DNA of 27,774 nucleotides from an uncultured Candidatus Woesearchaeota archaeon. Lineage in GTDB: Archaea; Nanobdellota; Nanobdellia; Woesearchaeales; B29-G15. The position numbers were made by a program, and so were the translations under genes. How positions within the stretch are numbered: the stretch's first letter is position 1; each line of letters opens with the position of its first letter. The stretch covers positions 1 through 27,774 of the forward strand of contig CAIWSB010000051.1 of NCBI GenBank assembly GCA_903915225.1. Reading direction: 5' to 3'. Below, piece by piece: positions 1 to 27,774 of the stretch. The notes under the pieces were generated by a model that was not told the DNA's origin, searched no databases, and was given only the letters and a program-made list of their open reading frames with translations.

Positions 1-23
1 CAAAATTAAAGAAGGATATTACA

Positions 24-1844
24 ATGAAGTCAAAACACATCTTCGCAGCTGTTTTTTGCGTATTGCTACTTGTCTCTGTCTTTGCCATTTCGGTGAATGC
101 AACAATAGGTACAACAGGCATTTCCAGCAAAGGGTCATCCAGTGCTGGTATGGAGAGGGTAATTGTTGATGATTCAAGCGGGATTCAGCCAAAATCAATC
201 AGTGATAATGGCTGTACTGTAAAGCACACGCTCAAGGGCGCAACGTCTTATGATTGCCCTGCTGGCGTTTCATTCGGCCGCCCGGCAATGATTCTTCACC
301 CAATGGATTTCAATGCAGATGTGTACATGGGTGCAGACAAGGTCTGGAGCGCAGGCTTCAAAGGCTCAGGCCAGACCGTGATCATAATTGACACAGGGAT
401 TGATGCAAGGCACCAGGAGCTCAAGGACAGCATCGTGGGCCAGTATGATTTTGTAAACAATGATAATGTTGCTGAAGATGGCTACGGCCATGGCACAATG
501 GTTGCCAGCCTGGTAACAGGCAATGGCGTCCAGCAGTACAATGGCAACTATGCCAAGGGCGTTGCCCCTGATGTTTCCATTTACATGCTCAAGGTGTGTG
601 ACAATGCAGGCAGATGCTATGAGGATGACATCGCTGCAGCAATGGATTATGCAGCCACACTCAATGGCAAGGTTGTGAGCATAAGCCTTGGAGGCACCAC
701 ATACTCTGGTCACTGCGATGGACAATTCCTCGCTGACAAGGTAAACTGGCTTGCCGATCAAGGCAAGTTTGTTGTGGTTGCAGCAGGCAATTCTGGATCA
801 GGCGTTGCATACCCAGGATGTGCCTCAAAAGCAATAGCAGTTGGTGCAACGGATCTTAATGGAAATATTGACTGGTGGTCAGGGCGCGGACCTGGCATTG
901 AGATTTTCGCACCAGGTGACCAAATGGTCGTATCAGTATCATGCATGGTCACAGGGAATTGCAACGCAAATGATTATTCAAAAGTCAGCGGAACGTCCTG
1001 CGCAACACCGCAGGTTTCAGGTGCAATTGCGCTTTTGCTCAATGCAAAGCCAACTGCAACAATCACTCAGATAAAGGATGCCCTTTTCACCTCAGTTACC
1101 TCTGTAGCAAAATGCTTCCGCTGCTCCTCCATTAGCAAGGGCAGCTGCGTGGGCTCAGTCTATCTCGACTCATGCACTACAGCAGACACCAACGGCGCGG
1201 GGATTCTCAATGTTTACCAGGCATACACAAAACTCACTGGCGGCAGCGTTAAGGACTCTGATAATGACGGAACCCCAGATAGCTCTGACCTTTGCCCAAC
1301 AACATATAGCAAGGACTGCAACGGCTGCCCTAATCTTTGCACAGGTTGCGCCATGATGAGCTGCACAGCAGGCAAAAAGCCAACGTGCACTGCAGGAGCG
1401 TGCTCAGCAACAACTTGCCCAGGCGATGGTTGCGGCAAGGGAGGCTGCGCCACAGATAAATGGGGCGACTTCCCAATATCTGTTCCAAACACATGCACAG
1501 TTTCTGGCAATTCAGGGACATGCTCTCAAAAGACCTGTACAGCAACATGCACAACAGACACCCGCTGCCAAGGCCAGCCATCCACTAAATGCTGGTCCTC
1601 GACTTACACTCCGTTACCAAAAAGCACAAGCCAGATGCAGAAATTCTGCCTATGCACAATGAATAGATACGCCTACAAGGGATATAGCTCCAAATCCGCA
1701 AGGATCACTGCCACTATTTTCTCAGACTACAAGGAGAACTTTAATTGGGCAGTCACAACTCAAATTTCATCTTACGCCGTGACTTCTGTCCAGTGCCAGG
1801 ATGGAAAATGGTACTACACAAACCAGGACTACTACCATGTCTAA
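24..1844 (+). CDS. Secreted subtilisin-like serine protease (peptidase S8) with a cysteine-rich C-terminal extension
   Basis: Hydrophobic signal-like N-terminus (IFAAVFCVLLLVSVFAISVNA). S8 catalytic motifs are present in order: VIIIDTGID (Asp), GHGTMVAS (His), AAGNSG (oxyanion Asn), SGTSCATPQVSG (Ser). The last ~190 aa are Cys-dense and contain a DSDNDGTPD calcium-site-like motif. Confidence 0.9.
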   Translation: MKSKHIFAAVFCVLLLVSVFAISVNATIGTTGISSKGSSSAGMERVIVDDSSGIQPKSISDNGCTVKHTLKGATSYDCPAGVSFGRPAMILHPMDFNADVYMGADKVWSAGFKGSGQTVIIIDTGIDARHQELKDSIVGQYDFVNNDNVAEDGYGHGTMVASLVTGNGVQQYNGNYAKGVAPDVSIYMLKVCDNAGRCYEDDIAAAMDYAATLNGKVVSISLGGTTYSGHCDGQFLADKVNWLADQGKFVVVAAGNSGSGVAYPGCASKAIAVGATDLNGNIDWWSGRGPGIEIFAPGDQMVVSVSCMVTGNCNANDYSKVSGTSCATPQVSGAIALLLNAKPTATITQIKDALFTSVTSVAKCFRCSSISKGSCVGSVYLDSCTTADTNGAGILNVYQAYTKLTGGSVKDSDNDGTPDSSDLCPTTYSKDCNGCPNLCTGCAMMSCTAGKKPTCTAGACSATTCPGDGCGKGGCATDKWGDFPISVPNTCTVSGNSGTCSQKTCTATCTTDTRCQGQPSTKCWSSTYTPLPKSTSQMQKFCLCTMNRYAYKGYSSKSARITATIFSDYKENFNWAVTTQISSYAVTSVQCQDGKWYYTNQDYYHV

Positions 1845-2520
1845 GAAAGCTTTAATCCCGGTCATTGCAGCAGCTGCACTAATTGCCTATTCGCAGCCAG
1901 TGACTGGGCAAGAGCAGCCTGTTCCTCAAGAACAGACTGCTGTTGTTGCCGAGGCTACACAGAACGTTCAAACCCCGCCTCAAACAAGGTGGGGTGGCAC
2001 AATAGAGGCTGCTTATGACACTGGCATGGGATTTTATTTTGGGCTTGGCCCGAGATATATTTTTGGAGATATTGGAAGCATAAACGGCGAAGCGATTCTG
2101 TCACCTGGGGTTTTTGGTAGCAGTAAGTCTGAAGAAGTAACTCCACAGGGCATTGTAATCAATGCAAAAACCCCACTGTCTCTCTGGGGCGCTAGAGTCA
2201 CAGGTGAAGTTGACCTTGGCACACTCGCAGAGGCATTGGAAGCTAAGGTTGAGGAATTGGCCCCAACCTTGAATAAATATGGCCTTGACTTCTCCTTAAA
2301 CCTGGATTTCCTGCAAAATTTCGGTGCACATATACGTCTCGGCGCACTGGTGGCAAATTGGGGCGATGGTGTTAATGAGCTAATCTTCCCATTAAGCTAC
2401 GGCGTCAGTTATACATTTAAGCCTCTGCCAATTGCAGTGGGCATAGAATACTGCAATGTCGGGAGCGATGTGCTAGAGGGCGGGAACTCACTTGCCCTTG
2501 TCCTTGAGGTCAAATTCTAG
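1837..2520 (+). CDS. Secreted beta-rich hypothetical protein with an OMP-like terminal strand ending in Phe
   Basis: Start chosen at MSKKALIPVIAAAALIAYS (signal-peptide-like); this ATG overlaps the protease stop (ATGTCTAA). The track ORF starts at 1801, inside the protease gene. Repeated amphipathic alternating segments and the C-terminus LALVLEVKF. No recognisable family. Confidence 0.6.
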   Translation: MSKKALIPVIAAAALIAYSQPVTGQEQPVPQEQTAVVAEATQNVQTPPQTRWGGTIEAAYDTGMGFYFGLGPRYIFGDIGSINGEAILSPGVFGSSKSEEVTPQGIVINAKTPLSLWGARVTGEVDLGTLAEALEAKVEELAPTLNKYGLDFSLNLDFLQNFGAHIRLGALVANWGDGVNELIFPLSYGVSYTFKPLPIAVGIEYCNVGSDVLEGGNSLALVLEVKF

Positions 2521-3900
2521 AACCTTTGATATCCCTGTTTTTTGTATTAGCTTCTTAATCTCACGCTCATTGAAGGAAATAATCCTCAGCACAGAGCCCA
2601 TTGTTGGCCCCACAGTGAGCACGTTGAAGAACAGCTCGCTGTACATAATGCCCTCAACCCTTCTTATCTCATGGATTCTGGGTAGGAACACAATTGATAC
2701 CAGCATCCTAACAATGCCGCTAACCAGGAATACCAGGATGAAGCTTGACCAATACATTGAATTGTGGGTCAGGATATAAGTGCCAATGAAAGAGCCAATT
2801 ATCAAGCCAACGCCATCCAGGAAGTTGTAGTACTGGACGCATGTTGCGCGTTTTTCAGATGATGTTGAGTCAAGGATATAGTTAAAGCATGCCAGCTCAA
2901 ACCCTGCCCAGACAAAGCCGCTGAATGCCTCTATGTATAAGAAATAATTAAGATCCCTCTTAACCATGTAAAGGAACGGCACAAGGGGTATCAGGAAACC
3001 GGACAGGGCAAGGATTTTCCTCGTCCCATACCTATCAGAGGCCTTCCCCCAGAGAGGTAGGCTTAGGAACTTTGTTACAACTGCAACACCTAGTATCAGC
3101 GTATATTGGAAATAGGTTAGCCCAAAGTCCTTGAGGAGGTAAACAGCAAAGAAAGGGGCAGCAATATAAACTGCCAGGTTCATGAACATCATGTAAAGCA
3201 CGAAATTGCCAAAATTAGTTCTTTTGGCATTCACAAGGAATTCCCAAAGCCCAAAGGGCGGCTTGAGCGGCGCGTATTGCTGTGGCTCCCACATCTTTTT
3301 GAGATAGTAAAGTGAGATGAATCTCGCAACAGTGGCGAGTGAGAAGATTACAACAAAACTCTGTGCCTTGGCCTCCTGGCTCCCATGGATTACGCCAAGG
3401 ATTACTGCACCAATAACCAGCCCTATAAAAGTGGAAAAATAGATTATACGGTTGCGGCGCGCAAAATAGCGCCCGCGTGCAGATTCTGCAACCAGGTCGC
3501 CCATGAGGGAATTCCATGCAGGGTAAGCAATGCGGTCAAAAATCCAGTAGAGCACTACCAGCATTATCATCGTGGGCACTGAAAGCTTGCCCATGACAAA
3601 GAGGATGATCATTGCCAGAAGTGAAAGCCCGTGTAAGAGCCCAGCTGTTAAAATCAGCCTCATCCTGGAGCCAAAAACGTGAATCAGGCGATGGGAAATC
3701 AGCTGGAACATTGAGGAAATCGCCAATGGCAGTGAACCCAATAGTCCGAGCTCGAAGTTCGTGGCCTTGAGGAAAACTCCAAATACTGTAAAGAATGAAT
3801 CTGCAAGCCCTGTTTTCAGTGAGTAAAACGCACCATCTAGTATTGAGTTATTTAGGCTTCTCTTTATTCTCTCTTCCTTTGTGAGCTCGACTTTTGACAT
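2488..3900 (-). CDS. MFS-type transporter
   Basis: About 12 hydrophobic helices with a basic loop after TM2-like segments (DLVAESARGRYFARRNR), typical of the MFS fold. Start moved to MSKVELTKEE (ATG at 3900), which has a TTTATATT box about 31 nt upstream. The 3' end overlaps the convergent gene by 33 nt. Confidence 0.75.
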   Translation of the reverse strand: MSKVELTKEERIKRSLNNSILDGAFYSLKTGLADSFFTVFGVFLKATNFELGLLGSLPLAISSMFQLISHRLIHVFGSRMRLILTAGLLHGLSLLAMIILFVMGKLSVPTMIMLVVLYWIFDRIAYPAWNSLMGDLVAESARGRYFARRNRIIYFSTFIGLVIGAVILGVIHGSQEAKAQSFVVIFSLATVARFISLYYLKKMWEPQQYAPLKPPFGLWEFLVNAKRTNFGNFVLYMMFMNLAVYIAAPFFAVYLLKDFGLTYFQYTLILGVAVVTKFLSLPLWGKASDRYGTRKILALSGFLIPLVPFLYMVKRDLNYFLYIEAFSGFVWAGFELACFNYILDSTSSEKRATCVQYYNFLDGVGLIIGSFIGTYILTHNSMYWSSFILVFLVSGIVRMLVSIVFLPRIHEIRRVEGIMYSELFFNVLTVGPTMGSVLRIISFNEREIKKLIQKTGISKVLEFDLKDKGK

Positions 3901-3961
3901 CTTTCTGCCCTTGGATGAAAATAATCTGAATATAAAGGTTTCGATGGGATTCTGCAACAGA

Positions 3962-3969
3962 TTTATAAA
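3962..3969 (+). promoter_or_regulatory. TATA box (TTTATAAA) upstream of tRNA-Pro
   Basis: The box is centred about 27 nt upstream of tRNA position 1 (3994), the canonical archaeal spacing. Confidence 0.5.
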
Positions 3970-3993
3970 ATCCAAACCTTTCCGCACCCTCGT

Positions 3994-4068
3994 GGGGCTG
4001 TAGTGTAGTTTGGTCCATCACTTAGCGTTCGGGACGCTAAAACCCCGGTTCAAATCCGGGCAGTCCCA
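3994..4068 (+). tRNA. tRNA-Pro, anticodon CGG, no encoded CCA
   Basis: Hand-folded cloverleaf. Acceptor GGGGCTG/CAGTCCC (one G-T pair), D-loop with GG, anticodon stem TAGCG/CGCTA, loop TTCGGGA (anticodon CGG, G37), T-arm CCCGG-TTCAAAT-CCGGG, discriminator A. Total length 75 nt. Confidence 0.9.
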
Positions 4069-5112
4069 CTATCTGTTTTTCTCTATTGATTGGCGCTGCA
4101 TGTCATCCACTTTTGCCACAGAAATAGTGCCGTAAGCCTCAAGCTTTGAAGAGAGCTCCTTTAGGCAGTTTGTCTTGTAATGGCCATGGAGATGTATTGT
4201 TGGGGACACCTCTGCATCAACAACCTCTGCTAGGCCACCAAAGCGGAGGTAGAGCTGGGATTCAAGCTCATCCAGCTGGGCAGTGCTCTTGCCCAAGATT
4301 ACGGTATCCTTGTCAGCCATCTTCAGGTCTACATAAATATCTACACAATATCTCTCCTCTGCGCGGCTTTCCAGGGTTACTGCATCAAAATCCCTGTATA
4401 GCTTCTCATCAACCTGCACACCGAAGTATCTTGCTGCTCCAGCTAACCAATGGTAAAACGCAAGTGCCCCAGAATCAACTACCCCCACTTGCTCCAATGT
4501 CTTTGAGCCCTTGTTGGTCTTTACCCTGGCGCTGAGCTTGCGAGGGGTTTCTTTCACTGAATTAATTGCCGTCTTATACGCGTCTGAGAAGAATTCAGAA
4601 ATGTTTTCATTTTTCTCGCCATTATATTTTCTGGCTGTGTTTGCCACATCCTTCATAACCCCAACAATAGTGCCTTCTTCTATCACTGGGTCATCCTTAT
4701 GTGAATTCTTAATTATGTGCTCGTATCCGTCAATAAATCCGCGGGCTATGTCTCCTGTGCGGAGCTTTCCTGCATGAGCTGCCTTGGAAATCCCATCCAA
4801 GAACCCTGAGAAAAAGCTGTGCATGTATTTCCCAGAGTAGCCCCTGGCCTTTTTCACAATGTTTGCCCGGAGCTGCCCAATTGCCTCATCCAGCGAGGCT
4901 ATCTTTTCCTTGACCCTGAAATTCAGCAGCACAGGTGAGACGTTCCTGCCAGTATCTCCGTCAGGTATCGGGAAGAAGTTTATCTTGTTCAGTGTCTCTG
5001 CAATCTGGGGCTTGGATTCAAAGAGGCTTGAGGCAGAGTTAACCATCCCCACGAATTGCTCAAGGGTAATTTCACTCAATGTAGGCAAGCCCCCAGGTCT
5101 TTGGCCCTGCAT
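4069..5112 (-). CDS. DAK2/DhaL-domain protein, FakA-like (N-terminal and middle domains only)
   Basis: DGDTGRN motif in the expected N-terminal context of DhaL/Dak2. The C-terminal half carries FakA/YloV-like motifs (RYCVDIYV, IHLHGH, KVDDMQRQ). The ATG at 5112 overlaps the upstream gene by 41 nt; a TTG at 5079 is an alternative start. Confidence 0.65.
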   Translation of the reverse strand: MQGQRPGGLPTLSEITLEQFVGMVNSASSLFESKPQIAETLNKINFFPIPDGDTGRNVSPVLLNFRVKEKIASLDEAIGQLRANIVKKARGYSGKYMHSFFSGFLDGISKAAHAGKLRTGDIARGFIDGYEHIIKNSHKDDPVIEEGTIVGVMKDVANTARKYNGEKNENISEFFSDAYKTAINSVKETPRKLSARVKTNKGSKTLEQVGVVDSGALAFYHWLAGAARYFGVQVDEKLYRDFDAVTLESRAEERYCVDIYVDLKMADKDTVILGKSTAQLDELESQLYLRFGGLAEVVDAEVSPTIHLHGHYKTNCLKELSSKLEAYGTISVAKVDDMQRQSIEKNR

Positions 5113-6007
5113 GCACTCCCAGCTCAGGCCCTATTGGGCCAATTGGAATATATTTTTTTGTCTTTTGGGCAATCATAGCTGCCAAGTTCTGGGCAGGCTC
5201 ATACGTGGCCGGGGCAGAGAACACAACAGCAGCCTGCTCAATTCTCTTTGGCACCATCTGAAGCAGCTTTTTGTTTATGCCATCGGCTCCGCTGAATGCT
5301 ATGCCCCCTAAACCCATGTGGCCTCTATGGAGCTTAAGTATTGGCACAATAAACTTATCAAGCTTGAATTTGGAAGCTGTCCCCATTGCCTTGTTTACAA
5401 AAGATTTGACCCGGCCGCCATGGGAAGCATAGTACAAGTCCCCCAATGCGGCAAGCACAGTCACCCTACTAATTTTTCCTTGGACTTGGCCAGCAACATA
5501 ATCTCCACTTTTACCTTGATTAAGCAAATCCACGCCATACATGGCCAGAAGCCCAAGCCCCACAGAAGCGGTTTCACCGCAGATAGCTTTTACCCCTAAC
5601 TCCCCTGCAACCTTTGCCACAACAGCATAAGTTCCTGAGAGGTTCTCGTCAGTCTTACTGTCTTTCTGGATAATTGATATTACTATTGCCCCCTCGCATC
5701 CCGTCTTTTGAAATAGGTTCTTGAAATAATCCCTTATCGAGTCCTCATCTGGCTGCGAGGTTCCGGGCATCTCTATTTTTGCCTTTTTTCGCTGGAGGAG
5801 TAGCTCAAAAAGGTTGTTATTGATTTTGGTTAGCTCCTCTCCATAGCCCTGCTCCTCTTTTAATCCGTAGATGGGCTTATAGTTCACACTGGCCGGGTTT
5901 TCGACACCAGTAACCCACACGGGCAGAACACCGATGCCCTTCTCAACCAGCATCTCGAGTGGCAAACCCGGATAGCTGGCGGTTACAATCCTAATTCCCC
6001 CTGCCAT
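5072..6007 (-). CDS. DegV-family (FakB-like) fatty-acid-binding protein
   Basis: N-terminal IRIVTASYPGLP resembles the DegV IAIVTDSxxDLP start, and an internal LSGTY motif is present. An ATTTAAAATT box lies about 28 nt upstream of the ATG, so the transcript may be leaderless. Confidence 0.6.
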   Translation of the reverse strand: MAGGIRIVTASYPGLPLEMLVEKGIGVLPVWVTGVENPASVNYKPIYGLKEEQGYGEELTKINNNLFELLLQRKKAKIEMPGTSQPDEDSIRDYFKNLFQKTGCEGAIVISIIQKDSKTDENLSGTYAVVAKVAGELGVKAICGETASVGLGLLAMYGVDLLNQGKSGDYVAGQVQGKISRVTVLAALGDLYYASHGGRVKSFVNKAMGTASKFKLDKFIVPILKLHRGHMGLGGIAFSGADGINKKLLQMVPKRIEQAAVVFSAPATYEPAQNLAAMIAQKTKKYIPIGPIGPELGVHAGPKTWGLAYIE

Positions 6008-6119
6008 GGTCTAAAGGAAGAAGTAAGGGTATTTAAAATTTGTTGGAGAACCACGCAGCGATGAGAGGTAACTAGAAACCCAAAAGTTTTATTAAGGTTT
6101 GATGCGAAAACAATGTAGA

Positions 6120-6443
6120 ATGAATTGGATTAATAAGGAAGGCTACTCAACGAAAATCCTAGCCAGCGGAAGCAAAATTAACTGCAAGGGCTGCGAGATA
6201 CAATTAGTCAGATTCCAGAAAGGGAAATATTCTCATTACCATAAGAAAAAGACTGAATTCTTTTACTTCACAAAAGGTAGGGGAAGGGTAATTATTGACG
6301 GCAAAGAAAGAGTCTTATCCGAAGGATCTATTGTGATAGTGAAACCAAACCAGAGACATACTTTTATGAATGATTCTAATGAACTTCTCCAGGCAATTAT
6401 GTTGAAAACCAATAATAGCCCAAGGGATACATACACTGATTAA
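6120..6443 (+). CDS. Cupin-domain protein
   Basis: Cupin motif 1-like GKYSHYHKKKTEFFYFTKG and motif 2-like GSIVIVKPNQRHTFMN. The ATG at 6120 sits about 27 nt downstream of the TTTTATTAA box (6087-6095). In-frame alternatives are the ATG at 6102 and the TTG at 6099. Confidence 0.7.
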   Translation: MNWINKEGYSTKILASGSKINCKGCEIQLVRFQKGKYSHYHKKKTEFFYFTKGRGRVIIDGKERVLSEGSIVIVKPNQRHTFMNDSNELLQAIMLKTNNSPRDTYTD

Positions 6444-6532
6444 GAGTTTCAGAATCTTAAGGGTTTTAGAAAATCCTCCTCTAATCAACCGAAAGGCTTA
6501 AATTCATGCACTAATTATAGTGTACACACAAA

Positions 6533-6670
6533 ATGCCAACATTCACTGTTTCCATCCCAGCGGAATTAAAGAGGAGGCTTGAGGAGCATCCGGAAATCCA
6601 CTGGGCGGAATTTCTCAAGGGAAGGTTTGAGCTTCGTTTGAGGGATTTACAAAAGAGGGCGGAAAAATAA
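6533..6670 (+). CDS. Small antitoxin-like protein (45 aa, not in the ORF track)
   Basis: Translates to MPTFTVSIPAELKRRLEEHPEIHWAEFLKGRFELRLRDLQKRAEK. Its N-terminus is paralogous to the next ORF (M-x-T-[FL]-T-[VL]-S-[IV]-x-x-E-[LF]-x-x-x-L ... W). The stop abuts the next ATG (TAAATG). Confidence 0.5.
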   Translation: MPTFTVSIPAELKRRLEEHPEIHWAEFLKGRFELRLRDLQKRAEK

Positions 6671-6967
6671 ATGGCAACCCTTACTCTGTCTGTCAGTGAG
6701 GAGTTCCGGAACAAGCTAAGGGGGATTTCCTGGGTAAACTGGAGCGGGGTTGCACGTGAGGAGCTCCAAAAGAGGCTAATTTTTGAGAACTATCTAAAGA
6801 AGAAAAAGCTCAGCAAAGAGGATTGGGAATTCTGCGAAAGGATTGACTGGCATCCAGTCGATGAGCTCCCTCTGAAAAAAGGCTTCATTGAAAAAATGAG
6901 GCATTGGGGCGGGGAAAAGCCTATTAAGGTCTCAATTAAAGAGCTTTTTGATGGGCTACGCCATTGA
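6671..6967 (+). CDS. Antitoxin-like protein upstream of the RelE-family toxin
   Basis: N-terminal MATLTLSVSEEFRNKLRG resembles short beta-strand/helix antitoxin DNA-binding N-termini. It overlaps the downstream toxin gene by 17 nt. Confidence 0.55.
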   Translation: MATLTLSVSEEFRNKLRGISWVNWSGVAREELQKRLIFENYLKKKKLSKEDWEFCERIDWHPVDELPLKKGFIEKMRHWGGEKPIKVSIKELFDGLRH

Positions 6968-7214
6968 GGTTATCCCCTCATGCAAAAAGAGCATAACAAA
7001 ACTCTGCCAAAGGAATCCTTCTCTCGAAAATGCCCTCCGAAGAAAAATCGAAGAGGTTATTGAAAATCCGCTCAGGTTTAAGCCGCTTCAGCACTCATTT
7101 GCTGGAGAGTATCGAGTCCATATCCTAAAGAGCTTTGTGCTTATTTATAGAGTCGATGGGGCCACAGTAAGGTTACTTTTCTTTGGGCACCATGATGAGG
7201 CTTATAGAATCTAA
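6951..7214 (+). CDS. relE: RelE/ParE-superfamily type II toxin
   Basis: About 87 aa with the typical layout: IEVIPSCKKSITKL, NPLRFKPL, YRVHI, FVLIYRVDG, VRLLFFGHHDEAYR. Overlaps the preceding small ORF. Confidence 0.75.
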   Translation: MGYAIEVIPSCKKSITKLCQRNPSLENALRRKIEEVIENPLRFKPLQHSFAGEYRVHILKSFVLIYRVDGATVRLLFFGHHDEAYRI

Positions 7215-7241
7215 CACTATTTAGAATAAATTCATGAACAT

Positions 7242-8180
7242 CTAATGGAATGAGCCGAAAAGATACGAGCCTTTGACCCTCTGGCCGCCTACGCCAGTCA
7301 GCACATTTCTCAGTATATCTATCTTACTAGCATAGCCCTTCATTGTCTCAAATTCTGGTGTATTTAATGGTGGATGGTAATCATGGCTCGCAACTAGCTT
7401 GACGAAATCGCCAAATGCAGCCACAAACCCAGATACCATCGTGCTTCTCTCATCCAAAAACCCTCTCCAGGGCGTCCCCCCACAATCCCTCAGCGATGAT
7501 ACTGCATAAAAATCCTCATCCAACCTGCTCGGGAGTGTCTCTGCCTGATGGCACAGGCTTGAAACATAAGAAACAGCATACTCAAGCCCACGGTTTGCCC
7601 CTAGCAATTTTCCCACAAAATCAGACATTGCCCCCAGGATTTCCTGGCCCTCTTTAGCGGATATATTCTTTCCTGCAGCCTCAAATCTTCTCAGACCTAT
7701 GTAAAGCGGGTTAAACCCCTCTTCCCTAGTTAGTTGGTGAACCCCATCACTTGACAATCGGTCAACAAGCTTATGAACCCGTTTTTCAGATTCCCTGGAA
7801 GGTTGACCTGCCTCAACTTCCTGAAGGTGCTCCTCAATCGCCTCTTTTAACTCAGGCAGCATATCATTTATGAGCAGCAGCGGTTGGATTGAATACATAA
7901 CCTCACTTGGAAAGGCTTCTCTGGCCCGATAGAAGGACATATCCTCCATGAGCTGTTCAAGATCCTCAACTTCCTTTCTCAAAGCCGTTACATAATTCTC
8001 CTGGTGTTTAGGTAAGAATTGCGCTAGTGAAAGGGTGTAACTAAAGACAACTATTCTGTTGCATAGTGCCCCATTCAGCAAAGAATCCTTGACAAATGAC
8101 TGGTAACCAGGGCCATCCTTATTATCTATATATTCTTTGACCCTTTCCCTCAAGGTCTTGATTCGAGTGCCAGTTTCCAT
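7242..8180 (-). CDS. Hypothetical protein (312 aa, probably alpha-helical, cytoplasmic)
   Basis: Long ORF with no overlapping better candidate. A TATA-like TTATTAAA lies about 27 nt upstream of the ATG. I recognise no motif. Confidence 0.6.
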   Translation of the reverse strand: METGTRIKTLRERVKEYIDNKDGPGYQSFVKDSLLNGALCNRIVVFSYTLSLAQFLPKHQENYVTALRKEVEDLEQLMEDMSFYRAREAFPSEVMYSIQPLLLINDMLPELKEAIEEHLQEVEAGQPSRESEKRVHKLVDRLSSDGVHQLTREEGFNPLYIGLRRFEAAGKNISAKEGQEILGAMSDFVGKLLGANRGLEYAVSYVSSLCHQAETLPSRLDEDFYAVSSLRDCGGTPWRGFLDERSTMVSGFVAAFGDFVKLVASHDYHPPLNTPEFETMKGYASKIDILRNVLTGVGGQRVKGSYLFGSFH

Positions 8181-8248
8181 ATTATTTATGTAAACTCACC
8201 TAATTTAATAAGTTTTCTCTTGGAAGTGGTTAATAAACTATCCAAAAT

Positions 8249-8257
8249 CTTTATAAA
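8249..8257 (+). promoter_or_regulatory. TATA box (CTTTATAAA) of the rps15 transcription unit
   Basis: It lies about 98 nt upstream of the rps15 ATG and about 30 nt upstream of a short upstream ORF whose ATG is at 8283. Confidence 0.4.
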
Positions 8258-8350
8258 CCCCCCAAAATCACTACCCTCAACGATGGGTGTTCCGGTTCCG
8301 ACTGGGGCATACCGGGAGGCTGTTTCTGGTCTCCCACAAGGAGGCAAAAA

Positions 8351-8770
8351 ATGAATACAATTACAAAACCAAAAACTGAGAAAGCCTGGGTTCATGTCAA
8401 ACCCAATGAGGTCGAGAAACTGATTGTGAAGTTCGCCAAGCAGGGCAAGCAGCCCTCTGTTGTGGGCATGATAATGCGCGACCAGTACGGCATACCAGAT
8501 GTCAAGAAGCTCACTGGCAAGAGCATAACCAAGATTCTAGAGGAAGCCAATTTCAAGATGGCTATGCCAGAGGATCTAAGGGCACTGATGCAAAAGACGC
8601 TGGAATTGAGGAAGCACATAGAGTCTCATCCACACGACCCTGCGCCGCACAGAAGCCTCCTTCGGACTGAGTCCGAGATTAGGAAGCTTGAAAAGTGCTA
8701 CAAGGCCGCAAAGAAATTGCCGCCAGAATGGAAGTACGAGCCAGACAGGATTAAGCTCCTACTGCACTAG
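8351..8770 (+). CDS. rps15: 30S ribosomal protein S15 (archaeal S15P / eukaryotic S13e type)
   Basis: Matches the archaeal S15 layout: VEKLIVKFAKQGKQPSVVGMIMRDQYGIPDVKKLTGKSI, then RKHIESHPHD..HRSLLRTESEIRKL. A strong AGGAGG SD lies 6 nt upstream. It lacks the usual basic MARMH..KRGKSGS N-terminus. Confidence 0.9.
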   Translation: MNTITKPKTEKAWVHVKPNEVEKLIVKFAKQGKQPSVVGMIMRDQYGIPDVKKLTGKSITKILEEANFKMAMPEDLRALMQKTLELRKHIESHPHDPAPHRSLLRTESEIRKLEKCYKAAKKLPPEWKYEPDRIKLLLH

Positions 8771-9859
8771 ACCTTTTAGGTAGTCTGTCTTATAATGAAA
8801 GCCCTTAGCGCGAGCCAGCTTGGAAATTGCCTTATCAGAGCCGCTCCCATACTGAGCAGCACGTTTTGGTCTGGTGGCTATCCATTTCGGGAGCCCCAAA
8901 TCATGGGCAATATCACGGAGAACAAGTTTCGAAACCCCCTGATTAATTTTGTAATTTGGGGGAATCCTCAGGCTGAAATCAACCACGCGCCTGTCCAGGA
9001 AAGGTACCATTAGTTTCAGTGAGAAATGCTTGGATATTGCATAATCCCTAAAGGTATCTCTCCTGTAGAGGTTAAACATCCCAAGCCTGCATTCCATGTT
9101 GACATGCTCAGCTTTTCTGTGCCGCCTGTAGCCTGCAAAGCACTCCTCACTCCCCAAACCTGAGAACACATGCGAAACCCCATCCCTTTTGGCTGCACGT
9201 GCTGACAAAAACAATGGTATTGAAACGCCAACATTAACAACTGTTTTATCACCTGTTAAAGGAATTATTTCCTTAACAAGCGCCTCAACCTCCTTATGGG
9301 AAATGAGAATAACCTTCAACTTTAGCTTAAGTGCTCTGGCTGCCCGCTTGGCAAAAACCACGTCTTCAGGCAGCTTGCATCCCGGCCTGGTTATCCCAGC
9401 AGTGTAACACAGCACTCCCCTTCCAAGCTTTTTGAGTATCAACGCAATTACACTTGAATCAAGGCCACCTGAGAAAAACACACCCACACGCCCAGCACTT
9501 CGCTCATCAACAGCAGTAACTATCAGCTCCTTCAGCTGTTGCCTTATGTCAACGTAATCCAACCTGAGCCTTGGTGTGGTTGTGAATTGGTTTGGCAATT
9601 TCTTCCTGCTCACTCTTTTTCCATTAAAGGAGAGGATAGTGCGCGGGTTAAGCTCCAGGGGGCCAATAAACCTGTCAGAGTATGTGAGTTTTGGAGTTAA
9701 GGAATAATATAATGGCACAATACCTATAGGGTCCCTAAACAGCATGAGCCTTTTCCCGTCTCTATAGGCCGCTGCATATCCCCCGTTGAGCAATTTCAGC
9801 CCAGCTGGAGACTTCGGCAGCGACTCGTATTCAGAGGCTCCAAAAACAAGAGACTTCAT
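8759..9859 (-). CDS. Asparagine synthetase B-like ATP pyrophosphatase with a vestigial glutaminase domain
   Basis: PP-loop VGVFFSGGLDSSVIA and the AsnB N-domain remnant FRDPIGIVPLYY are present. There is no N-terminal Cys nucleophile (the protein starts MKSLVF), and the N-domain is only about 100 aa. Confidence 0.7.
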   Translation of the reverse strand: MKSLVFGASEYESLPKSPAGLKLLNGGYAAAYRDGKRLMLFRDPIGIVPLYYSLTPKLTYSDRFIGPLELNPRTILSFNGKRVSRKKLPNQFTTTPRLRLDYVDIRQQLKELIVTAVDERSAGRVGVFFSGGLDSSVIALILKKLGRGVLCYTAGITRPGCKLPEDVVFAKRAARALKLKLKVILISHKEVEALVKEIIPLTGDKTVVNVGVSIPLFLSARAAKRDGVSHVFSGLGSEECFAGYRRHRKAEHVNMECRLGMFNLYRRDTFRDYAISKHFSLKLMVPFLDRRVVDFSLRIPPNYKINQGVSKLVLRDIAHDLGLPKWIATRPKRAAQYGSGSDKAISKLARAKGFHYKTDYLKGLVQ

Positions 9860-9881
9860 TTAAGTGGGGATTGTGCAAATC

Positions 9882-9889
9882 TTTAAATA
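9882..9889. promoter_or_regulatory. Shared near-palindromic TATA box (TTTAAATA) for two divergent, apparently leaderless genes
   Basis: The box centre (9885.5) is 26.5 nt from the minus-strand ATG at 9859 and 27.5 nt from the plus-strand ATG at 9913. Confidence 0.5.
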
Positions 9890-9912
9890 GTTTTGTTAAA
9901 TTAATTGCTTGC

Positions 9913-10299
9913 ATGACAATTGAAATTCTTCTAGGATGTCTCGTGTCCTACTTGGCTGCGCAGATAATAAAGAATATAATTGATTTTGCTCAGGGAAAAT
10001 GGCAGCCAAAGAGCATTCTGTCACCTGGGGGCATGCCAAGCTCGCACGTTGCCACATGTGCCGCACTCTCAACAGGGCTCTTTCTGAGTGAGGGCATTTC
10101 CTCAAGCTTCACGGTCAGCGTTATCCTCATGGCAATAGTCACAGCAGATGCAATAGGCGTGCGCTATAGGGTGGGAATAATGGCAGCGTCAATTAACAAA
10201 TTTCACAACACAAGGCATGAAACCCGAGTTGGCCATACCCCTAACCAGGTTGCAGCGGGATTTATTCTTGGGGTAATTGTTGCGATTCTATTGGCCTAA
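9913..10299 (+). CDS. Divergent PAP2 / DUF212-family membrane protein
   Basis: GGMPSSHVA and DAIGVRYRVG motifs characteristic of the family, plus hydrophobic helices. Start moved from the track TTG (9871) to the ATG at 9913, based on TATA spacing. Confidence 0.75.
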   Translation: MTIEILLGCLVSYLAAQIIKNIIDFAQGKWQPKSILSPGGMPSSHVATCAALSTGLFLSEGISSSFTVSVILMAIVTADAIGVRYRVGIMAASINKFHNTRHETRVGHTPNQVAAGFILGVIVAILLA

Positions 10300-10739
10300 A
10301 AAGCCATTTGCCAGACCACACAGAGCGCAAGTGTTGTGGCCAGCAAAACCCCACCGGATAGAAGAATTCCCTTGAGTTTCTTTTGATAAGATAGTAGTCC
10401 GTAAAAAACCAAGTAAAGGAACAGAAACATGGAAGCATAGTTAAAAAGGGCACCGTAAAAAGTCGATGTAAACAGCAGGGTTGCAAATGACATGAAAAGC
10501 AGCACGCTATCAATGAAATAAAAGAATATCATTGACACAATGATGATGGCTGAGAAGTAAACCTCTGTTCCTCTAAGGATCAGAGCCATCGCCAATATCA
10601 GAAGGAGAAGCCTCTGAACCATGACAAGGTAGCCTTTACCTTGGTCAAGTTCTTCCCTTGTATAGAAAGAAATAATAAACCCAATAAGTGGAGCTACAGC
10701 CATTACCAAAGAAACTAACAGCAGGCGCGCGAACTCCAT
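10296..10739 (-). CDS. Hypothetical integral membrane protein (about 4-5 TM helices)
   Basis: Almost entirely hydrophobic helices. A TATA-like GTTTTTATAG lies about 30 nt upstream. No recognisable motif. Confidence 0.6.
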   Translation of the reverse strand: MEFARLLLVSLVMAVAPLIGFIISFYTREELDQGKGYLVMVQRLLLLILAMALILRGTEVYFSAIIIVSMIFFYFIDSVLLFMSFATLLFTSTFYGALFNYASMFLFLYLVFYGLLSYQKKLKGILLSGGVLLATTLALCVVWQMAF

Positions 10740-10802
10740 TTTATAACCATTTCAGAGGATTGACTATAAAAACTTTTTTATTACTTCCCCCGTAAGAAAA
10801 CC

Positions 10803-11939
10803 CTATTTGGGGATCCCTAACAAATTCTCCACATAGCCCACAATGCGGGGCTTGTCAGCAGGTATAAACCAGATTGTGCCTGCAACCTCATGGCCGCCAC
10901 CGTTAATCTGGGAATCTGGGAAAGCCAGCCTGAGCTCCTCAACCAGCTTATTGATGGTCAAGGGTAACCTTCCACGGATTATGAGCAAGCTGCCTCCAAC
11001 ACCTAGGACAATTGGCTCTTTGTCCTTCAAATCTTCATAAAGAAGGCCAACTGAGCGTCCGGCAGCAGGAAAGCCATTGTTGTCCATGAATCCATTTATC
11101 TCCAGTCGGGCCACGCAACGCCCTTTTGCCTCTGTTATATTTGCAAGCCTCCTGACTGCAGCAAGCCTCTGCTCAACAAGCCGATGTGCTATGGGGAAAA
11201 TCAATCCAATCATCCTTTCCTGCTTGTCTTTTGTGCCGAGCAGCAGCTCCCTTAGCACAGTTGTGGGCTCACGCCTAAACGAAGCGAGATAATCCAACGA
11301 CAAGTAAAGCTTGTGTAATGTATCTTTTGTGTATCCGTGCTTTTCAGCCACGCTTAGGTATGCCTCAAAATCAGAACCTTTGACTTTATCACCCACACCT
11401 GAAAGTGCAGGGAGATGCTCAACGTTGAGTATTGGATAAATCATCCTGGCAAGCTCAACACCCAGCATGCCTGCTGTGAAATCACCATTGCCACCAACCA
11501 AATAAGGGTTTATGTAAACTGTCCTTGTGCCTTCCTGGCTGGCCGGGTGGTGGTCAACTACTATTGATGGCACGCCGTAGATATTCAGCAGGTCTAACCC
11601 TGGCACATCGCCCTCTGTGCTGCCATCATCAATAAGCAAGATTATTCCTTTCTTTCCGTAATATCTTGGGCTTCTCTGTCCTCTAATGTCCGAAGCAGCC
11701 TCTCCTATTGAATAATTTGGTGCGCGGAGGCTTATCCTGTTCACAGATCTCCCACGGGAGAGCTGGATAAGGGCTTCCTCCATTGCCAATCCACCACAGT
11801 AACCATCGCAGTCCCCATGGTTCCTGATTGTGATTGGTGACTCTGTTGTGGCAGCCTGCTTCAGAAGTTCTGCAGCCTCAGTTAGCACTGGTTTTAATTT
11901 CTGGAAAATCTGCGTGTTGACAATTGGTGTGGTTATCAT
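10803..11939 (-). CDS. DHH-family phosphoesterase (RecJ/NrnA-like)
   Basis: Motifs in order: HGDCDGY (DxD), LLIDDGS, VVDHHP (DHH), GGGHEVAG (DHHA1 GGGH). The start overlaps the upstream stop (ATGA). Confidence 0.8.
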   Translation of the reverse strand: MITTPIVNTQIFQKLKPVLTEAAELLKQAATTESPITIRNHGDCDGYCGGLAMEEALIQLSRGRSVNRISLRAPNYSIGEAASDIRGQRSPRYYGKKGIILLIDDGSTEGDVPGLDLLNIYGVPSIVVDHHPASQEGTRTVYINPYLVGGNGDFTAGMLGVELARMIYPILNVEHLPALSGVGDKVKGSDFEAYLSVAEKHGYTKDTLHKLYLSLDYLASFRREPTTVLRELLLGTKDKQERMIGLIFPIAHRLVEQRLAAVRRLANITEAKGRCVARLEINGFMDNNGFPAAGRSVGLLYEDLKDKEPIVLGVGGSLLIIRGRLPLTINKLVEELRLAFPDSQINGGGHEVAGTIWFIPADKPRIVGYVENLLGIPK

Positions 11940-12184
11940 TTTTGTGAGTGCCCAAAATGGATTAGAAGTTTTACCCCTAGCTGCTCAAGCCCGTGGGGGA
12001 TGTCGCAGGCCCCGTAGCAGGAGCCCCCCCAGATAATCACCCGGGCTTTTGTGGCTTTTTCCAGGTGGTCAACAATTTCTCCGGCTCGGGGCTTTAAGCC
12101 GTCAGGGAGCTGGATTGCAACTGTTTTGGCCTTGTTCTTCTGGATTAGCTTCACAGCCCTATCCAATTCCAAATCATAATCCAT
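11936..12184 (-). pseudogene. dph2: Truncated dph2 (diphthamide synthesis radical-SAM enzyme), N-terminal 82 aa only
   Basis: LELDRAVKLI..AKTVAIQLPDGLK..YGACDI..LLIHFGHS is collinear with the first ~80 aa of archaeal Dph2 (about 330-340 aa). The ORF stops right after GHS, so two of the three Fe-S cysteines are missing. Its own TATA box (12206-12213) lies about 26 nt upstream. Confidence 0.6.
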
Positions 12185-12214
12185 ACCATAAAAAAACCGG
12201 TCAAGTATAAAAAT

Positions 12215-12502
12215 TTAGTGGGATTTATTATGGAGCGGCATCCTTCTGTGGCTCCCGCATTCCTTGCAGTAATACACAAGTTTGCCGCCATGGAGCCTCA
12301 CAGACAGGTTTTCTCCGGGCTTTAGATATGCTGAGCACTTACCGCAAAATCGCCTGTTTAATTCAGGCGGCAGCCTTGTCCTTGTTCGCATGGCCAGTTT
12401 TCTGGCGAGTATGACATAGCGCTTGCTAAGCCCGTCCTTGGTTATCTTGGCCTGATCCAATAGGTATTCAGCACGTTTAAGCACAGATTCGCTCATATTC
12501 AT
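12215..12502 (-). CDS. rnp4: RNase P protein component 4 (Rpp21/Rnp4)
   Basis: Rpp21 layout: helical N-terminus (AEYLLDQAKI...YVILARKLAMRTRTRLP) followed by a zinc ribbon, CGKCSAYL...CKECG. The track's N-terminal extension to 12619 overlaps the pilin gene and was trimmed. ATGs occur at 12502 and 12496. Confidence 0.85.
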   Translation of the reverse strand: MNMSESVLKRAEYLLDQAKITKDGLSKRYVILARKLAMRTRTRLPPELNRRFCGKCSAYLKPGENLSVRLHGGKLVYYCKECGSHRRMPLHNKSH

Positions 12503-12504
12503 CC

Positions 12505-12528
12505 AAAAACAGCCCCAGAATAAAAACT
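12505..12528 (-). terminator. Oligo-T tracts after the last mini-pilin gene
   Basis: The minus strand reads TAA-AGTTTTTATTCTGGGGCTGTTTTTGG, giving two T5 runs directly after the stop. Oligo-T is the usual archaeal termination signal. The first run may also serve as a TATA-like box for rnp4. Confidence 0.4.
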
Positions 12529-12768
12529 TTAGGTTATTGGGATACAGCAGACCTTGCTTTCCTTGCTGCATGATGTGCTGCCCATGGTTGCCTCGTTCGC
12601 AGCGCAGATTGGCTTGCATTCCCCACTGCGCGCCTGGCAGTCAGACACGCTTGAGGAGAAGATTCCAATGTTGCCTGAGAAAACCAAAACAAGAACAACA
12701 AGAACAATTACAACCAGGGCTGCAATCACTATGGTTTCAAGAGTCAAGCCCTGCCCACGCGAGTCCAT
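12529..12768 (-). CDS. Mini-pilin 1: class III signal peptide plus a six-cysteine C-terminal domain (79 aa)
   Basis: MDSRG|QGLTLETIVIAALVVIVLVVLVLVF followed by C-x6-C-x3-C-x11-C-x6-CC. Paralogous to the two upstream genes. Confidence 0.85.
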   Translation of the reverse strand: MDSRGQGLTLETIVIAALVVIVLVVLVLVFSGNIGIFSSSVSDCQARSGECKPICAANEATMGSTSCSKESKVCCIPIT

Positions 12769-12775
12769 ACTGGGC

Positions 12776-13045
12776 TTATTTCGTGGTGGTTGTTACTGGC
12801 TCTGGGGCGCTTATGCAGCAGACGGTTTTACCTGTTTCAGTACAGCCGGTAGCTAGGGTGAGTTTTATCTGTCCAGTACCGCAAGCATCCAAACACTGTC
12901 CTCCCCTTTCTGTGCACCCGCTCGCTGACTTTGAGAACGGCCCAAGGTTGCCTGTAAAGATTAATATTAGGACAACCAGGACTATAACGACAAGCGCTGC
13001 GATAACAATTGTGTCCAGCGTCAAACCCTGACCTTTGTTTTTCAT
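12776..13045 (-). CDS. Mini-pilin 2: class III signal peptide plus a six-cysteine C-terminal domain (89 aa)
   Basis: MKNKG|QGLTLDTIVIAALVVIVLVVLILIF followed by C-x6-C-x3-C-x12-C-x7-CC. A GAGGTGAT SD lies 7 nt upstream. Confidence 0.85.
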   Translation of the reverse strand: MKNKGQGLTLDTIVIAALVVIVLVVLILIFTGNLGPFSKSASGCTERGGQCLDACGTGQIKLTLATGCTETGKTVCCISAPEPVTTTTK

Positions 13046-13056
13046 AATTTATCACC

Positions 13057-13311
13057 TCAAGTTGTAGTGGGCGCAGTAAAGCAGCAGATGTTCGTGCCAT
13101 CGCACTTTGCCTCTGCTGCACTAAGCCCAATCTCTTTTGCAGGATCACAAGAAGCCTTGCAGACTCCTCCCCTTTCACCGCAAGCCCTCGCAGTTGCAGA
13201 GAAAGGCCCCATGTTGCCTGTGAAGATGAGTATAAGAACAACAAGAACAATTATGACCAGCGCAGCAATAACTATCGTGCTTATGGTCAAACCCTGGCCT
13301 CTTTTACTCAT
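13057..13311 (-). CDS. Mini-pilin 3: class III signal peptide plus a six-cysteine C-terminal domain (84 aa)
   Basis: MSKRG|QGLTISTIVIAALVIIVLVVLILIF followed by C-x6-C-x3-C-x14-C-x5-CC. The ATG at 13311 lies about 27 nt downstream of a TATA box, so the transcript is probably leaderless. The track start (TTG at 13329) falls inside the promoter. Confidence 0.85.
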   Translation of the reverse strand: MSKRGQGLTISTIVIAALVIIVLVVLILIFTGNMGPFSATARACGERGGVCKASCDPAKEIGLSAAEAKCDGTNICCFTAPTTT

Positions 13312-13331
13312 AGAGGGCAAAGGGAGCAAAG

Positions 13332-13348
13332 TAGTATATAAAATTTTC
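13332..13348 (-). promoter_or_regulatory. BRE/TATA promoter element (minus strand GAAAATTTTATATACTA), copy 1
   Basis: The TATA core TTTATATA is centred 27.5 nt upstream of the mini-pilin 3 ATG. An identical 17-mer recurs at 26379-26395. Confidence 0.6.
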
Positions 13349-13354
13349 GTATCC

Positions 13355-13849
13355 TCAGCTGCAGATTTCCAGCCGGACCTCGAGAGTCCTGCCTGTGAAG
13401 GGCGAGGGTAAGCTGTAAATCCCAGGCTTTACGCGGTTCGCGCACGTTAAGTCAGCAGCTGGAATCTTCCACATAACATCTGTTTGAACCCTGAAACTGA
13501 ACTGATAATCGTACTGCATTACCCCCAGTGTGTTGTCCAGGGCCAGCTGCACCACTCGCTTCGCCTCATCGCAGGGGCTGCTGCCCCCAGGGCATTTCAG
13601 CGAGCCGCCTGCAAGCCCTGGGCTTTCGCATGCCGCAAGAATGTCCCAAAGGTCCTGCCCGCTGCACTCAGTTGTAACCTTGAGGATGGCATCGATAAAG
13701 TTTGAAGCCATCTGGGTCCTCTCGTACTCAGCCTTTATGTTTATCTCATTTGCACTCGGCCGGGAGATTGAGATGTAGATAAAGAACCCGACCATTATCA
13801 AAAGCACTACAAAAACCAGGCCAAATATCTCCATCTGGCTGCGCCTCAT
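13355..13849 (-). CDS. Pilin-like protein with class III signal peptide (164 aa)
   Basis: MRRS|QMEIFGLVFVVLLIMVGFFIY followed by a soluble domain with 6 Cys. The start overlaps the upstream stop (ATGA), and a GGTGGTGA SD is present. Confidence 0.75.
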   Translation of the reverse strand: MRRSQMEIFGLVFVVLLIMVGFFIYISISRPSANEINIKAEYERTQMASNFIDAILKVTTECSGQDLWDILAACESPGLAGGSLKCPGGSSPCDEAKRVVQLALDNTLGVMQYDYQFSFRVQTDVMWKIPAADLTCANRVKPGIYSLPSPFTGRTLEVRLEICS

Positions 13850-14328
13850 CCCTGCATCACCACCACCTTGAGCACCCCAAGGTATATCTTGCTGCCATCC
13901 TGGAGGCTCACTGGCACAAAGAAACTGTTGGTTTGCGTCGACTTATCGGGCGAGAGTGAATATAGAGTCCAGGAAAGGCTAGGTGATGGGTAGATTCTTG
14001 TTACAGTAATATTCGAGTAACCAAACTGCTTAAAGTAATAGTCAGAGAAATAATGGCTCCCGCGCAGCCTGAGTGATTCAAATGCAATTACCTTCTGAAG
14101 GTCAAAGCAAGTATTCCGCATGTATTCCCCAGAGGTGCAAACAAACTCGGGTGCGTTCAGGGCTATGAGGGTTGTCTCAATGGCTCCCAGAGACTGAAAT
14201 TCTCCCACTTTTTGGTCAATATTCCTCTTTGATTCAACATAGTAGAATATAAGCCCAATGCCCACAAACACGATGAATATGAGCACAACAAAAATGGTTT
14301 CAAACATCTGGATTTGGGCCTTTCTCAT
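13846..14328 (-). CDS. Pilin-like protein with class III signal peptide (160 aa)
   Basis: MRKA|QIQMFETIFVVLIFIVFVGIGLIFYY. The ATG follows the upstream stop directly (TAAATG), and an AGGTG SD is present. Confidence 0.75.
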   Translation of the reverse strand: MRKAQIQMFETIFVVLIFIVFVGIGLIFYYVESKRNIDQKVGEFQSLGAIETTLIALNAPEFVCTSGEYMRNTCFDLQKVIAFESLRLRGSHYFSDYYFKQFGYSNITVTRIYPSPSLSWTLYSLSPDKSTQTNSFFVPVSLQDGSKIYLGVLKVVVMQG

Positions 14329-15333
14329 TTAGTACACCTGCGGCACAGACTCGTAGACGAGTATCTTGTTGGCCTCATTTAACCTCCTGATGAAGCCAAC
14401 AATCTGGGAGATTGCCAGGGAATGTGAGGCAGCCAGGGTGTTCATCTGCTGAATCTCCCCTTCAACATTTGTGTATAGGTTTGAGTATTTGGGGTTGGAT
14501 TGATAGCTATCCTTCAGCAGCTTCACTTTTTCCAACAGCACACCTGAGACCACCTCAACTGCAGTCATTGAGCTGTTGAAAACGCAGGAATAAATGTTAT
14601 AGTCTCCTGACACTAACGCACCCATGAGCTGCTCCTTTTTCAGCCAATTCCCATCGCCCACCTGCTCCCAGGCAACCCCGTTTTGCTTGTAGAACTTTAC
14701 GCTGCCGGAGATGTTGTCAGCATTCAAGGTTACCTCAACTGCCTTGAGCCTTTTCCCGCTGAAGCCAGGATTGGCCAAGGGCAGGTTTAGAAAAACAAAG
14801 ACGGTGTAATAATTATTCTCGTCAGGAACAGCCGCAGCGTCACTTGCGTATTGCACATTGACCTTTGCTGGCAAAAACTTCTTCAGGGTATTCATAAGGC
14901 TCTGGGACGGCCCGCTGTTGTCGTAAATCACGTTATACTTGGCTTCAGGCGTGGTTGCGAAAATAAAATTGCCAGCATAGAACGGCACAAACCAGGAGTA
15001 GGTCCAAACCTGCAGCCCTGTGCCCTTAAGCTCGGGGGGCGCGAAAAGCAGGTTTGTGGCGAGCCCTGGCCCCGAGACACCGCTTGACTTAAACTGGCTG
15101 CAGTCATACTTGAGGTCAAGGTTAGGGATTTCCATGAACTTGGATTCGCCCTCAACAACCCCTGTTGCTGTAATCCTGGTCTTGAGGTTTCCCAGTGAAG
15201 ACAGGGTTGAGGTCTTGCCTGAGATTTTTATCCACCCCAGGGAGAAGCCCACCACCAGTGACAGGATGAGAACACCCGCCACAAGAATAAATATCCAATT
15301 GAATTGTAGCTCAATTGCTCCCCGGCGTCCCAT
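14329..15333 (-). CDS. Pilin-like protein with class III signal peptide (334 aa)
   Basis: MGRRG|AIELQFNWIFILVAGVLILSLVVG. A GGGGTGA SD overlaps the upstream stop, 4 nt from the ATG. Confidence 0.7.
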   Translation of the reverse strand: MGRRGAIELQFNWIFILVAGVLILSLVVGFSLGWIKISGKTSTLSSLGNLKTRITATGVVEGESKFMEIPNLDLKYDCSQFKSSGVSGPGLATNLLFAPPELKGTGLQVWTYSWFVPFYAGNFIFATTPEAKYNVIYDNSGPSQSLMNTLKKFLPAKVNVQYASDAAAVPDENNYYTVFVFLNLPLANPGFSGKRLKAVEVTLNADNISGSVKFYKQNGVAWEQVGDGNWLKKEQLMGALVSGDYNIYSCVFNSSMTAVEVVSGVLLEKVKLLKDSYQSNPKYSNLYTNVEGEIQQMNTLAASHSLAISQIVGFIRRLNEANKILVYESVPQVY

Positions 15334-15337
15334 TAAT

Positions 15338-18300
15338 TCACCCCTTTTTCCCTTCGGGGTTGATTGTCACAGACACCTTTACATCAGTGGGTGCAGTTTT
15401 GACTTTATTTACAGATTTCTTCTCAACCTTTTTCACAATTTTAGTCTCAACAGGCTTTTTTTCAACTGCATTGAAGATCACAGGCACAGTTATTGTTACT
15501 GGCTTTTTCTCCACGGTGTTTTTCACAGGTTGAACCTTGGACTCCACCTTTTTCACTTGCTGAACCTTGATCTCAACCTTTTTCATGGGTTGTTGCTCCA
15601 CTTTCTTAATTGGCGCAGCCTTTTTAATAGGTTTGGGTTCGGCCTTCTTCACTGGTTCTTCTAGAGTCTCCTCAATTCTCCTTGGCTCAAATGCGCTGGG
15701 TTTTTTCACCTCAAACTCCCGCATTATTCGCTCCTTCATCTTACTTATGTCCTCACCCTGAACAGGCTTGGGCGGGGTCTTGATTACAGGTGCACCGTGA
15801 ATGAAGAACCTCGGCTGGACAGGCTGCGCAATCGGTCCTGTGGGCCTTGACAGAGTTCTGGCAGGCATCATGGGCACTGGCCTTCTTGCTGGCTGCTTTT
15901 TGGTTGCCTTATAGCCGAAGTAGCCCAACAGCACCAGTATTATCAGGATAATAAATATGATGAAAACAATATATAATTTACTAGATGGATGCGAGTTCTC
16001 ATCATGCGGGTCTGTCTTTCCATCTATTTCCGCCTTATCATTGTAGCCATCCCCATCTGTGTCTGCCTTATTGGGGTCAATCTTATACTGGGCGTATTTC
16101 ACCAACTCTTCAAAGTTGGACAGGCCGTCACCATCATTATCCTTTGCTGCATCAGTTGGGTCCTTTGGATTTAGCCCATTGGCAAGCTCCACTTCGTTTG
16201 GGATTCCGTCGCCATCTATGTCCGGATCACATGCATCTCCTTTCTTGTCATTGTCCATGTCCTCCTGTTTTGGGTTGGACACAGAAGGGCAGTTGTCCAC
16301 TGTATCCAGTACTCCATCCCCATCTGCGTCCGTGGAGGATGGGTTTCCTGAGCAGATATTATTGCTGAGGCATTGGCGTGAGAAACAGTCGTTTCCAGAC
16401 TCGCATCGTTTGTCAGCGTCACAGCGCTTTCCATAGTTCACTGCACAGCGCTTGCCACAGTCCACATCAGATTCATAATCTGGATCAAGTACGTTATTTG
16501 AGCAGATTGAAGCATATGATACTTCGCATTTACCTGTGCTTCCGCATGTGAGCCCAGTTGCACAGTCCTCACTGGCAGTGCAATTCTTTCCTGAAGAGCA
16601 TTTTGAGCATGAACCCCCGCAATCCACATCACTCTCACCAGGACCTTTCAGCTTATCGGTGCACGTTGATGTGGTGCATTTCTTGGTAGTTGGGTGGCAC
16701 AGCAAGCCAGATGCACAATCTGTGTCAACTGCGCAGGTCTTGCCAGCCGCACATTTGGGGCAATTCTTGCCGCAGTCAACATCTGTCTCCATACCGATGT
16801 CTAATAGCGAGTTTGCACAAACAGAAGGCTGTTTGGAGGTATCAACCGTGACACCATCACTCTTGCCAGCATAATAACTCCAGATTCCAGCCCCGTTCTG
16901 AGCCTTCACCTGGAAATAATAAGTCTTGCCGTTACTCAGCTTGAGATTGGTGAATGTTTTTTGCTTTGACTTTGTGAACCTCCAGTCCATTACTTTTGAG
17001 TCATTTCTCTTGTTGAATATGGCAACGCTGTAGCCATTGATTTTGGAGAGGGTATCATTTGAGCTCCAGCTACCAGTAAGCTCATCTGTCATCCATGTAT
17101 ACTCATCATTGGTGAGGTCCGTGGAATCATTAACCTGCGGCGTTGCAGGAGGAGTTGTGTCCTTTCCAGTCTGGATAGTGAGCGTGGGCTGGGCTGCAGA
17201 GGTTATGCATCTGACATAAAACGTGTAATCCCCGTCATTCTTACTCACATAGGCACTGTAGAGTGTCTCAGTTAGGTTTGTCATCTCATTTATTATCTGG
17301 TTCGCGTTCTCTGAGTAGAAGCACTTTGTTGCCCGGTTTGAAACAACCGAAAGCCCAATTGGCTTTATGCTCTTATTCACCCAGCGGGGTGTAGTGCTCT
17401 CTATTGTCAAGGGAAGATTCCTGTCCACCTGGACATCAACAGTTGAAACAGTACTCTTTGCCCCAACCGGGTTCTCGCAATAAACATAAAAGCTGTAAAC
17501 CTTGGTGTCGACTGAGAAATTAATCGTCTTGAAATGTTCCCTTCTGTAGTCGTTTGTGTCAAACCCAGGGAAAATGAACCTCATTTTTGCAGGCGTAGCA
17601 TAGCTTGCCTCCCTGTCCCATTTGCATATGGTGGGATCATCGCTAGTCACAACTAGAGAGGATGTGAATGGAACACGGTACACAATAGGCGGATGAGCTG
17701 AAACGTTTATAATCGGGGGGATTGCATCATATCCAATTGTGAAATTTGCAGCAGGGTTTGTTTTTCGCCCCATGGTATCATTGCAGATTACAAAAATGGT
17801 TACATTGCCCCCTTGTGAAAGCTCAGAGAATGCAGCCTTTTTGTGGTATAACCCCCAAACTCCGCCAGTGGTGTTCACAGTTAGGGGTTTCATTAGGTCA
17901 AATGGCACCTTTATGCTGTCCATATACCTACATCTGGCCATTTCGTCTGTCTTGAAAACTAGGTCAAATGGAACTGTACTGACAACTCCCCATTTTGGCT
18001 TAAATAAGGAAACTGAAGGTGCCCGGGCATTAACTGTAAAAGAATGGAGCCCGGATAAAGGTGGCCGCCCCGCGGAAGTTGCTGTCGCTTGGATTGTGTA
18101 AAGCCCGTCTTTGGGGGCAAACATGCGGGTTTTCTTGTAAGTCCTGTCGTTAACCCTGGTCATGGTGAGGTTAATTGGCTTATCAAGCCCAATCAGCTGC
18201 ACGAGGAATTTTGTGGGAGCTTGAATGAAGGTTACAGTTATATTAAATGTATCCTTTGTAATAACCGAGCCCTCATTGGGAGTGGCCGGCTGGGTGACTA

Positions 18301-18646
18301 TAATTACATCTTTAGTCTGGTTGTTCACTTCAAACTCAAAGGAAGCATAATTCGCCATCTCATTCCCTATGTCATCCCGGGCCTTGACCTTTAGCACATA
18401 ATCACCGTTGTTAAGCTGGGGGGAATTCAGCACAAAGTAATTCCTTGCCTCTGTAACAATTCTGCTCTTGACGTCAATTGCAGCCCCTGTAGCCGGTTGG
18501 ATATATGCCTCTGTGATAGTTACCGGGTCATTTTCAGATGTAAAATCAATAGTAAATGAGGGGGTATTGCTTGAGACAACTACATACGCGCCTGCTGGGC
18601 TAGCAAGTAAGATAAGCAACAAAAGCAAAATTGTTGTTTTTTTCAT
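15338..18646 (-). CDS. Giant modular surface protein: Sec signal, Ig/Fn3-like domains, 3x 8-Cys repeats, TSP3 calcium-binding repeats, TM anchor, Lys-rich cytoplasmic tail
   Basis: Start set at the ATG at 18646 (MKKTTILLLLLILLASPAGA), which has an AAGGTGA SD; the track start at 18655 is a GTG. Fn3-like GKTYYFQVKAQNGAG. Three repeats with E[ST]DVDCG..C..C. D-x-D-x-DGDG motifs (DADGDGVLD, DIDGDGIPN, DNDGDGLSNFEE, DTDGDGYND). TM helix LYIVFIIFIILIILVLLGYFGY. Confidence 0.85.
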   Translation of the reverse strand: MKKTTILLLLLILLASPAGAYVVVSSNTPSFTIDFTSENDPVTITEAYIQPATGAAIDVKSRIVTEARNYFVLNSPQLNNGDYVLKVKARDDIGNEMANYASFEFEVNNQTKDVIIVTQPATPNEGSVITKDTFNITVTFIQAPTKFLVQLIGLDKPINLTMTRVNDRTYKKTRMFAPKDGLYTIQATATSAGRPPLSGLHSFTVNARAPSVSLFKPKWGVVSTVPFDLVFKTDEMARCRYMDSIKVPFDLMKPLTVNTTGGVWGLYHKKAAFSELSQGGNVTIFVICNDTMGRKTNPAANFTIGYDAIPPIINVSAHPPIVYRVPFTSSLVVTSDDPTICKWDREASYATPAKMRFIFPGFDTNDYRREHFKTINFSVDTKVYSFYVYCENPVGAKSTVSTVDVQVDRNLPLTIESTTPRWVNKSIKPIGLSVVSNRATKCFYSENANQIINEMTNLTETLYSAYVSKNDGDYTFYVRCITSAAQPTLTIQTGKDTTPPATPQVNDSTDLTNDEYTWMTDELTGSWSSNDTLSKINGYSVAIFNKRNDSKVMDWRFTKSKQKTFTNLKLSNGKTYYFQVKAQNGAGIWSYYAGKSDGVTVDTSKQPSVCANSLLDIGMETDVDCGKNCPKCAAGKTCAVDTDCASGLLCHPTTKKCTTSTCTDKLKGPGESDVDCGGSCSKCSSGKNCTASEDCATGLTCGSTGKCEVSYASICSNNVLDPDYESDVDCGKRCAVNYGKRCDADKRCESGNDCFSRQCLSNNICSGNPSSTDADGDGVLDTVDNCPSVSNPKQEDMDNDKKGDACDPDIDGDGIPNEVELANGLNPKDPTDAAKDNDGDGLSNFEELVKYAQYKIDPNKADTDGDGYNDKAEIDGKTDPHDENSHPSSKLYIVFIIFIILIILVLLGYFGYKATKKQPARRPVPMMPARTLSRPTGPIAQPVQPRFFIHGAPVIKTPPKPVQGEDISKMKERIMREFEVKKPSAFEPRRIEETLEEPVKKAEPKPIKKAAPIKKVEQQPMKKVEIKVQQVKKVESKVQPVKNTVEKKPVTITVPVIFNAVEKKPVETKIVKKVEKKSVNKVKTAPTDVKVSVTINPEGKKG
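15401..15658 (-). repeat. Degenerate Lys/Val/Pro-rich coding repeats in the cytoplasmic tail
   Basis: Protein sequence: KKAEPKPIKKAAPIKKVEQQPMKKVEIKVQQVKKVESKVQPVKNTVEKKPV...VEKKPVETKIVKKVEKK. The plus-strand DNA repeats the unit CTC[AC]ACCTTTTTCA at least three times. Confidence 0.7.
16352..16819 (-). repeat. Three tandem coding repeats of an 8-cysteine module (about 48 aa each)
   Basis: Track aa 613-660, 665-710 and 718-768 share the spacing C-x13/14-C-x3-C-x2(7)-C-x5-C-x5-C-x4/5-C-x5/6-C and an [ED][ST]DVDCG core. Confidence 0.8.
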
Positions 18647-18651
18647 TATGT

Positions 18652-21600
18652 TCACCTTAACCCAATTACTGGTGCTACTGGTGGAGTCCTGTCAAGGATA
18701 ATCTCATAGGGCTCTATTGCAGTTGCGCCAAGCCTATTTGTGGCATTGAAAACCACCCGGTTCATCCCGTCAATCAAATAGACATATTTCGTGAATGGGA
18801 CATTATGCCCGCGCCCCGGAGGTATAATGTAAGTATAAGGTGGGGTTGAACGAATTGAGATAAAGGCAAGTGTGACATTTGAGCCAGTGTCCTCTATGTA
18901 TCCACTTGCCTCCTGCTGTTGTAGCCTCACCTTGAATGTATTCCTTGGCCAAGATGCCACAACAATTCTTGGGGCCTGCCTCTCAACCCTGAAGCTGGAG
19001 AATTCCTGCAGCTTATTTCCCCTGGTGTCAATGCTGGTAATCTTTGCTGTGTAACGACCATCTGACATGAGGCTGCTTGGCCTGAATACAAGTGTAGTGC
19101 TATCTTTCCAAACAAGTGTTCCTGAGACGTTTAATGATTCCCAGAAGAGCTGTATTTTCGAACCAGTAGAGTTCCTGTTCAACGTTACAAACTCGCTCAC
19201 TGGATGGAAAAACACAGTGACATTCCTCACAATAGCCCTCACTGCCCCTTCAGGGGGTATCACATCAAAGGTGGGTGCACCTGAGACAAAGGTGAAGCTT
19301 TGGATATCAGAATCAGGGCTGGGGTTCTCTGCTAGGTCATACGCCCTAACAAAAACCTTGTAATCCCCTTGAGCGTGAAGAATAATCGGAGTAGAGCTCA
19401 GGTTGAACTTATTCGCTGAGTTTACAAGCGCAGTGGCAACCTGCTCATACGGCCCCGAGCCCAGCTTGAGGTATACCTTCAAAGTTGTTCCTGCTTCTGC
19501 TGTGCCTGAGAGCTTGAGGCGGTTTGTATCTGTGTAAGATGGGATTGCATTGAGGATTGGTTTAGCAGGGTGTTCTGTATCAAGGTAAACCCTTATTCTA
19601 GATTGCCTCGCAGGAAGGTTTTCTGCAACAACTTCTATTGTGAACTCTTTCCATCCCTGGATGTTTGGTAGGTTAATTGTTTCTTCTCGGGTCATACTCT
19701 TTAGTGGAGGGCTGCCTGTGGTGTAAACATAGAACTGCTTTACAACCGCTCCATTGATATCCTTAAGTATAATGCTATTTATCCTCTCAAATGAGTCCAC
19801 ATAAATCCTGAACTTTGGTGTGGTGTAATTGATGTATGAGTTGTTCCCGGGGTAATAAAGGAAAATCCCTATCCCGCCTATATTGTGGGTTGAGAGTTTG
19901 ATGTTTGCGGTGTTAATAACCTCAACGTTCTTGCTGGGGTCAACTGCGAAATACTTTATTGTGTTATCACCTAAGCTAAGCTTGCCCTGTGAGATAAGGT
20001 CTTCAACCTTCATGGAGGCCTTTGTCATGTTGAAATATGAGCCTGGGTCTGAGTTAATGCCCTTATATCCAAACGTCCCGCATTCTGTTGAACCGGTGTA
20101 GGAGCACAGAAGTAGCTGGTATCCCCTTCCCAAACTTACTGGTCTTTCAACTCCCTGGGACTCGGTTTTGTCAAGAACACTAAAAGTTATGTTATCGTTA
20201 GTGAAGAGCCACACAGTAGAAGCCAAGGTGGAATGTGGAGGGTACCTGTCACGCTGGCACGCAAGGTCAGTTTCCCCGCAGTCAGGGGAACCGTCGCCAT
20301 TTGCATCCTTAACACAGTGTGTTTTAGTTGGTGCCTGAGCACATGCCCTTATTCCCCCATCACAAAGGCTGCTCCCAGTAGTTATCTGATTACTGTTGCC
20401 AAGTTCTATTGCCGCAGCACAATCTGTTTGGAGGGTAACCCCCTCGCAGGTGAAATCCCTGCAGGTTAAGCCGCCTGGTCCACATGGGAAATTCTCAACC
20501 TCCAATGCATTGCGCTTCTCTTGACTGCACCTGTTAAAGATAAAATTGTGGGCATCCAGGCTTTGCACAGCGCTAGTACCCTGGGATTCGCAGTATTTGC
20601 AATTGTCCCTTCCTTTGGTAACACAAACCCCCATGCCCAGGGCCTGGTTCGTCCAGTTCCAATTGCAGTCTAGAACACCTGCTGCTCGGCAATTGTTTGC
20701 CTCGCATGCCTCTTCTGATTTGTAATCATAGCAATCCATCAGCGGGTTGCAATCATAGCACTTATTGACCAAAGTTTGCGACTTGTCATAAAAGCAATAC
20801 TTGGGCTCCCCATTCTTTGTTTCACACTGATCCTCTGAGGTGGTAAACATTCCAAATGGCTGCACACCCTCACAGGGGCCTCTCGCATAGCATTGTGGCT
20901 GGTATGTGCTATCAATCACGCAAGTCTTGCCAGTTGCAGAGCAGTTTCTGTTTAAGTGCGCCTTGTTGCTTGCATTGCATGTATAAGAATTGAAGAAATA
21001 AGAGCTAAATGTGGTGTTAATCCATGCGCGGAGATTGGCTGGGGTTATTCCCAGGATGTTTTGGAAATAGTAAGAGAAGCTTGGCCGCTCTGAAGATACC
21101 AGCGTAAAGTAGTTTGGGGCAACGCAGAATGGCCTGCTGTCAAAGACGCCCCAGCACAGGGTATCCCCCAGTTTTATGTTAACCCTTCTAGAAAAGTCCA
21201 CATTCCTGTTCCCAGAAAGAAGGTAAGTTGCTGTGACATTATATTGGTATTCCTTCCCCCACTTCAAGATTGAGCCGTTATCCACATAACTCAAACCAAC
21301 GTAGTCCTTTACAATTTCCTGGTGGCCCAGTGTACCTATCTCTTTTCTTTCAATCCTGTAGAATTTCGGTCGGTAGCCGCAATTTGGGGCAGAAAAGCTC
21401 AAGTCAACAAGCTTCTGGCCCTTTCTAGGGGAAGCCAGAACAAACGGGGCAGGGTCAGGGCACACAGAGGGGTCAATATAATCAGGTAATGGTTCCTGAG
21501 GGAAACTGGCATTGTACCTCTCGCAATAGTCCCTGTCGCAAGGGCCTTGCATCTGTGAGTCATTAGTCCATATTCCCTTCTTGCATGCTGGCTCAACTCT

Positions 21601-21891
21601 TCTTAGAGGCAATGGATTACAACAGCAGCCAATGGTGCAGTTGTCTACTCGGGTGCAGTCAACTCCTGGCTTGAAATACCTCTCAACACAGGCCTGTTGA
21701 TCAGGGGCCCCTTCAATACCATATGCGGTGGGGTTATCTGGGCAGCATTGGGCTTGCGTTACAGGCAATAAGCAGACTATCGTCTTGGCGTTGAGGCAAC
21801 ACCCAGTTGCATCCTCTGCCCTCACAGCCACTGCCGCGCAGGCAATGGCAAGTAGCACCGATACCAAAAAAATCGCATTTGATAGTCTCAT
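18652..21891 (-). CDS. Giant secreted cysteine-rich protein (1079 aa) with an Ig-like C-terminal half
   Basis: Sec-type signal (AIFLVSVLLAIACAAVAVRA). About 44 Cys fall in aa 31-545 and only 2 after that. The C-terminal half is beta-rich with Big-like boundaries (DTEHPAKP, LDRTPPVAP). Many N-x-S/T sequons. A GGTGG SD precedes the ATG. Confidence 0.85.
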   Translation of the reverse strand: MRLSNAIFLVSVLLAIACAAVAVRAEDATGCCLNAKTIVCLLPVTQAQCCPDNPTAYGIEGAPDQQACVERYFKPGVDCTRVDNCTIGCCCNPLPLRRVEPACKKGIWTNDSQMQGPCDRDYCERYNASFPQEPLPDYIDPSVCPDPAPFVLASPRKGQKLVDLSFSAPNCGYRPKFYRIERKEIGTLGHQEIVKDYVGLSYVDNGSILKWGKEYQYNVTATYLLSGNRNVDFSRRVNIKLGDTLCWGVFDSRPFCVAPNYFTLVSSERPSFSYYFQNILGITPANLRAWINTTFSSYFFNSYTCNASNKAHLNRNCSATGKTCVIDSTYQPQCYARGPCEGVQPFGMFTTSEDQCETKNGEPKYCFYDKSQTLVNKCYDCNPLMDCYDYKSEEACEANNCRAAGVLDCNWNWTNQALGMGVCVTKGRDNCKYCESQGTSAVQSLDAHNFIFNRCSQEKRNALEVENFPCGPGGLTCRDFTCEGVTLQTDCAAAIELGNSNQITTGSSLCDGGIRACAQAPTKTHCVKDANGDGSPDCGETDLACQRDRYPPHSTLASTVWLFTNDNITFSVLDKTESQGVERPVSLGRGYQLLLCSYTGSTECGTFGYKGINSDPGSYFNMTKASMKVEDLISQGKLSLGDNTIKYFAVDPSKNVEVINTANIKLSTHNIGGIGIFLYYPGNNSYINYTTPKFRIYVDSFERINSIILKDINGAVVKQFYVYTTGSPPLKSMTREETINLPNIQGWKEFTIEVVAENLPARQSRIRVYLDTEHPAKPILNAIPSYTDTNRLKLSGTAEAGTTLKVYLKLGSGPYEQVATALVNSANKFNLSSTPIILHAQGDYKVFVRAYDLAENPSPDSDIQSFTFVSGAPTFDVIPPEGAVRAIVRNVTVFFHPVSEFVTLNRNSTGSKIQLFWESLNVSGTLVWKDSTTLVFRPSSLMSDGRYTAKITSIDTRGNKLQEFSSFRVERQAPRIVVASWPRNTFKVRLQQQEASGYIEDTGSNVTLAFISIRSTPPYTYIIPPGRGHNVPFTKYVYLIDGMNRVVFNATNRLGATAIEPYEIILDRTPPVAPVIGLR

Positions 21892-21901
21892 TCAAACCAC
21901 C

Positions 21902-23698
21902 TTAGCATGGAATCACGACTCTCGCATTTGTGCTGTTTGATGCCCCAAAGGAATCTGTGACAGAGAAAGTAATATTGTATACGCCCGTATTATTAGTAAA
22001 CCAAACGTTCCACCAATGGGTTATGCCTGTAGTATACCTTGTACCTATATTGTAATCAAGTGTTGGACCATGGAAGTCGAGGGTAAGGTTGAGCGGATCC
22101 TTATACGAATCCTCTAGGTTAGTGGTCTCAACCTTGTAGACAAACCAACCCGATACTGGGTCTTCCCCTGTGCATGAAACCCTAACATTGCTTGGGGGAG
22201 AATTAAAAAGCTTGATTGGGACGACAACCGTGTCGTTATAGTTGGGGTTATCTCGCTCAAAGAACTTTAAACTTAGCGTTGTTTGCATACCGTTATCAAA
22301 TTCAGACTCATTGTTGTATTCGCAGGCCTGGCCCCAATCACAGTTTGATGTCTTGAAATCCCAGTCAATGGGATCATCATCAGGGTCATACGCCGGGCGG
22401 TAATTCCCTTGGGCGCCAGTTGAGTTTTTGTAGGCATTAAAAATGCAGGCAACTGCTTGCCTGTTCATCTGCTTAAAGACCCTGGCAGAGAGAACGTTTA
22501 AAGGAGTGTCAAAAACCCCACCGCAATTGGGGAGGTTAAGATAGGATTTCAGTCCGGGCACTGCACTAAGGTTTCTGTAGTGAATGTAAGCCGCAGAGGG
22601 TGGAGAATTAGGGATTGCAGCGAAAAATCTGTAAGTCTCGTATTCCGCCTGGTTCTGTTTTGGAATCCAGGACTGATTGTCCTCAAAGACCACTACATCC
22701 ACCTTTTTTTCATCCACGTCCCGTATAAGGTTGATTAAGCTAATGTTTTCCGACGAAACAGTGGAACTCAGATTATAACTGTAATCCTCTGCCTCTTTTC
22801 TCAAAATATCGTTCACGTATTTATATATTTTTCCAAACCTCACCCTCGAACTTATTGAGAATTTGTTTAGCAAAGTTGATTTGCCAGATTCAGTTACGTT
22901 ATTTTGAACAGTCAGGGGGCACATCATCTCAACCGAGGTGAACTCCTCTGAGAAGGTTGGATTTACCGACAAATTTCCAATCCGCTTTACAACCAGCCCC
23001 TTTTTCCTCAATTCCTCAAAATTCAGGCATTTGGTAATATTTCTGGCAATAAACTCTGCCAATGATGCCCGGATTTTCATCTTTGGGGACATCAAGGGTT
23101 GGATCCAACCAACCTGGCGAGCTACCCCTTCGTTCTCATAAAGCCCAGGGAGGTTTAGCTGGTTGAGCATTCTCGCATTGCTGACCATGTTCCCTGATAA
23201 ATCATGAGCCATTGAATCGCCAACCTCGGGGCCGAAAGCAATGATTTCTGAGTTCTCTCCCTCAAATGGGAATGTAATTGATGGGCAGCGTTCATAGGAG
23301 AATAAATCAGTTCCAATATCTCTAGGACAACATGAGAGTCCATAGGTTAATGTCCCTGGAAAGATAGAGTACCATATCCATCTACCCCCATAATCTAAAG
23401 CAAAATCCTCTGTTTTGAAGGAGTCCGGCACCGTGCCCCCTTGGCTTTCGTATATTACCCCCCCTTGCTTGCCCAGGAGTATTAAACCATTTAGAGTGGA
23501 GTCCATAAGGCATTGCTGAACGAACTCAATAACTGGCTCTACCTTGGGCGGCAAGTCTGGCAGCTGCGGGCTCTTCAGGAAAGGGAGTCTTAAGGCAATG
23601 ATTAATCCTGCACCCAGAATCACAACAACTGCAATTATTAGGAAGAAAGAGACCTGGGCCCTTTTATCTCCAAGCGCCTCATTTTCTTCATTGCTCAC
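21902..23698 (-). CDS. Large pilin-like protein (598 aa) with class III signal peptide and a PKD/Ig-like C-terminus
   Basis: GTG start with a GAGGTGG SD about 5 nt upstream. N-terminus GDKRA|QVSFFLIIAVVVILGAGLII. The C-terminal YNITFSVTDSFGASNSTNARVVI resembles the last strands of a PKD domain. Confidence 0.75.
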   Translation of the reverse strand: MSNEENEALGDKRAQVSFFLIIAVVVILGAGLIIALRLPFLKSPQLPDLPPKVEPVIEFVQQCLMDSTLNGLILLGKQGGVIYESQGGTVPDSFKTEDFALDYGGRWIWYSIFPGTLTYGLSCCPRDIGTDLFSYERCPSITFPFEGENSEIIAFGPEVGDSMAHDLSGNMVSNARMLNQLNLPGLYENEGVARQVGWIQPLMSPKMKIRASLAEFIARNITKCLNFEELRKKGLVVKRIGNLSVNPTFSEEFTSVEMMCPLTVQNNVTESGKSTLLNKFSISSRVRFGKIYKYVNDILRKEAEDYSYNLSSTVSSENISLINLIRDVDEKKVDVVVFEDNQSWIPKQNQAEYETYRFFAAIPNSPPSAAYIHYRNLSAVPGLKSYLNLPNCGGVFDTPLNVLSARVFKQMNRQAVACIFNAYKNSTGAQGNYRPAYDPDDDPIDWDFKTSNCDWGQACEYNNESEFDNGMQTTLSLKFFERDNPNYNDTVVVPIKLFNSPPSNVRVSCTGEDPVSGWFVYKVETTNLEDSYKDPLNLTLDFHGPTLDYNIGTRYTTGITHWWNVWFTNNTGVYNITFSVTDSFGASNSTNARVVIPC

Positions 23699-23749
23699 AG
23701 GACCACCTCTTTGAGGGAAAAAGGCAGGTTTAGAATATTTAAAGGTTTC

Positions 23750-23868
23750 GCCGGCCAGACAGAACCTCCAGAGAGGTGGCTGGCCGTGTCCTCAGACACC
23801 ATCCACGCCTCGCAAGGTGTGTGGCCGCGCCTGATGCACGGCGTTAGCCACGCTGAGGCACGCGCCGA
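23750..23868. other. GC-rich (about 67%) hairpin-dense intergenic element; candidate structured RNA or 3' UTR
   Basis: Nested hairpin CGGCCAG...ACCTC-CAGA-GAGGT...CTGGCCG (23752-23786). Further hairpins: GTGTC-CTCA-GACAC (23786-23799), CCAC/GCCT-CGCA-AGGT/GTGG (23803-23824) and GCGCC-N8-GGCGT (23827-23844). Flanking sequence is roughly 40-45% GC. Confidence 0.35.
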
Positions 23869-26340
23869 TCACGGCTTAAACTTAGAAGTCAAATCTGCCC
23901 AATGCTCCATTAGTAGGCTCGGAGCCTCACGCTCGTCCAGGACAACGTAATTATTGCCATTCTTCTTGCAGTTGAGGCGCCTGTCCAAGGCAAGGGTGTA
24001 ATTATTTACATAACGGCATATGTCCACATTCCAGTTTTGATAATCAATAAGGAGGTAATGCTTTGGCTTATTGCTGACTGCGTCAAACCTGCTGTTCTCA
24101 AATATGCCCTCAACTTTTTGGCCTCCTCCGAAATCTGCCAGGTAAAGCCTGGAGAACATTTTTGAGGTGTTTAAAACATTGAATTTAATCATGAGCCCGG
24201 AGGCTGACTGGAACTGGATTTGCCCTCTAATAATGAGGTCGCTCAATGTTACAATTGGGTCCTTAATCAAATCCCTGAAGAGCTGCCAACTAGATGTTGA
24301 ACTGCCCGTTGTAATTCCTGTTTTGCTAAATATAACAAGCCCAAATGTTGGGTTATACACTGCATTTGCCCCGCACGCCCCGTAATCCCAAACTCCATGA
24401 GCGCTCGGAGTAGCGCAACCGCTCACACCCAGCACATTTGCAAGCCCATTTGTGGGGTTCTCAAATGGTACGTTCAATGAAGTGCCCAGCATTACATTGC
24501 CTGTGGTTTGGTCTTTCAGAACGCAGAAATTATTCACGCAGTTAAATGTGCGGTTGTTGAGCTTGCAGTTCTTTGCGAGATAATTAAGCACCGGCTTGCC
24601 CATTATCTGGTAATTAAGATCATTAAGAGATATTGAATAGTCATCACAGAATATTTTGAATTTTGCGCCGTTCTCAACCCCAGCCAAAGCCAACATTTTT
24701 GTGGCAACGAGTGATGTGCGGGACTGCCACTTGTTGGCATTGCAGTAGTAGTCCAAAATGTATTGGCCATCACCGATGCATTGGGGTTTTTTATCTGAGA
24801 AATAAGTTTCTGGCTTGTTGTTGCCAGAATAACTGAAGTTCCCCACAAAGCATTGCTTGTCCTTGTCTGGGCAATACCCCTTCAGCTTGTAGTCCCATGT
24901 TACCGAAAGGTTCGCTATCATCCATGCGCCATCCTGGCAGCGGTTGACTTTGCCATTAGCGTTCTTCAAAGTATACATGTTCAGGGGCTCATCGATCTGG
25001 TTCTCAATGCATTGCTTGCCGTTCCAACACCATGTTGATGGGCAGCAGCCCGATTTACCGGAGAGGTCAAACTTTTCAGTATCTATCTGTTCTCCGGTTT
25101 TTATTGACTCATTTAGAATGTTAAGCCCCTCAGGCGCAGTATCACTAAGCCACGTGTTAAATCGGGGCTCGCAGTAGTAGTTGCACAGGTTAGTACAATC
25201 CACAGCAGGGGTTCCCAATTGATAATAGGGCGCTTCATCCAGGCAAAACGTAAAGTTGCCCTCGCAGTAGAGAAGCCTCTTGTTTAGGTACCTGGTGGCA
25301 TTTACGCCCTTAATCCATTGGTATGTTGTGCCATCCTTAACGCACACATTTACGGTATCAAAAACAGTTCCAAGGTCTGCGTCACCATCATCACCACAGC
25401 AATACCCGCCCTTTGTGAGTGGTGCGATTGTATCCTTCTTACCCTGCAGCCAAGCAAATCCGCACTTTGAGCTTCCACAGTCACCATCATCGCAGCACTG
25501 GAGAGAAGGGGATTCTGCTTTCTTCCAGTCATAGTAACTGCCCATATTTTGGCACGTCATTAGGGTTAGCCCGGCACATGTGGGGGGGCTTCCTGGCTGA
25601 CACTTGTTTGTTGGGGGCACTGTAGGGGGAACTGTGTTTGATCCTCCAGTGCATGAGGTTGTGTCAAATTTACAGTCTGCACTGCAAGCGAGGGTTCCGC
25701 CTGTAAAGCCTCCCGATAGAGTTAGGCAAGTCTTGCCATTTAGGTTTGTGCCATCGCAATCCTCTCCGGAGTCTACGACATGGTTTCCGCAAAGAGCATT
25801 GGGTGTGTAATCATAACCCCAAATGTCGCTGTTTCCTTGCGCAACTGTTTCGCTATCATCGCATGCGGATGTTGTTCCATCAATTACTATTTTGTACTTC
25901 GGGCCAGGGTTTGAGATGATTGTTTTTTTGGTTAAAGAGGCGCAAGCAAACGTGCCGCAGTCTTTGCATTCAATTACCAGGTTGTTGCTCTCGTTGTAAT
26001 AATTAACTACTTCATTTGGGAAGTCGCAAGTGAATGGACTAGCAAGGCCTCCACCGTCAACGTTGTTGTACACAACCAAAGTGCACATCCCTGCCGCATC
26101 TAGGTCTTTGTACTCACTGGAGCAGCAGCATTGGCTTCCAAGGCCACACGCACCGCCCGCATCATAATGTATCCATCCATGGGCACATCCGCTTGCGAAA
26201 GTTGAGCATTTTCCAATTGAAAAGTTGTTGCTCTTGCATGTGGTTTGGCAAGGCCCAACATCAATTGAGTAACCAAAGGCCAATGGGGAAAAAAGCAGAA
26301 ATGTGATAGCCAGAATTAAGAGAGTTTTATTCTTGGACAT
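23869..26340 (-). CDS. Secreted cysteine-rich surface protein, paralog B (about 823 aa)
   Basis: Start set at the ATG at 26340 (MSKNKTLLILAITFLLFSPLAFG), which has a GGTGA SD. The track TTG at 26367 is too close to the TATA box. About 52 Cys. Contains CGNHVVDSGEDCDGTNLNGKTC...CSADC, which resembles the CGDG-x-EECDDGN cysteine repeat. Paralogous to the next gene. Confidence 0.85.
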   Translation of the reverse strand: MSKNKTLLILAITFLLFSPLAFGYSIDVGPCQTTCKSNNFSIGKCSTFASGCAHGWIHYDAGGACGLGSQCCCSSEYKDLDAAGMCTLVVYNNVDGGGLASPFTCDFPNEVVNYYNESNNLVIECKDCGTFACASLTKKTIISNPGPKYKIVIDGTTSACDDSETVAQGNSDIWGYDYTPNALCGNHVVDSGEDCDGTNLNGKTCLTLSGGFTGGTLACSADCKFDTTSCTGGSNTVPPTVPPTNKCQPGSPPTCAGLTLMTCQNMGSYYDWKKAESPSLQCCDDGDCGSSKCGFAWLQGKKDTIAPLTKGGYCCGDDGDADLGTVFDTVNVCVKDGTTYQWIKGVNATRYLNKRLLYCEGNFTFCLDEAPYYQLGTPAVDCTNLCNYYCEPRFNTWLSDTAPEGLNILNESIKTGEQIDTEKFDLSGKSGCCPSTWCWNGKQCIENQIDEPLNMYTLKNANGKVNRCQDGAWMIANLSVTWDYKLKGYCPDKDKQCFVGNFSYSGNNKPETYFSDKKPQCIGDGQYILDYYCNANKWQSRTSLVATKMLALAGVENGAKFKIFCDDYSISLNDLNYQIMGKPVLNYLAKNCKLNNRTFNCVNNFCVLKDQTTGNVMLGTSLNVPFENPTNGLANVLGVSGCATPSAHGVWDYGACGANAVYNPTFGLVIFSKTGITTGSSTSSWQLFRDLIKDPIVTLSDLIIRGQIQFQSASGLMIKFNVLNTSKMFSRLYLADFGGGQKVEGIFENSRFDAVSNKPKHYLLIDYQNWNVDICRYVNNYTLALDRRLNCKKNGNNYVVLDEREAPSLLMEHWADLTSKFKP

Positions 26341-26378
26341 AAGCTCACCGGTTTTTATATATCCCAAAAATCAGATTA

Positions 26379-26395
26379 TAGTATATAAAATTTTC
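26379..26395 (-). promoter_or_regulatory. BRE/TATA promoter element (minus strand GAAAATTTTATATACTA), copy 2
   Basis: Exact 17-nt match to 13332-13348. The TATA core is about 45 nt upstream of the ATG at 26340, which would give an ~18-nt leader containing the SD. Confidence 0.55.
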
Positions 26396-26439
26396 TATAA
26401 GAGGTCATCCACCCTACTCCACTTGGTTCCATCTGGGAA

Positions 26440-27774
26440 CTATTTAAACTTAGAAGTCAAATCTGTCCAATGTGCCATTAGGAAGCTAGGCGATTGCCTA
26501 GAGTCTAGCACAACCTGCGTTGTGCCTGATTTGTTGCAGTTTTCCCTATCTAGTCCCGGGGCGTAGCTGTTCACAAATCCACATATATCTTCGCTGAACC
26601 CTTCGTATTTTATTAAGAGGTAATATCTCGCCGCGCTGACAGTTTCATCATATCTGTTTTCCTCAAATATCCCTTGCACTTTTTTTGTGCCGTAGTTGGC
26701 CACAAAAACCTTGCTCATCATTTTTGAGCTGTTGAGCACATCAAACTTCAGAAGTGTGGCTGAAGAACGGAACTTGATTTGCCCGTGGAGTATAAGCTGG
26801 CTTAATGTCTCAATCGGTGCGCTAAGGAAATCCTTGAATATAGTCCAACCATTTGAGGAATCCAGTTGTATGCTTGGGCTGCTGTAAATGATTATTGAAA
26901 CATTCGGGTTGTAGATTGCCTTTGGAGATGCCAATAGGTAACCCCACGGCCCGCTCGTGCGTGCAAAACTGCAGCCAGGTGTTAGGTTGAATGCAGGCCC
27001 TATTCCCTGAGAGCTGCAGGGATTGACATTAAGCGATGCCCCTATCCAAGTTTTGGGGGTGTCCAAGCTGCGCATCACGCATACATTGTTGGCACAGGCC
27101 ACGGTCTGATTGTGGATTTTGCAGTTTTGGCCAAGGCGTTCCCAAACAGCACCGCCAACAACCGAGTAATCAAAGTCATTGAAAGCAATGGTATAAACAT
27201 CACAAAACAATTTCAGTTTGGCATCGGTGCCACCCAGCTCAAGCATCTTTGCGGCCAACAGCGATGTTCTTGAAATCCATTTGGAATGGTTCCCGCAATA
27301 ATAGTCAAAAATATATTGTCCCGGGCCAATGCACTGCGGCTTTTTGTTTGTAAAATATAAATCAGGCTTGTTGTTGCTGGCGTAGGTAAAGTTGCCAACA
27401 AGGCACTGGCTGTCCTTGTTAGGGCAATAGCCTTTAAACCTGCCACCCCAGCTGATAGCTTGTTTCGCATCAACCCAGTTGCCATCCTGGCAGCGGTGCT
27501 CCTTTTTTGTAGAATCATTGAGCACGTAAATATTCAGCGGCTCATCGATCTGGTTTTCAATGCACTTTGTTCCATTCCAGCACCAGGATGAGGGGCAGCA
27601 TCCGGACTTGCCTGCAAAATCAAACTTTTCAGTATCAATTTGCTCTCCAGTTTTTACAGGCTCGCTCAGGATGTTTAGTCCTTCAGGAACTGTATCACTA
27701 AGCCACTTATTGAACTGCGGCTCACAGTAGTAATTACATTTGTTGGTGCAATGGTCAGAAACGTTAAGGAGATA
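26440..27774 (-). CDS. Secreted cysteine-rich surface protein, paralog A (5' end truncated by the window edge)
   Basis: The frame stays open to position 27774. Upstream of the track's GTG 'start' (27525) it still aligns with paralog B: CTNKCNYYCEPQFNKWLSD...GCCPSSWCWNGTKCIENQIDEPLN against CTNLCNYYCEPRFNTWLSD...GCCPSTWCWNGKQCIENQIDEPLN. Confidence 0.85.
   Translation of the reverse strand, partial: YLLNVSDHCTNKCNYYCEPQFNKWLSDTVPEGLNILSEPVKTGEQIDTEKFDFAGKSGCCPSSWCWNGTKCIENQIDEPLNIYVLNDSTKKEHRCQDGNWVDAKQAISWGGRFKGYCPNKDSQCLVGNFTYASNNKPDLYFTNKKPQCIGPGQYIFDYYCGNHSKWISRTSLLAAKMLELGGTDAKLKLFCDVYTIAFNDFDYSVVGGAVWERLGQNCKIHNQTVACANNVCVMRSLDTPKTWIGASLNVNPCSSQGIGPAFNLTPGCSFARTSGPWGYLLASPKAIYNPNVSIIIYSSPSIQLDSSNGWTIFKDFLSAPIETLSQLILHGQIKFRSSATLLKFDVLNSSKMMSKVFVANYGTKKVQGIFEENRYDETVSAARYYLLIKYEGFSEDICGFVNSYAPGLDRENCNKSGTTQVVLDSRQSPSFLMAHWTDLTSKFK

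Follow-up and report, generated by a model that had tools for sequence, protein, structure and literature searches.

The genes at 27774–12529 of the window (the whole stretch of DNA analysed, which is a whole contig of 27,774 bp) probably form a structural cluster that encodes the pilins and adhesins of a type IV filament (TFF) system, typical of Woesearchaeota/Nanoarchaeia and assembled in trans. The cluster is best read as a variant, specific to this lineage, of a system of known kind, and its protein families are unannotated. Conserved cysteines abound in the extracellular parts of the encoded proteins; the formation of a filament, the cleavage of the signals, and contact with a host are inferences. 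Woesearchaeota are among the most widespread uncultivated archaea and are thought to be dependent on other cells, and the cluster is a good candidate for how they grip their partners. It provides a concrete, conserved set of surface proteins, among them a putative major pilin family with thousands of sequences that carry no annotation. The 334-aa protein has relatives in 114 or more GTDB species, which are nearly all Woesearchaeota/Nanoarchaeota (DPANN). Surveys centred on ATPase genes miss large pilin-only clusters.

The source is a DPANN archaeon with a small genome, in line with the small-genome archaeon of the original prediction, and a check of the gene positions confirmed that the genes from 27774 down to 12529 lie exclusively on the minus strand (Table 1). 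The successive intergenic gaps measure 99, 170, 10, 5, 4, 0, -4, 43, 11, and 7 nt, and GGTG-type Shine-Dalgarno-like sites precede most starts. A BRE/TATA-like motif, which is a putative promoter, occurs in 3 copies in the window (2 exact and 1 with one mismatch) against 0.04 expected by chance, and every copy is located upstream of a gene start. The mini-pilin genes may be transcribed from a start of their own, as the copy ahead of the first of them suggests. An Rfam scan of the window revealed one tRNA and nothing else, and the GC-rich region of 126 nt that separates the 823- and 598-aa genes folded no better than shuffled sequence (z = -1.58). An exact look-up of the window proteins and ten mini-pilin relatives returned no name from any source.

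Table 1. Genes and promoter-like motifs of the cluster, listed in the direction of the minus strand (cut, predicted cleavage site)
Feature	Position	Strand	Characteristics
Cys-rich secreted protein, C-terminal 444 aa	26440..27774	-	Frame open to the contig end, where the gene is cut
BRE/TATA-like motif AAATTTTATATAC	26381..26393	-	41 nt upstream of the ATG of the 823-aa gene
823-aa Cys-rich secreted protein	23869..26340	-	52 Cys; Sec-type signal peptide; head gene of the conserved cluster
598-aa large pilin-like protein	21902..23698	-	GDKRA-cut-QVSFF; globular part; Ig-like C-terminus
1079-aa N-terminal half of the giant	18652..21891	-	Sec signal; Cys-rich region (47 Cys); Big_13 Ig-like domain
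1102-aa C-terminal half of the giant	15338..18646	-	Ig-like/Y_Y_Y/fn3; 8-Cys modules; TSP3; TM helix; Lys-rich cytoplasmic tail
334-aa pilin-like protein	14329..15333	-	RG-cut-AIELQFNWIF; cluster hallmark
160-aa minor-pilin candidate	13846..14328	-	KA-cut-QIQMFETIF; two near-invariant Cys
164-aa minor-pilin candidate	13355..13849	-	RS-cut-QMEIFGL; six near-invariant Cys
BRE/TATA-like motif AAATTTTATATAC	13334..13346	-	23 nt upstream of the first mini-pilin ATG
Mini-pilin 3, 84 aa	13057..13311	-	KRG-Q-GLTISTIV start (cut before Q); hydrophobic helix; head C-x6-C-x3-C-x14-C-x5-CC
Mini-pilin 2, 89 aa	12776..13045	-	Head C-x6-C-x3-C-x12-C-x7-CC; Thr-rich tail
Mini-pilin 1, 79 aa	12529..12768	-	Head C-x6-C-x3-C-x11-C-x6-CC

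A scan of 718 candidate starts, covering all six frames and a minimum ORF length of 50 aa, required [KR][GAS][QA] among residues 1–20 and a hydrophobic stretch directly after it. Nine starts carried this class-III-type motif and corresponded to exactly seven genes, all located on the minus strand within 12529–23698, that is to say, the three mini-pilins (79, 89, and 84 aa) and the 164-, 160-, 334-, and 598-aa proteins; no other ORF in the window has such an N-terminus. The scan thus recovered the seven class III signal proteins originally proposed. Each of these N-termini is short and basic, ends in [KR][GAS], and continues with Gln or Ala and about 20 hydrophobic residues; Gln is located at +1 in six of the seven window proteins, and Ala in the 334-aa protein. 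Motif conservation was measured on orthologs from about 80 species, in which the proposed prepilin-like N-termini were found to be kept: Gln+1 is present in 67 of 72 members of the 164-aa family, 70 of 77 of the 160-aa family, 50 of 53 of the family n0, and 26 of 28 of the 598-aa family, as well as in 92 of the 143 mini-pilins recovered from related loci. A Glu is kept at +3 or +6 across the pilin-like families (Glu+3 in 67/72 for the 164-aa family and Glu+6 in 68/77 for the 160-aa family), QFNW is invariant in the 334-aa family, and the six Cys of the 164-aa family are each kept in at least 90% of its members. A plain membrane anchor would not need such a conserved K/R-[GAS]-Gln and Glu motif. 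In addition, hhalign revealed that homology between the 164- and 160-aa families is confined to the N-terminal 32 residues, which is the usual pilin pattern of divergence.

No curated pilin model reached its threshold for the seven window proteins or for about 250 family members. The models included Class_IIIsignal, Pilin_N, and Arch_flagellin of Pfam and the archaeal pilin models of NCBIfam, and the family samples comprised 65, 67, and 123 members. Class_IIIsignal/DUF361 was unmatched by the cluster proteins, and only sub-threshold matches were obtained, namely, to TadE (5 members), Flp1_like (16), UpsA (2), and a prepilin-type model (13), among which the Flp1_like and TadE pilin models gave weak but recurring matches to the N-termini. 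The archaellin and FlaF/FlaG models were also unmatched, and an archaellum reading was rejected.

In the proposed mechanism, a class III signal peptidase (FlaK/EppA-type) encoded elsewhere would cut after [KR][GAS] and leave Gln at +1 (Ala in the 334-aa protein), and a FlaI/FlaJ-type ATPase and platform protein, also encoded elsewhere, would pull the hydrophobic helices from the membrane into the filament. The tandem six-Cys mini-pilins, with their own TATA-like promoter, would form the major subunit, a candidate role that is suggested by their size, copy number, and promoter-like motif. The 164-, 160-, 334-, and 598-aa proteins (and a further 160-aa protein in relatives) may be minor pilins of low abundance with a role in priming or capping the filament. 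The Cys-rich paralogs and the split giant may act as adhesins or envelope partners and would determine which partner or prey cell the apparatus binds.

The gene order is fixed in 84 loci, in which the Cys-rich gene is followed by the 598-type gene, the giant, (the 160-aa pilin), the 334-, 160-, and 164-aa genes, and the mini-pilins, the 598-type gene having a fixed place between the Cys-rich protein and the giant. A check for synteny revealed that the cluster and its gene order are kept in about 80 species. The extra 160-aa pilin gene between the giant and the 334-aa gene in relatives is missing in the window, the number of tandem mini-pilin genes varies from 1 to 6 per related locus, and the full supercluster in relatives ends at an RPA-like gene. 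The original prediction had seen no assembly machinery; none is encoded in the window, and no ATPase, platform protein, or peptidase was found within 10 kb of any of the 84 loci. Multi-pass neighbours (M50-like proteins, SecDF, a glycosyltransferase, and an AI-2E transporter) were rejected as peptidases, and the only P-loop neighbours, an SMC/Rad50-type ATPase and a 403-aa protein with a GPPGTGKT motif that looks AAA-type, do not resemble a secretion ATPase. Most Woesearchaeota MAGs are reported to carry flaI, flaJ, and flaK (PMC11606122, PMC5994134). In relatives, a second block adjoins the cluster, in which a class III N-terminus is fused to peptidoglycan hydrolases (Amidase_3 and M15/VanY). 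These pilin-type N-termini on peptidoglycan hydrolases suggest bacterial targets.

Instead of the four giants originally proposed, two of which (1102 and 1079 aa) had been taken for separate proteins, the cluster encodes one split protein and two paralogs. The 1079- and 1102-aa proteins are halves of one protein of 1,600–1,850 aa in 26 of 39 relatives, and the 1079-aa protein, which matches Pfam Big_13 at 7.7e-9, aligns with residues 1 to about 880 of the unsplit giants. The giant bears domains of the adhesin type. In the 1102-aa protein, the proposed TSP3 repeats, which are of a calcium-binding kind, were supported by TSP_3 (E = 1.5e-11; 44.2 bits) and TSP3_bac (E = 1e-6; 28.9 bits), both above their Pfam cut-off of 25 bits; Y_Y_Y matches at 3e-7, and fn3 is sub-threshold (24.1 bits vs a 25-bit cut-off). 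Three 8-Cys modules of about 50 aa each are also present in this protein, and the 8-Cys region has no Pfam match. With its C-terminal TM helix and Lys-rich tail, it is membrane-anchored, and a TM helix with a K/R-rich tail occurs in 44 of 75 family members. The two tandem Cys-rich paralogs, recognized as such in the original prediction, share 54% identity over 445 aa (444-aa fragment vs 823-aa protein). The 823-aa protein is a candidate adhesin whose family occupies the same position in 36 loci; the window protein has no match in Pfam or PDB, and two relatives carry a ConA-like lectin domain, Laminin_G_3 (1.5e-17). The Cys content is 6.3% in the 823-aa, 4.4% in the 1079-aa, and 2.9% in the 1102-aa protein.

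The tight linkage of the cluster to the membrane-anchored giant could also be expected of a short envelope-spanning pseudopilus, comparable to the type II secretion pseudopilus, the Sulfolobus bindosome, or the Com pseudopilus, which would export, anchor, or present the giant (and the pilin-fused hydrolases in relatives) and would not be a long adhesive fibre. Two further observations are consistent with a pseudopilus: (i) many different low-copy pilin-like families dominate the cluster (5 here and about a dozen in relatives); and (ii) the Amidase_3 and M15/VanY enzymes in relatives bear the class III N-terminus, like bindosome substrate-binding proteins (bioRxiv 10.64898/2026.04.22.720090). 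However, the 1 to 6 tiny pilins in tandem with a promoter-like element suit a high-copy filament subunit, the very large mini-pilin family shows full-length conservation, and no secretion-specific component was found; we consider a pseudopilus unlikely.

The AF2 model of the 334-aa protein (pLDDT 73, pTM 0.72) has an N-terminal helix (residues 8–55; the helix itself is of low confidence) followed by a globular domain, and a Foldseek search of this model against the PDB found no partner among solved pilins (best E 0.015, TM about 0.2). The single-sequence model of the 160-aa protein (pLDDT 47) is confident only for the N-terminal helix (residues 2–48) and is unfit for a fold search. PDB profile and sequence searches with the 164-, 160-, 823-, 598-, and 1079-aa proteins gave no match, and a search with the concatenated 334+160+164 alignment gave 8,000 candidates and no scoring match. 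The 334-aa fold without a pilin counterpart, the unmatched curated pilin families, and the linkage of a peptidase or ATPase to the cluster in 0 of 84 loci all fit an arrangement in which the N-termini are uncleaved type II signal anchors and the disulfide-rich ectodomains stand beside the giant in a fixed envelope or S-layer-associated complex that forms no filament. Such an arrangement is decidedly improbable, since the near-invariant [KR][GAS]-Gln and the Glu at +3/+6 across unrelated ectodomains would be hard to explain and flaK-type genes are reported in most Woesearchaeota MAGs (PMC11606122).

The preferred reading, a type IV filament assembled in trans, could be extended to a new archaeal subtype for attacking bacteria, which would combine a mini-pilin filament, giant calcium-binding adhesins at the tip or as decoration, and, from the adjoining second block of relatives, a pilin-fused N-acetylmuramoyl-L-alanine amidase and M15/VanY peptidase, with a genuine beta-defensin-type fold of the mini-pilin head, in a prokaryote, as a side claim. 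We regard this extension as very doubtful. If it were true, the pilus would hold on to a bacterial host and also breach the peptidoglycan wall of that host, and the "vampiristic" lifestyle that has been proposed for Woesearchaeota would have its missing contact organ. The pilin-fused hydrolases in relatives would in themselves tie the apparatus to bacterial, not archaeal, targets, and the proposal of a predatory lifestyle would then become directly testable.

The mini-pilin family comprises at least 3,455 clusters at 50% identity, is without a Pfam model, and is conserved over its whole length; a GGxC in the six-Cys head is conserved. When the beta-defensin spacing C-x4-8-C-x3-5-C-x9-13-C-x4-7-CC was tested, mini-pilins 1 and 2 conformed strictly and mini-pilin 3 only when its third gap of 14 was allowed; among the 215 family members with six Cys, 56 have the strict spacing and 49 more the loose one. 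Weak matches to Defensin_beta_2 (20), Defensin_beta (15), Defensin_big (8), and Inhibitor_I68 (10) were found among 123 members, the best family member reaching 2.4e-4 with Defensin_beta_2; the window mini-pilins matched defensin Pfam models at E 0.03–0.07, none near the cut-off. The family profile aligned all six Cys with beta-defensin 106, and the hydrophobic part too with big defensin 2rng, at E values against PDB defensins (0.2–0.3) that are not significant. Some family members also match plant (cis-)defensin-like models, and thus the cysteine pattern alone probably drives the defensin matches. The mini-pilins resemble beta- and big defensins (animal trans-defensins) in the six-Cys spacing, the terminal CC, the Gly before the second Cys, and, for big defensins, the hydrophobic N-terminal part. 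By contrast, they are archaeal proteins, their head is acidic (mean net charge about -2), and their hydrophobic part consists of a pilin-type class III signal plus helix; the likeness is most simply read as the convergence of a small disulfide knot. We give very little credence to the mini-pilins being membrane-targeted or released defensin-like toxins (cf. big defensins) against partner or prey cells and not filament subunits, which the spacing C-x6-C-x3-C-x11-14-C-x5-7-CC with its conserved GGxC and the weak model and profile matches would fit, but which the acidic head (defensins are cationic), the low proportion of strictly spaced members, the non-significant PDB matches, and an N-terminal K-[GAS]-Q identical to the pilin-type signal of the neighbouring genes argue against.

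Hami are hooked fibres composed of a single large subunit; no sign of such a fibre was seen, and a hamus reading was rejected. The bacterial minor-pilin/PilY1 complex (FimU-PilVWX-PilY1-PilE; M. xanthus, PMC7541494) and the type II secretion pseudopilins GspH-K are similar to the cluster in that a compact operon encodes 4–5 pilin-like proteins of graded size with a large calcium-binding adhesin adjacent, the ATPase is encoded apart, and the complex presumably primes and caps a filament whose major pilin is small. The differences are as follows: (i) no sequence or fold similarity was found; (ii) the signal here is of the archaeal type, not the bacterial G-cut-FxxxE with N-methylation; and (iii) the giant here is anchored by its C-terminus, and the PilY1/PilC (Neisseria_PilC) beta-propeller of Pfam and NCBIfam was absent from the 823-, 1079-, 1102-, and 598-aa proteins and from 19 and 30 family members.

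The Epd pilus of Methanococcus maripaludis (TFF system 1; EpdA-E, EppA) shares with the cluster a class III signal in which Gln+1 follows [KR]G, a major pilin of very small size, and a set of several minor pilins, every one of which is required for piliation in Epd. EpdE of M. maripaludis is a small protein. The 11-gene Epd cluster includes the ATPase, two platform proteins, and the peptidase, whereas none of these lies within 10 kb here, and the Epd-type clustering of pilin genes with an ATPase, two platform genes, and an EppA peptidase occurs in 0 of 84 loci; moreover, the Epd pilins are not Cys-rich and the Epd locus is without a giant TSP3 protein. System 1 has been reported in some DPANN archaea (bioRxiv 10.64898/2026.04.22.720090).

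The original prediction that the combination matches no known archaeal pilus locus was overstated, as the architecture has a precedent in Thermoproteales (PMC4858521). In that order, Makarova et al. 2016 (PMC4858521) described type IV pilus loci whose products are an S-layer-like protein that is large, Cys-rich, and anchored by its C-terminus, a large adhesin bearing a signal peptide, and several minor pilins that are rich in Cys, and in a TFF survey of 2026 (bioRxiv 10.64898/2026.04.22.720090), the pilin genes of subsystem 4E sit apart from the machinery genes. The cluster resembles Thermoproteales clades 4B/4D/4E in the large S-layer-like protein with a single C-terminal TM helix and conserved cysteines, the large signal-peptide protein (adhesin or minor pilin), and the several small minor pilins, again with conserved cysteines. 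The descriptions of the Thermoproteales loci mention no six-Cys mini-pilins, TSP3 repeats, or 8-Cys modules, and no sequence of the cluster matches any described family. Unlike those loci, the cluster belongs to a mesophilic DPANN lineage and encodes far more pilin-like families, which number about a dozen in relatives.

The minus-strand genes of the pilin/adhesin cluster run unbroken in the ORF map from position 27774, at the window end, to 12529. The window takes in the entire contig. A Cys-rich gene cut by the contig end is followed by its paralog, encoding an 823-aa secreted protein (54% identity over 445 aa), and then by genes for proteins of 598 aa; 1079 and 1102 aa; 334, 160, and 164 aa; and 84, 89, and 79 aa, the last 3 being small six-Cys proteins that we call mini-pilins. 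The intergenic gaps are 99, 170, 10, 5, 4, 0, −4, 43, 11, and 7 nt, and most starts are preceded by GGTG-type sites. Upstream of the 598-aa gene, the 170-nt gap contains a long GC-rich hairpin (−57 kcal/mol) whose fold is not better than that of shuffled sequence (z = −1.58). Downstream of the mini-pilins lie an RNase P Rpr2 gene, a diphthamide-synthase fragment, and a gene for a DHH-like protein (DHH match under the Pfam cut-off). The fragment has an 83-aa counterpart in the closest relative and is therefore a conserved short gene, not the product of a sequencing break. The left half of the window encodes an S8 protease, an MFS transporter, DegV/DAK2, ribosomal protein S15, asparagine synthase, and a ParE toxin, with no pilus-assembly component among them. 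The S8 subtilase is a further disulfide-rich surface protein on the contig of the pilin locus; the terminal Phe of the 239-aa protein resembles that of bacterial outer-membrane barrel proteins, whose presence would be odd for an archaeon; and the ParE-type toxin and the ORF overlapping it are probably a toxin–antitoxin pair.

Features of the window and, in the last 2 lines, of related loci
Feature	Position	Strand	Remarks
S8 subtilase, secreted	24-1844	+	long Cys-rich C-terminal extension with TSP3-like DSDNDGTPD motif
239-aa signal-peptide protein	1801-2520	+	C-terminal end ..LVLEVKF; no Pfam or PDB match
AAATTTTATATAC, one mismatch	6029-6041	-	upstream of DegV gene
ParE-type toxin after overlapping 98-aa ORF	6671-7214	+	toxin 87 aa, E 2.4e-8
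82-aa ORF (diphthamide-synthase fragment)	11936-12184	-	matches first 55 positions only of Diphthamide_syn model
AAATTTTATATAC	13334-13346	-	23 nt upstream of first mini-pilin ATG
1102/334 junction	15333-15338		n0 gene missing
Three tandem ~50-aa modules	16337-16849	-	eight Cys each; residues 600-770 of 1102-aa protein
Split of giant	18646-18655		
GC-rich hairpin	23745-23870	-	TATA-like CTTTAAATATTC after this stretch
AAATTTTATATAC	26381-26393	-	41 nt upstream of 823-aa gene
Truncated Cys-rich protein	26440-27774	-	frame open to window end
Amidase_3 members	L080:10160-11155, L077:16189-17106, L020:16824-17753, L010:16131-17015, L078:10671-11522		class-III-like N-terminus
M15/VanY members	L035:17429-18487, L027:17769-18806, L039:19190-20341, L048:18626-19783, about 10 further loci		class-III-like N-terminus

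Seven genes of the cluster had been predicted to encode prepilin-like proteins, and a six-frame scan of 718 candidate starts, asking for [KR][GAS][QA] close to the N-terminus and a strongly hydrophobic stretch after it, returned exactly those seven and none elsewhere in the window. Gln directly follows [KR][GAS] in 67 of 72 members of the 164-aa family, 70 of 77 of the 160-aa family, 26 of 28 of the 598-aa family, 50 of 53 of n0 (a class III protein of the relatives), and 92 of 143 mini-pilins. Glu occupies position +3 in 67/72 members of the 164-aa family and position +6 in 68/77 members of the 160-aa family, and the motif QFNW is invariant in the 334-aa family. Pilins usually share a common N-terminus and have unrelated ectodomains; homology between the 164-aa and 160-aa families is confined to the first 32 residues (hhalign probability 93%). 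Their conserved ectodomain cysteines, six and two, respectively, are consistent with extracellular, disulfide-stabilized proteins. AlphaFold2, given six sequences, models the 334-aa protein as a long N-terminal helix followed by a mixed globular domain (pLDDT 73, pTM 0.72), and in the 160-aa protein, folded without an alignment, the N-terminal helix is the sole confident part.

With the 334-aa protein as query, a word-indexed search returned only six proteins, and a pattern scan of GTDB species genomes using their alignment returned 114 relatives. We kept 80 loci, whose titles are almost all Woesearchaeota, Nanoarchaeota, or Nanoarchaeia. ORFs were called in the window and in 84 loci (L005-L084 from the scan and L001-L004 from contig look-ups), and iterative profiles were built from each window protein. 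Matches occur, window included, in 76 sequences for the 164-aa family, 74 for the 160-aa family, 72 for the giant surface protein (45 for its 1079-aa half), 36 for the 823-aa family, 32 for the 598-aa family, and 56–57 for the mini-pilins. Synteny, by which the original prediction could be checked, is near-invariant: Cys-rich, 598-type, giant, n0, 334, 160, 164, and 1–6 mini-pilins. The n0 gene (K-[ASG]-Q-I-x-G-Q-V-F, ~160 aa) lies between the giant and the 334-aa gene in 66 related loci and is missing in the window and its closest relative (L001/L005). The locus is a real, conserved, lineage-wide pilin/adhesin cluster that is unannotated. The title “uncultured Methanosarcinales archaeon” stands on about 30 of the GTDB records with this woesearchaeal module (L007, L008, L011, L013, and ~26 others), and “Aminicenantes bacterium” on one (L061); one of these oddly titled records is a 969-kb contig. 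These titles look mis-assigned.

As originally noted, no secretion ATPase, TadC/FlaJ-type platform, or A24-family peptidase is encoded in the window, and all three are likewise absent within 10 kb in all 84 loci. The few P-loop neighbors in relatives are an SMC/Rad50-type ATPase and a protein with an AAA-type P-loop (motif only), neither resembling a secretion ATPase; the multi-pass membrane neighbors are SecDF, M50-like proteins, a glycosyltransferase, and a transporter. The extended cluster of relatives stops at an RPA-like gene. The genes flaI, flaJ, and flaK have been reported by two studies for most Woesearchaeota MAGs (PMC11606122, PMC5994134). Curated pilin models matched neither the window proteins nor 65, 67, and 123 members of three families; the family matches below threshold were TadE, Flp1_like, UpsA, and a prepilin-type model. 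No solved structure matched in sequence, and none matched the fold of the 334-aa model. The literature search found no paper describing this locus.

The most economical reading is that the locus is the structural cluster of a type IV filament whose machinery is encoded elsewhere. The original observation is confirmed and its interpretation partly supported: conserved motifs, gene order, and domain content are what the data show, and signal cleavage, polymerization, major and minor roles, and the target are what we infer. A class III peptidase would cut after [KR][GAS], and a FlaI/FlaJ-type motor would build a filament from the hydrophobic helices. Its bulk subunit would be the tandem mini-pilins, and the 164-, 160-, 334-, and 598-aa proteins, with n0 in relatives, would be minor pilins priming or capping it. 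The split giant, with its Ig-like domains, 8-Cys modules, TSP3 calcium sites, and C-terminal anchor, and the Cys-rich paralogs may serve adhesion or envelope passage. The same genes might instead build a short pseudopilus or bindosome-like presenting device, which we consider unlikely. That the signals stay uncleaved as anchors within a static envelope complex is quite improbable: judged by their residue patterns, the N-termini behave like class III signals rather than generic anchors.

For the mini-pilins, the candidate major subunit of the filament, an exhaustive profile search queried with one relative plus the three window paralogs yielded 3,455 clusters (50% identity) at E ≤ 1e-3 and 938 at E ≤ 1e-10, with matches spanning the full length. 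Among the best 147 clusters, 129 have K-[GAS]-Q, 124 exactly six head cysteines, and 145 the CC pair; the family has no name in any source looked up. We counted 119 genes, mostly in tandem, in 52 of the 82 distinct sequences scanned (81 loci and the window). The spacing in the window, C-x6-C-x3-C-x11-14-C-x5-7-CC with a conserved GGxC, is the beta-defensin pattern. Weak matches recurred among 123 members (Defensin_beta_2, 20; Defensin_beta, 15; Inhibitor_I68, 10; Defensin_big, 8; a plant defensin-like model, 23). All six cysteines of the family profile align with human beta-defensin 106, and big defensin 2rng aligns with its hydrophobic N-terminal part too, at non-significant E-values of 0.2–0.3. 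The head is acidic (net charge about −2), and strict defensin spacing occurs in only one quarter of six-Cys members. Given these 3 properties, the head appears to be a compact disulfide knot that resembles defensins without homology to them, and it is very improbable that the mini-pilins, despite the shared spacing, are defensin-like toxins. The three AAATTTTATATAC copies lie 22–41 nt upstream of gene starts (chance expectation only 0.04). This motif probably represents the organism's BRE/TATA consensus, and the mini-pilins may thereby have a transcription start of their own, as would be expected of a major subunit.

Of the four giants originally noted, two are Cys-rich paralogs, and the 1079- and 1102-aa proteins are halves of one protein in relatives. 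Among relatives' giants of at least 1,400 aa (42 in all, 39 with BLAST matches), the two align with the N- and C-terminal halves, respectively, of a single giant of 1,600–1,850 aa in 26 of the 39. The split also occurs in the closest relative. At its C-terminal end, the 1102-aa protein has a transmembrane helix and a Lys-rich tail (~190 residues). Its 8-Cys modules (..E[ST]DVDCG..C..C..G..C....DC......C..) find no counterpart in Pfam even at E ≤ 1. A ConA-like lectin domain occurs in some relatives of the Cys-rich proteins.

A second block, missing in the window, follows the mini-pilins in many loci and comprises ~10 additional proteins whose N-termini are of the same kind. One family carries Amidase_3 (N-acetylmuramoyl-L-alanine amidase; E 1.4e-16; 5–6 loci), and another a Peptidase_M15/VanY-like domain (best E 4.1e-12; HxxGxAxD...ExWH; 11–14 loci), one member of which had no match in a PDB sequence search. 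The window's 598-aa protein has no peptidoglycan hydrolase domain. Predation by Woesearchaeota on bacteria, by means of a murein transglycosylase and a pore-forming toxin, has been proposed (PMC9723730; see also PMC12352652), in papers that do not mention pilins. Because pilin-type enzymes occur in the same supercluster, the apparatus may have bacterial cell walls as its target, a role that we regard as improbable.

The Epd pilus of Methanococcus (type IV filament system 1, reported in some DPANN; bioRxiv 10.64898/2026.04.22.720090) and the locus are alike in the Gln+1 signal and in a tiny major pilin, here a candidate. Unlike the locus, the Epd cluster encodes an ATPase, platform proteins, and a peptidase of its own, and the Pfam family of the Epd pilins is not matched by the locus proteins. 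In subsystem 4E of the same 2026 survey, pilin genes are split from machinery genes, and nanoarchaea have been described with ATPases whose cognate pilins could not be found (Makarova et al., PMC4858521). ATPase-centered surveys would miss pilin-only clusters. The locus should repay study by those who work on archaeal surface structures or DPANN biology. By analogy, the operon is similar to the bacterial minor-pilin/PilY1 tip complex, with no sequence or fold link found. The architecture has an archaeal precedent: the overall plan has been described in Thermoproteales type IV pilus loci (PMC4858521), which combine a Cys-rich S-layer-like protein anchored by its C-terminus with a large adhesin and several minor pilins rich in Cys. 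We class the locus as a variant within an already known kind of system, outside every named family, with a function that we infer.

Follow-up and report, generated by a model that had tools for sequence, protein, structure and literature searches.

Three tandem genes on the minus strand of the window (the whole 27,774-nt stretch of DNA analysed here) encode very small proteins that combine a pilin-like N-terminus with a six-cysteine head. We hold, with moderate confidence, that they are paralogous major subunits of a type-IV-filament-like (Epd/Tad-like) surface fibre of Woesearchaeota (DPANN), tiny archaea of a symbiotic type, with a mini-head of predicted defensin fold on each subunit. The large, unnamed family to which they belong is the probable source of the main pilus subunit that has long been missing in these archaea.

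Three mini-pilin-like genes

13057..13311, minus strand: mini-pilin-like gene 3, 84 aa; first transcribed; head C-x6-C-x3-C-x14-C-x5-CC; Thr-rich tail
12776..13045, minus strand: mini-pilin-like gene 2, 89 aa; head C-x6-C-x3-C-x12-C-x7-CC; tail PEPVTTTTK
12529..12768, minus strand: mini-pilin-like gene 1, 79 aa; transcribed last; head C-x6-C-x3-C-x11-C-x6-CC; protein used for modelling

The initial annotation had described three tandem ORFs of 79, 89 and 84 aa. They were found on the minus strand, and gene calls made independently in three further metagenome assemblies gave products of the same lengths. In each protein, the start M-x-x-[KR]-G-Q-G-L-T leads into a hydrophobic helix of 24 residues, after which come the hinge GNxGxFS and six Cys. 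The N-terminus [KR]GQGLT[LI]xTIVIAALV and the hinge GN[ILM]G[IP]FS reported earlier are present in all three, the first Cys was again located at residue 44, and the recomputed Cys spacings match those given before exactly. The G-x-C noted at the second Cys likewise occurs throughout (SGEC, GGQC and GGVC). The cleavage-type junctions read RGQ, KGQ and RGQ, the head net charges are 0, +1 and 0, and the tails after the CC pair differ (IPIT, ISAPEPVTTTTK and FTAPTTT).

Over the N-terminal 38 codons, protein identity among the paralogs is 74-82%, and 43-72% of the codons for identical residues differ at the nucleotide level. High protein identity despite so many nucleotide-different codons indicates old paralogs under purifying selection. 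Recent gene conversion as the source of the N-terminal identity was rejected, given the saturated synonymous change in the helix region. Two plus-strand ORFs of 164 aa (12537-13031) and 114 aa (13067-13411) were dismissed as antisense shadows of the minus-strand genes.

Transcription signals

13335..13349, minus strand: archaeal promoter, BRE-like CGAAAA followed by the TATA box TTTTATATA; read from the sequence
13046..13056, minus strand: intergenic GGTGATAAATT, in which GGTGAT, 5 nt ahead of the gene 2 ATG, resembles a Shine-Dalgarno sequence; read from the sequence
12503..12528, minus strand: two T5 tracts (AGTTTTTATTCTGGGGCTGTTTTTGG) right after the stop codon of gene 1; read from the sequence

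Judged from these signals, the three genes are one transcription unit with its own BRE/TATA promoter and oligo-T tracts. The distance from the TATA box to the ATG of gene 3 (13311) is 23 nt, and the mRNA is predicted to be leaderless or nearly so. The same upstream element precedes the orthologues in contexts L001, L002 and L012 (CGAAAG-TTTTATATA or TTTAAATA), where, unlike in the window, BRE and TATA box are followed by a leader with the ribosome-binding site GAGGTGAT. Of the strong, apparently leaderless promoter claimed initially, the BRE/TATA promoter is thus retained, and a leaderless transcript is plausible in the window. The T5 tracts likely act as an archaeal oligo-T terminator ahead of the Rpp21 gene. 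A TTG start at 13329 was discarded, since it falls within the promoter and the ATG is where the homologues begin. For Rpp21, a 134-aa ORF overlapping gene 1 was rejected in favour of a start giving 93-95 aa (93 aa in the gene call).

The mini-pilin-like family

Database searches placed the three proteins in a family of more than 1,500 clusters without annotation (4041 representative clusters at E ≤ 1e-3). Taxonomy was taken from the source names of the matching sequences; all named members are from Woesearchaeota/Nanoarchaeota and all are annotated as 'hypothetical protein'. A pattern search of genome contigs with alignment A1 matched 99 sites, none of which was confirmed by tblastn.

The N-terminal consensus of the family is M-x-K-K-[AG]-Q-G-[LIM]-[SPT]-x-N-[TV]-I-I-I-A-A...V-L-V-V-L..I-F-T-G-R-x-G-x-F. 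At the junction (n = 152), K/R was found in 150, A/G in 143 and Q in 143 sequences. Conservation of the N-terminal helix is far above that of the head, which is variable, and many heads in the family are acidic. Exactly six Cys occur in 138 of the 157 sequences retrieved. Loss of the cysteine pattern in orthologs had been named beforehand as an outcome that would speak against a defensin-like head; six Cys are kept in most members, whereas loop spacing resembling that of beta-defensins is limited to the closest subset. Elsewhere in the family the Cys loops span 3-24, 8-34 and 3-21 residues. In the wider family only C-x6-C and CC are constant, and there are subfamilies with C-x3-C...CCC or with only four Cys.

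Evidence on the proposed pilin-like nature

The proteins carry a class III motif of the EppA type, with a basic residue and Gly/Ala at -2/-1 and Gln at +1. Directly after the predicted cleavage site there is a hydrophobic stretch of about 20 residues, which AF2 models as a helix (residues 10-33, pLDDT 90). The Epd pilins of M. maripaludis, for which processing was established experimentally, have the sites RAQI, KGQV, KGQL and KGQI, and EppA needs Gln at +1 (PMC4371748).

Pfam and NCBIfam searches with the full-length proteins gave no match to a pilin, archaellin or class-III-signal model. In a per-member Pfam scan, weak Flp1_like matches were obtained for 4 of 37 members (best E = 0.0013), the remaining hits being generic for TM segments, and the N-terminal profile, searched against PDB sequences, returned no solved pilin, only the TM helix of PDGFR (E = 1.2). 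EppA substrates and bacterial pilins commonly have Glu at +5; here, +5 is L or I and +2 is Gly. At +6, the window proteins have E, D or S, and 116 of 152 family members have Asn. Nor do the proteins contain the Flp motif G/XXXXEY; their Gly is followed by QGLTLET, without an E-Y pair.

The genes upstream bear on the same question:

13355..13849, minus strand: pilin-like protein, 164 aa, six Cys, N-terminus MRRSQMEIFGLVFVV; found by motif scan, directly upstream of the mini-pilin-like genes; BLASTP orthologues at the same position in L001, L005, L008 and L012
13846..14328, minus strand: pilin-like protein, 160 aa, N-terminus MRKAQIQMFETIFVV; found by motif scan; orthologues in L001, L005, L007, L008 and L012
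14329..15333, minus strand: pilin-like protein, 334 aa, N-terminus GRRGAIELQFNWIFIL; found by motif scan; orthologues in L001, L005, L007, L008 and L012
15338..18655, minus strand: surface protein, 1105 aa; Pfam; partial orthologue in L012
18652..21891, minus strand: surface protein, 1079 aa, Cys-rich (47 Cys), with a Big_13 domain
21902..23698, minus strand: 598-aa protein whose N-terminus GDKRAQVSFFLIIAVVVILGAG is class-III-like; read from the translation

A scan of the window, covering ATG-initiated ORFs on either strand from 60 aa upwards, found a class-III-type N-terminus in only six, all contiguous at 12529-15333. In ten independent contexts (the window, L001, L002, L005, L007, L008, L012 and L014-L016), one or more mini-pilin-like genes come after orthologous pilin-like genes of ~350, ~160 and ~165-220 aa, and a giant Big_13/TSP3 protein is encoded ahead of these wherever the contig reaches that far upstream. 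The upstream pilin-like gene set is absent from context L010/L011. Features of the 1105-aa protein are a signal peptide, Ig/fn3-like domains, repeats rich in Cys, calcium-binding TSP3 repeats and a TM helix at the C-terminus; the protein is a candidate adhesin of the apparatus. No homology was detected between the 598-aa protein and the ~170-aa pilin-like gene of distant relatives. The search for an assembly ATPase (T2SSE-type), a platform protein and an A24/prepilin peptidase gave no hit within ± 10 kb in any context examined.

The original designation as pilins is favoured by the class III motif, the helix conservation and the synteny with four other class-III-type proteins and giant adhesin-like proteins, whereas no curated pilin model and no linked ATPase, platform or peptidase gene speaks for it. 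These two missing lines, together with the match of the N-terminal profile to generic TM helices only, would also suit non-polymerising bitopic membrane proteins, in which an uncleaved signal-anchor holds the head at the surface, for instance in a host-contact or envelope complex with the large neighbours. A plain anchor, however, needs neither near-invariant residues along the whole helix nor the invariant [KR]-[GA]-Gln junction seen across thousands of clusters; moreover, the co-located proteins have the same junction, and it matches the experimentally defined EppA site. We regard such anchors as unlikely.

Predicted fold of the head

In the full-length AF2 model, the N-terminal helix is followed by a second helix (residues 41-46) and three strands. 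Head pLDDT is 75-84 across both AlphaFold models, the core of the head-only model reaching 77-84. A comparison of predicted structures with defensin folds, proposed initially as a check, was carried out using Foldseek; for both models, nearly all matches were chains of beta-, big- or alpha-defensin fold, all with non-significant E-values (≥ 0.097). The best match was the crocodile beta-defensin 7t9q (TM 0.68-0.81, rmsd 1.2-1.6 Å), and hBD1 was matched with TM 0.71-0.73. Given an alignment of only ten sequences, the Cys pattern may have led AF2 to a memorised defensin fold.

A short-loop head profile (A5, 36 heads) searched against 177,635 PDB sequences matched only chains of beta-defensin fold, namely tick carboxypeptidase inhibitor (TCI; E = 3.1e-6), the TCI C-domain (3.2e-5) and then DLP-2, crotamine, DLP-1 and gallinacin-11. 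HHalign gave a probability of 93.6% (P = 2e-7) for A5 against the TCI C-domain, and a probability of 8% only (P = 0.004) against vertebrate beta-defensins. TCI belongs to the beta-defensin fold class (PMC6339383). Shuffled sequences with fixed Cys scored 1.6 ± 3.7 bits compared with 22.3 bits for the real sequence; because these shuffles score far lower, about 20 bits of the TCI match are carried by non-Cys residues. An alpha-defensin control was negative. An independent long-loop head profile gave the same kind of matches, which were non-significant (best E = 0.34). Matches to the Pfam models Defensin_beta_2, Defensin_beta, Defensin_big and Inhibitor_I68 were all below the gathering cut-offs, those to Inhibitor_I68 being weak and found in 7 of 36 members. 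The spacing of the window heads (x6, x3, x11-14, x5-7 and a terminal CC) is close to the C-x6-C-x4-C-x9-C-x6-CC of beta-defensins. The beta-defensin-like head suggested at the outset accordingly gains from AF2/Foldseek and from HMMER/HHalign, and is restricted by the fact that the spacing is confined to the closest family subset.

The resemblance might instead be an artefact of modelling or composition, the head being a disulfide-rich or metal-binding mini-domain of other topology. Besides the non-significant Foldseek E-values, the shallow AF2 alignment and the non-significant long-loop profile, the CCC and four-Cys subfamilies are relevant here. They keep the Cys2 and Cys4 columns with the CC pair, although the alignment of divergent heads is uncertain. 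Their gain and loss of Cys would fit bonding of C2 and C4 to the CC pair better than the defensin pairing, a pattern that is ambiguous given how poorly divergent heads align, and both subfamilies appear hard to derive from the connectivity C1-C5/C2-C4/C3-C6. Against an artefact, two independent approaches, by structure and by sequence profile, return only beta-defensin-fold proteins among disulfide-rich PDB entries; the Cys-fixed shuffles and the negative alpha-defensin control are further points against it. We consider an artefact possible, if on the doubtful side. True homology of the head, placed on pilus subunits in DPANN archaea, with the beta-defensin/TCI (trans-defensin) domain of animals seems to us quite unlikely.

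A predicted defensin fold also raises the question of function. The predicted fold and the profile similarity to defensin-fold proteins, tandem diverging paralogs of the kind typical of conflict systems, and cell-wall hydrolases encoded further downstream in the clusters of some relatives would fit precursors of released defensin-like peptides (archaeocins or toxins), whose head is cut off and acts on the membranes of competitors or hosts. An antimicrobial or membrane-active peptide, as envisaged by the initial annotation, is however unlikely because the net charge of the heads is only 0 to +1, while antimicrobial defensins are cationic; acidic heads are numerous in the family. For the release of the head, which had also been proposed, no cleavage site is evident, nor is there a conserved processing site, a dedicated peptidase or an exporter. 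In length and conservation, the hydrophobic segment exceeds what a disposable leader would need. With charges of 0/+1/0 and no Sec-type cleavable leader, the proteins fall outside the functional definition of a defensin as a cationic, secreted antimicrobial. Release is thus very improbable in our view.

TCI reportedly inhibits via its C-terminal tail. The displayed head could correspondingly be a tight-binding protease inhibitor that uses the short tail after CC and shields the filament or cell against peptidases of the host or the environment. The TCI domains are the best sequence matches, with weak Inhibitor_I68 matches in the members mentioned above. The tails after CC are not conserved, though, every I68 match is below threshold, and the similarity may reflect shared fold constraints alone; we rate inhibition as highly improbable.

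Proteins of the window that are predicted to be extracellular are rich in Cys, mostly in even numbers, which suggests that extracellular disulfides are usual in this organism.

Comparison with known systems

The Epd pilins of Methanococcus maripaludis (EppA substrates; system 1, major pilin EpdE) resemble the mini-pilin-like proteins in their short precursor with [KR]-[GA]-Gln(+1) and a following hydrophobic helix, in the very small mature subunit, in the co-encoding of several other class-III proteins and in that the gene for the major pilin need not be linked to those for the ATPase. In contrast to Epd, the mini-pilin-like proteins have Gly at +2 and no Glu at +5, no sequence-model match was found for them, and no EppA or ATPase gene was seen near them; they carry a six-Cys head, a globular domain being absent from the major pilin of Epd. 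System 1 (Epd-like) type IV filaments occur in DPANN, their main pilin being without a globular domain (bioRxiv 10.64898/2026.04.22.720090).

Bacterial Flp/Tad and Geobacter PilA-N-type truncated pilins (~50-70 mature residues) are similarly minimal, with a dominant N-terminal helix and common tandem paralogs. The mini-pilins differ from them in lacking the G/xxxxEY motif, in their disulfide-rich head and in being archaeal. Since headless pilins (Epd, Flp) are smaller overall, the earlier statement that a pilin head of ~35 residues would be among the smallest known holds for the globular head only and does not extend to the pilin as a whole.

With TCI (MEROPS/Pfam I68) and the beta-defensin fold (vertebrate beta-defensins, big defensins, crotamine, platypus DLPs), the heads share a six-Cys framework ending in CC, GG-x-C at Cys2 and a hydrophobic residue after CC; the fold predicted for the heads, a short helix plus three-stranded sheet, would be common to both. 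They differ in their archaeal host, in being fused to a pilin-like helix and not to a cleavable Sec signal, in their neutral or acidic charge and in loop lengths that vary widely across the family. The likeness is one of predicted fold and profile, homology not being established by it.

The gene order recalls, purely in its organisation, that of bacterial minor-pilin and PilY1 operons (FimU-PilVWX-PilY1-PilE; T2SS GspHIJK with GspG). There, too, genes for several larger pilin-like proteins and for a huge calcium-binding/adhesin-like protein lie beside that of a small, abundant major subunit.

Proposed mechanism and significance

For major filament subunits, the following course is proposed. 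The precursor would enter the membrane with its N-terminus inside, and an EppA-type prepilin (class III signal) peptidase would cut after [KR]-G, so that Gln becomes +1. The mature protein of ~74-84 aa would consist of a strongly conserved hydrophobic alpha-helix of ~30 residues, which packs into the core of the filament, of the short hinge GNxGxF and of the ~35-residue head, held by three disulfides and predicted to adopt a beta-defensin/TCI-like fold with a short helix and a three-stranded sheet. Three to four larger pilin-like proteins and the giant Ig/TSP3 proteins would form a priming/tip complex and adhesin, in parallel to the minor pilins and PilY1 of bacteria. Surface variation could come from the tandem paralogs, whose neutral heads have diverged and whose tails are rich in Thr. 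The analysis itself documents sequence features, the size and taxonomy of the family, synteny, signals for promoter and terminator, the predicted fold and the profile similarity; we infer cleavage, polymerisation, disulfide formation and a role in adhesion or host contact.

The beta-defensin/TCI (trans-defensin) fold class has, to our knowledge, so far been regarded as animal-only. If the prediction holds, a fold of beta-defensin type would be known outside animals for the first time, and the head would bear on the question of convergence among defensin folds. If the head is truly related to the trans-defensin domain, a pre-animal origin or inter-domain transfer would follow, with a family of thousands in DPANN, and the fibre would be the first filament displaying a defensin-fold domain on every subunit. 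As a pilin domain, the head would be the smallest globular one described.

DPANN archaea depend on contact with other cells. Nanoarchaeal ATPases are reportedly found without recognisable cognate pilins, and we know of no main filament subunit identified in DPANN archaea. The mini-pilin-like family is a concrete candidate for such a subunit, together with a conserved adhesin and minor-pilin module.

Three tandem genes for small pilin-like proteins

The window encodes Rpp21, a fragment of diphthamide synthase and an archaeal-type uS15, and is therefore archaeal. Three ORFs (mini genes) lie in tandem within 12529-13311 on its minus strand, listed here in order of transcription:

13057-13311, minus strand, 84-aa mini protein
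12776-13045, minus strand, 89-aa mini protein
12529-12768, minus strand, 79-aa mini protein

In further metagenome assemblies from this organism, independent gene callers predicted all three products too. Each protein starts with M-x-x-[KR]-G-Q-G-L-T-[LI]-x-T-I-V-I-A-A-L-V, continues with a hydrophobic stretch and the hinge GN[ILM]G[IP]FS, and has its first Cys at residue 44. The initial annotation was thus confirmed for the ORFs, N-terminal motif, hinge, Cys44 and cysteine spacings, the latter agreeing exactly with those computed. Over the first 38 codons, protein identity between the paralogs is 74-82%, and nucleotides differ in 43-72% of the codons specifying identical residues. Recent gene conversion as the source of the N-terminal identity is ruled out by these differences, which indicate that selection keeps it; judged from their codons, the paralogs are old. 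Past the terminal CC pair, two of the three proteins carry Thr-rich tails, APEPVTTTTK and APTTT (tails at 12529-12560, 12776-12810 and 13057-13080), and P/T/S-rich tails were also seen in relatives; such tails may be glycosylation sites.

The stop codon that ends the upstream 164-aa gene is directly followed on the minus strand by CGAAAA-TTTTATATA (13349-13335), which fits an archaeal BRE and TATA box well. Another 23 nt lead to the ATG at 13311, so that transcription is predicted to start at or beside the start codon of the 84-aa gene, and the earlier remark that the first mini gene has its own, apparently leaderless promoter is reasonable. In three relatives the orthologous gene has this BRE-TATA element upstream too, and a leader containing the ribosome-binding site GAGGTGAT comes after it. 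The second gene (89 aa) has GGTGAT 5 nt before its ATG, and two T5 tracts follow the third (79 aa), ahead of the gene for the RNase P subunit Rpp21.

Family size and cysteine pattern

The initial homologue search returned only 15 proteins. When 1.84 billion cluster representatives were searched with a profile, 4041 passed E ≤ 1e-3 and 1539 passed E ≤ 1e-10; almost all measure 80-110 aa. A second, word-indexed search gave 1516 at E ≤ 1e-6. Wherever organism names were given among the latter, they were only Candidatus Woesearchaeota, Nanoarchaeia or Nanoarchaeota, and all but one of the named matches were labelled 'hypothetical protein'. No Pfam or NCBIfam family covers the mini proteins, which belong to a large unannotated family. 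One relative's locus, L014 (10001-11623), holds four tandem small genes (87, 82, 91 and 93 aa) in the mini-gene position, family membership being confirmed for the 87-aa one only; other relatives have one or two copies, so copy number is lineage-specific.

Of 157 family sequences collected by then, 138 have exactly six Cys. Within this set, C-x6-C (carrying GG-x-C) is near-invariant, as is the CC at the end, and the three loops between them vary (3-24, 8-34 and 3-21 residues). The beta-defensin-like spacing is therefore a trait of a short-loop subset that includes the window. The pattern in one subfamily is C-x3-C...C...CCC; a few members carry four Cys or eight.

Family members of the CCC or four-Cys type: P0009, P0059, P0082, P0103, P0105, P0111, P0147, P0151, P0152; P0015, P0120, P0142, P0155

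Fold of the head

AF2 modelled the full protein (10-sequence alignment) with a mean pLDDT of 71, a long helix (10-33), a short helix (41-46) and three strands; the head alone reached 75 (core 77-84). Foldseek against 350,542 PDB chains returned, for both models, almost exclusively beta-, big and alpha-defensins and beta-defensin-like toxins, led by crocodile CpoBD13 (TM 0.81 or 0.68 on the target, rmsd 1.2-1.6 Å) and then hBD1 (TM 0.71-0.73), with all E-values ≥ 0.097. It could be that AF2 recognised the Cys pattern and returned a fold it had memorised.

A structure-independent search used an HMM built from 36 short-loop heads against 177,635 distinct PDB sequences. All nine entries at E ≤ 10 have the beta-defensin fold; they include tick carboxypeptidase inhibitor (TCI; E = 3.1e-6), a documented double beta-defensin-fold protein (PMC6339383), as well as platypus DLP-2 and DLP-1, crotamine and gallinacin-11. 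The isolated TCI C-domain matched at E = 3.2e-5 with all six Cys and GG-x-C aligned, and by HHalign at a probability of 93.6% (P = 2e-7). When the non-Cys residues of TCI were shuffled with Cys fixed, the score fell from 22.3 to 1.6 ± 3.7 bits; the match is therefore more than a cysteine frame. That a displayed head acts as a TCI-like protease inhibitor is a minor possibility. A separate profile of 71 long-loop heads matched 17 chains, all beta-defensin-fold and none significantly (best E = 0.34). HHalign gave P = 0.004 and a probability of 8% against seven vertebrate beta-defensins and no match to alpha-defensins. Matches to Pfam Defensin_beta_2, Defensin_beta, Defensin_big and Inhibitor_I68 all stayed below the gathering cut-off (best for Defensin_beta_2 among the 36 short-loop members, E = 2.5e-4).

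In the CCC and four-Cys subfamilies, the columns of Cys2 and Cys4 are retained together with the CC pair, in an alignment that is uncertain for divergent heads. Subject to that uncertainty, bonding of Cys2 and Cys4 to the CC pair would explain this pattern more easily than the C2-C4 bond of defensins, and the Cys gains and losses are not easily derived from the beta-defensin disulfide map.

The proposed defensin-like head thus gained computational support from Foldseek, the HMM and HHalign to TCI, whereas Pfam cut-offs and Foldseek E-values did not back it. The head resembles the beta-defensin/TCI class but falls short of curated thresholds and is not cationic. We lean towards a true beta-defensin-type fold; common ancestry with animal beta-defensin-fold proteins is improbable.

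Relation to pilins and gene neighbourhood

The family N-terminus reads M-x-K-K-[AG]-Q-G-[LIM]-[SPT]-x-N-[TV]-I-I-I-A-A...; the Gln is present in 143 of 152 sequences. In Methanococcus maripaludis, Epd pilins shown by experiment to be processed carry RAQI, KGQV, KGQL or KGQI, and Gln at +1 is a requirement of EppA, the peptidase that cleaves them (PMC4371748). The helix is conserved far more than the head, which is the classical pilin pattern. Only six ATG-initiated ORFs of ≥ 60 aa in the window have a [KR][GAS][QA]-hydrophobic N-terminus, all contiguous; a GTG-initiated 598-aa ORF further upstream has one as well. The 334-, 160- and 164-aa neighbours have BLASTP orthologues in conserved order beside family members in distant Woesearchaeota. 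In 10 independent contexts, three to four pilin-like genes are followed by one to four mini genes, and wherever the contig reaches far enough upstream, they are headed by a giant Big_13/TSP3 protein of up to 8808 aa; one more context (L010/L011) is without this upstream set. Bacterial minor-pilin/PilY1/major-pilin operons are arranged similarly.

No curated pilin model or solved pilin matches the family, its +2 residue is Gly and its +5 residue is not Glu, and genes for an ATPase, a platform protein or a peptidase are missing from the ±10 kb around family members in every context examined. Epd-like 'system 1' machineries are reported in DPANN, with a main pilin without globular domain (bioRxiv 10.64898/2026.04.22.720090), and cognate pilins for the ATPases of nanoarchaea are stated to have escaped identification (PMC4858521). 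The pilin-like nature of the mini proteins has computational support. Given motif, conservation, synteny and these reports on one side and the missing model match, Glu and linked machinery on the other, we infer that the mini proteins are pilins, a well-motivated assignment rather than demonstrated membership. They would work like EppA-type archaeal or Flp-type minimal pilins but lack a match to the pilin models, Glu at +5 and the Flp motif.

In distant Woesearchaeota the cluster runs on 3' of the mini genes (L005 13736-14728; L012 16446-20243; L015 15731-16789; L016 16016-20264). This second block, absent from the window, encodes many proteins with [KR][GA]-hydrophobic N-termini and bacterial-type cell-wall hydrolases (Amidase_3, Peptidase_M23, SLT lytic transglycosylase, VanY/M15), a hint of machinery directed against the cell walls of bacteria. 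Nearly every relative has, in its downstream block, a gene of 46-54 aa whose product combines a basic N-terminus with a single hydrophobic helix:

L005 11718-11876; L007 11806-11964; L010 4599-4757; L012 12597-12755
L014 14685-14849; L015 11814-11969; L016 12326-12466

Further genes in the window are:

4069-5112 and 5072-6007, minus strand, adjoining Dak2/FakA-like and DegV proteins, a bacterial-type fatty-acid kinase pair
10803-11939, minus strand, 378-aa ORF, weak DHH match
11936-12184, minus strand, 82-aa ORF matching only the first 55 of 302 positions of a diphthamide-synthesis model
15338-18655, minus strand, 1105-aa TSP3/fn3 surface protein
23869-26367, minus strand, 832-aa Cys-rich protein
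26440-27525, minus strand, 361-aa Cys-rich protein

The kinase pair may serve lipid scavenging in this archaeon. The 378- and 82-aa ORFs overlap by 4 nt, and since L001-L004 keep this arrangement, the split is not an assembly error. In the C-terminal ~200 residues of the 1105-aa protein, a TM helix precedes a long Lys/Glu/Pro/Val-rich repetitive tail (KKVE.K... repeats), a cytoplasmic extension unusual for an adhesin. The last ~330 residues of the 832- and 361-aa proteins are paralogous (RCQDG.W...KGYCP.KD.QC.VGNF.Y..NNKP), and no Pfam family matches either protein.

Function

Net charges of the three window heads are 0, +1 and 0 and many family heads are acidic, which makes a cationic membrane-active role unlikely. 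The suggested antimicrobial or membrane-active peptide is thus unsupported, as is a released one, nothing pointing to head release. Predicted extracellular proteins of the window (24-1844, 13355-27525) are Cys-rich throughout (up to 6-7%; counts of 34, 32, 47 and 52, mostly even), cytosolic ones having 0.4-1.1% Cys; no disulfide-forming enzyme was seen within the window. Disulfides outside the cell seem to be the norm for this organism, consistent with a disulfide-stabilised head.

Full-text literature searches turned up neither a paper that connects archaea or DPANN with defensin folds nor one that describes pilins of Woesearchaeota. We classify the mini protein as a type-IV-pilin-like subunit of archaea whose head domain is without precedent. 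In what appears the most coherent reading, a thin Epd/Tad-like filament would have a shaft of mini proteins, larger pilin-like proteins would prime or cap it, giant Ig/TSP3 proteins would be adhesins, and variable heads with Thr-rich tails would provide surface diversity.

What the first reader, a model, noticed from the sequence alone, without database searches (positions are those of the whole stretch)
15338..18646. 1102-aa type I membrane protein combining Ig/Fn3-like domains, an 8-Cys triple repeat and thrombospondin-type-3 calcium sites
The order read from the sequence is: Sec signal; about 590 aa of beta-rich Ig/Fn3-like modules (boundary motifs DAIPP, DTTPPATP, and GKTYYFQVKAQNGAG); three 8-Cys repeats with an E[ST]DVDCG..C..C core (24 Cys in total); about 110 aa of D-x-D-x-DGDG TSP3-like calcium-binding repeats; one TM helix; and a cytoplasmic tail of about 190 aa. 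It sits between the minor-pilin genes and the 1079-aa Cys-rich gene and is translationally coupled to both. A membrane-spanning adhesin with a long cytoplasmic tail is unusual in archaea. It could link an external filament or adhesion event to the cell interior.
Basis: partly seen in the sequence, partly recalled or inferred. Interest (0 to 1): 0.65.

Follow-up and report, generated by a model that had tools for sequence, protein, structure and literature searches.

The report
DPANN pilin-locus surface anchor protein
This is a real 1102-residue single-pass surface protein of a Woesearchaeota-like (DPANN) archaeon, one member of a large family that no database names; it always sits next to pilin-like genes, and its long cytoplasmic tail carries conserved short motifs, so it is a good but unproven candidate for a cell-attachment anchor.

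Summary
The gene is on the minus strand (15338-18646). It encodes:
- a signal peptide;
- six beta-sandwich modules;
- three cysteine-knot-like repeats (24 Cys);
- genuine thrombospondin type-3 calcium repeats (Pfam 1.5e-11; COMP 4.5e-25);
- one TM helix;
- a 189-aa, +25-charged, disordered tail.

It is not a one-off. A profile of its core finds 1732 representative clusters below 1e-30. Of the proteins I could inspect, 73 share the whole plan: core, Cys repeats, TM, and a 67-409 aa basic tail. Those with a source name come from Woesearchaeota or "Nanoarchaeota" genomes, and all are called hypothetical.

In all five homologous loci whose downstream genes I read, the family gene precedes a block of class-III-signal, pilin-like genes.

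In 21 of the 73, the Cys-rich head encoded here by the upstream 1079-aa gene is fused to the same polypeptide. The two window proteins therefore probably form one complex.

The tails mostly cannot be aligned, yet they share two motifs far above shuffle expectation. The window protein has the first (KERIMREF).

Best reading: a membrane anchor and stalk of a pilin-locus adhesion complex. The ligand and the cytoplasmic partner are unknown. This is a new variant of the known "large surface protein in archaeal pilus loci" theme.

The parts
15338..18646 (-). Full coding sequence of the 1102-aa type I membrane protein (stop codon at 15338-15340).
   Evidence: ORF list and translation. Full-length homologs P0002-P0004 at 37-49% identity.
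18587..18646 (-). Sec-type signal peptide, aa 1-20 (MKKTTILLLLLILLASPAGA|YV).
   Evidence: Hydropathy peak at aa 4-24 and an A-x-A site. Not run through SignalP.
18032..18586 (-). Two N-terminal Ig-like beta-sandwich modules, aa 21-205 (Y_Y_Y, Big_13 and CopC-like hits).
   Evidence: Pfam Y_Y_Y 30.7 bits, above its cut-off of 26.6; Big_13 and CopC weak. All-beta in AF2, pLDDT 50-70. Weakly paralogous to the C-terminal modules of the upstream 1079-aa protein (E=0.001).
17147..18031 (-). Family-defining core: three about 95-aa beta-sandwich modules, aa 206-500, each with one invariant Cys pair (239/288, 341/390, 442/480). No Pfam model.
   Evidence: Invariant columns in 13 homologs. Internal repeat alignment. 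AF2 pLDDT 80-93. No meaningful Pfam hit.
16841..17146 (-). Fn3-like module, aa 501-602 (DTTPP ... GKTYYFQVKAQNGAG).
   Evidence: Pfam fn3 24.1 bits against a cut-off of 25. AF2 beta-sandwich with pLDDT about 85-90. Foldseek matches to Ig/Fn3 arrays.
16337..16840 (-). Three tandem Cys-rich mini-domains, aa 603-770 (24 Cys; E[ST]DVDCG..C..C core), probably four disulfides each.
   Evidence: Cys positions and repeat alignment. 23 of the 24 Cys invariant in nine homologs. AF2 mean pLDDT 89. No significant PDB fold match: best is Dkk4 N-terminal region at E=0.12, plus local knottin-like matches. No Pfam hit.
15983..16336 (-). Thrombospondin type-3 calcium-binding repeats, aa 771-888. Five DxDxD sites and a Cys pair (786/806) inside a canonical DNCPxxxNxxQxDxDxDxxGDxCD unit.
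   Evidence: Pfam TSP_3 1.5e-11 and TSP3_bac 1e-6, both above cut-off. COMP 3fby 4.5e-25 and thrombospondin-2 2.3e-23. Motif positions.
15908..15982 (-). Single transmembrane helix, about aa 889-913 (LYIVFIIFIILIILVLLGYFGY).
   Evidence: Hydropathy maximum 3.24 at 891-909. AF2 helix 891-914. Five K/R in the 13 residues after the helix against one K in the residues before it.
15341..15907 (-). Cytoplasmic tail, aa 914-1102: a Pro-rich basic proximal part, a conserved helix, then a K/V/P/E-rich polycationic distal part. Net charge +25. Predicted disordered.
   Evidence: Composition and charge. pLDDT below 50 for 915-1102, with a single predicted helix at 966-977. Homologous tails in 73 family members.
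15713..15751 (-). Tail motif A, aa 966-978 (SKMKERIMREFEV). Family consensus: [KR][KR]x[LIV][FL]xxF.
   Evidence: R973, E977 and F978 invariant among the five closest homologs. Motif present in 37 of 73 tails against 2.5 expected from shuffles, and in 26 of 50 BLAST-unlinked tail groups.
18652..21891 (-). Upstream 1079-aa secreted Cys-rich protein, a probable partner. Its N-terminal about 660 aa is fused to the target's family in other genomes.
   Evidence: BLAST: its aa 3-664 align to P0006 aa 1-668, and the target's aa 7-787 align to P0006 aa 677-1445. The domain is fused in 21 of 73 family members.
12529..15333 (-). Downstream block of six class-III-signal, pilin-like genes: 334 aa (14329-15333), 160 aa (13846-14328), 164 aa (13355-13849), and three small 6-Cys paralogs (13057-13311, 12776-13045, 12529-12768).
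   Evidence: N-termini match [KR][GAS][QA] followed by a hydrophobic helix. The same block follows the family gene in L003, L004, L007, L008 and L009. No pilin profile hit.
21902..23698 (-). 598-aa protein of the same cluster, with a class-III-signal-like N-terminus (KRAQ|VSFFLIIAVVVIL). Candidate large pilin-like subunit.
   Evidence: Translation. Orthologs in L001, L003 and L004.

Best explanation
**What it is.** The gene encodes the membrane-anchored stalk subunit of a conserved, pilin-locus-associated surface complex of Woesearchaeota-type DPANN archaea.

**Shown or strongly supported.**
- The protein is exported by Sec and keeps a single C-terminal TM helix (type I).
- Its ectodomain, reading outward from the membrane, is: a calcium-binding TSP3 segment, three disulfide-knotted mini-domains, one Fn3 module, three single-disulfide beta-sandwiches and two Ig-like modules.
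- Its 189-aa polycationic tail lies in the cytoplasm.
- It belongs to a large family of identical plan. In every homologous locus whose downstream genes I read, the family gene precedes a set of class-III-signal, pilin-like genes.

**Inferred.**
- The N-terminal Ig-like modules hold the product of the upstream gene, a 1079-aa Cys-rich "head". In many relatives head and stalk are one polypeptide.
- The head is thereby displayed some tens of nanometres from the membrane, beside a type-IV-like filament built from the co-encoded pilins. The assembly serves attachment to a surface or a partner cell.
- Calcium and disulfides stiffen the stalk.
- The tail's conserved helix (KERIMREF here) fixes the anchor to something inside the cell. 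In most relatives, repeated D[VI]FxxLxx[IL] amphipathic motifs probably do the same. That something is either a cytoplasmic protein or the inner membrane face.

The ligand and the cytoplasmic partner are unknown.
For: **Architecture and topology.**

**Family size and conserved plan.** 1732 representative clusters score below 1e-30 (many through the repeated Fn3-like part). 73 of the inspected proteins have a full core followed by a TM helix and a 67-409 aa tail; for most, K+R makes up 17-41% of the tail.

**Synteny.** Clusters with the same gene order occur in L001, L003, L004, L007, L008 and L009. In the five loci whose downstream genes I read, these carry [KR][GAS][QA] + hydrophobic-helix N-termini.

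**Fusion with the upstream gene.** P0006 covers both window proteins end to end. The N-terminal Cys-rich domain is fused in 21 of 73 family members.

**Tail under selection.**
- Only 52 of 2628 tail pairs align at E<1e-5.
- Motif A occurs in 37 of 73 tails (shuffles 2.5).
- Motif B occurs 89 times, in 53 of 73 tails (shuffles 1.4).
- The motifs are present in 26 (A) and 36 (B) of 50 unlinked tail groups.
- The proximal tail and motif A are as conserved as the ectodomain among close homologs, 34-47%.

**Adhesin-like modularity.** One to six core cassettes and lengths of 884-6163 aa.

**Literature.** Large Ig-rich adhesin-like or S-layer-like proteins are a recognised component of archaeal type IV filament loci (PMC4858521; bioRxiv 10.64898/2026.04.22.720090).
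Against: - No experiment, expression data or structure exists for any member. Every source name is "hypothetical protein".
- The neighbours are called pilins only from their N-terminal pattern. No Pfam, NCBIfam or PDB match supports this.
- No secretion ATPase, platform protein or prepilin peptidase lies in the window or in the flanks of the related loci I read.
- The link between the 1079-aa and 1102-aa proteins is a Rosetta-stone inference, not a shown interaction.
- The window protein has motif A only. It lacks a strict motif B.
- The tail is predicted with pLDDT below 50.
- Nothing identifies a ligand.
Confidence: 0.5

Rival explanations
1. It is the cell-wall (S-layer) stalk or anchor of this archaeon, comparable in role to SlaB of Sulfolobales. 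It would be a membrane-rooted pillar holding a proteinaceous outer layer, for example the 1079-aa or 832-aa Cys-rich proteins, at a fixed distance from the membrane. It would not be an adhesin.
For: - It has a signal peptide, beta-sandwich modules, 15 N-glycosylation sequons and a C-terminal TM helix.
- The cluster sits in a conserved housekeeping context between RNase P subunit genes in several genomes, which suggests a core, vertically inherited function.
- Makarova et al. label C-terminally anchored, Cys-containing proteins in archaeal pilus loci "S-layer-like" (PMC4858521).
- Ig-fold proteins with a C-terminal TM helix were proposed as SlaB-like anchors in Nanobdella (bioRxiv 10.1101/2023.10.27.564410).
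Against: - Family members range from 884 to 6163 aa and have 1-6 core cassettes. Such size and cassette variation seems to me hard to reconcile with a lattice of fixed spacing; this is an argument, not a test.
- The long tail with conserved motifs has no counterpart in the S-layer anchors I know of.
- No coiled-coil stalk is predicted.
- No homology to any S-layer family was detected.
Confidence: 0.2
2. It is an accessory part of the type-IV-like filament machine itself. It would anchor or align the filament base in the membrane, or guide the filament through the envelope, and its tail motifs would bind the cytoplasmic assembly ATPase or platform. It would work loosely like the bitopic alignment proteins of bacterial pilus and secretion systems.
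For: - In all five loci whose downstream genes I read, the family gene lies immediately upstream of the pilin-like gene block.
- The junction with the first pilin-like gene is tight, with the stop codon inside a Shine-Dalgarno-like element.
- A conserved short cytoplasmic motif lies at a fixed distance, a median of 61 residues, from the membrane.
Against: - A highly variable ectodomain of 870 aa and up to over 5000 aa is unlike known alignment proteins.
- No ATPase or platform gene is linked to the cluster.
- No similarity to any known pilus-assembly component.
Confidence: 0.15
3. The tail is simply a polycationic, membrane-hugging or nucleic-acid-binding retention segment with no specific partner. 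The motifs would then be amphipathic helices that lie on the inner leaflet and only strengthen anchoring.
For: - Net charge +25.
- By eye, several relatives carry K/A/P or K/T/S-rich runs that look histone-H1-like.
- The motif B consensus is strongly amphipathic, with a hydrophobic moment of 0.74.
- No recognisable domains.
Against: - Mean hydrophobicity of the motifs is low (-0.4), and each starts with a conserved acidic residue. I consider both features atypical of membrane-binding helices.
- F and L are fixed at exact spacing across tails that otherwise cannot be aligned. This suggests specific recognition.
Confidence: 0.15

Closest known systems
Thrombospondin / COMP type-3 (T3) calcium-binding repeats (Pfam TSP_3, TSP3_bac)
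   Same: Residues 771-888 match at sequence level: COMP 4.5e-25, with both Pfam models above cut-off. They include the DNCPxxxNxxQxDxDxDxxGDxCD unit with its Cys pair and five DxDxD sites. They most likely bind Ca2+ in the same way.
   Different: Only the repeat is shared. No other thrombospondin domain was detected by Pfam. Here the repeats are the membrane-proximal stalk of an archaeal type I membrane protein.
"S-layer-like" and "adhesin" proteins of archaeal type IV pilus loci (Makarova, Koonin and Albers 2016, PMC4858521, e.g. arCOG05471; bioRxiv 10.64898/2026.04.22.720090)
   Same: A large signal-peptide protein with conserved Cys and a single C-terminal TM helix, encoded next to pilin genes. 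The proposed roles, envelope or adhesion, are the same.
   Different: Homology to those arCOGs could not be tested because no arCOG library was available. Those papers describe no long cytoplasmic tail, no TSP3 stalk and no knotted Cys repeats. They did not resolve the pilin sets of nanoarchaea or DPANN.
SlaB, the membrane stalk of the Sulfolobales S-layer, and the SlaB-like candidates proposed in Nanobdella aerobiophila (bioRxiv 10.1101/2023.10.27.564410)
   Same: Beta-sandwich modules, N-glycosylation sequons and a C-terminal TM anchor. Both could hold an outer protein at a distance from the membrane.
   Different: No sequence similarity was detected and no coiled coil is predicted. The family varies in length from 884 to 6163 aa. 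It has a 67-409 aa cytoplasmic tail with conserved motifs.
Myxococcus cell-cell cohesion proteins MtsC and MtsD (NCBIfam NF047638, NF047639)
   Same: Prokaryotic surface proteins whose TSP3 repeats are associated with cell-cell cohesion. There are partial hits over residues 739-884.
   Different: The scores of 35 and 17 bits are far below the cut-offs of 350 and 800. Only the TSP3 repeats match. Going by the family name, MtsC carries a MYXO-CTERM signal rather than a TM helix with a long tail.
Eukaryotic type I Ig/Fn3 adhesion receptors (PTP-delta/sigma, contactin, NCAM), and the Ig-array grappling-hook protein GhpA of Aureispira
   Same: These are the best Foldseek matches to the ectodomain, at E 1e-12 to 1e-14. 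They share a bead-string of Ig/Fn3 modules. From general knowledge, the eukaryotic receptors also have a TM helix and a cytoplasmic tail that acts through short motifs.
   Different: The match is at fold level only: 9-17% identity and TM-scores of 0.1-0.2 for the whole chain. There is no catalytic or known adaptor-binding domain in the tail. It is an analogy, not membership.
Dickkopf N-terminal cysteine-rich domain and inhibitor cystine knots
   Same: Small disulfide-dense units. The best fold match is the Dkk4 N-terminal region, with local knottin-like matches of 21-33 alignment columns at target-normalised TM-scores up to about 0.8.
   Different: Not significant: E=0.12, probability 0.14. 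Pfam shows only a Dickkopf C-terminal subdomain hit at E=4.3, in a homolog. The 8-Cys spacing is its own.

Membership tests
Thrombospondin type-3 repeat (Pfam PF02412 TSP_3 / PF18884 TSP3_bac) | Profile score above the curated gathering threshold | tested here: met
   TSP_3 44.2 bits (cut-off 25); TSP3_bac 28.9 bits (cut-off 25). COMP 4.5e-25.
Thrombospondin type-3 repeat (Pfam PF02412 TSP_3 / PF18884 TSP3_bac) | Asp-rich DxDxDGxxDxxD calcium sites, with a Cys pair in the long repeat | tested here: met
   Five DxDxD sites at 773, 796, 807, 836 and 862. C786 and C806 lie in DNCPSVSNPKQEDMDNDKKGDACD.
Thrombospondin type-3 repeat (Pfam PF02412 TSP_3 / PF18884 TSP3_bac) | Actual Ca2+ binding | not testable with these tools
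   Needs ITC, a 45Ca overlay or a structure of residues 771-888.
Fibronectin type III domain (Pfam PF00041) | Profile score above the gathering threshold | tested here: inconclusive
   24.1 bits against a cut-off of 25 for residues 521-587. The fold is a confident beta-sandwich, and the whole-chain model matches Ig/Fn3 arrays.
Archaeal type IV pilin / class III signal peptide protein | N-terminal [KR][GA][AQ] cleavage motif directly followed by a hydrophobic helix that remains in the mature protein | tested here: not met
   The target has a Sec-type signal peptide with an A-x-A site, no basic-G/A-Q motif, and a C-terminal TM helix. Its neighbours do show the motif.
S-layer protein | Forms a regular two-dimensional lattice and is among the most abundant proteins | not testable with these tools
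   No expression or imaging data. No similarity to any S-layer model in Pfam or NCBIfam.
PGF-CTERM / archaeosortase-processed surface protein | A PGF tripeptide before a C-terminal TM helix, followed by a short basic tail | tested here: not met
   The sequence before the TM helix is HPSSKLY with no PGF. The tail is 189 aa. No NCBIfam sorting-signal hit.
MtsC / MtsD cohesion proteins (NCBIfam NF047638 / NF047639) | Equivalog score above cut-off | tested here: not met
   35.1 bits against 350, and 17.3 against 800. The matches are restricted to the TSP3 region.
Dickkopf N-terminal cysteine-rich domain | Significant profile or fold match | tested here: not met
   No Pfam hit for the window's repeats. 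A homolog gives E=4.3, and to a C-terminal subdomain model. Foldseek's best match is Dkk4 at E=0.12, probability 0.14.
The unnamed DPANN family defined here (core of three Cys-pair modules + Fn3, then Cys repeats, TM helix, long basic tail) | Full-length match to the core profile, with the six invariant Cys | tested here: met
   489.6 bits against profile A2; the window sequence is part of that profile. Independent members score 350-1400 bits. The six Cys are invariant.
The unnamed DPANN family defined here (core of three Cys-pair modules + Fn3, then Cys repeats, TM helix, long basic tail) | Tail motif A, [KR][KR]x[LIV][FL]xxF, about 60 residues after the TM helix | tested here: met
   KERIMREF at aa 971-978, which is tail position 61; the family median is 61.
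The unnamed DPANN family defined here (core of three Cys-pair modules + Fn3, then Cys repeats, TM helix, long basic tail) | Tail motif B, D[VI]FxxLxx[IL], often repeated or near the C-terminus | tested here: not met
   No strict match in the window tail. By eye there is only a degenerate VPVIFNAVEKKP, which resembles variants in P0003 and P0004.

The most novel reading that the evidence does not exclude
The family is an archaeal transmembrane adhesion receptor. Its variable ectodomain binds a partner cell or surface. The conserved tail motifs A and B are docking sites that recruit a cytoplasmic machine to the contact site. Candidates for that machine are the pilus ATPase or platform, a cytoskeletal or division protein, or an ESCRT/Vps4-type factor; motif B is an acidic-capped amphipathic helix that often lies at the extreme C-terminus. 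This would give DPANN symbionts an integrin-like physical link between the outside and the inside of the cell.
Probability: 0.15. Interest if true: 0.8.

Novelty: new variant of a known kind. Interest (0 to 1): 0.5.

Why it matters
All cultivated DPANN archaea live attached to host cells, yet the molecules that hold and organise the contact are largely unknown (PMC11291902; PMC11329633).

This gene belongs to a large, completely unannotated family. Three of its regions (the core modules, the Cys repeats and the tail) have no Pfam model. The family gene lay immediately upstream of a pilin-like gene block in every homologous locus whose downstream genes I read.

The analysis gives three concrete handles:
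- a profile that finds the family;
- a predicted two-gene complex of head (1079 aa) and stalk/anchor (1102 aa);
- two short cytoplasmic motifs that can be used as baits to find an intracellular partner.

If a specific partner exists, this would be a rare prokaryotic example of a single-pass adhesion protein coupled to the cell interior through linear motifs. If none exists, the family is still a useful marker for DPANN surface-filament loci and a candidate envelope component.

Tried and rejected
- **Profile scans of the separate regions.** Pfam found nothing meaningful for the Cys repeats or the tail, and only a sub-threshold Y_Y_Y hit (E=0.013) in the M1-M3 core. Pfam on six homolog tails also found nothing meaningful.
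- **Whole-model fold search.** Foldseek returned only generic Ig/Fn3 arrays, which says nothing about function.
- **Cys-repeat fold.** A separate high-confidence model (pLDDT 89) found no significant PDB fold, so \"DKK-like\" was not adopted.
- **Generic anchor signal?** I asked whether the TM helix plus tail is a general anchor used by other surface proteins of these genomes. In about 100,000 residues of six-frame ORF translations (100 aa or longer) from the window and nine loci, K-rich-context motif matches were confined to the family's own tails. The S8 protease, the 1079-aa protein and the 832-aa protein have no such tail. Rejected.
- **Pilin identity of the neighbours.** Pfam, NCBIfam and PDB sequence searches all gave nothing. 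The label rests on the N-terminal pattern and on synteny.
- **Searches that yielded little.**
  - The second word-indexed homolog search, using the core profile, returned one fragment.
  - The genome-collection scan returned only two loci, one a Woesearchaeota MAG and the other an unrelated Fn3 hit in a Bacteroidetes genome.
  - An earlier attempt with the 13-sequence alignment failed for lack of conserved stretches.
- **Source names.** Looked up for 20 representatives. Only \"hypothetical protein\", \"Nanoarchaeota archaeon\" or \"archaeon\" came back.
- **Literature.** Five searches and five papers read. No description of this family or of its tail motifs was found. One search was swamped by eukaryotic parasite papers.
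- **Promoter and terminator scan.** It uses bacterial sigma-70 and terminator patterns, which are not informative for an archaeon.
- **Considered and not adopted.** A PGF-CTERM/archaeosortase substrate (no PGF, long tail), and a pilin (wrong signal type).

Full report

Yes. The window has an uninterrupted ORF at 15338..18655 on the minus strand. The ATG at 18646 gives 1102 aa. The plus-strand translation is full of stops.

The features, in order:
- **Signal peptide.** The N-terminus (MKKTTILLLLLILLASPAGA|YV) is a typical Sec signal with an A-x-A site.
- **Beta modules.** AlphaFold2, run with a 13-sequence alignment, predicts residues 28-601 as purely beta. I read six modules from the strand pattern. 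pLDDT is about 80-93 for residues 210-600. Foldseek against the PDB returns only bead-strings of Ig/Fn3 domains: PTP-delta/sigma, contactin, cytokine receptors and Aureispira GhpA. Pfam supports this with Y_Y_Y above cut-off, fn3 just under it, and weak Big_13 and CopC hits.
- **Cys repeats.** Twenty-four Cys between 610 and 765 form three tandem repeats.
- **TSP3 segment.** Residues 771-888 are genuine thrombospondin type-3 repeats. TSP_3 and TSP3_bac both score above cut-off. phmmer against PDB sequences gives COMP at 4.5e-25 and thrombospondin-2 at about 1e-23. The canonical DNCP...Q.D.D.D..GD.CD unit, with its Cys pair, is present.
- **TM helix and tail.** A very hydrophobic helix (891-913) is followed by a 189-aa tail with net charge +25. 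The ectodomain has net charge -21. It carries all 15 N-x-S/T sequons. AF2 gives the tail pLDDT below 50, with a single predicted helix at 966-977.
- **Junctions.** Both gene junctions are tight, at 5 nt and 4 nt. In both, the upstream TGA lies inside a GGTGA-like Shine-Dalgarno element. Translational coupling is plausible but not shown.

Modules 3-5 (residues 206-500) are an internal triplication. Each has one Cys pair (239/288, 341/390, 442/480), and all six Cys are invariant in 13 homologs.

**2. What is it related to?**

The first homolog search found three proteins with the same architecture at 37-49% identity (1087-1187 aa). It also found more distant ones of 1350-1750 aa. The only source names were \"hypothetical protein\", from Candidatus Woesearchaeota. 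A genome scan placed the closest relative in a Woesearchaeota MAG from Guaymas. Other members are labelled \"Nanoarchaeota archaeon\" or \"archaeon\". The window also carries archaeal housekeeping genes: the RNase P subunit Rpr2, ribosomal protein S15/S13N and a diphthamide-synthesis fragment. The organism is therefore a DPANN archaeon of the Woesearchaeota type.

A profile of the core (residues 200-600, alignment A2) was searched against 1.84 billion representative proteins. It gave 21,981 hits below 1e-3 and 1732 below 1e-30. Many of these hit only through the repeated Fn3-like part.

I scanned all 167 proteins held at that point. Seventy-three have at least one full core cassette followed by a C-terminal TM helix and a tail of 67-409 aa. 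For most of them, K+R makes up 17-41% of the tail. Most also have the D.DCG Cys repeat and DxDxD motifs. They range from 884 to 6163 aa and have one to six core cassettes.

So the architecture is common in this lineage. It is also wholly unannotated. Neither the core, nor the Cys repeat, nor the tail has a significant Pfam or NCBIfam model.

**3. Genomic context**

The window cluster, all on the minus strand, reads as follows:
- a truncated paralog that runs off the window end;
- an 832-aa Cys-rich protein;
- a 598-aa protein with a class-III-like N-terminus;
- the 1079-aa Cys-rich protein;
- the target;
- pilin-like genes of 334, 160 and 164 aa;
- three small (79-89 aa) paralogs with six Cys each.

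The neighbours begin with [KR][GAS][QA] followed by a hydrophobic helix, for example RRGA|IELQFNWIF, RKAQ|IQMFE and KGQ|GLTLETIVIAALV. This is the archaeal prepilin pattern.

Clusters with the same gene order occur in L001, L003, L004, L007, L008 and L009. Orthology was confirmed by BLAST for L001 and L003. The downstream N-termini were read in the other five loci. The family gene is followed by 4 to about 15 such genes, including the conserved QFNWIF protein. In L003 and L004 the cluster has an RNase P p30 gene upstream, and in the window and L004 it has Rpr2 downstream, so the context is housekeeping.

No profile recognises the pilin-like proteins. This fits the published remark that DPANN pilins escape detection (PMC6393860). 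No secretion ATPase or TadC gene lies in the flanks I read.

**4. Gene fission and fusion**

P0006 (1749 aa, Woesearchaeota) aligns over residues 1-668 with the N-terminal 664 aa of the upstream 1079-aa protein. It aligns over residues 677-1445 with the target. The Cys-rich N-terminal domain is fused in 21 of the 73 family members. One 90%-identity cluster holds a 1677-aa fused form alongside 727-aa and 936-aa forms found on a single contig.

The C-terminal Ig-like modules of the 1079-aa protein are weakly paralogous to the target's first two modules (E=0.001).

My inference is that the window's two genes are a split version of one protein, and that their products assemble. The 1079-aa protein would be the distal head. 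The target would be the stalk and membrane anchor.

**5. The cytoplasmic tail**

This is the unusual part. The 73 tails mostly cannot be aligned to each other. Only 52 of 2628 pairs reach BLAST E<1e-5, and single linkage gives 50 groups. Even so, they share a common plan:
- a Pro-rich basic stretch next to the membrane;
- **motif A**, [KR][KR]x[LIV][FL]xxF, preceded by a charged helix, at a median of 61 residues from the TM helix;
- **motif B**, an acidic-capped amphipathic D[VI]FxxLxx[IL] flanked by lysines. It occurs one to six times by the strict pattern, and in 22 of 53 tails lies within 25 residues of the C-terminus.

Against 200 composition-preserving shuffles:
- motif A occurs in 37 tails (expected 2.5, maximum 9);
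- motif B occurs 89 times in 53 tails (expected 1.4, maximum 6).

Motif A is present in 26 of the 50 unlinked groups, and motif B in 36.

The window protein has motif A (KERIMREF, 971-978). R973, E977 and F978 are invariant among the five closest relatives, and AF2 predicts a helix there. It has no strict motif B. Among close homologs the proximal tail and motif A are as conserved as the ectodomain (34-47%), while the distal tail is less so (22-35%).

In the ORF translations of the loci I hold, lysine-flanked copies of these motifs occur only in the family's own tails. Some relatives add folded-looking helical domains or a Cys/His motif at the tail end, but none has a database match.

Motif B has a high hydrophobic moment (0.74) but low mean hydrophobicity. 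That fits a protein-binding or interfacial helix.

**6. Mechanism**

*Shown:* domain order, repeat identities, family membership, synteny, the fusion pattern and the motif enrichment.

*Inferred:* type I topology, from the signal peptide, the positive-inside rule, and the distribution of sequons and charge. Also inferred are disulfides at the invariant Cys, and Ca2+ binding by the T3 repeats.

*Hypothesis:* the protein is the membrane-rooted stalk of an adhesion complex. It displays the Cys-rich head beside a type-IV-like filament built from the co-encoded pilins. The tail motifs fasten it to a cytoplasmic partner or to the inner leaflet.

The rivals are an S-layer stalk, a filament-machine accessory, and a non-specific polycationic retention tail. 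They are set out with their evidence in the rival-explanations section.

**7. Comparison with what is known**

Only the T3 repeats pass a membership test for a named family. The protein is not a pilin, not a PGF-CTERM substrate and not an MtsC/MtsD equivalog. The Dickkopf resemblance is not significant.

The general category is established in the literature: a large Cys-containing surface protein with a C-terminal TM helix in archaeal pilus loci, called \"S-layer-like\" or \"adhesin\" (PMC4858521; bioRxiv 10.64898/2026.04.22.720090). Ig-fold proteins with C-terminal TM helices have been proposed as envelope anchors in a cultivated DPANN archaeon (bioRxiv 10.1101/2023.10.27.564410).

I found no description of this family, of its split head-stalk organisation, or of conserved tail motifs. 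My search covered only open-access papers and preprints.

**8. Verdict**

- The protein is one member of a widespread but unnamed DPANN family, so it is not a singular oddity.
- It is a new variant of a known kind: a pilus-locus surface protein, here with a TSP3 and cystine-knot stalk and a long, motif-bearing cytoplasmic tail.
- Interest is moderate, 0.5. The architecture alone would not surprise a specialist. The conserved cytoplasmic motifs and the head-stalk fission give testable entry points into how DPANN cells organise their contact apparatus.

Noticed in passing
window 12529-13329, minus strand (genes 13057-13311, 12776-13045, 12529-12768): Three tandem paralogous small genes (about 84, 89 and 79 aa). 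Each starts with (K/R)GQ|GLT(L/I)xTIVIAALV..., a class III signal plus hydrophobic helix, followed by about 45 aa with six Cys ending in ..CC. They are likely the major filament subunits. The same type recurs in L003, L004, L008 and L009. The long plus-strand ORFs over this region (12537-13031, 13067-13411) are mirror artefacts of these genes.
   Followed up: partly
window 18652-21891 (minus strand) compared with P0006 and 20 other family members: The upstream 1079-aa gene and the target are a split form of a protein that is a single polypeptide in 21 of 73 relatives. The split copy kept an extra pair of Ig-like modules at its C-terminus, weakly paralogous to the target's first two modules.
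   Followed up: yes
window 23869-26367 and 26440-27774 (minus strand): The 832-aa Cys-rich protein has a paralog immediately upstream. Its reading frame continues past the listed GTG start to the window edge, so that gene is truncated by the window end. L001 has three such paralogs in a row. No family model matches them.
   Followed up: partly
window 21902-23698 (minus strand): A 598-aa protein with a prepilin-like N-terminus (GDKRAQ|VSFFLIIAVVVILGAGLII) and orthologs in every syntenic locus where I looked for one (L001, L003, L004). It could be a large pilin-like tip subunit.
   Followed up: partly
window 24-1844 (plus strand): A secreted subtilase (Peptidase_S8, 1e-46) with a sub-threshold TSP3 repeat and a Cys/Thr-rich C-terminal region but no TM helix. 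It is a second surface protein with a TSP3-like motif in the same window.
   Followed up: partly
window 6671-7214 (plus strand): An overlapping gene pair of 98 aa and 88 aa. The second is a ParE/RelE-type toxin (ParE_toxin, 2.5e-8). The first has no hit and is presumably the antitoxin.
   Followed up: partly
homolog tails: P0046, P0061; P0008, P0086, P0089, P0097; P0018, P0067, P0084, P0118, P0120, P0138, P0154: Some family tails end in extra conserved modules. One type is a Y(H/T)..C ... PC..C Cys/His motif (P0046, P0061). A second is an about 130-aa helical domain (...VIEKLRSIARKEEP...LRVTAAYYR.HK). A third is a repeated helical unit (...VFKEILSQLLKKGK...). None has a significant Pfam match.
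   Followed up: partly
window 11936-12184 (minus strand): An 82-aa ORF matches only the first 55 positions of the 302-position diphthamide-synthesis profile. The same short gene is called in L004 (75 aa). It appears to be a conserved fragment or a split gene.
   Followed up: no
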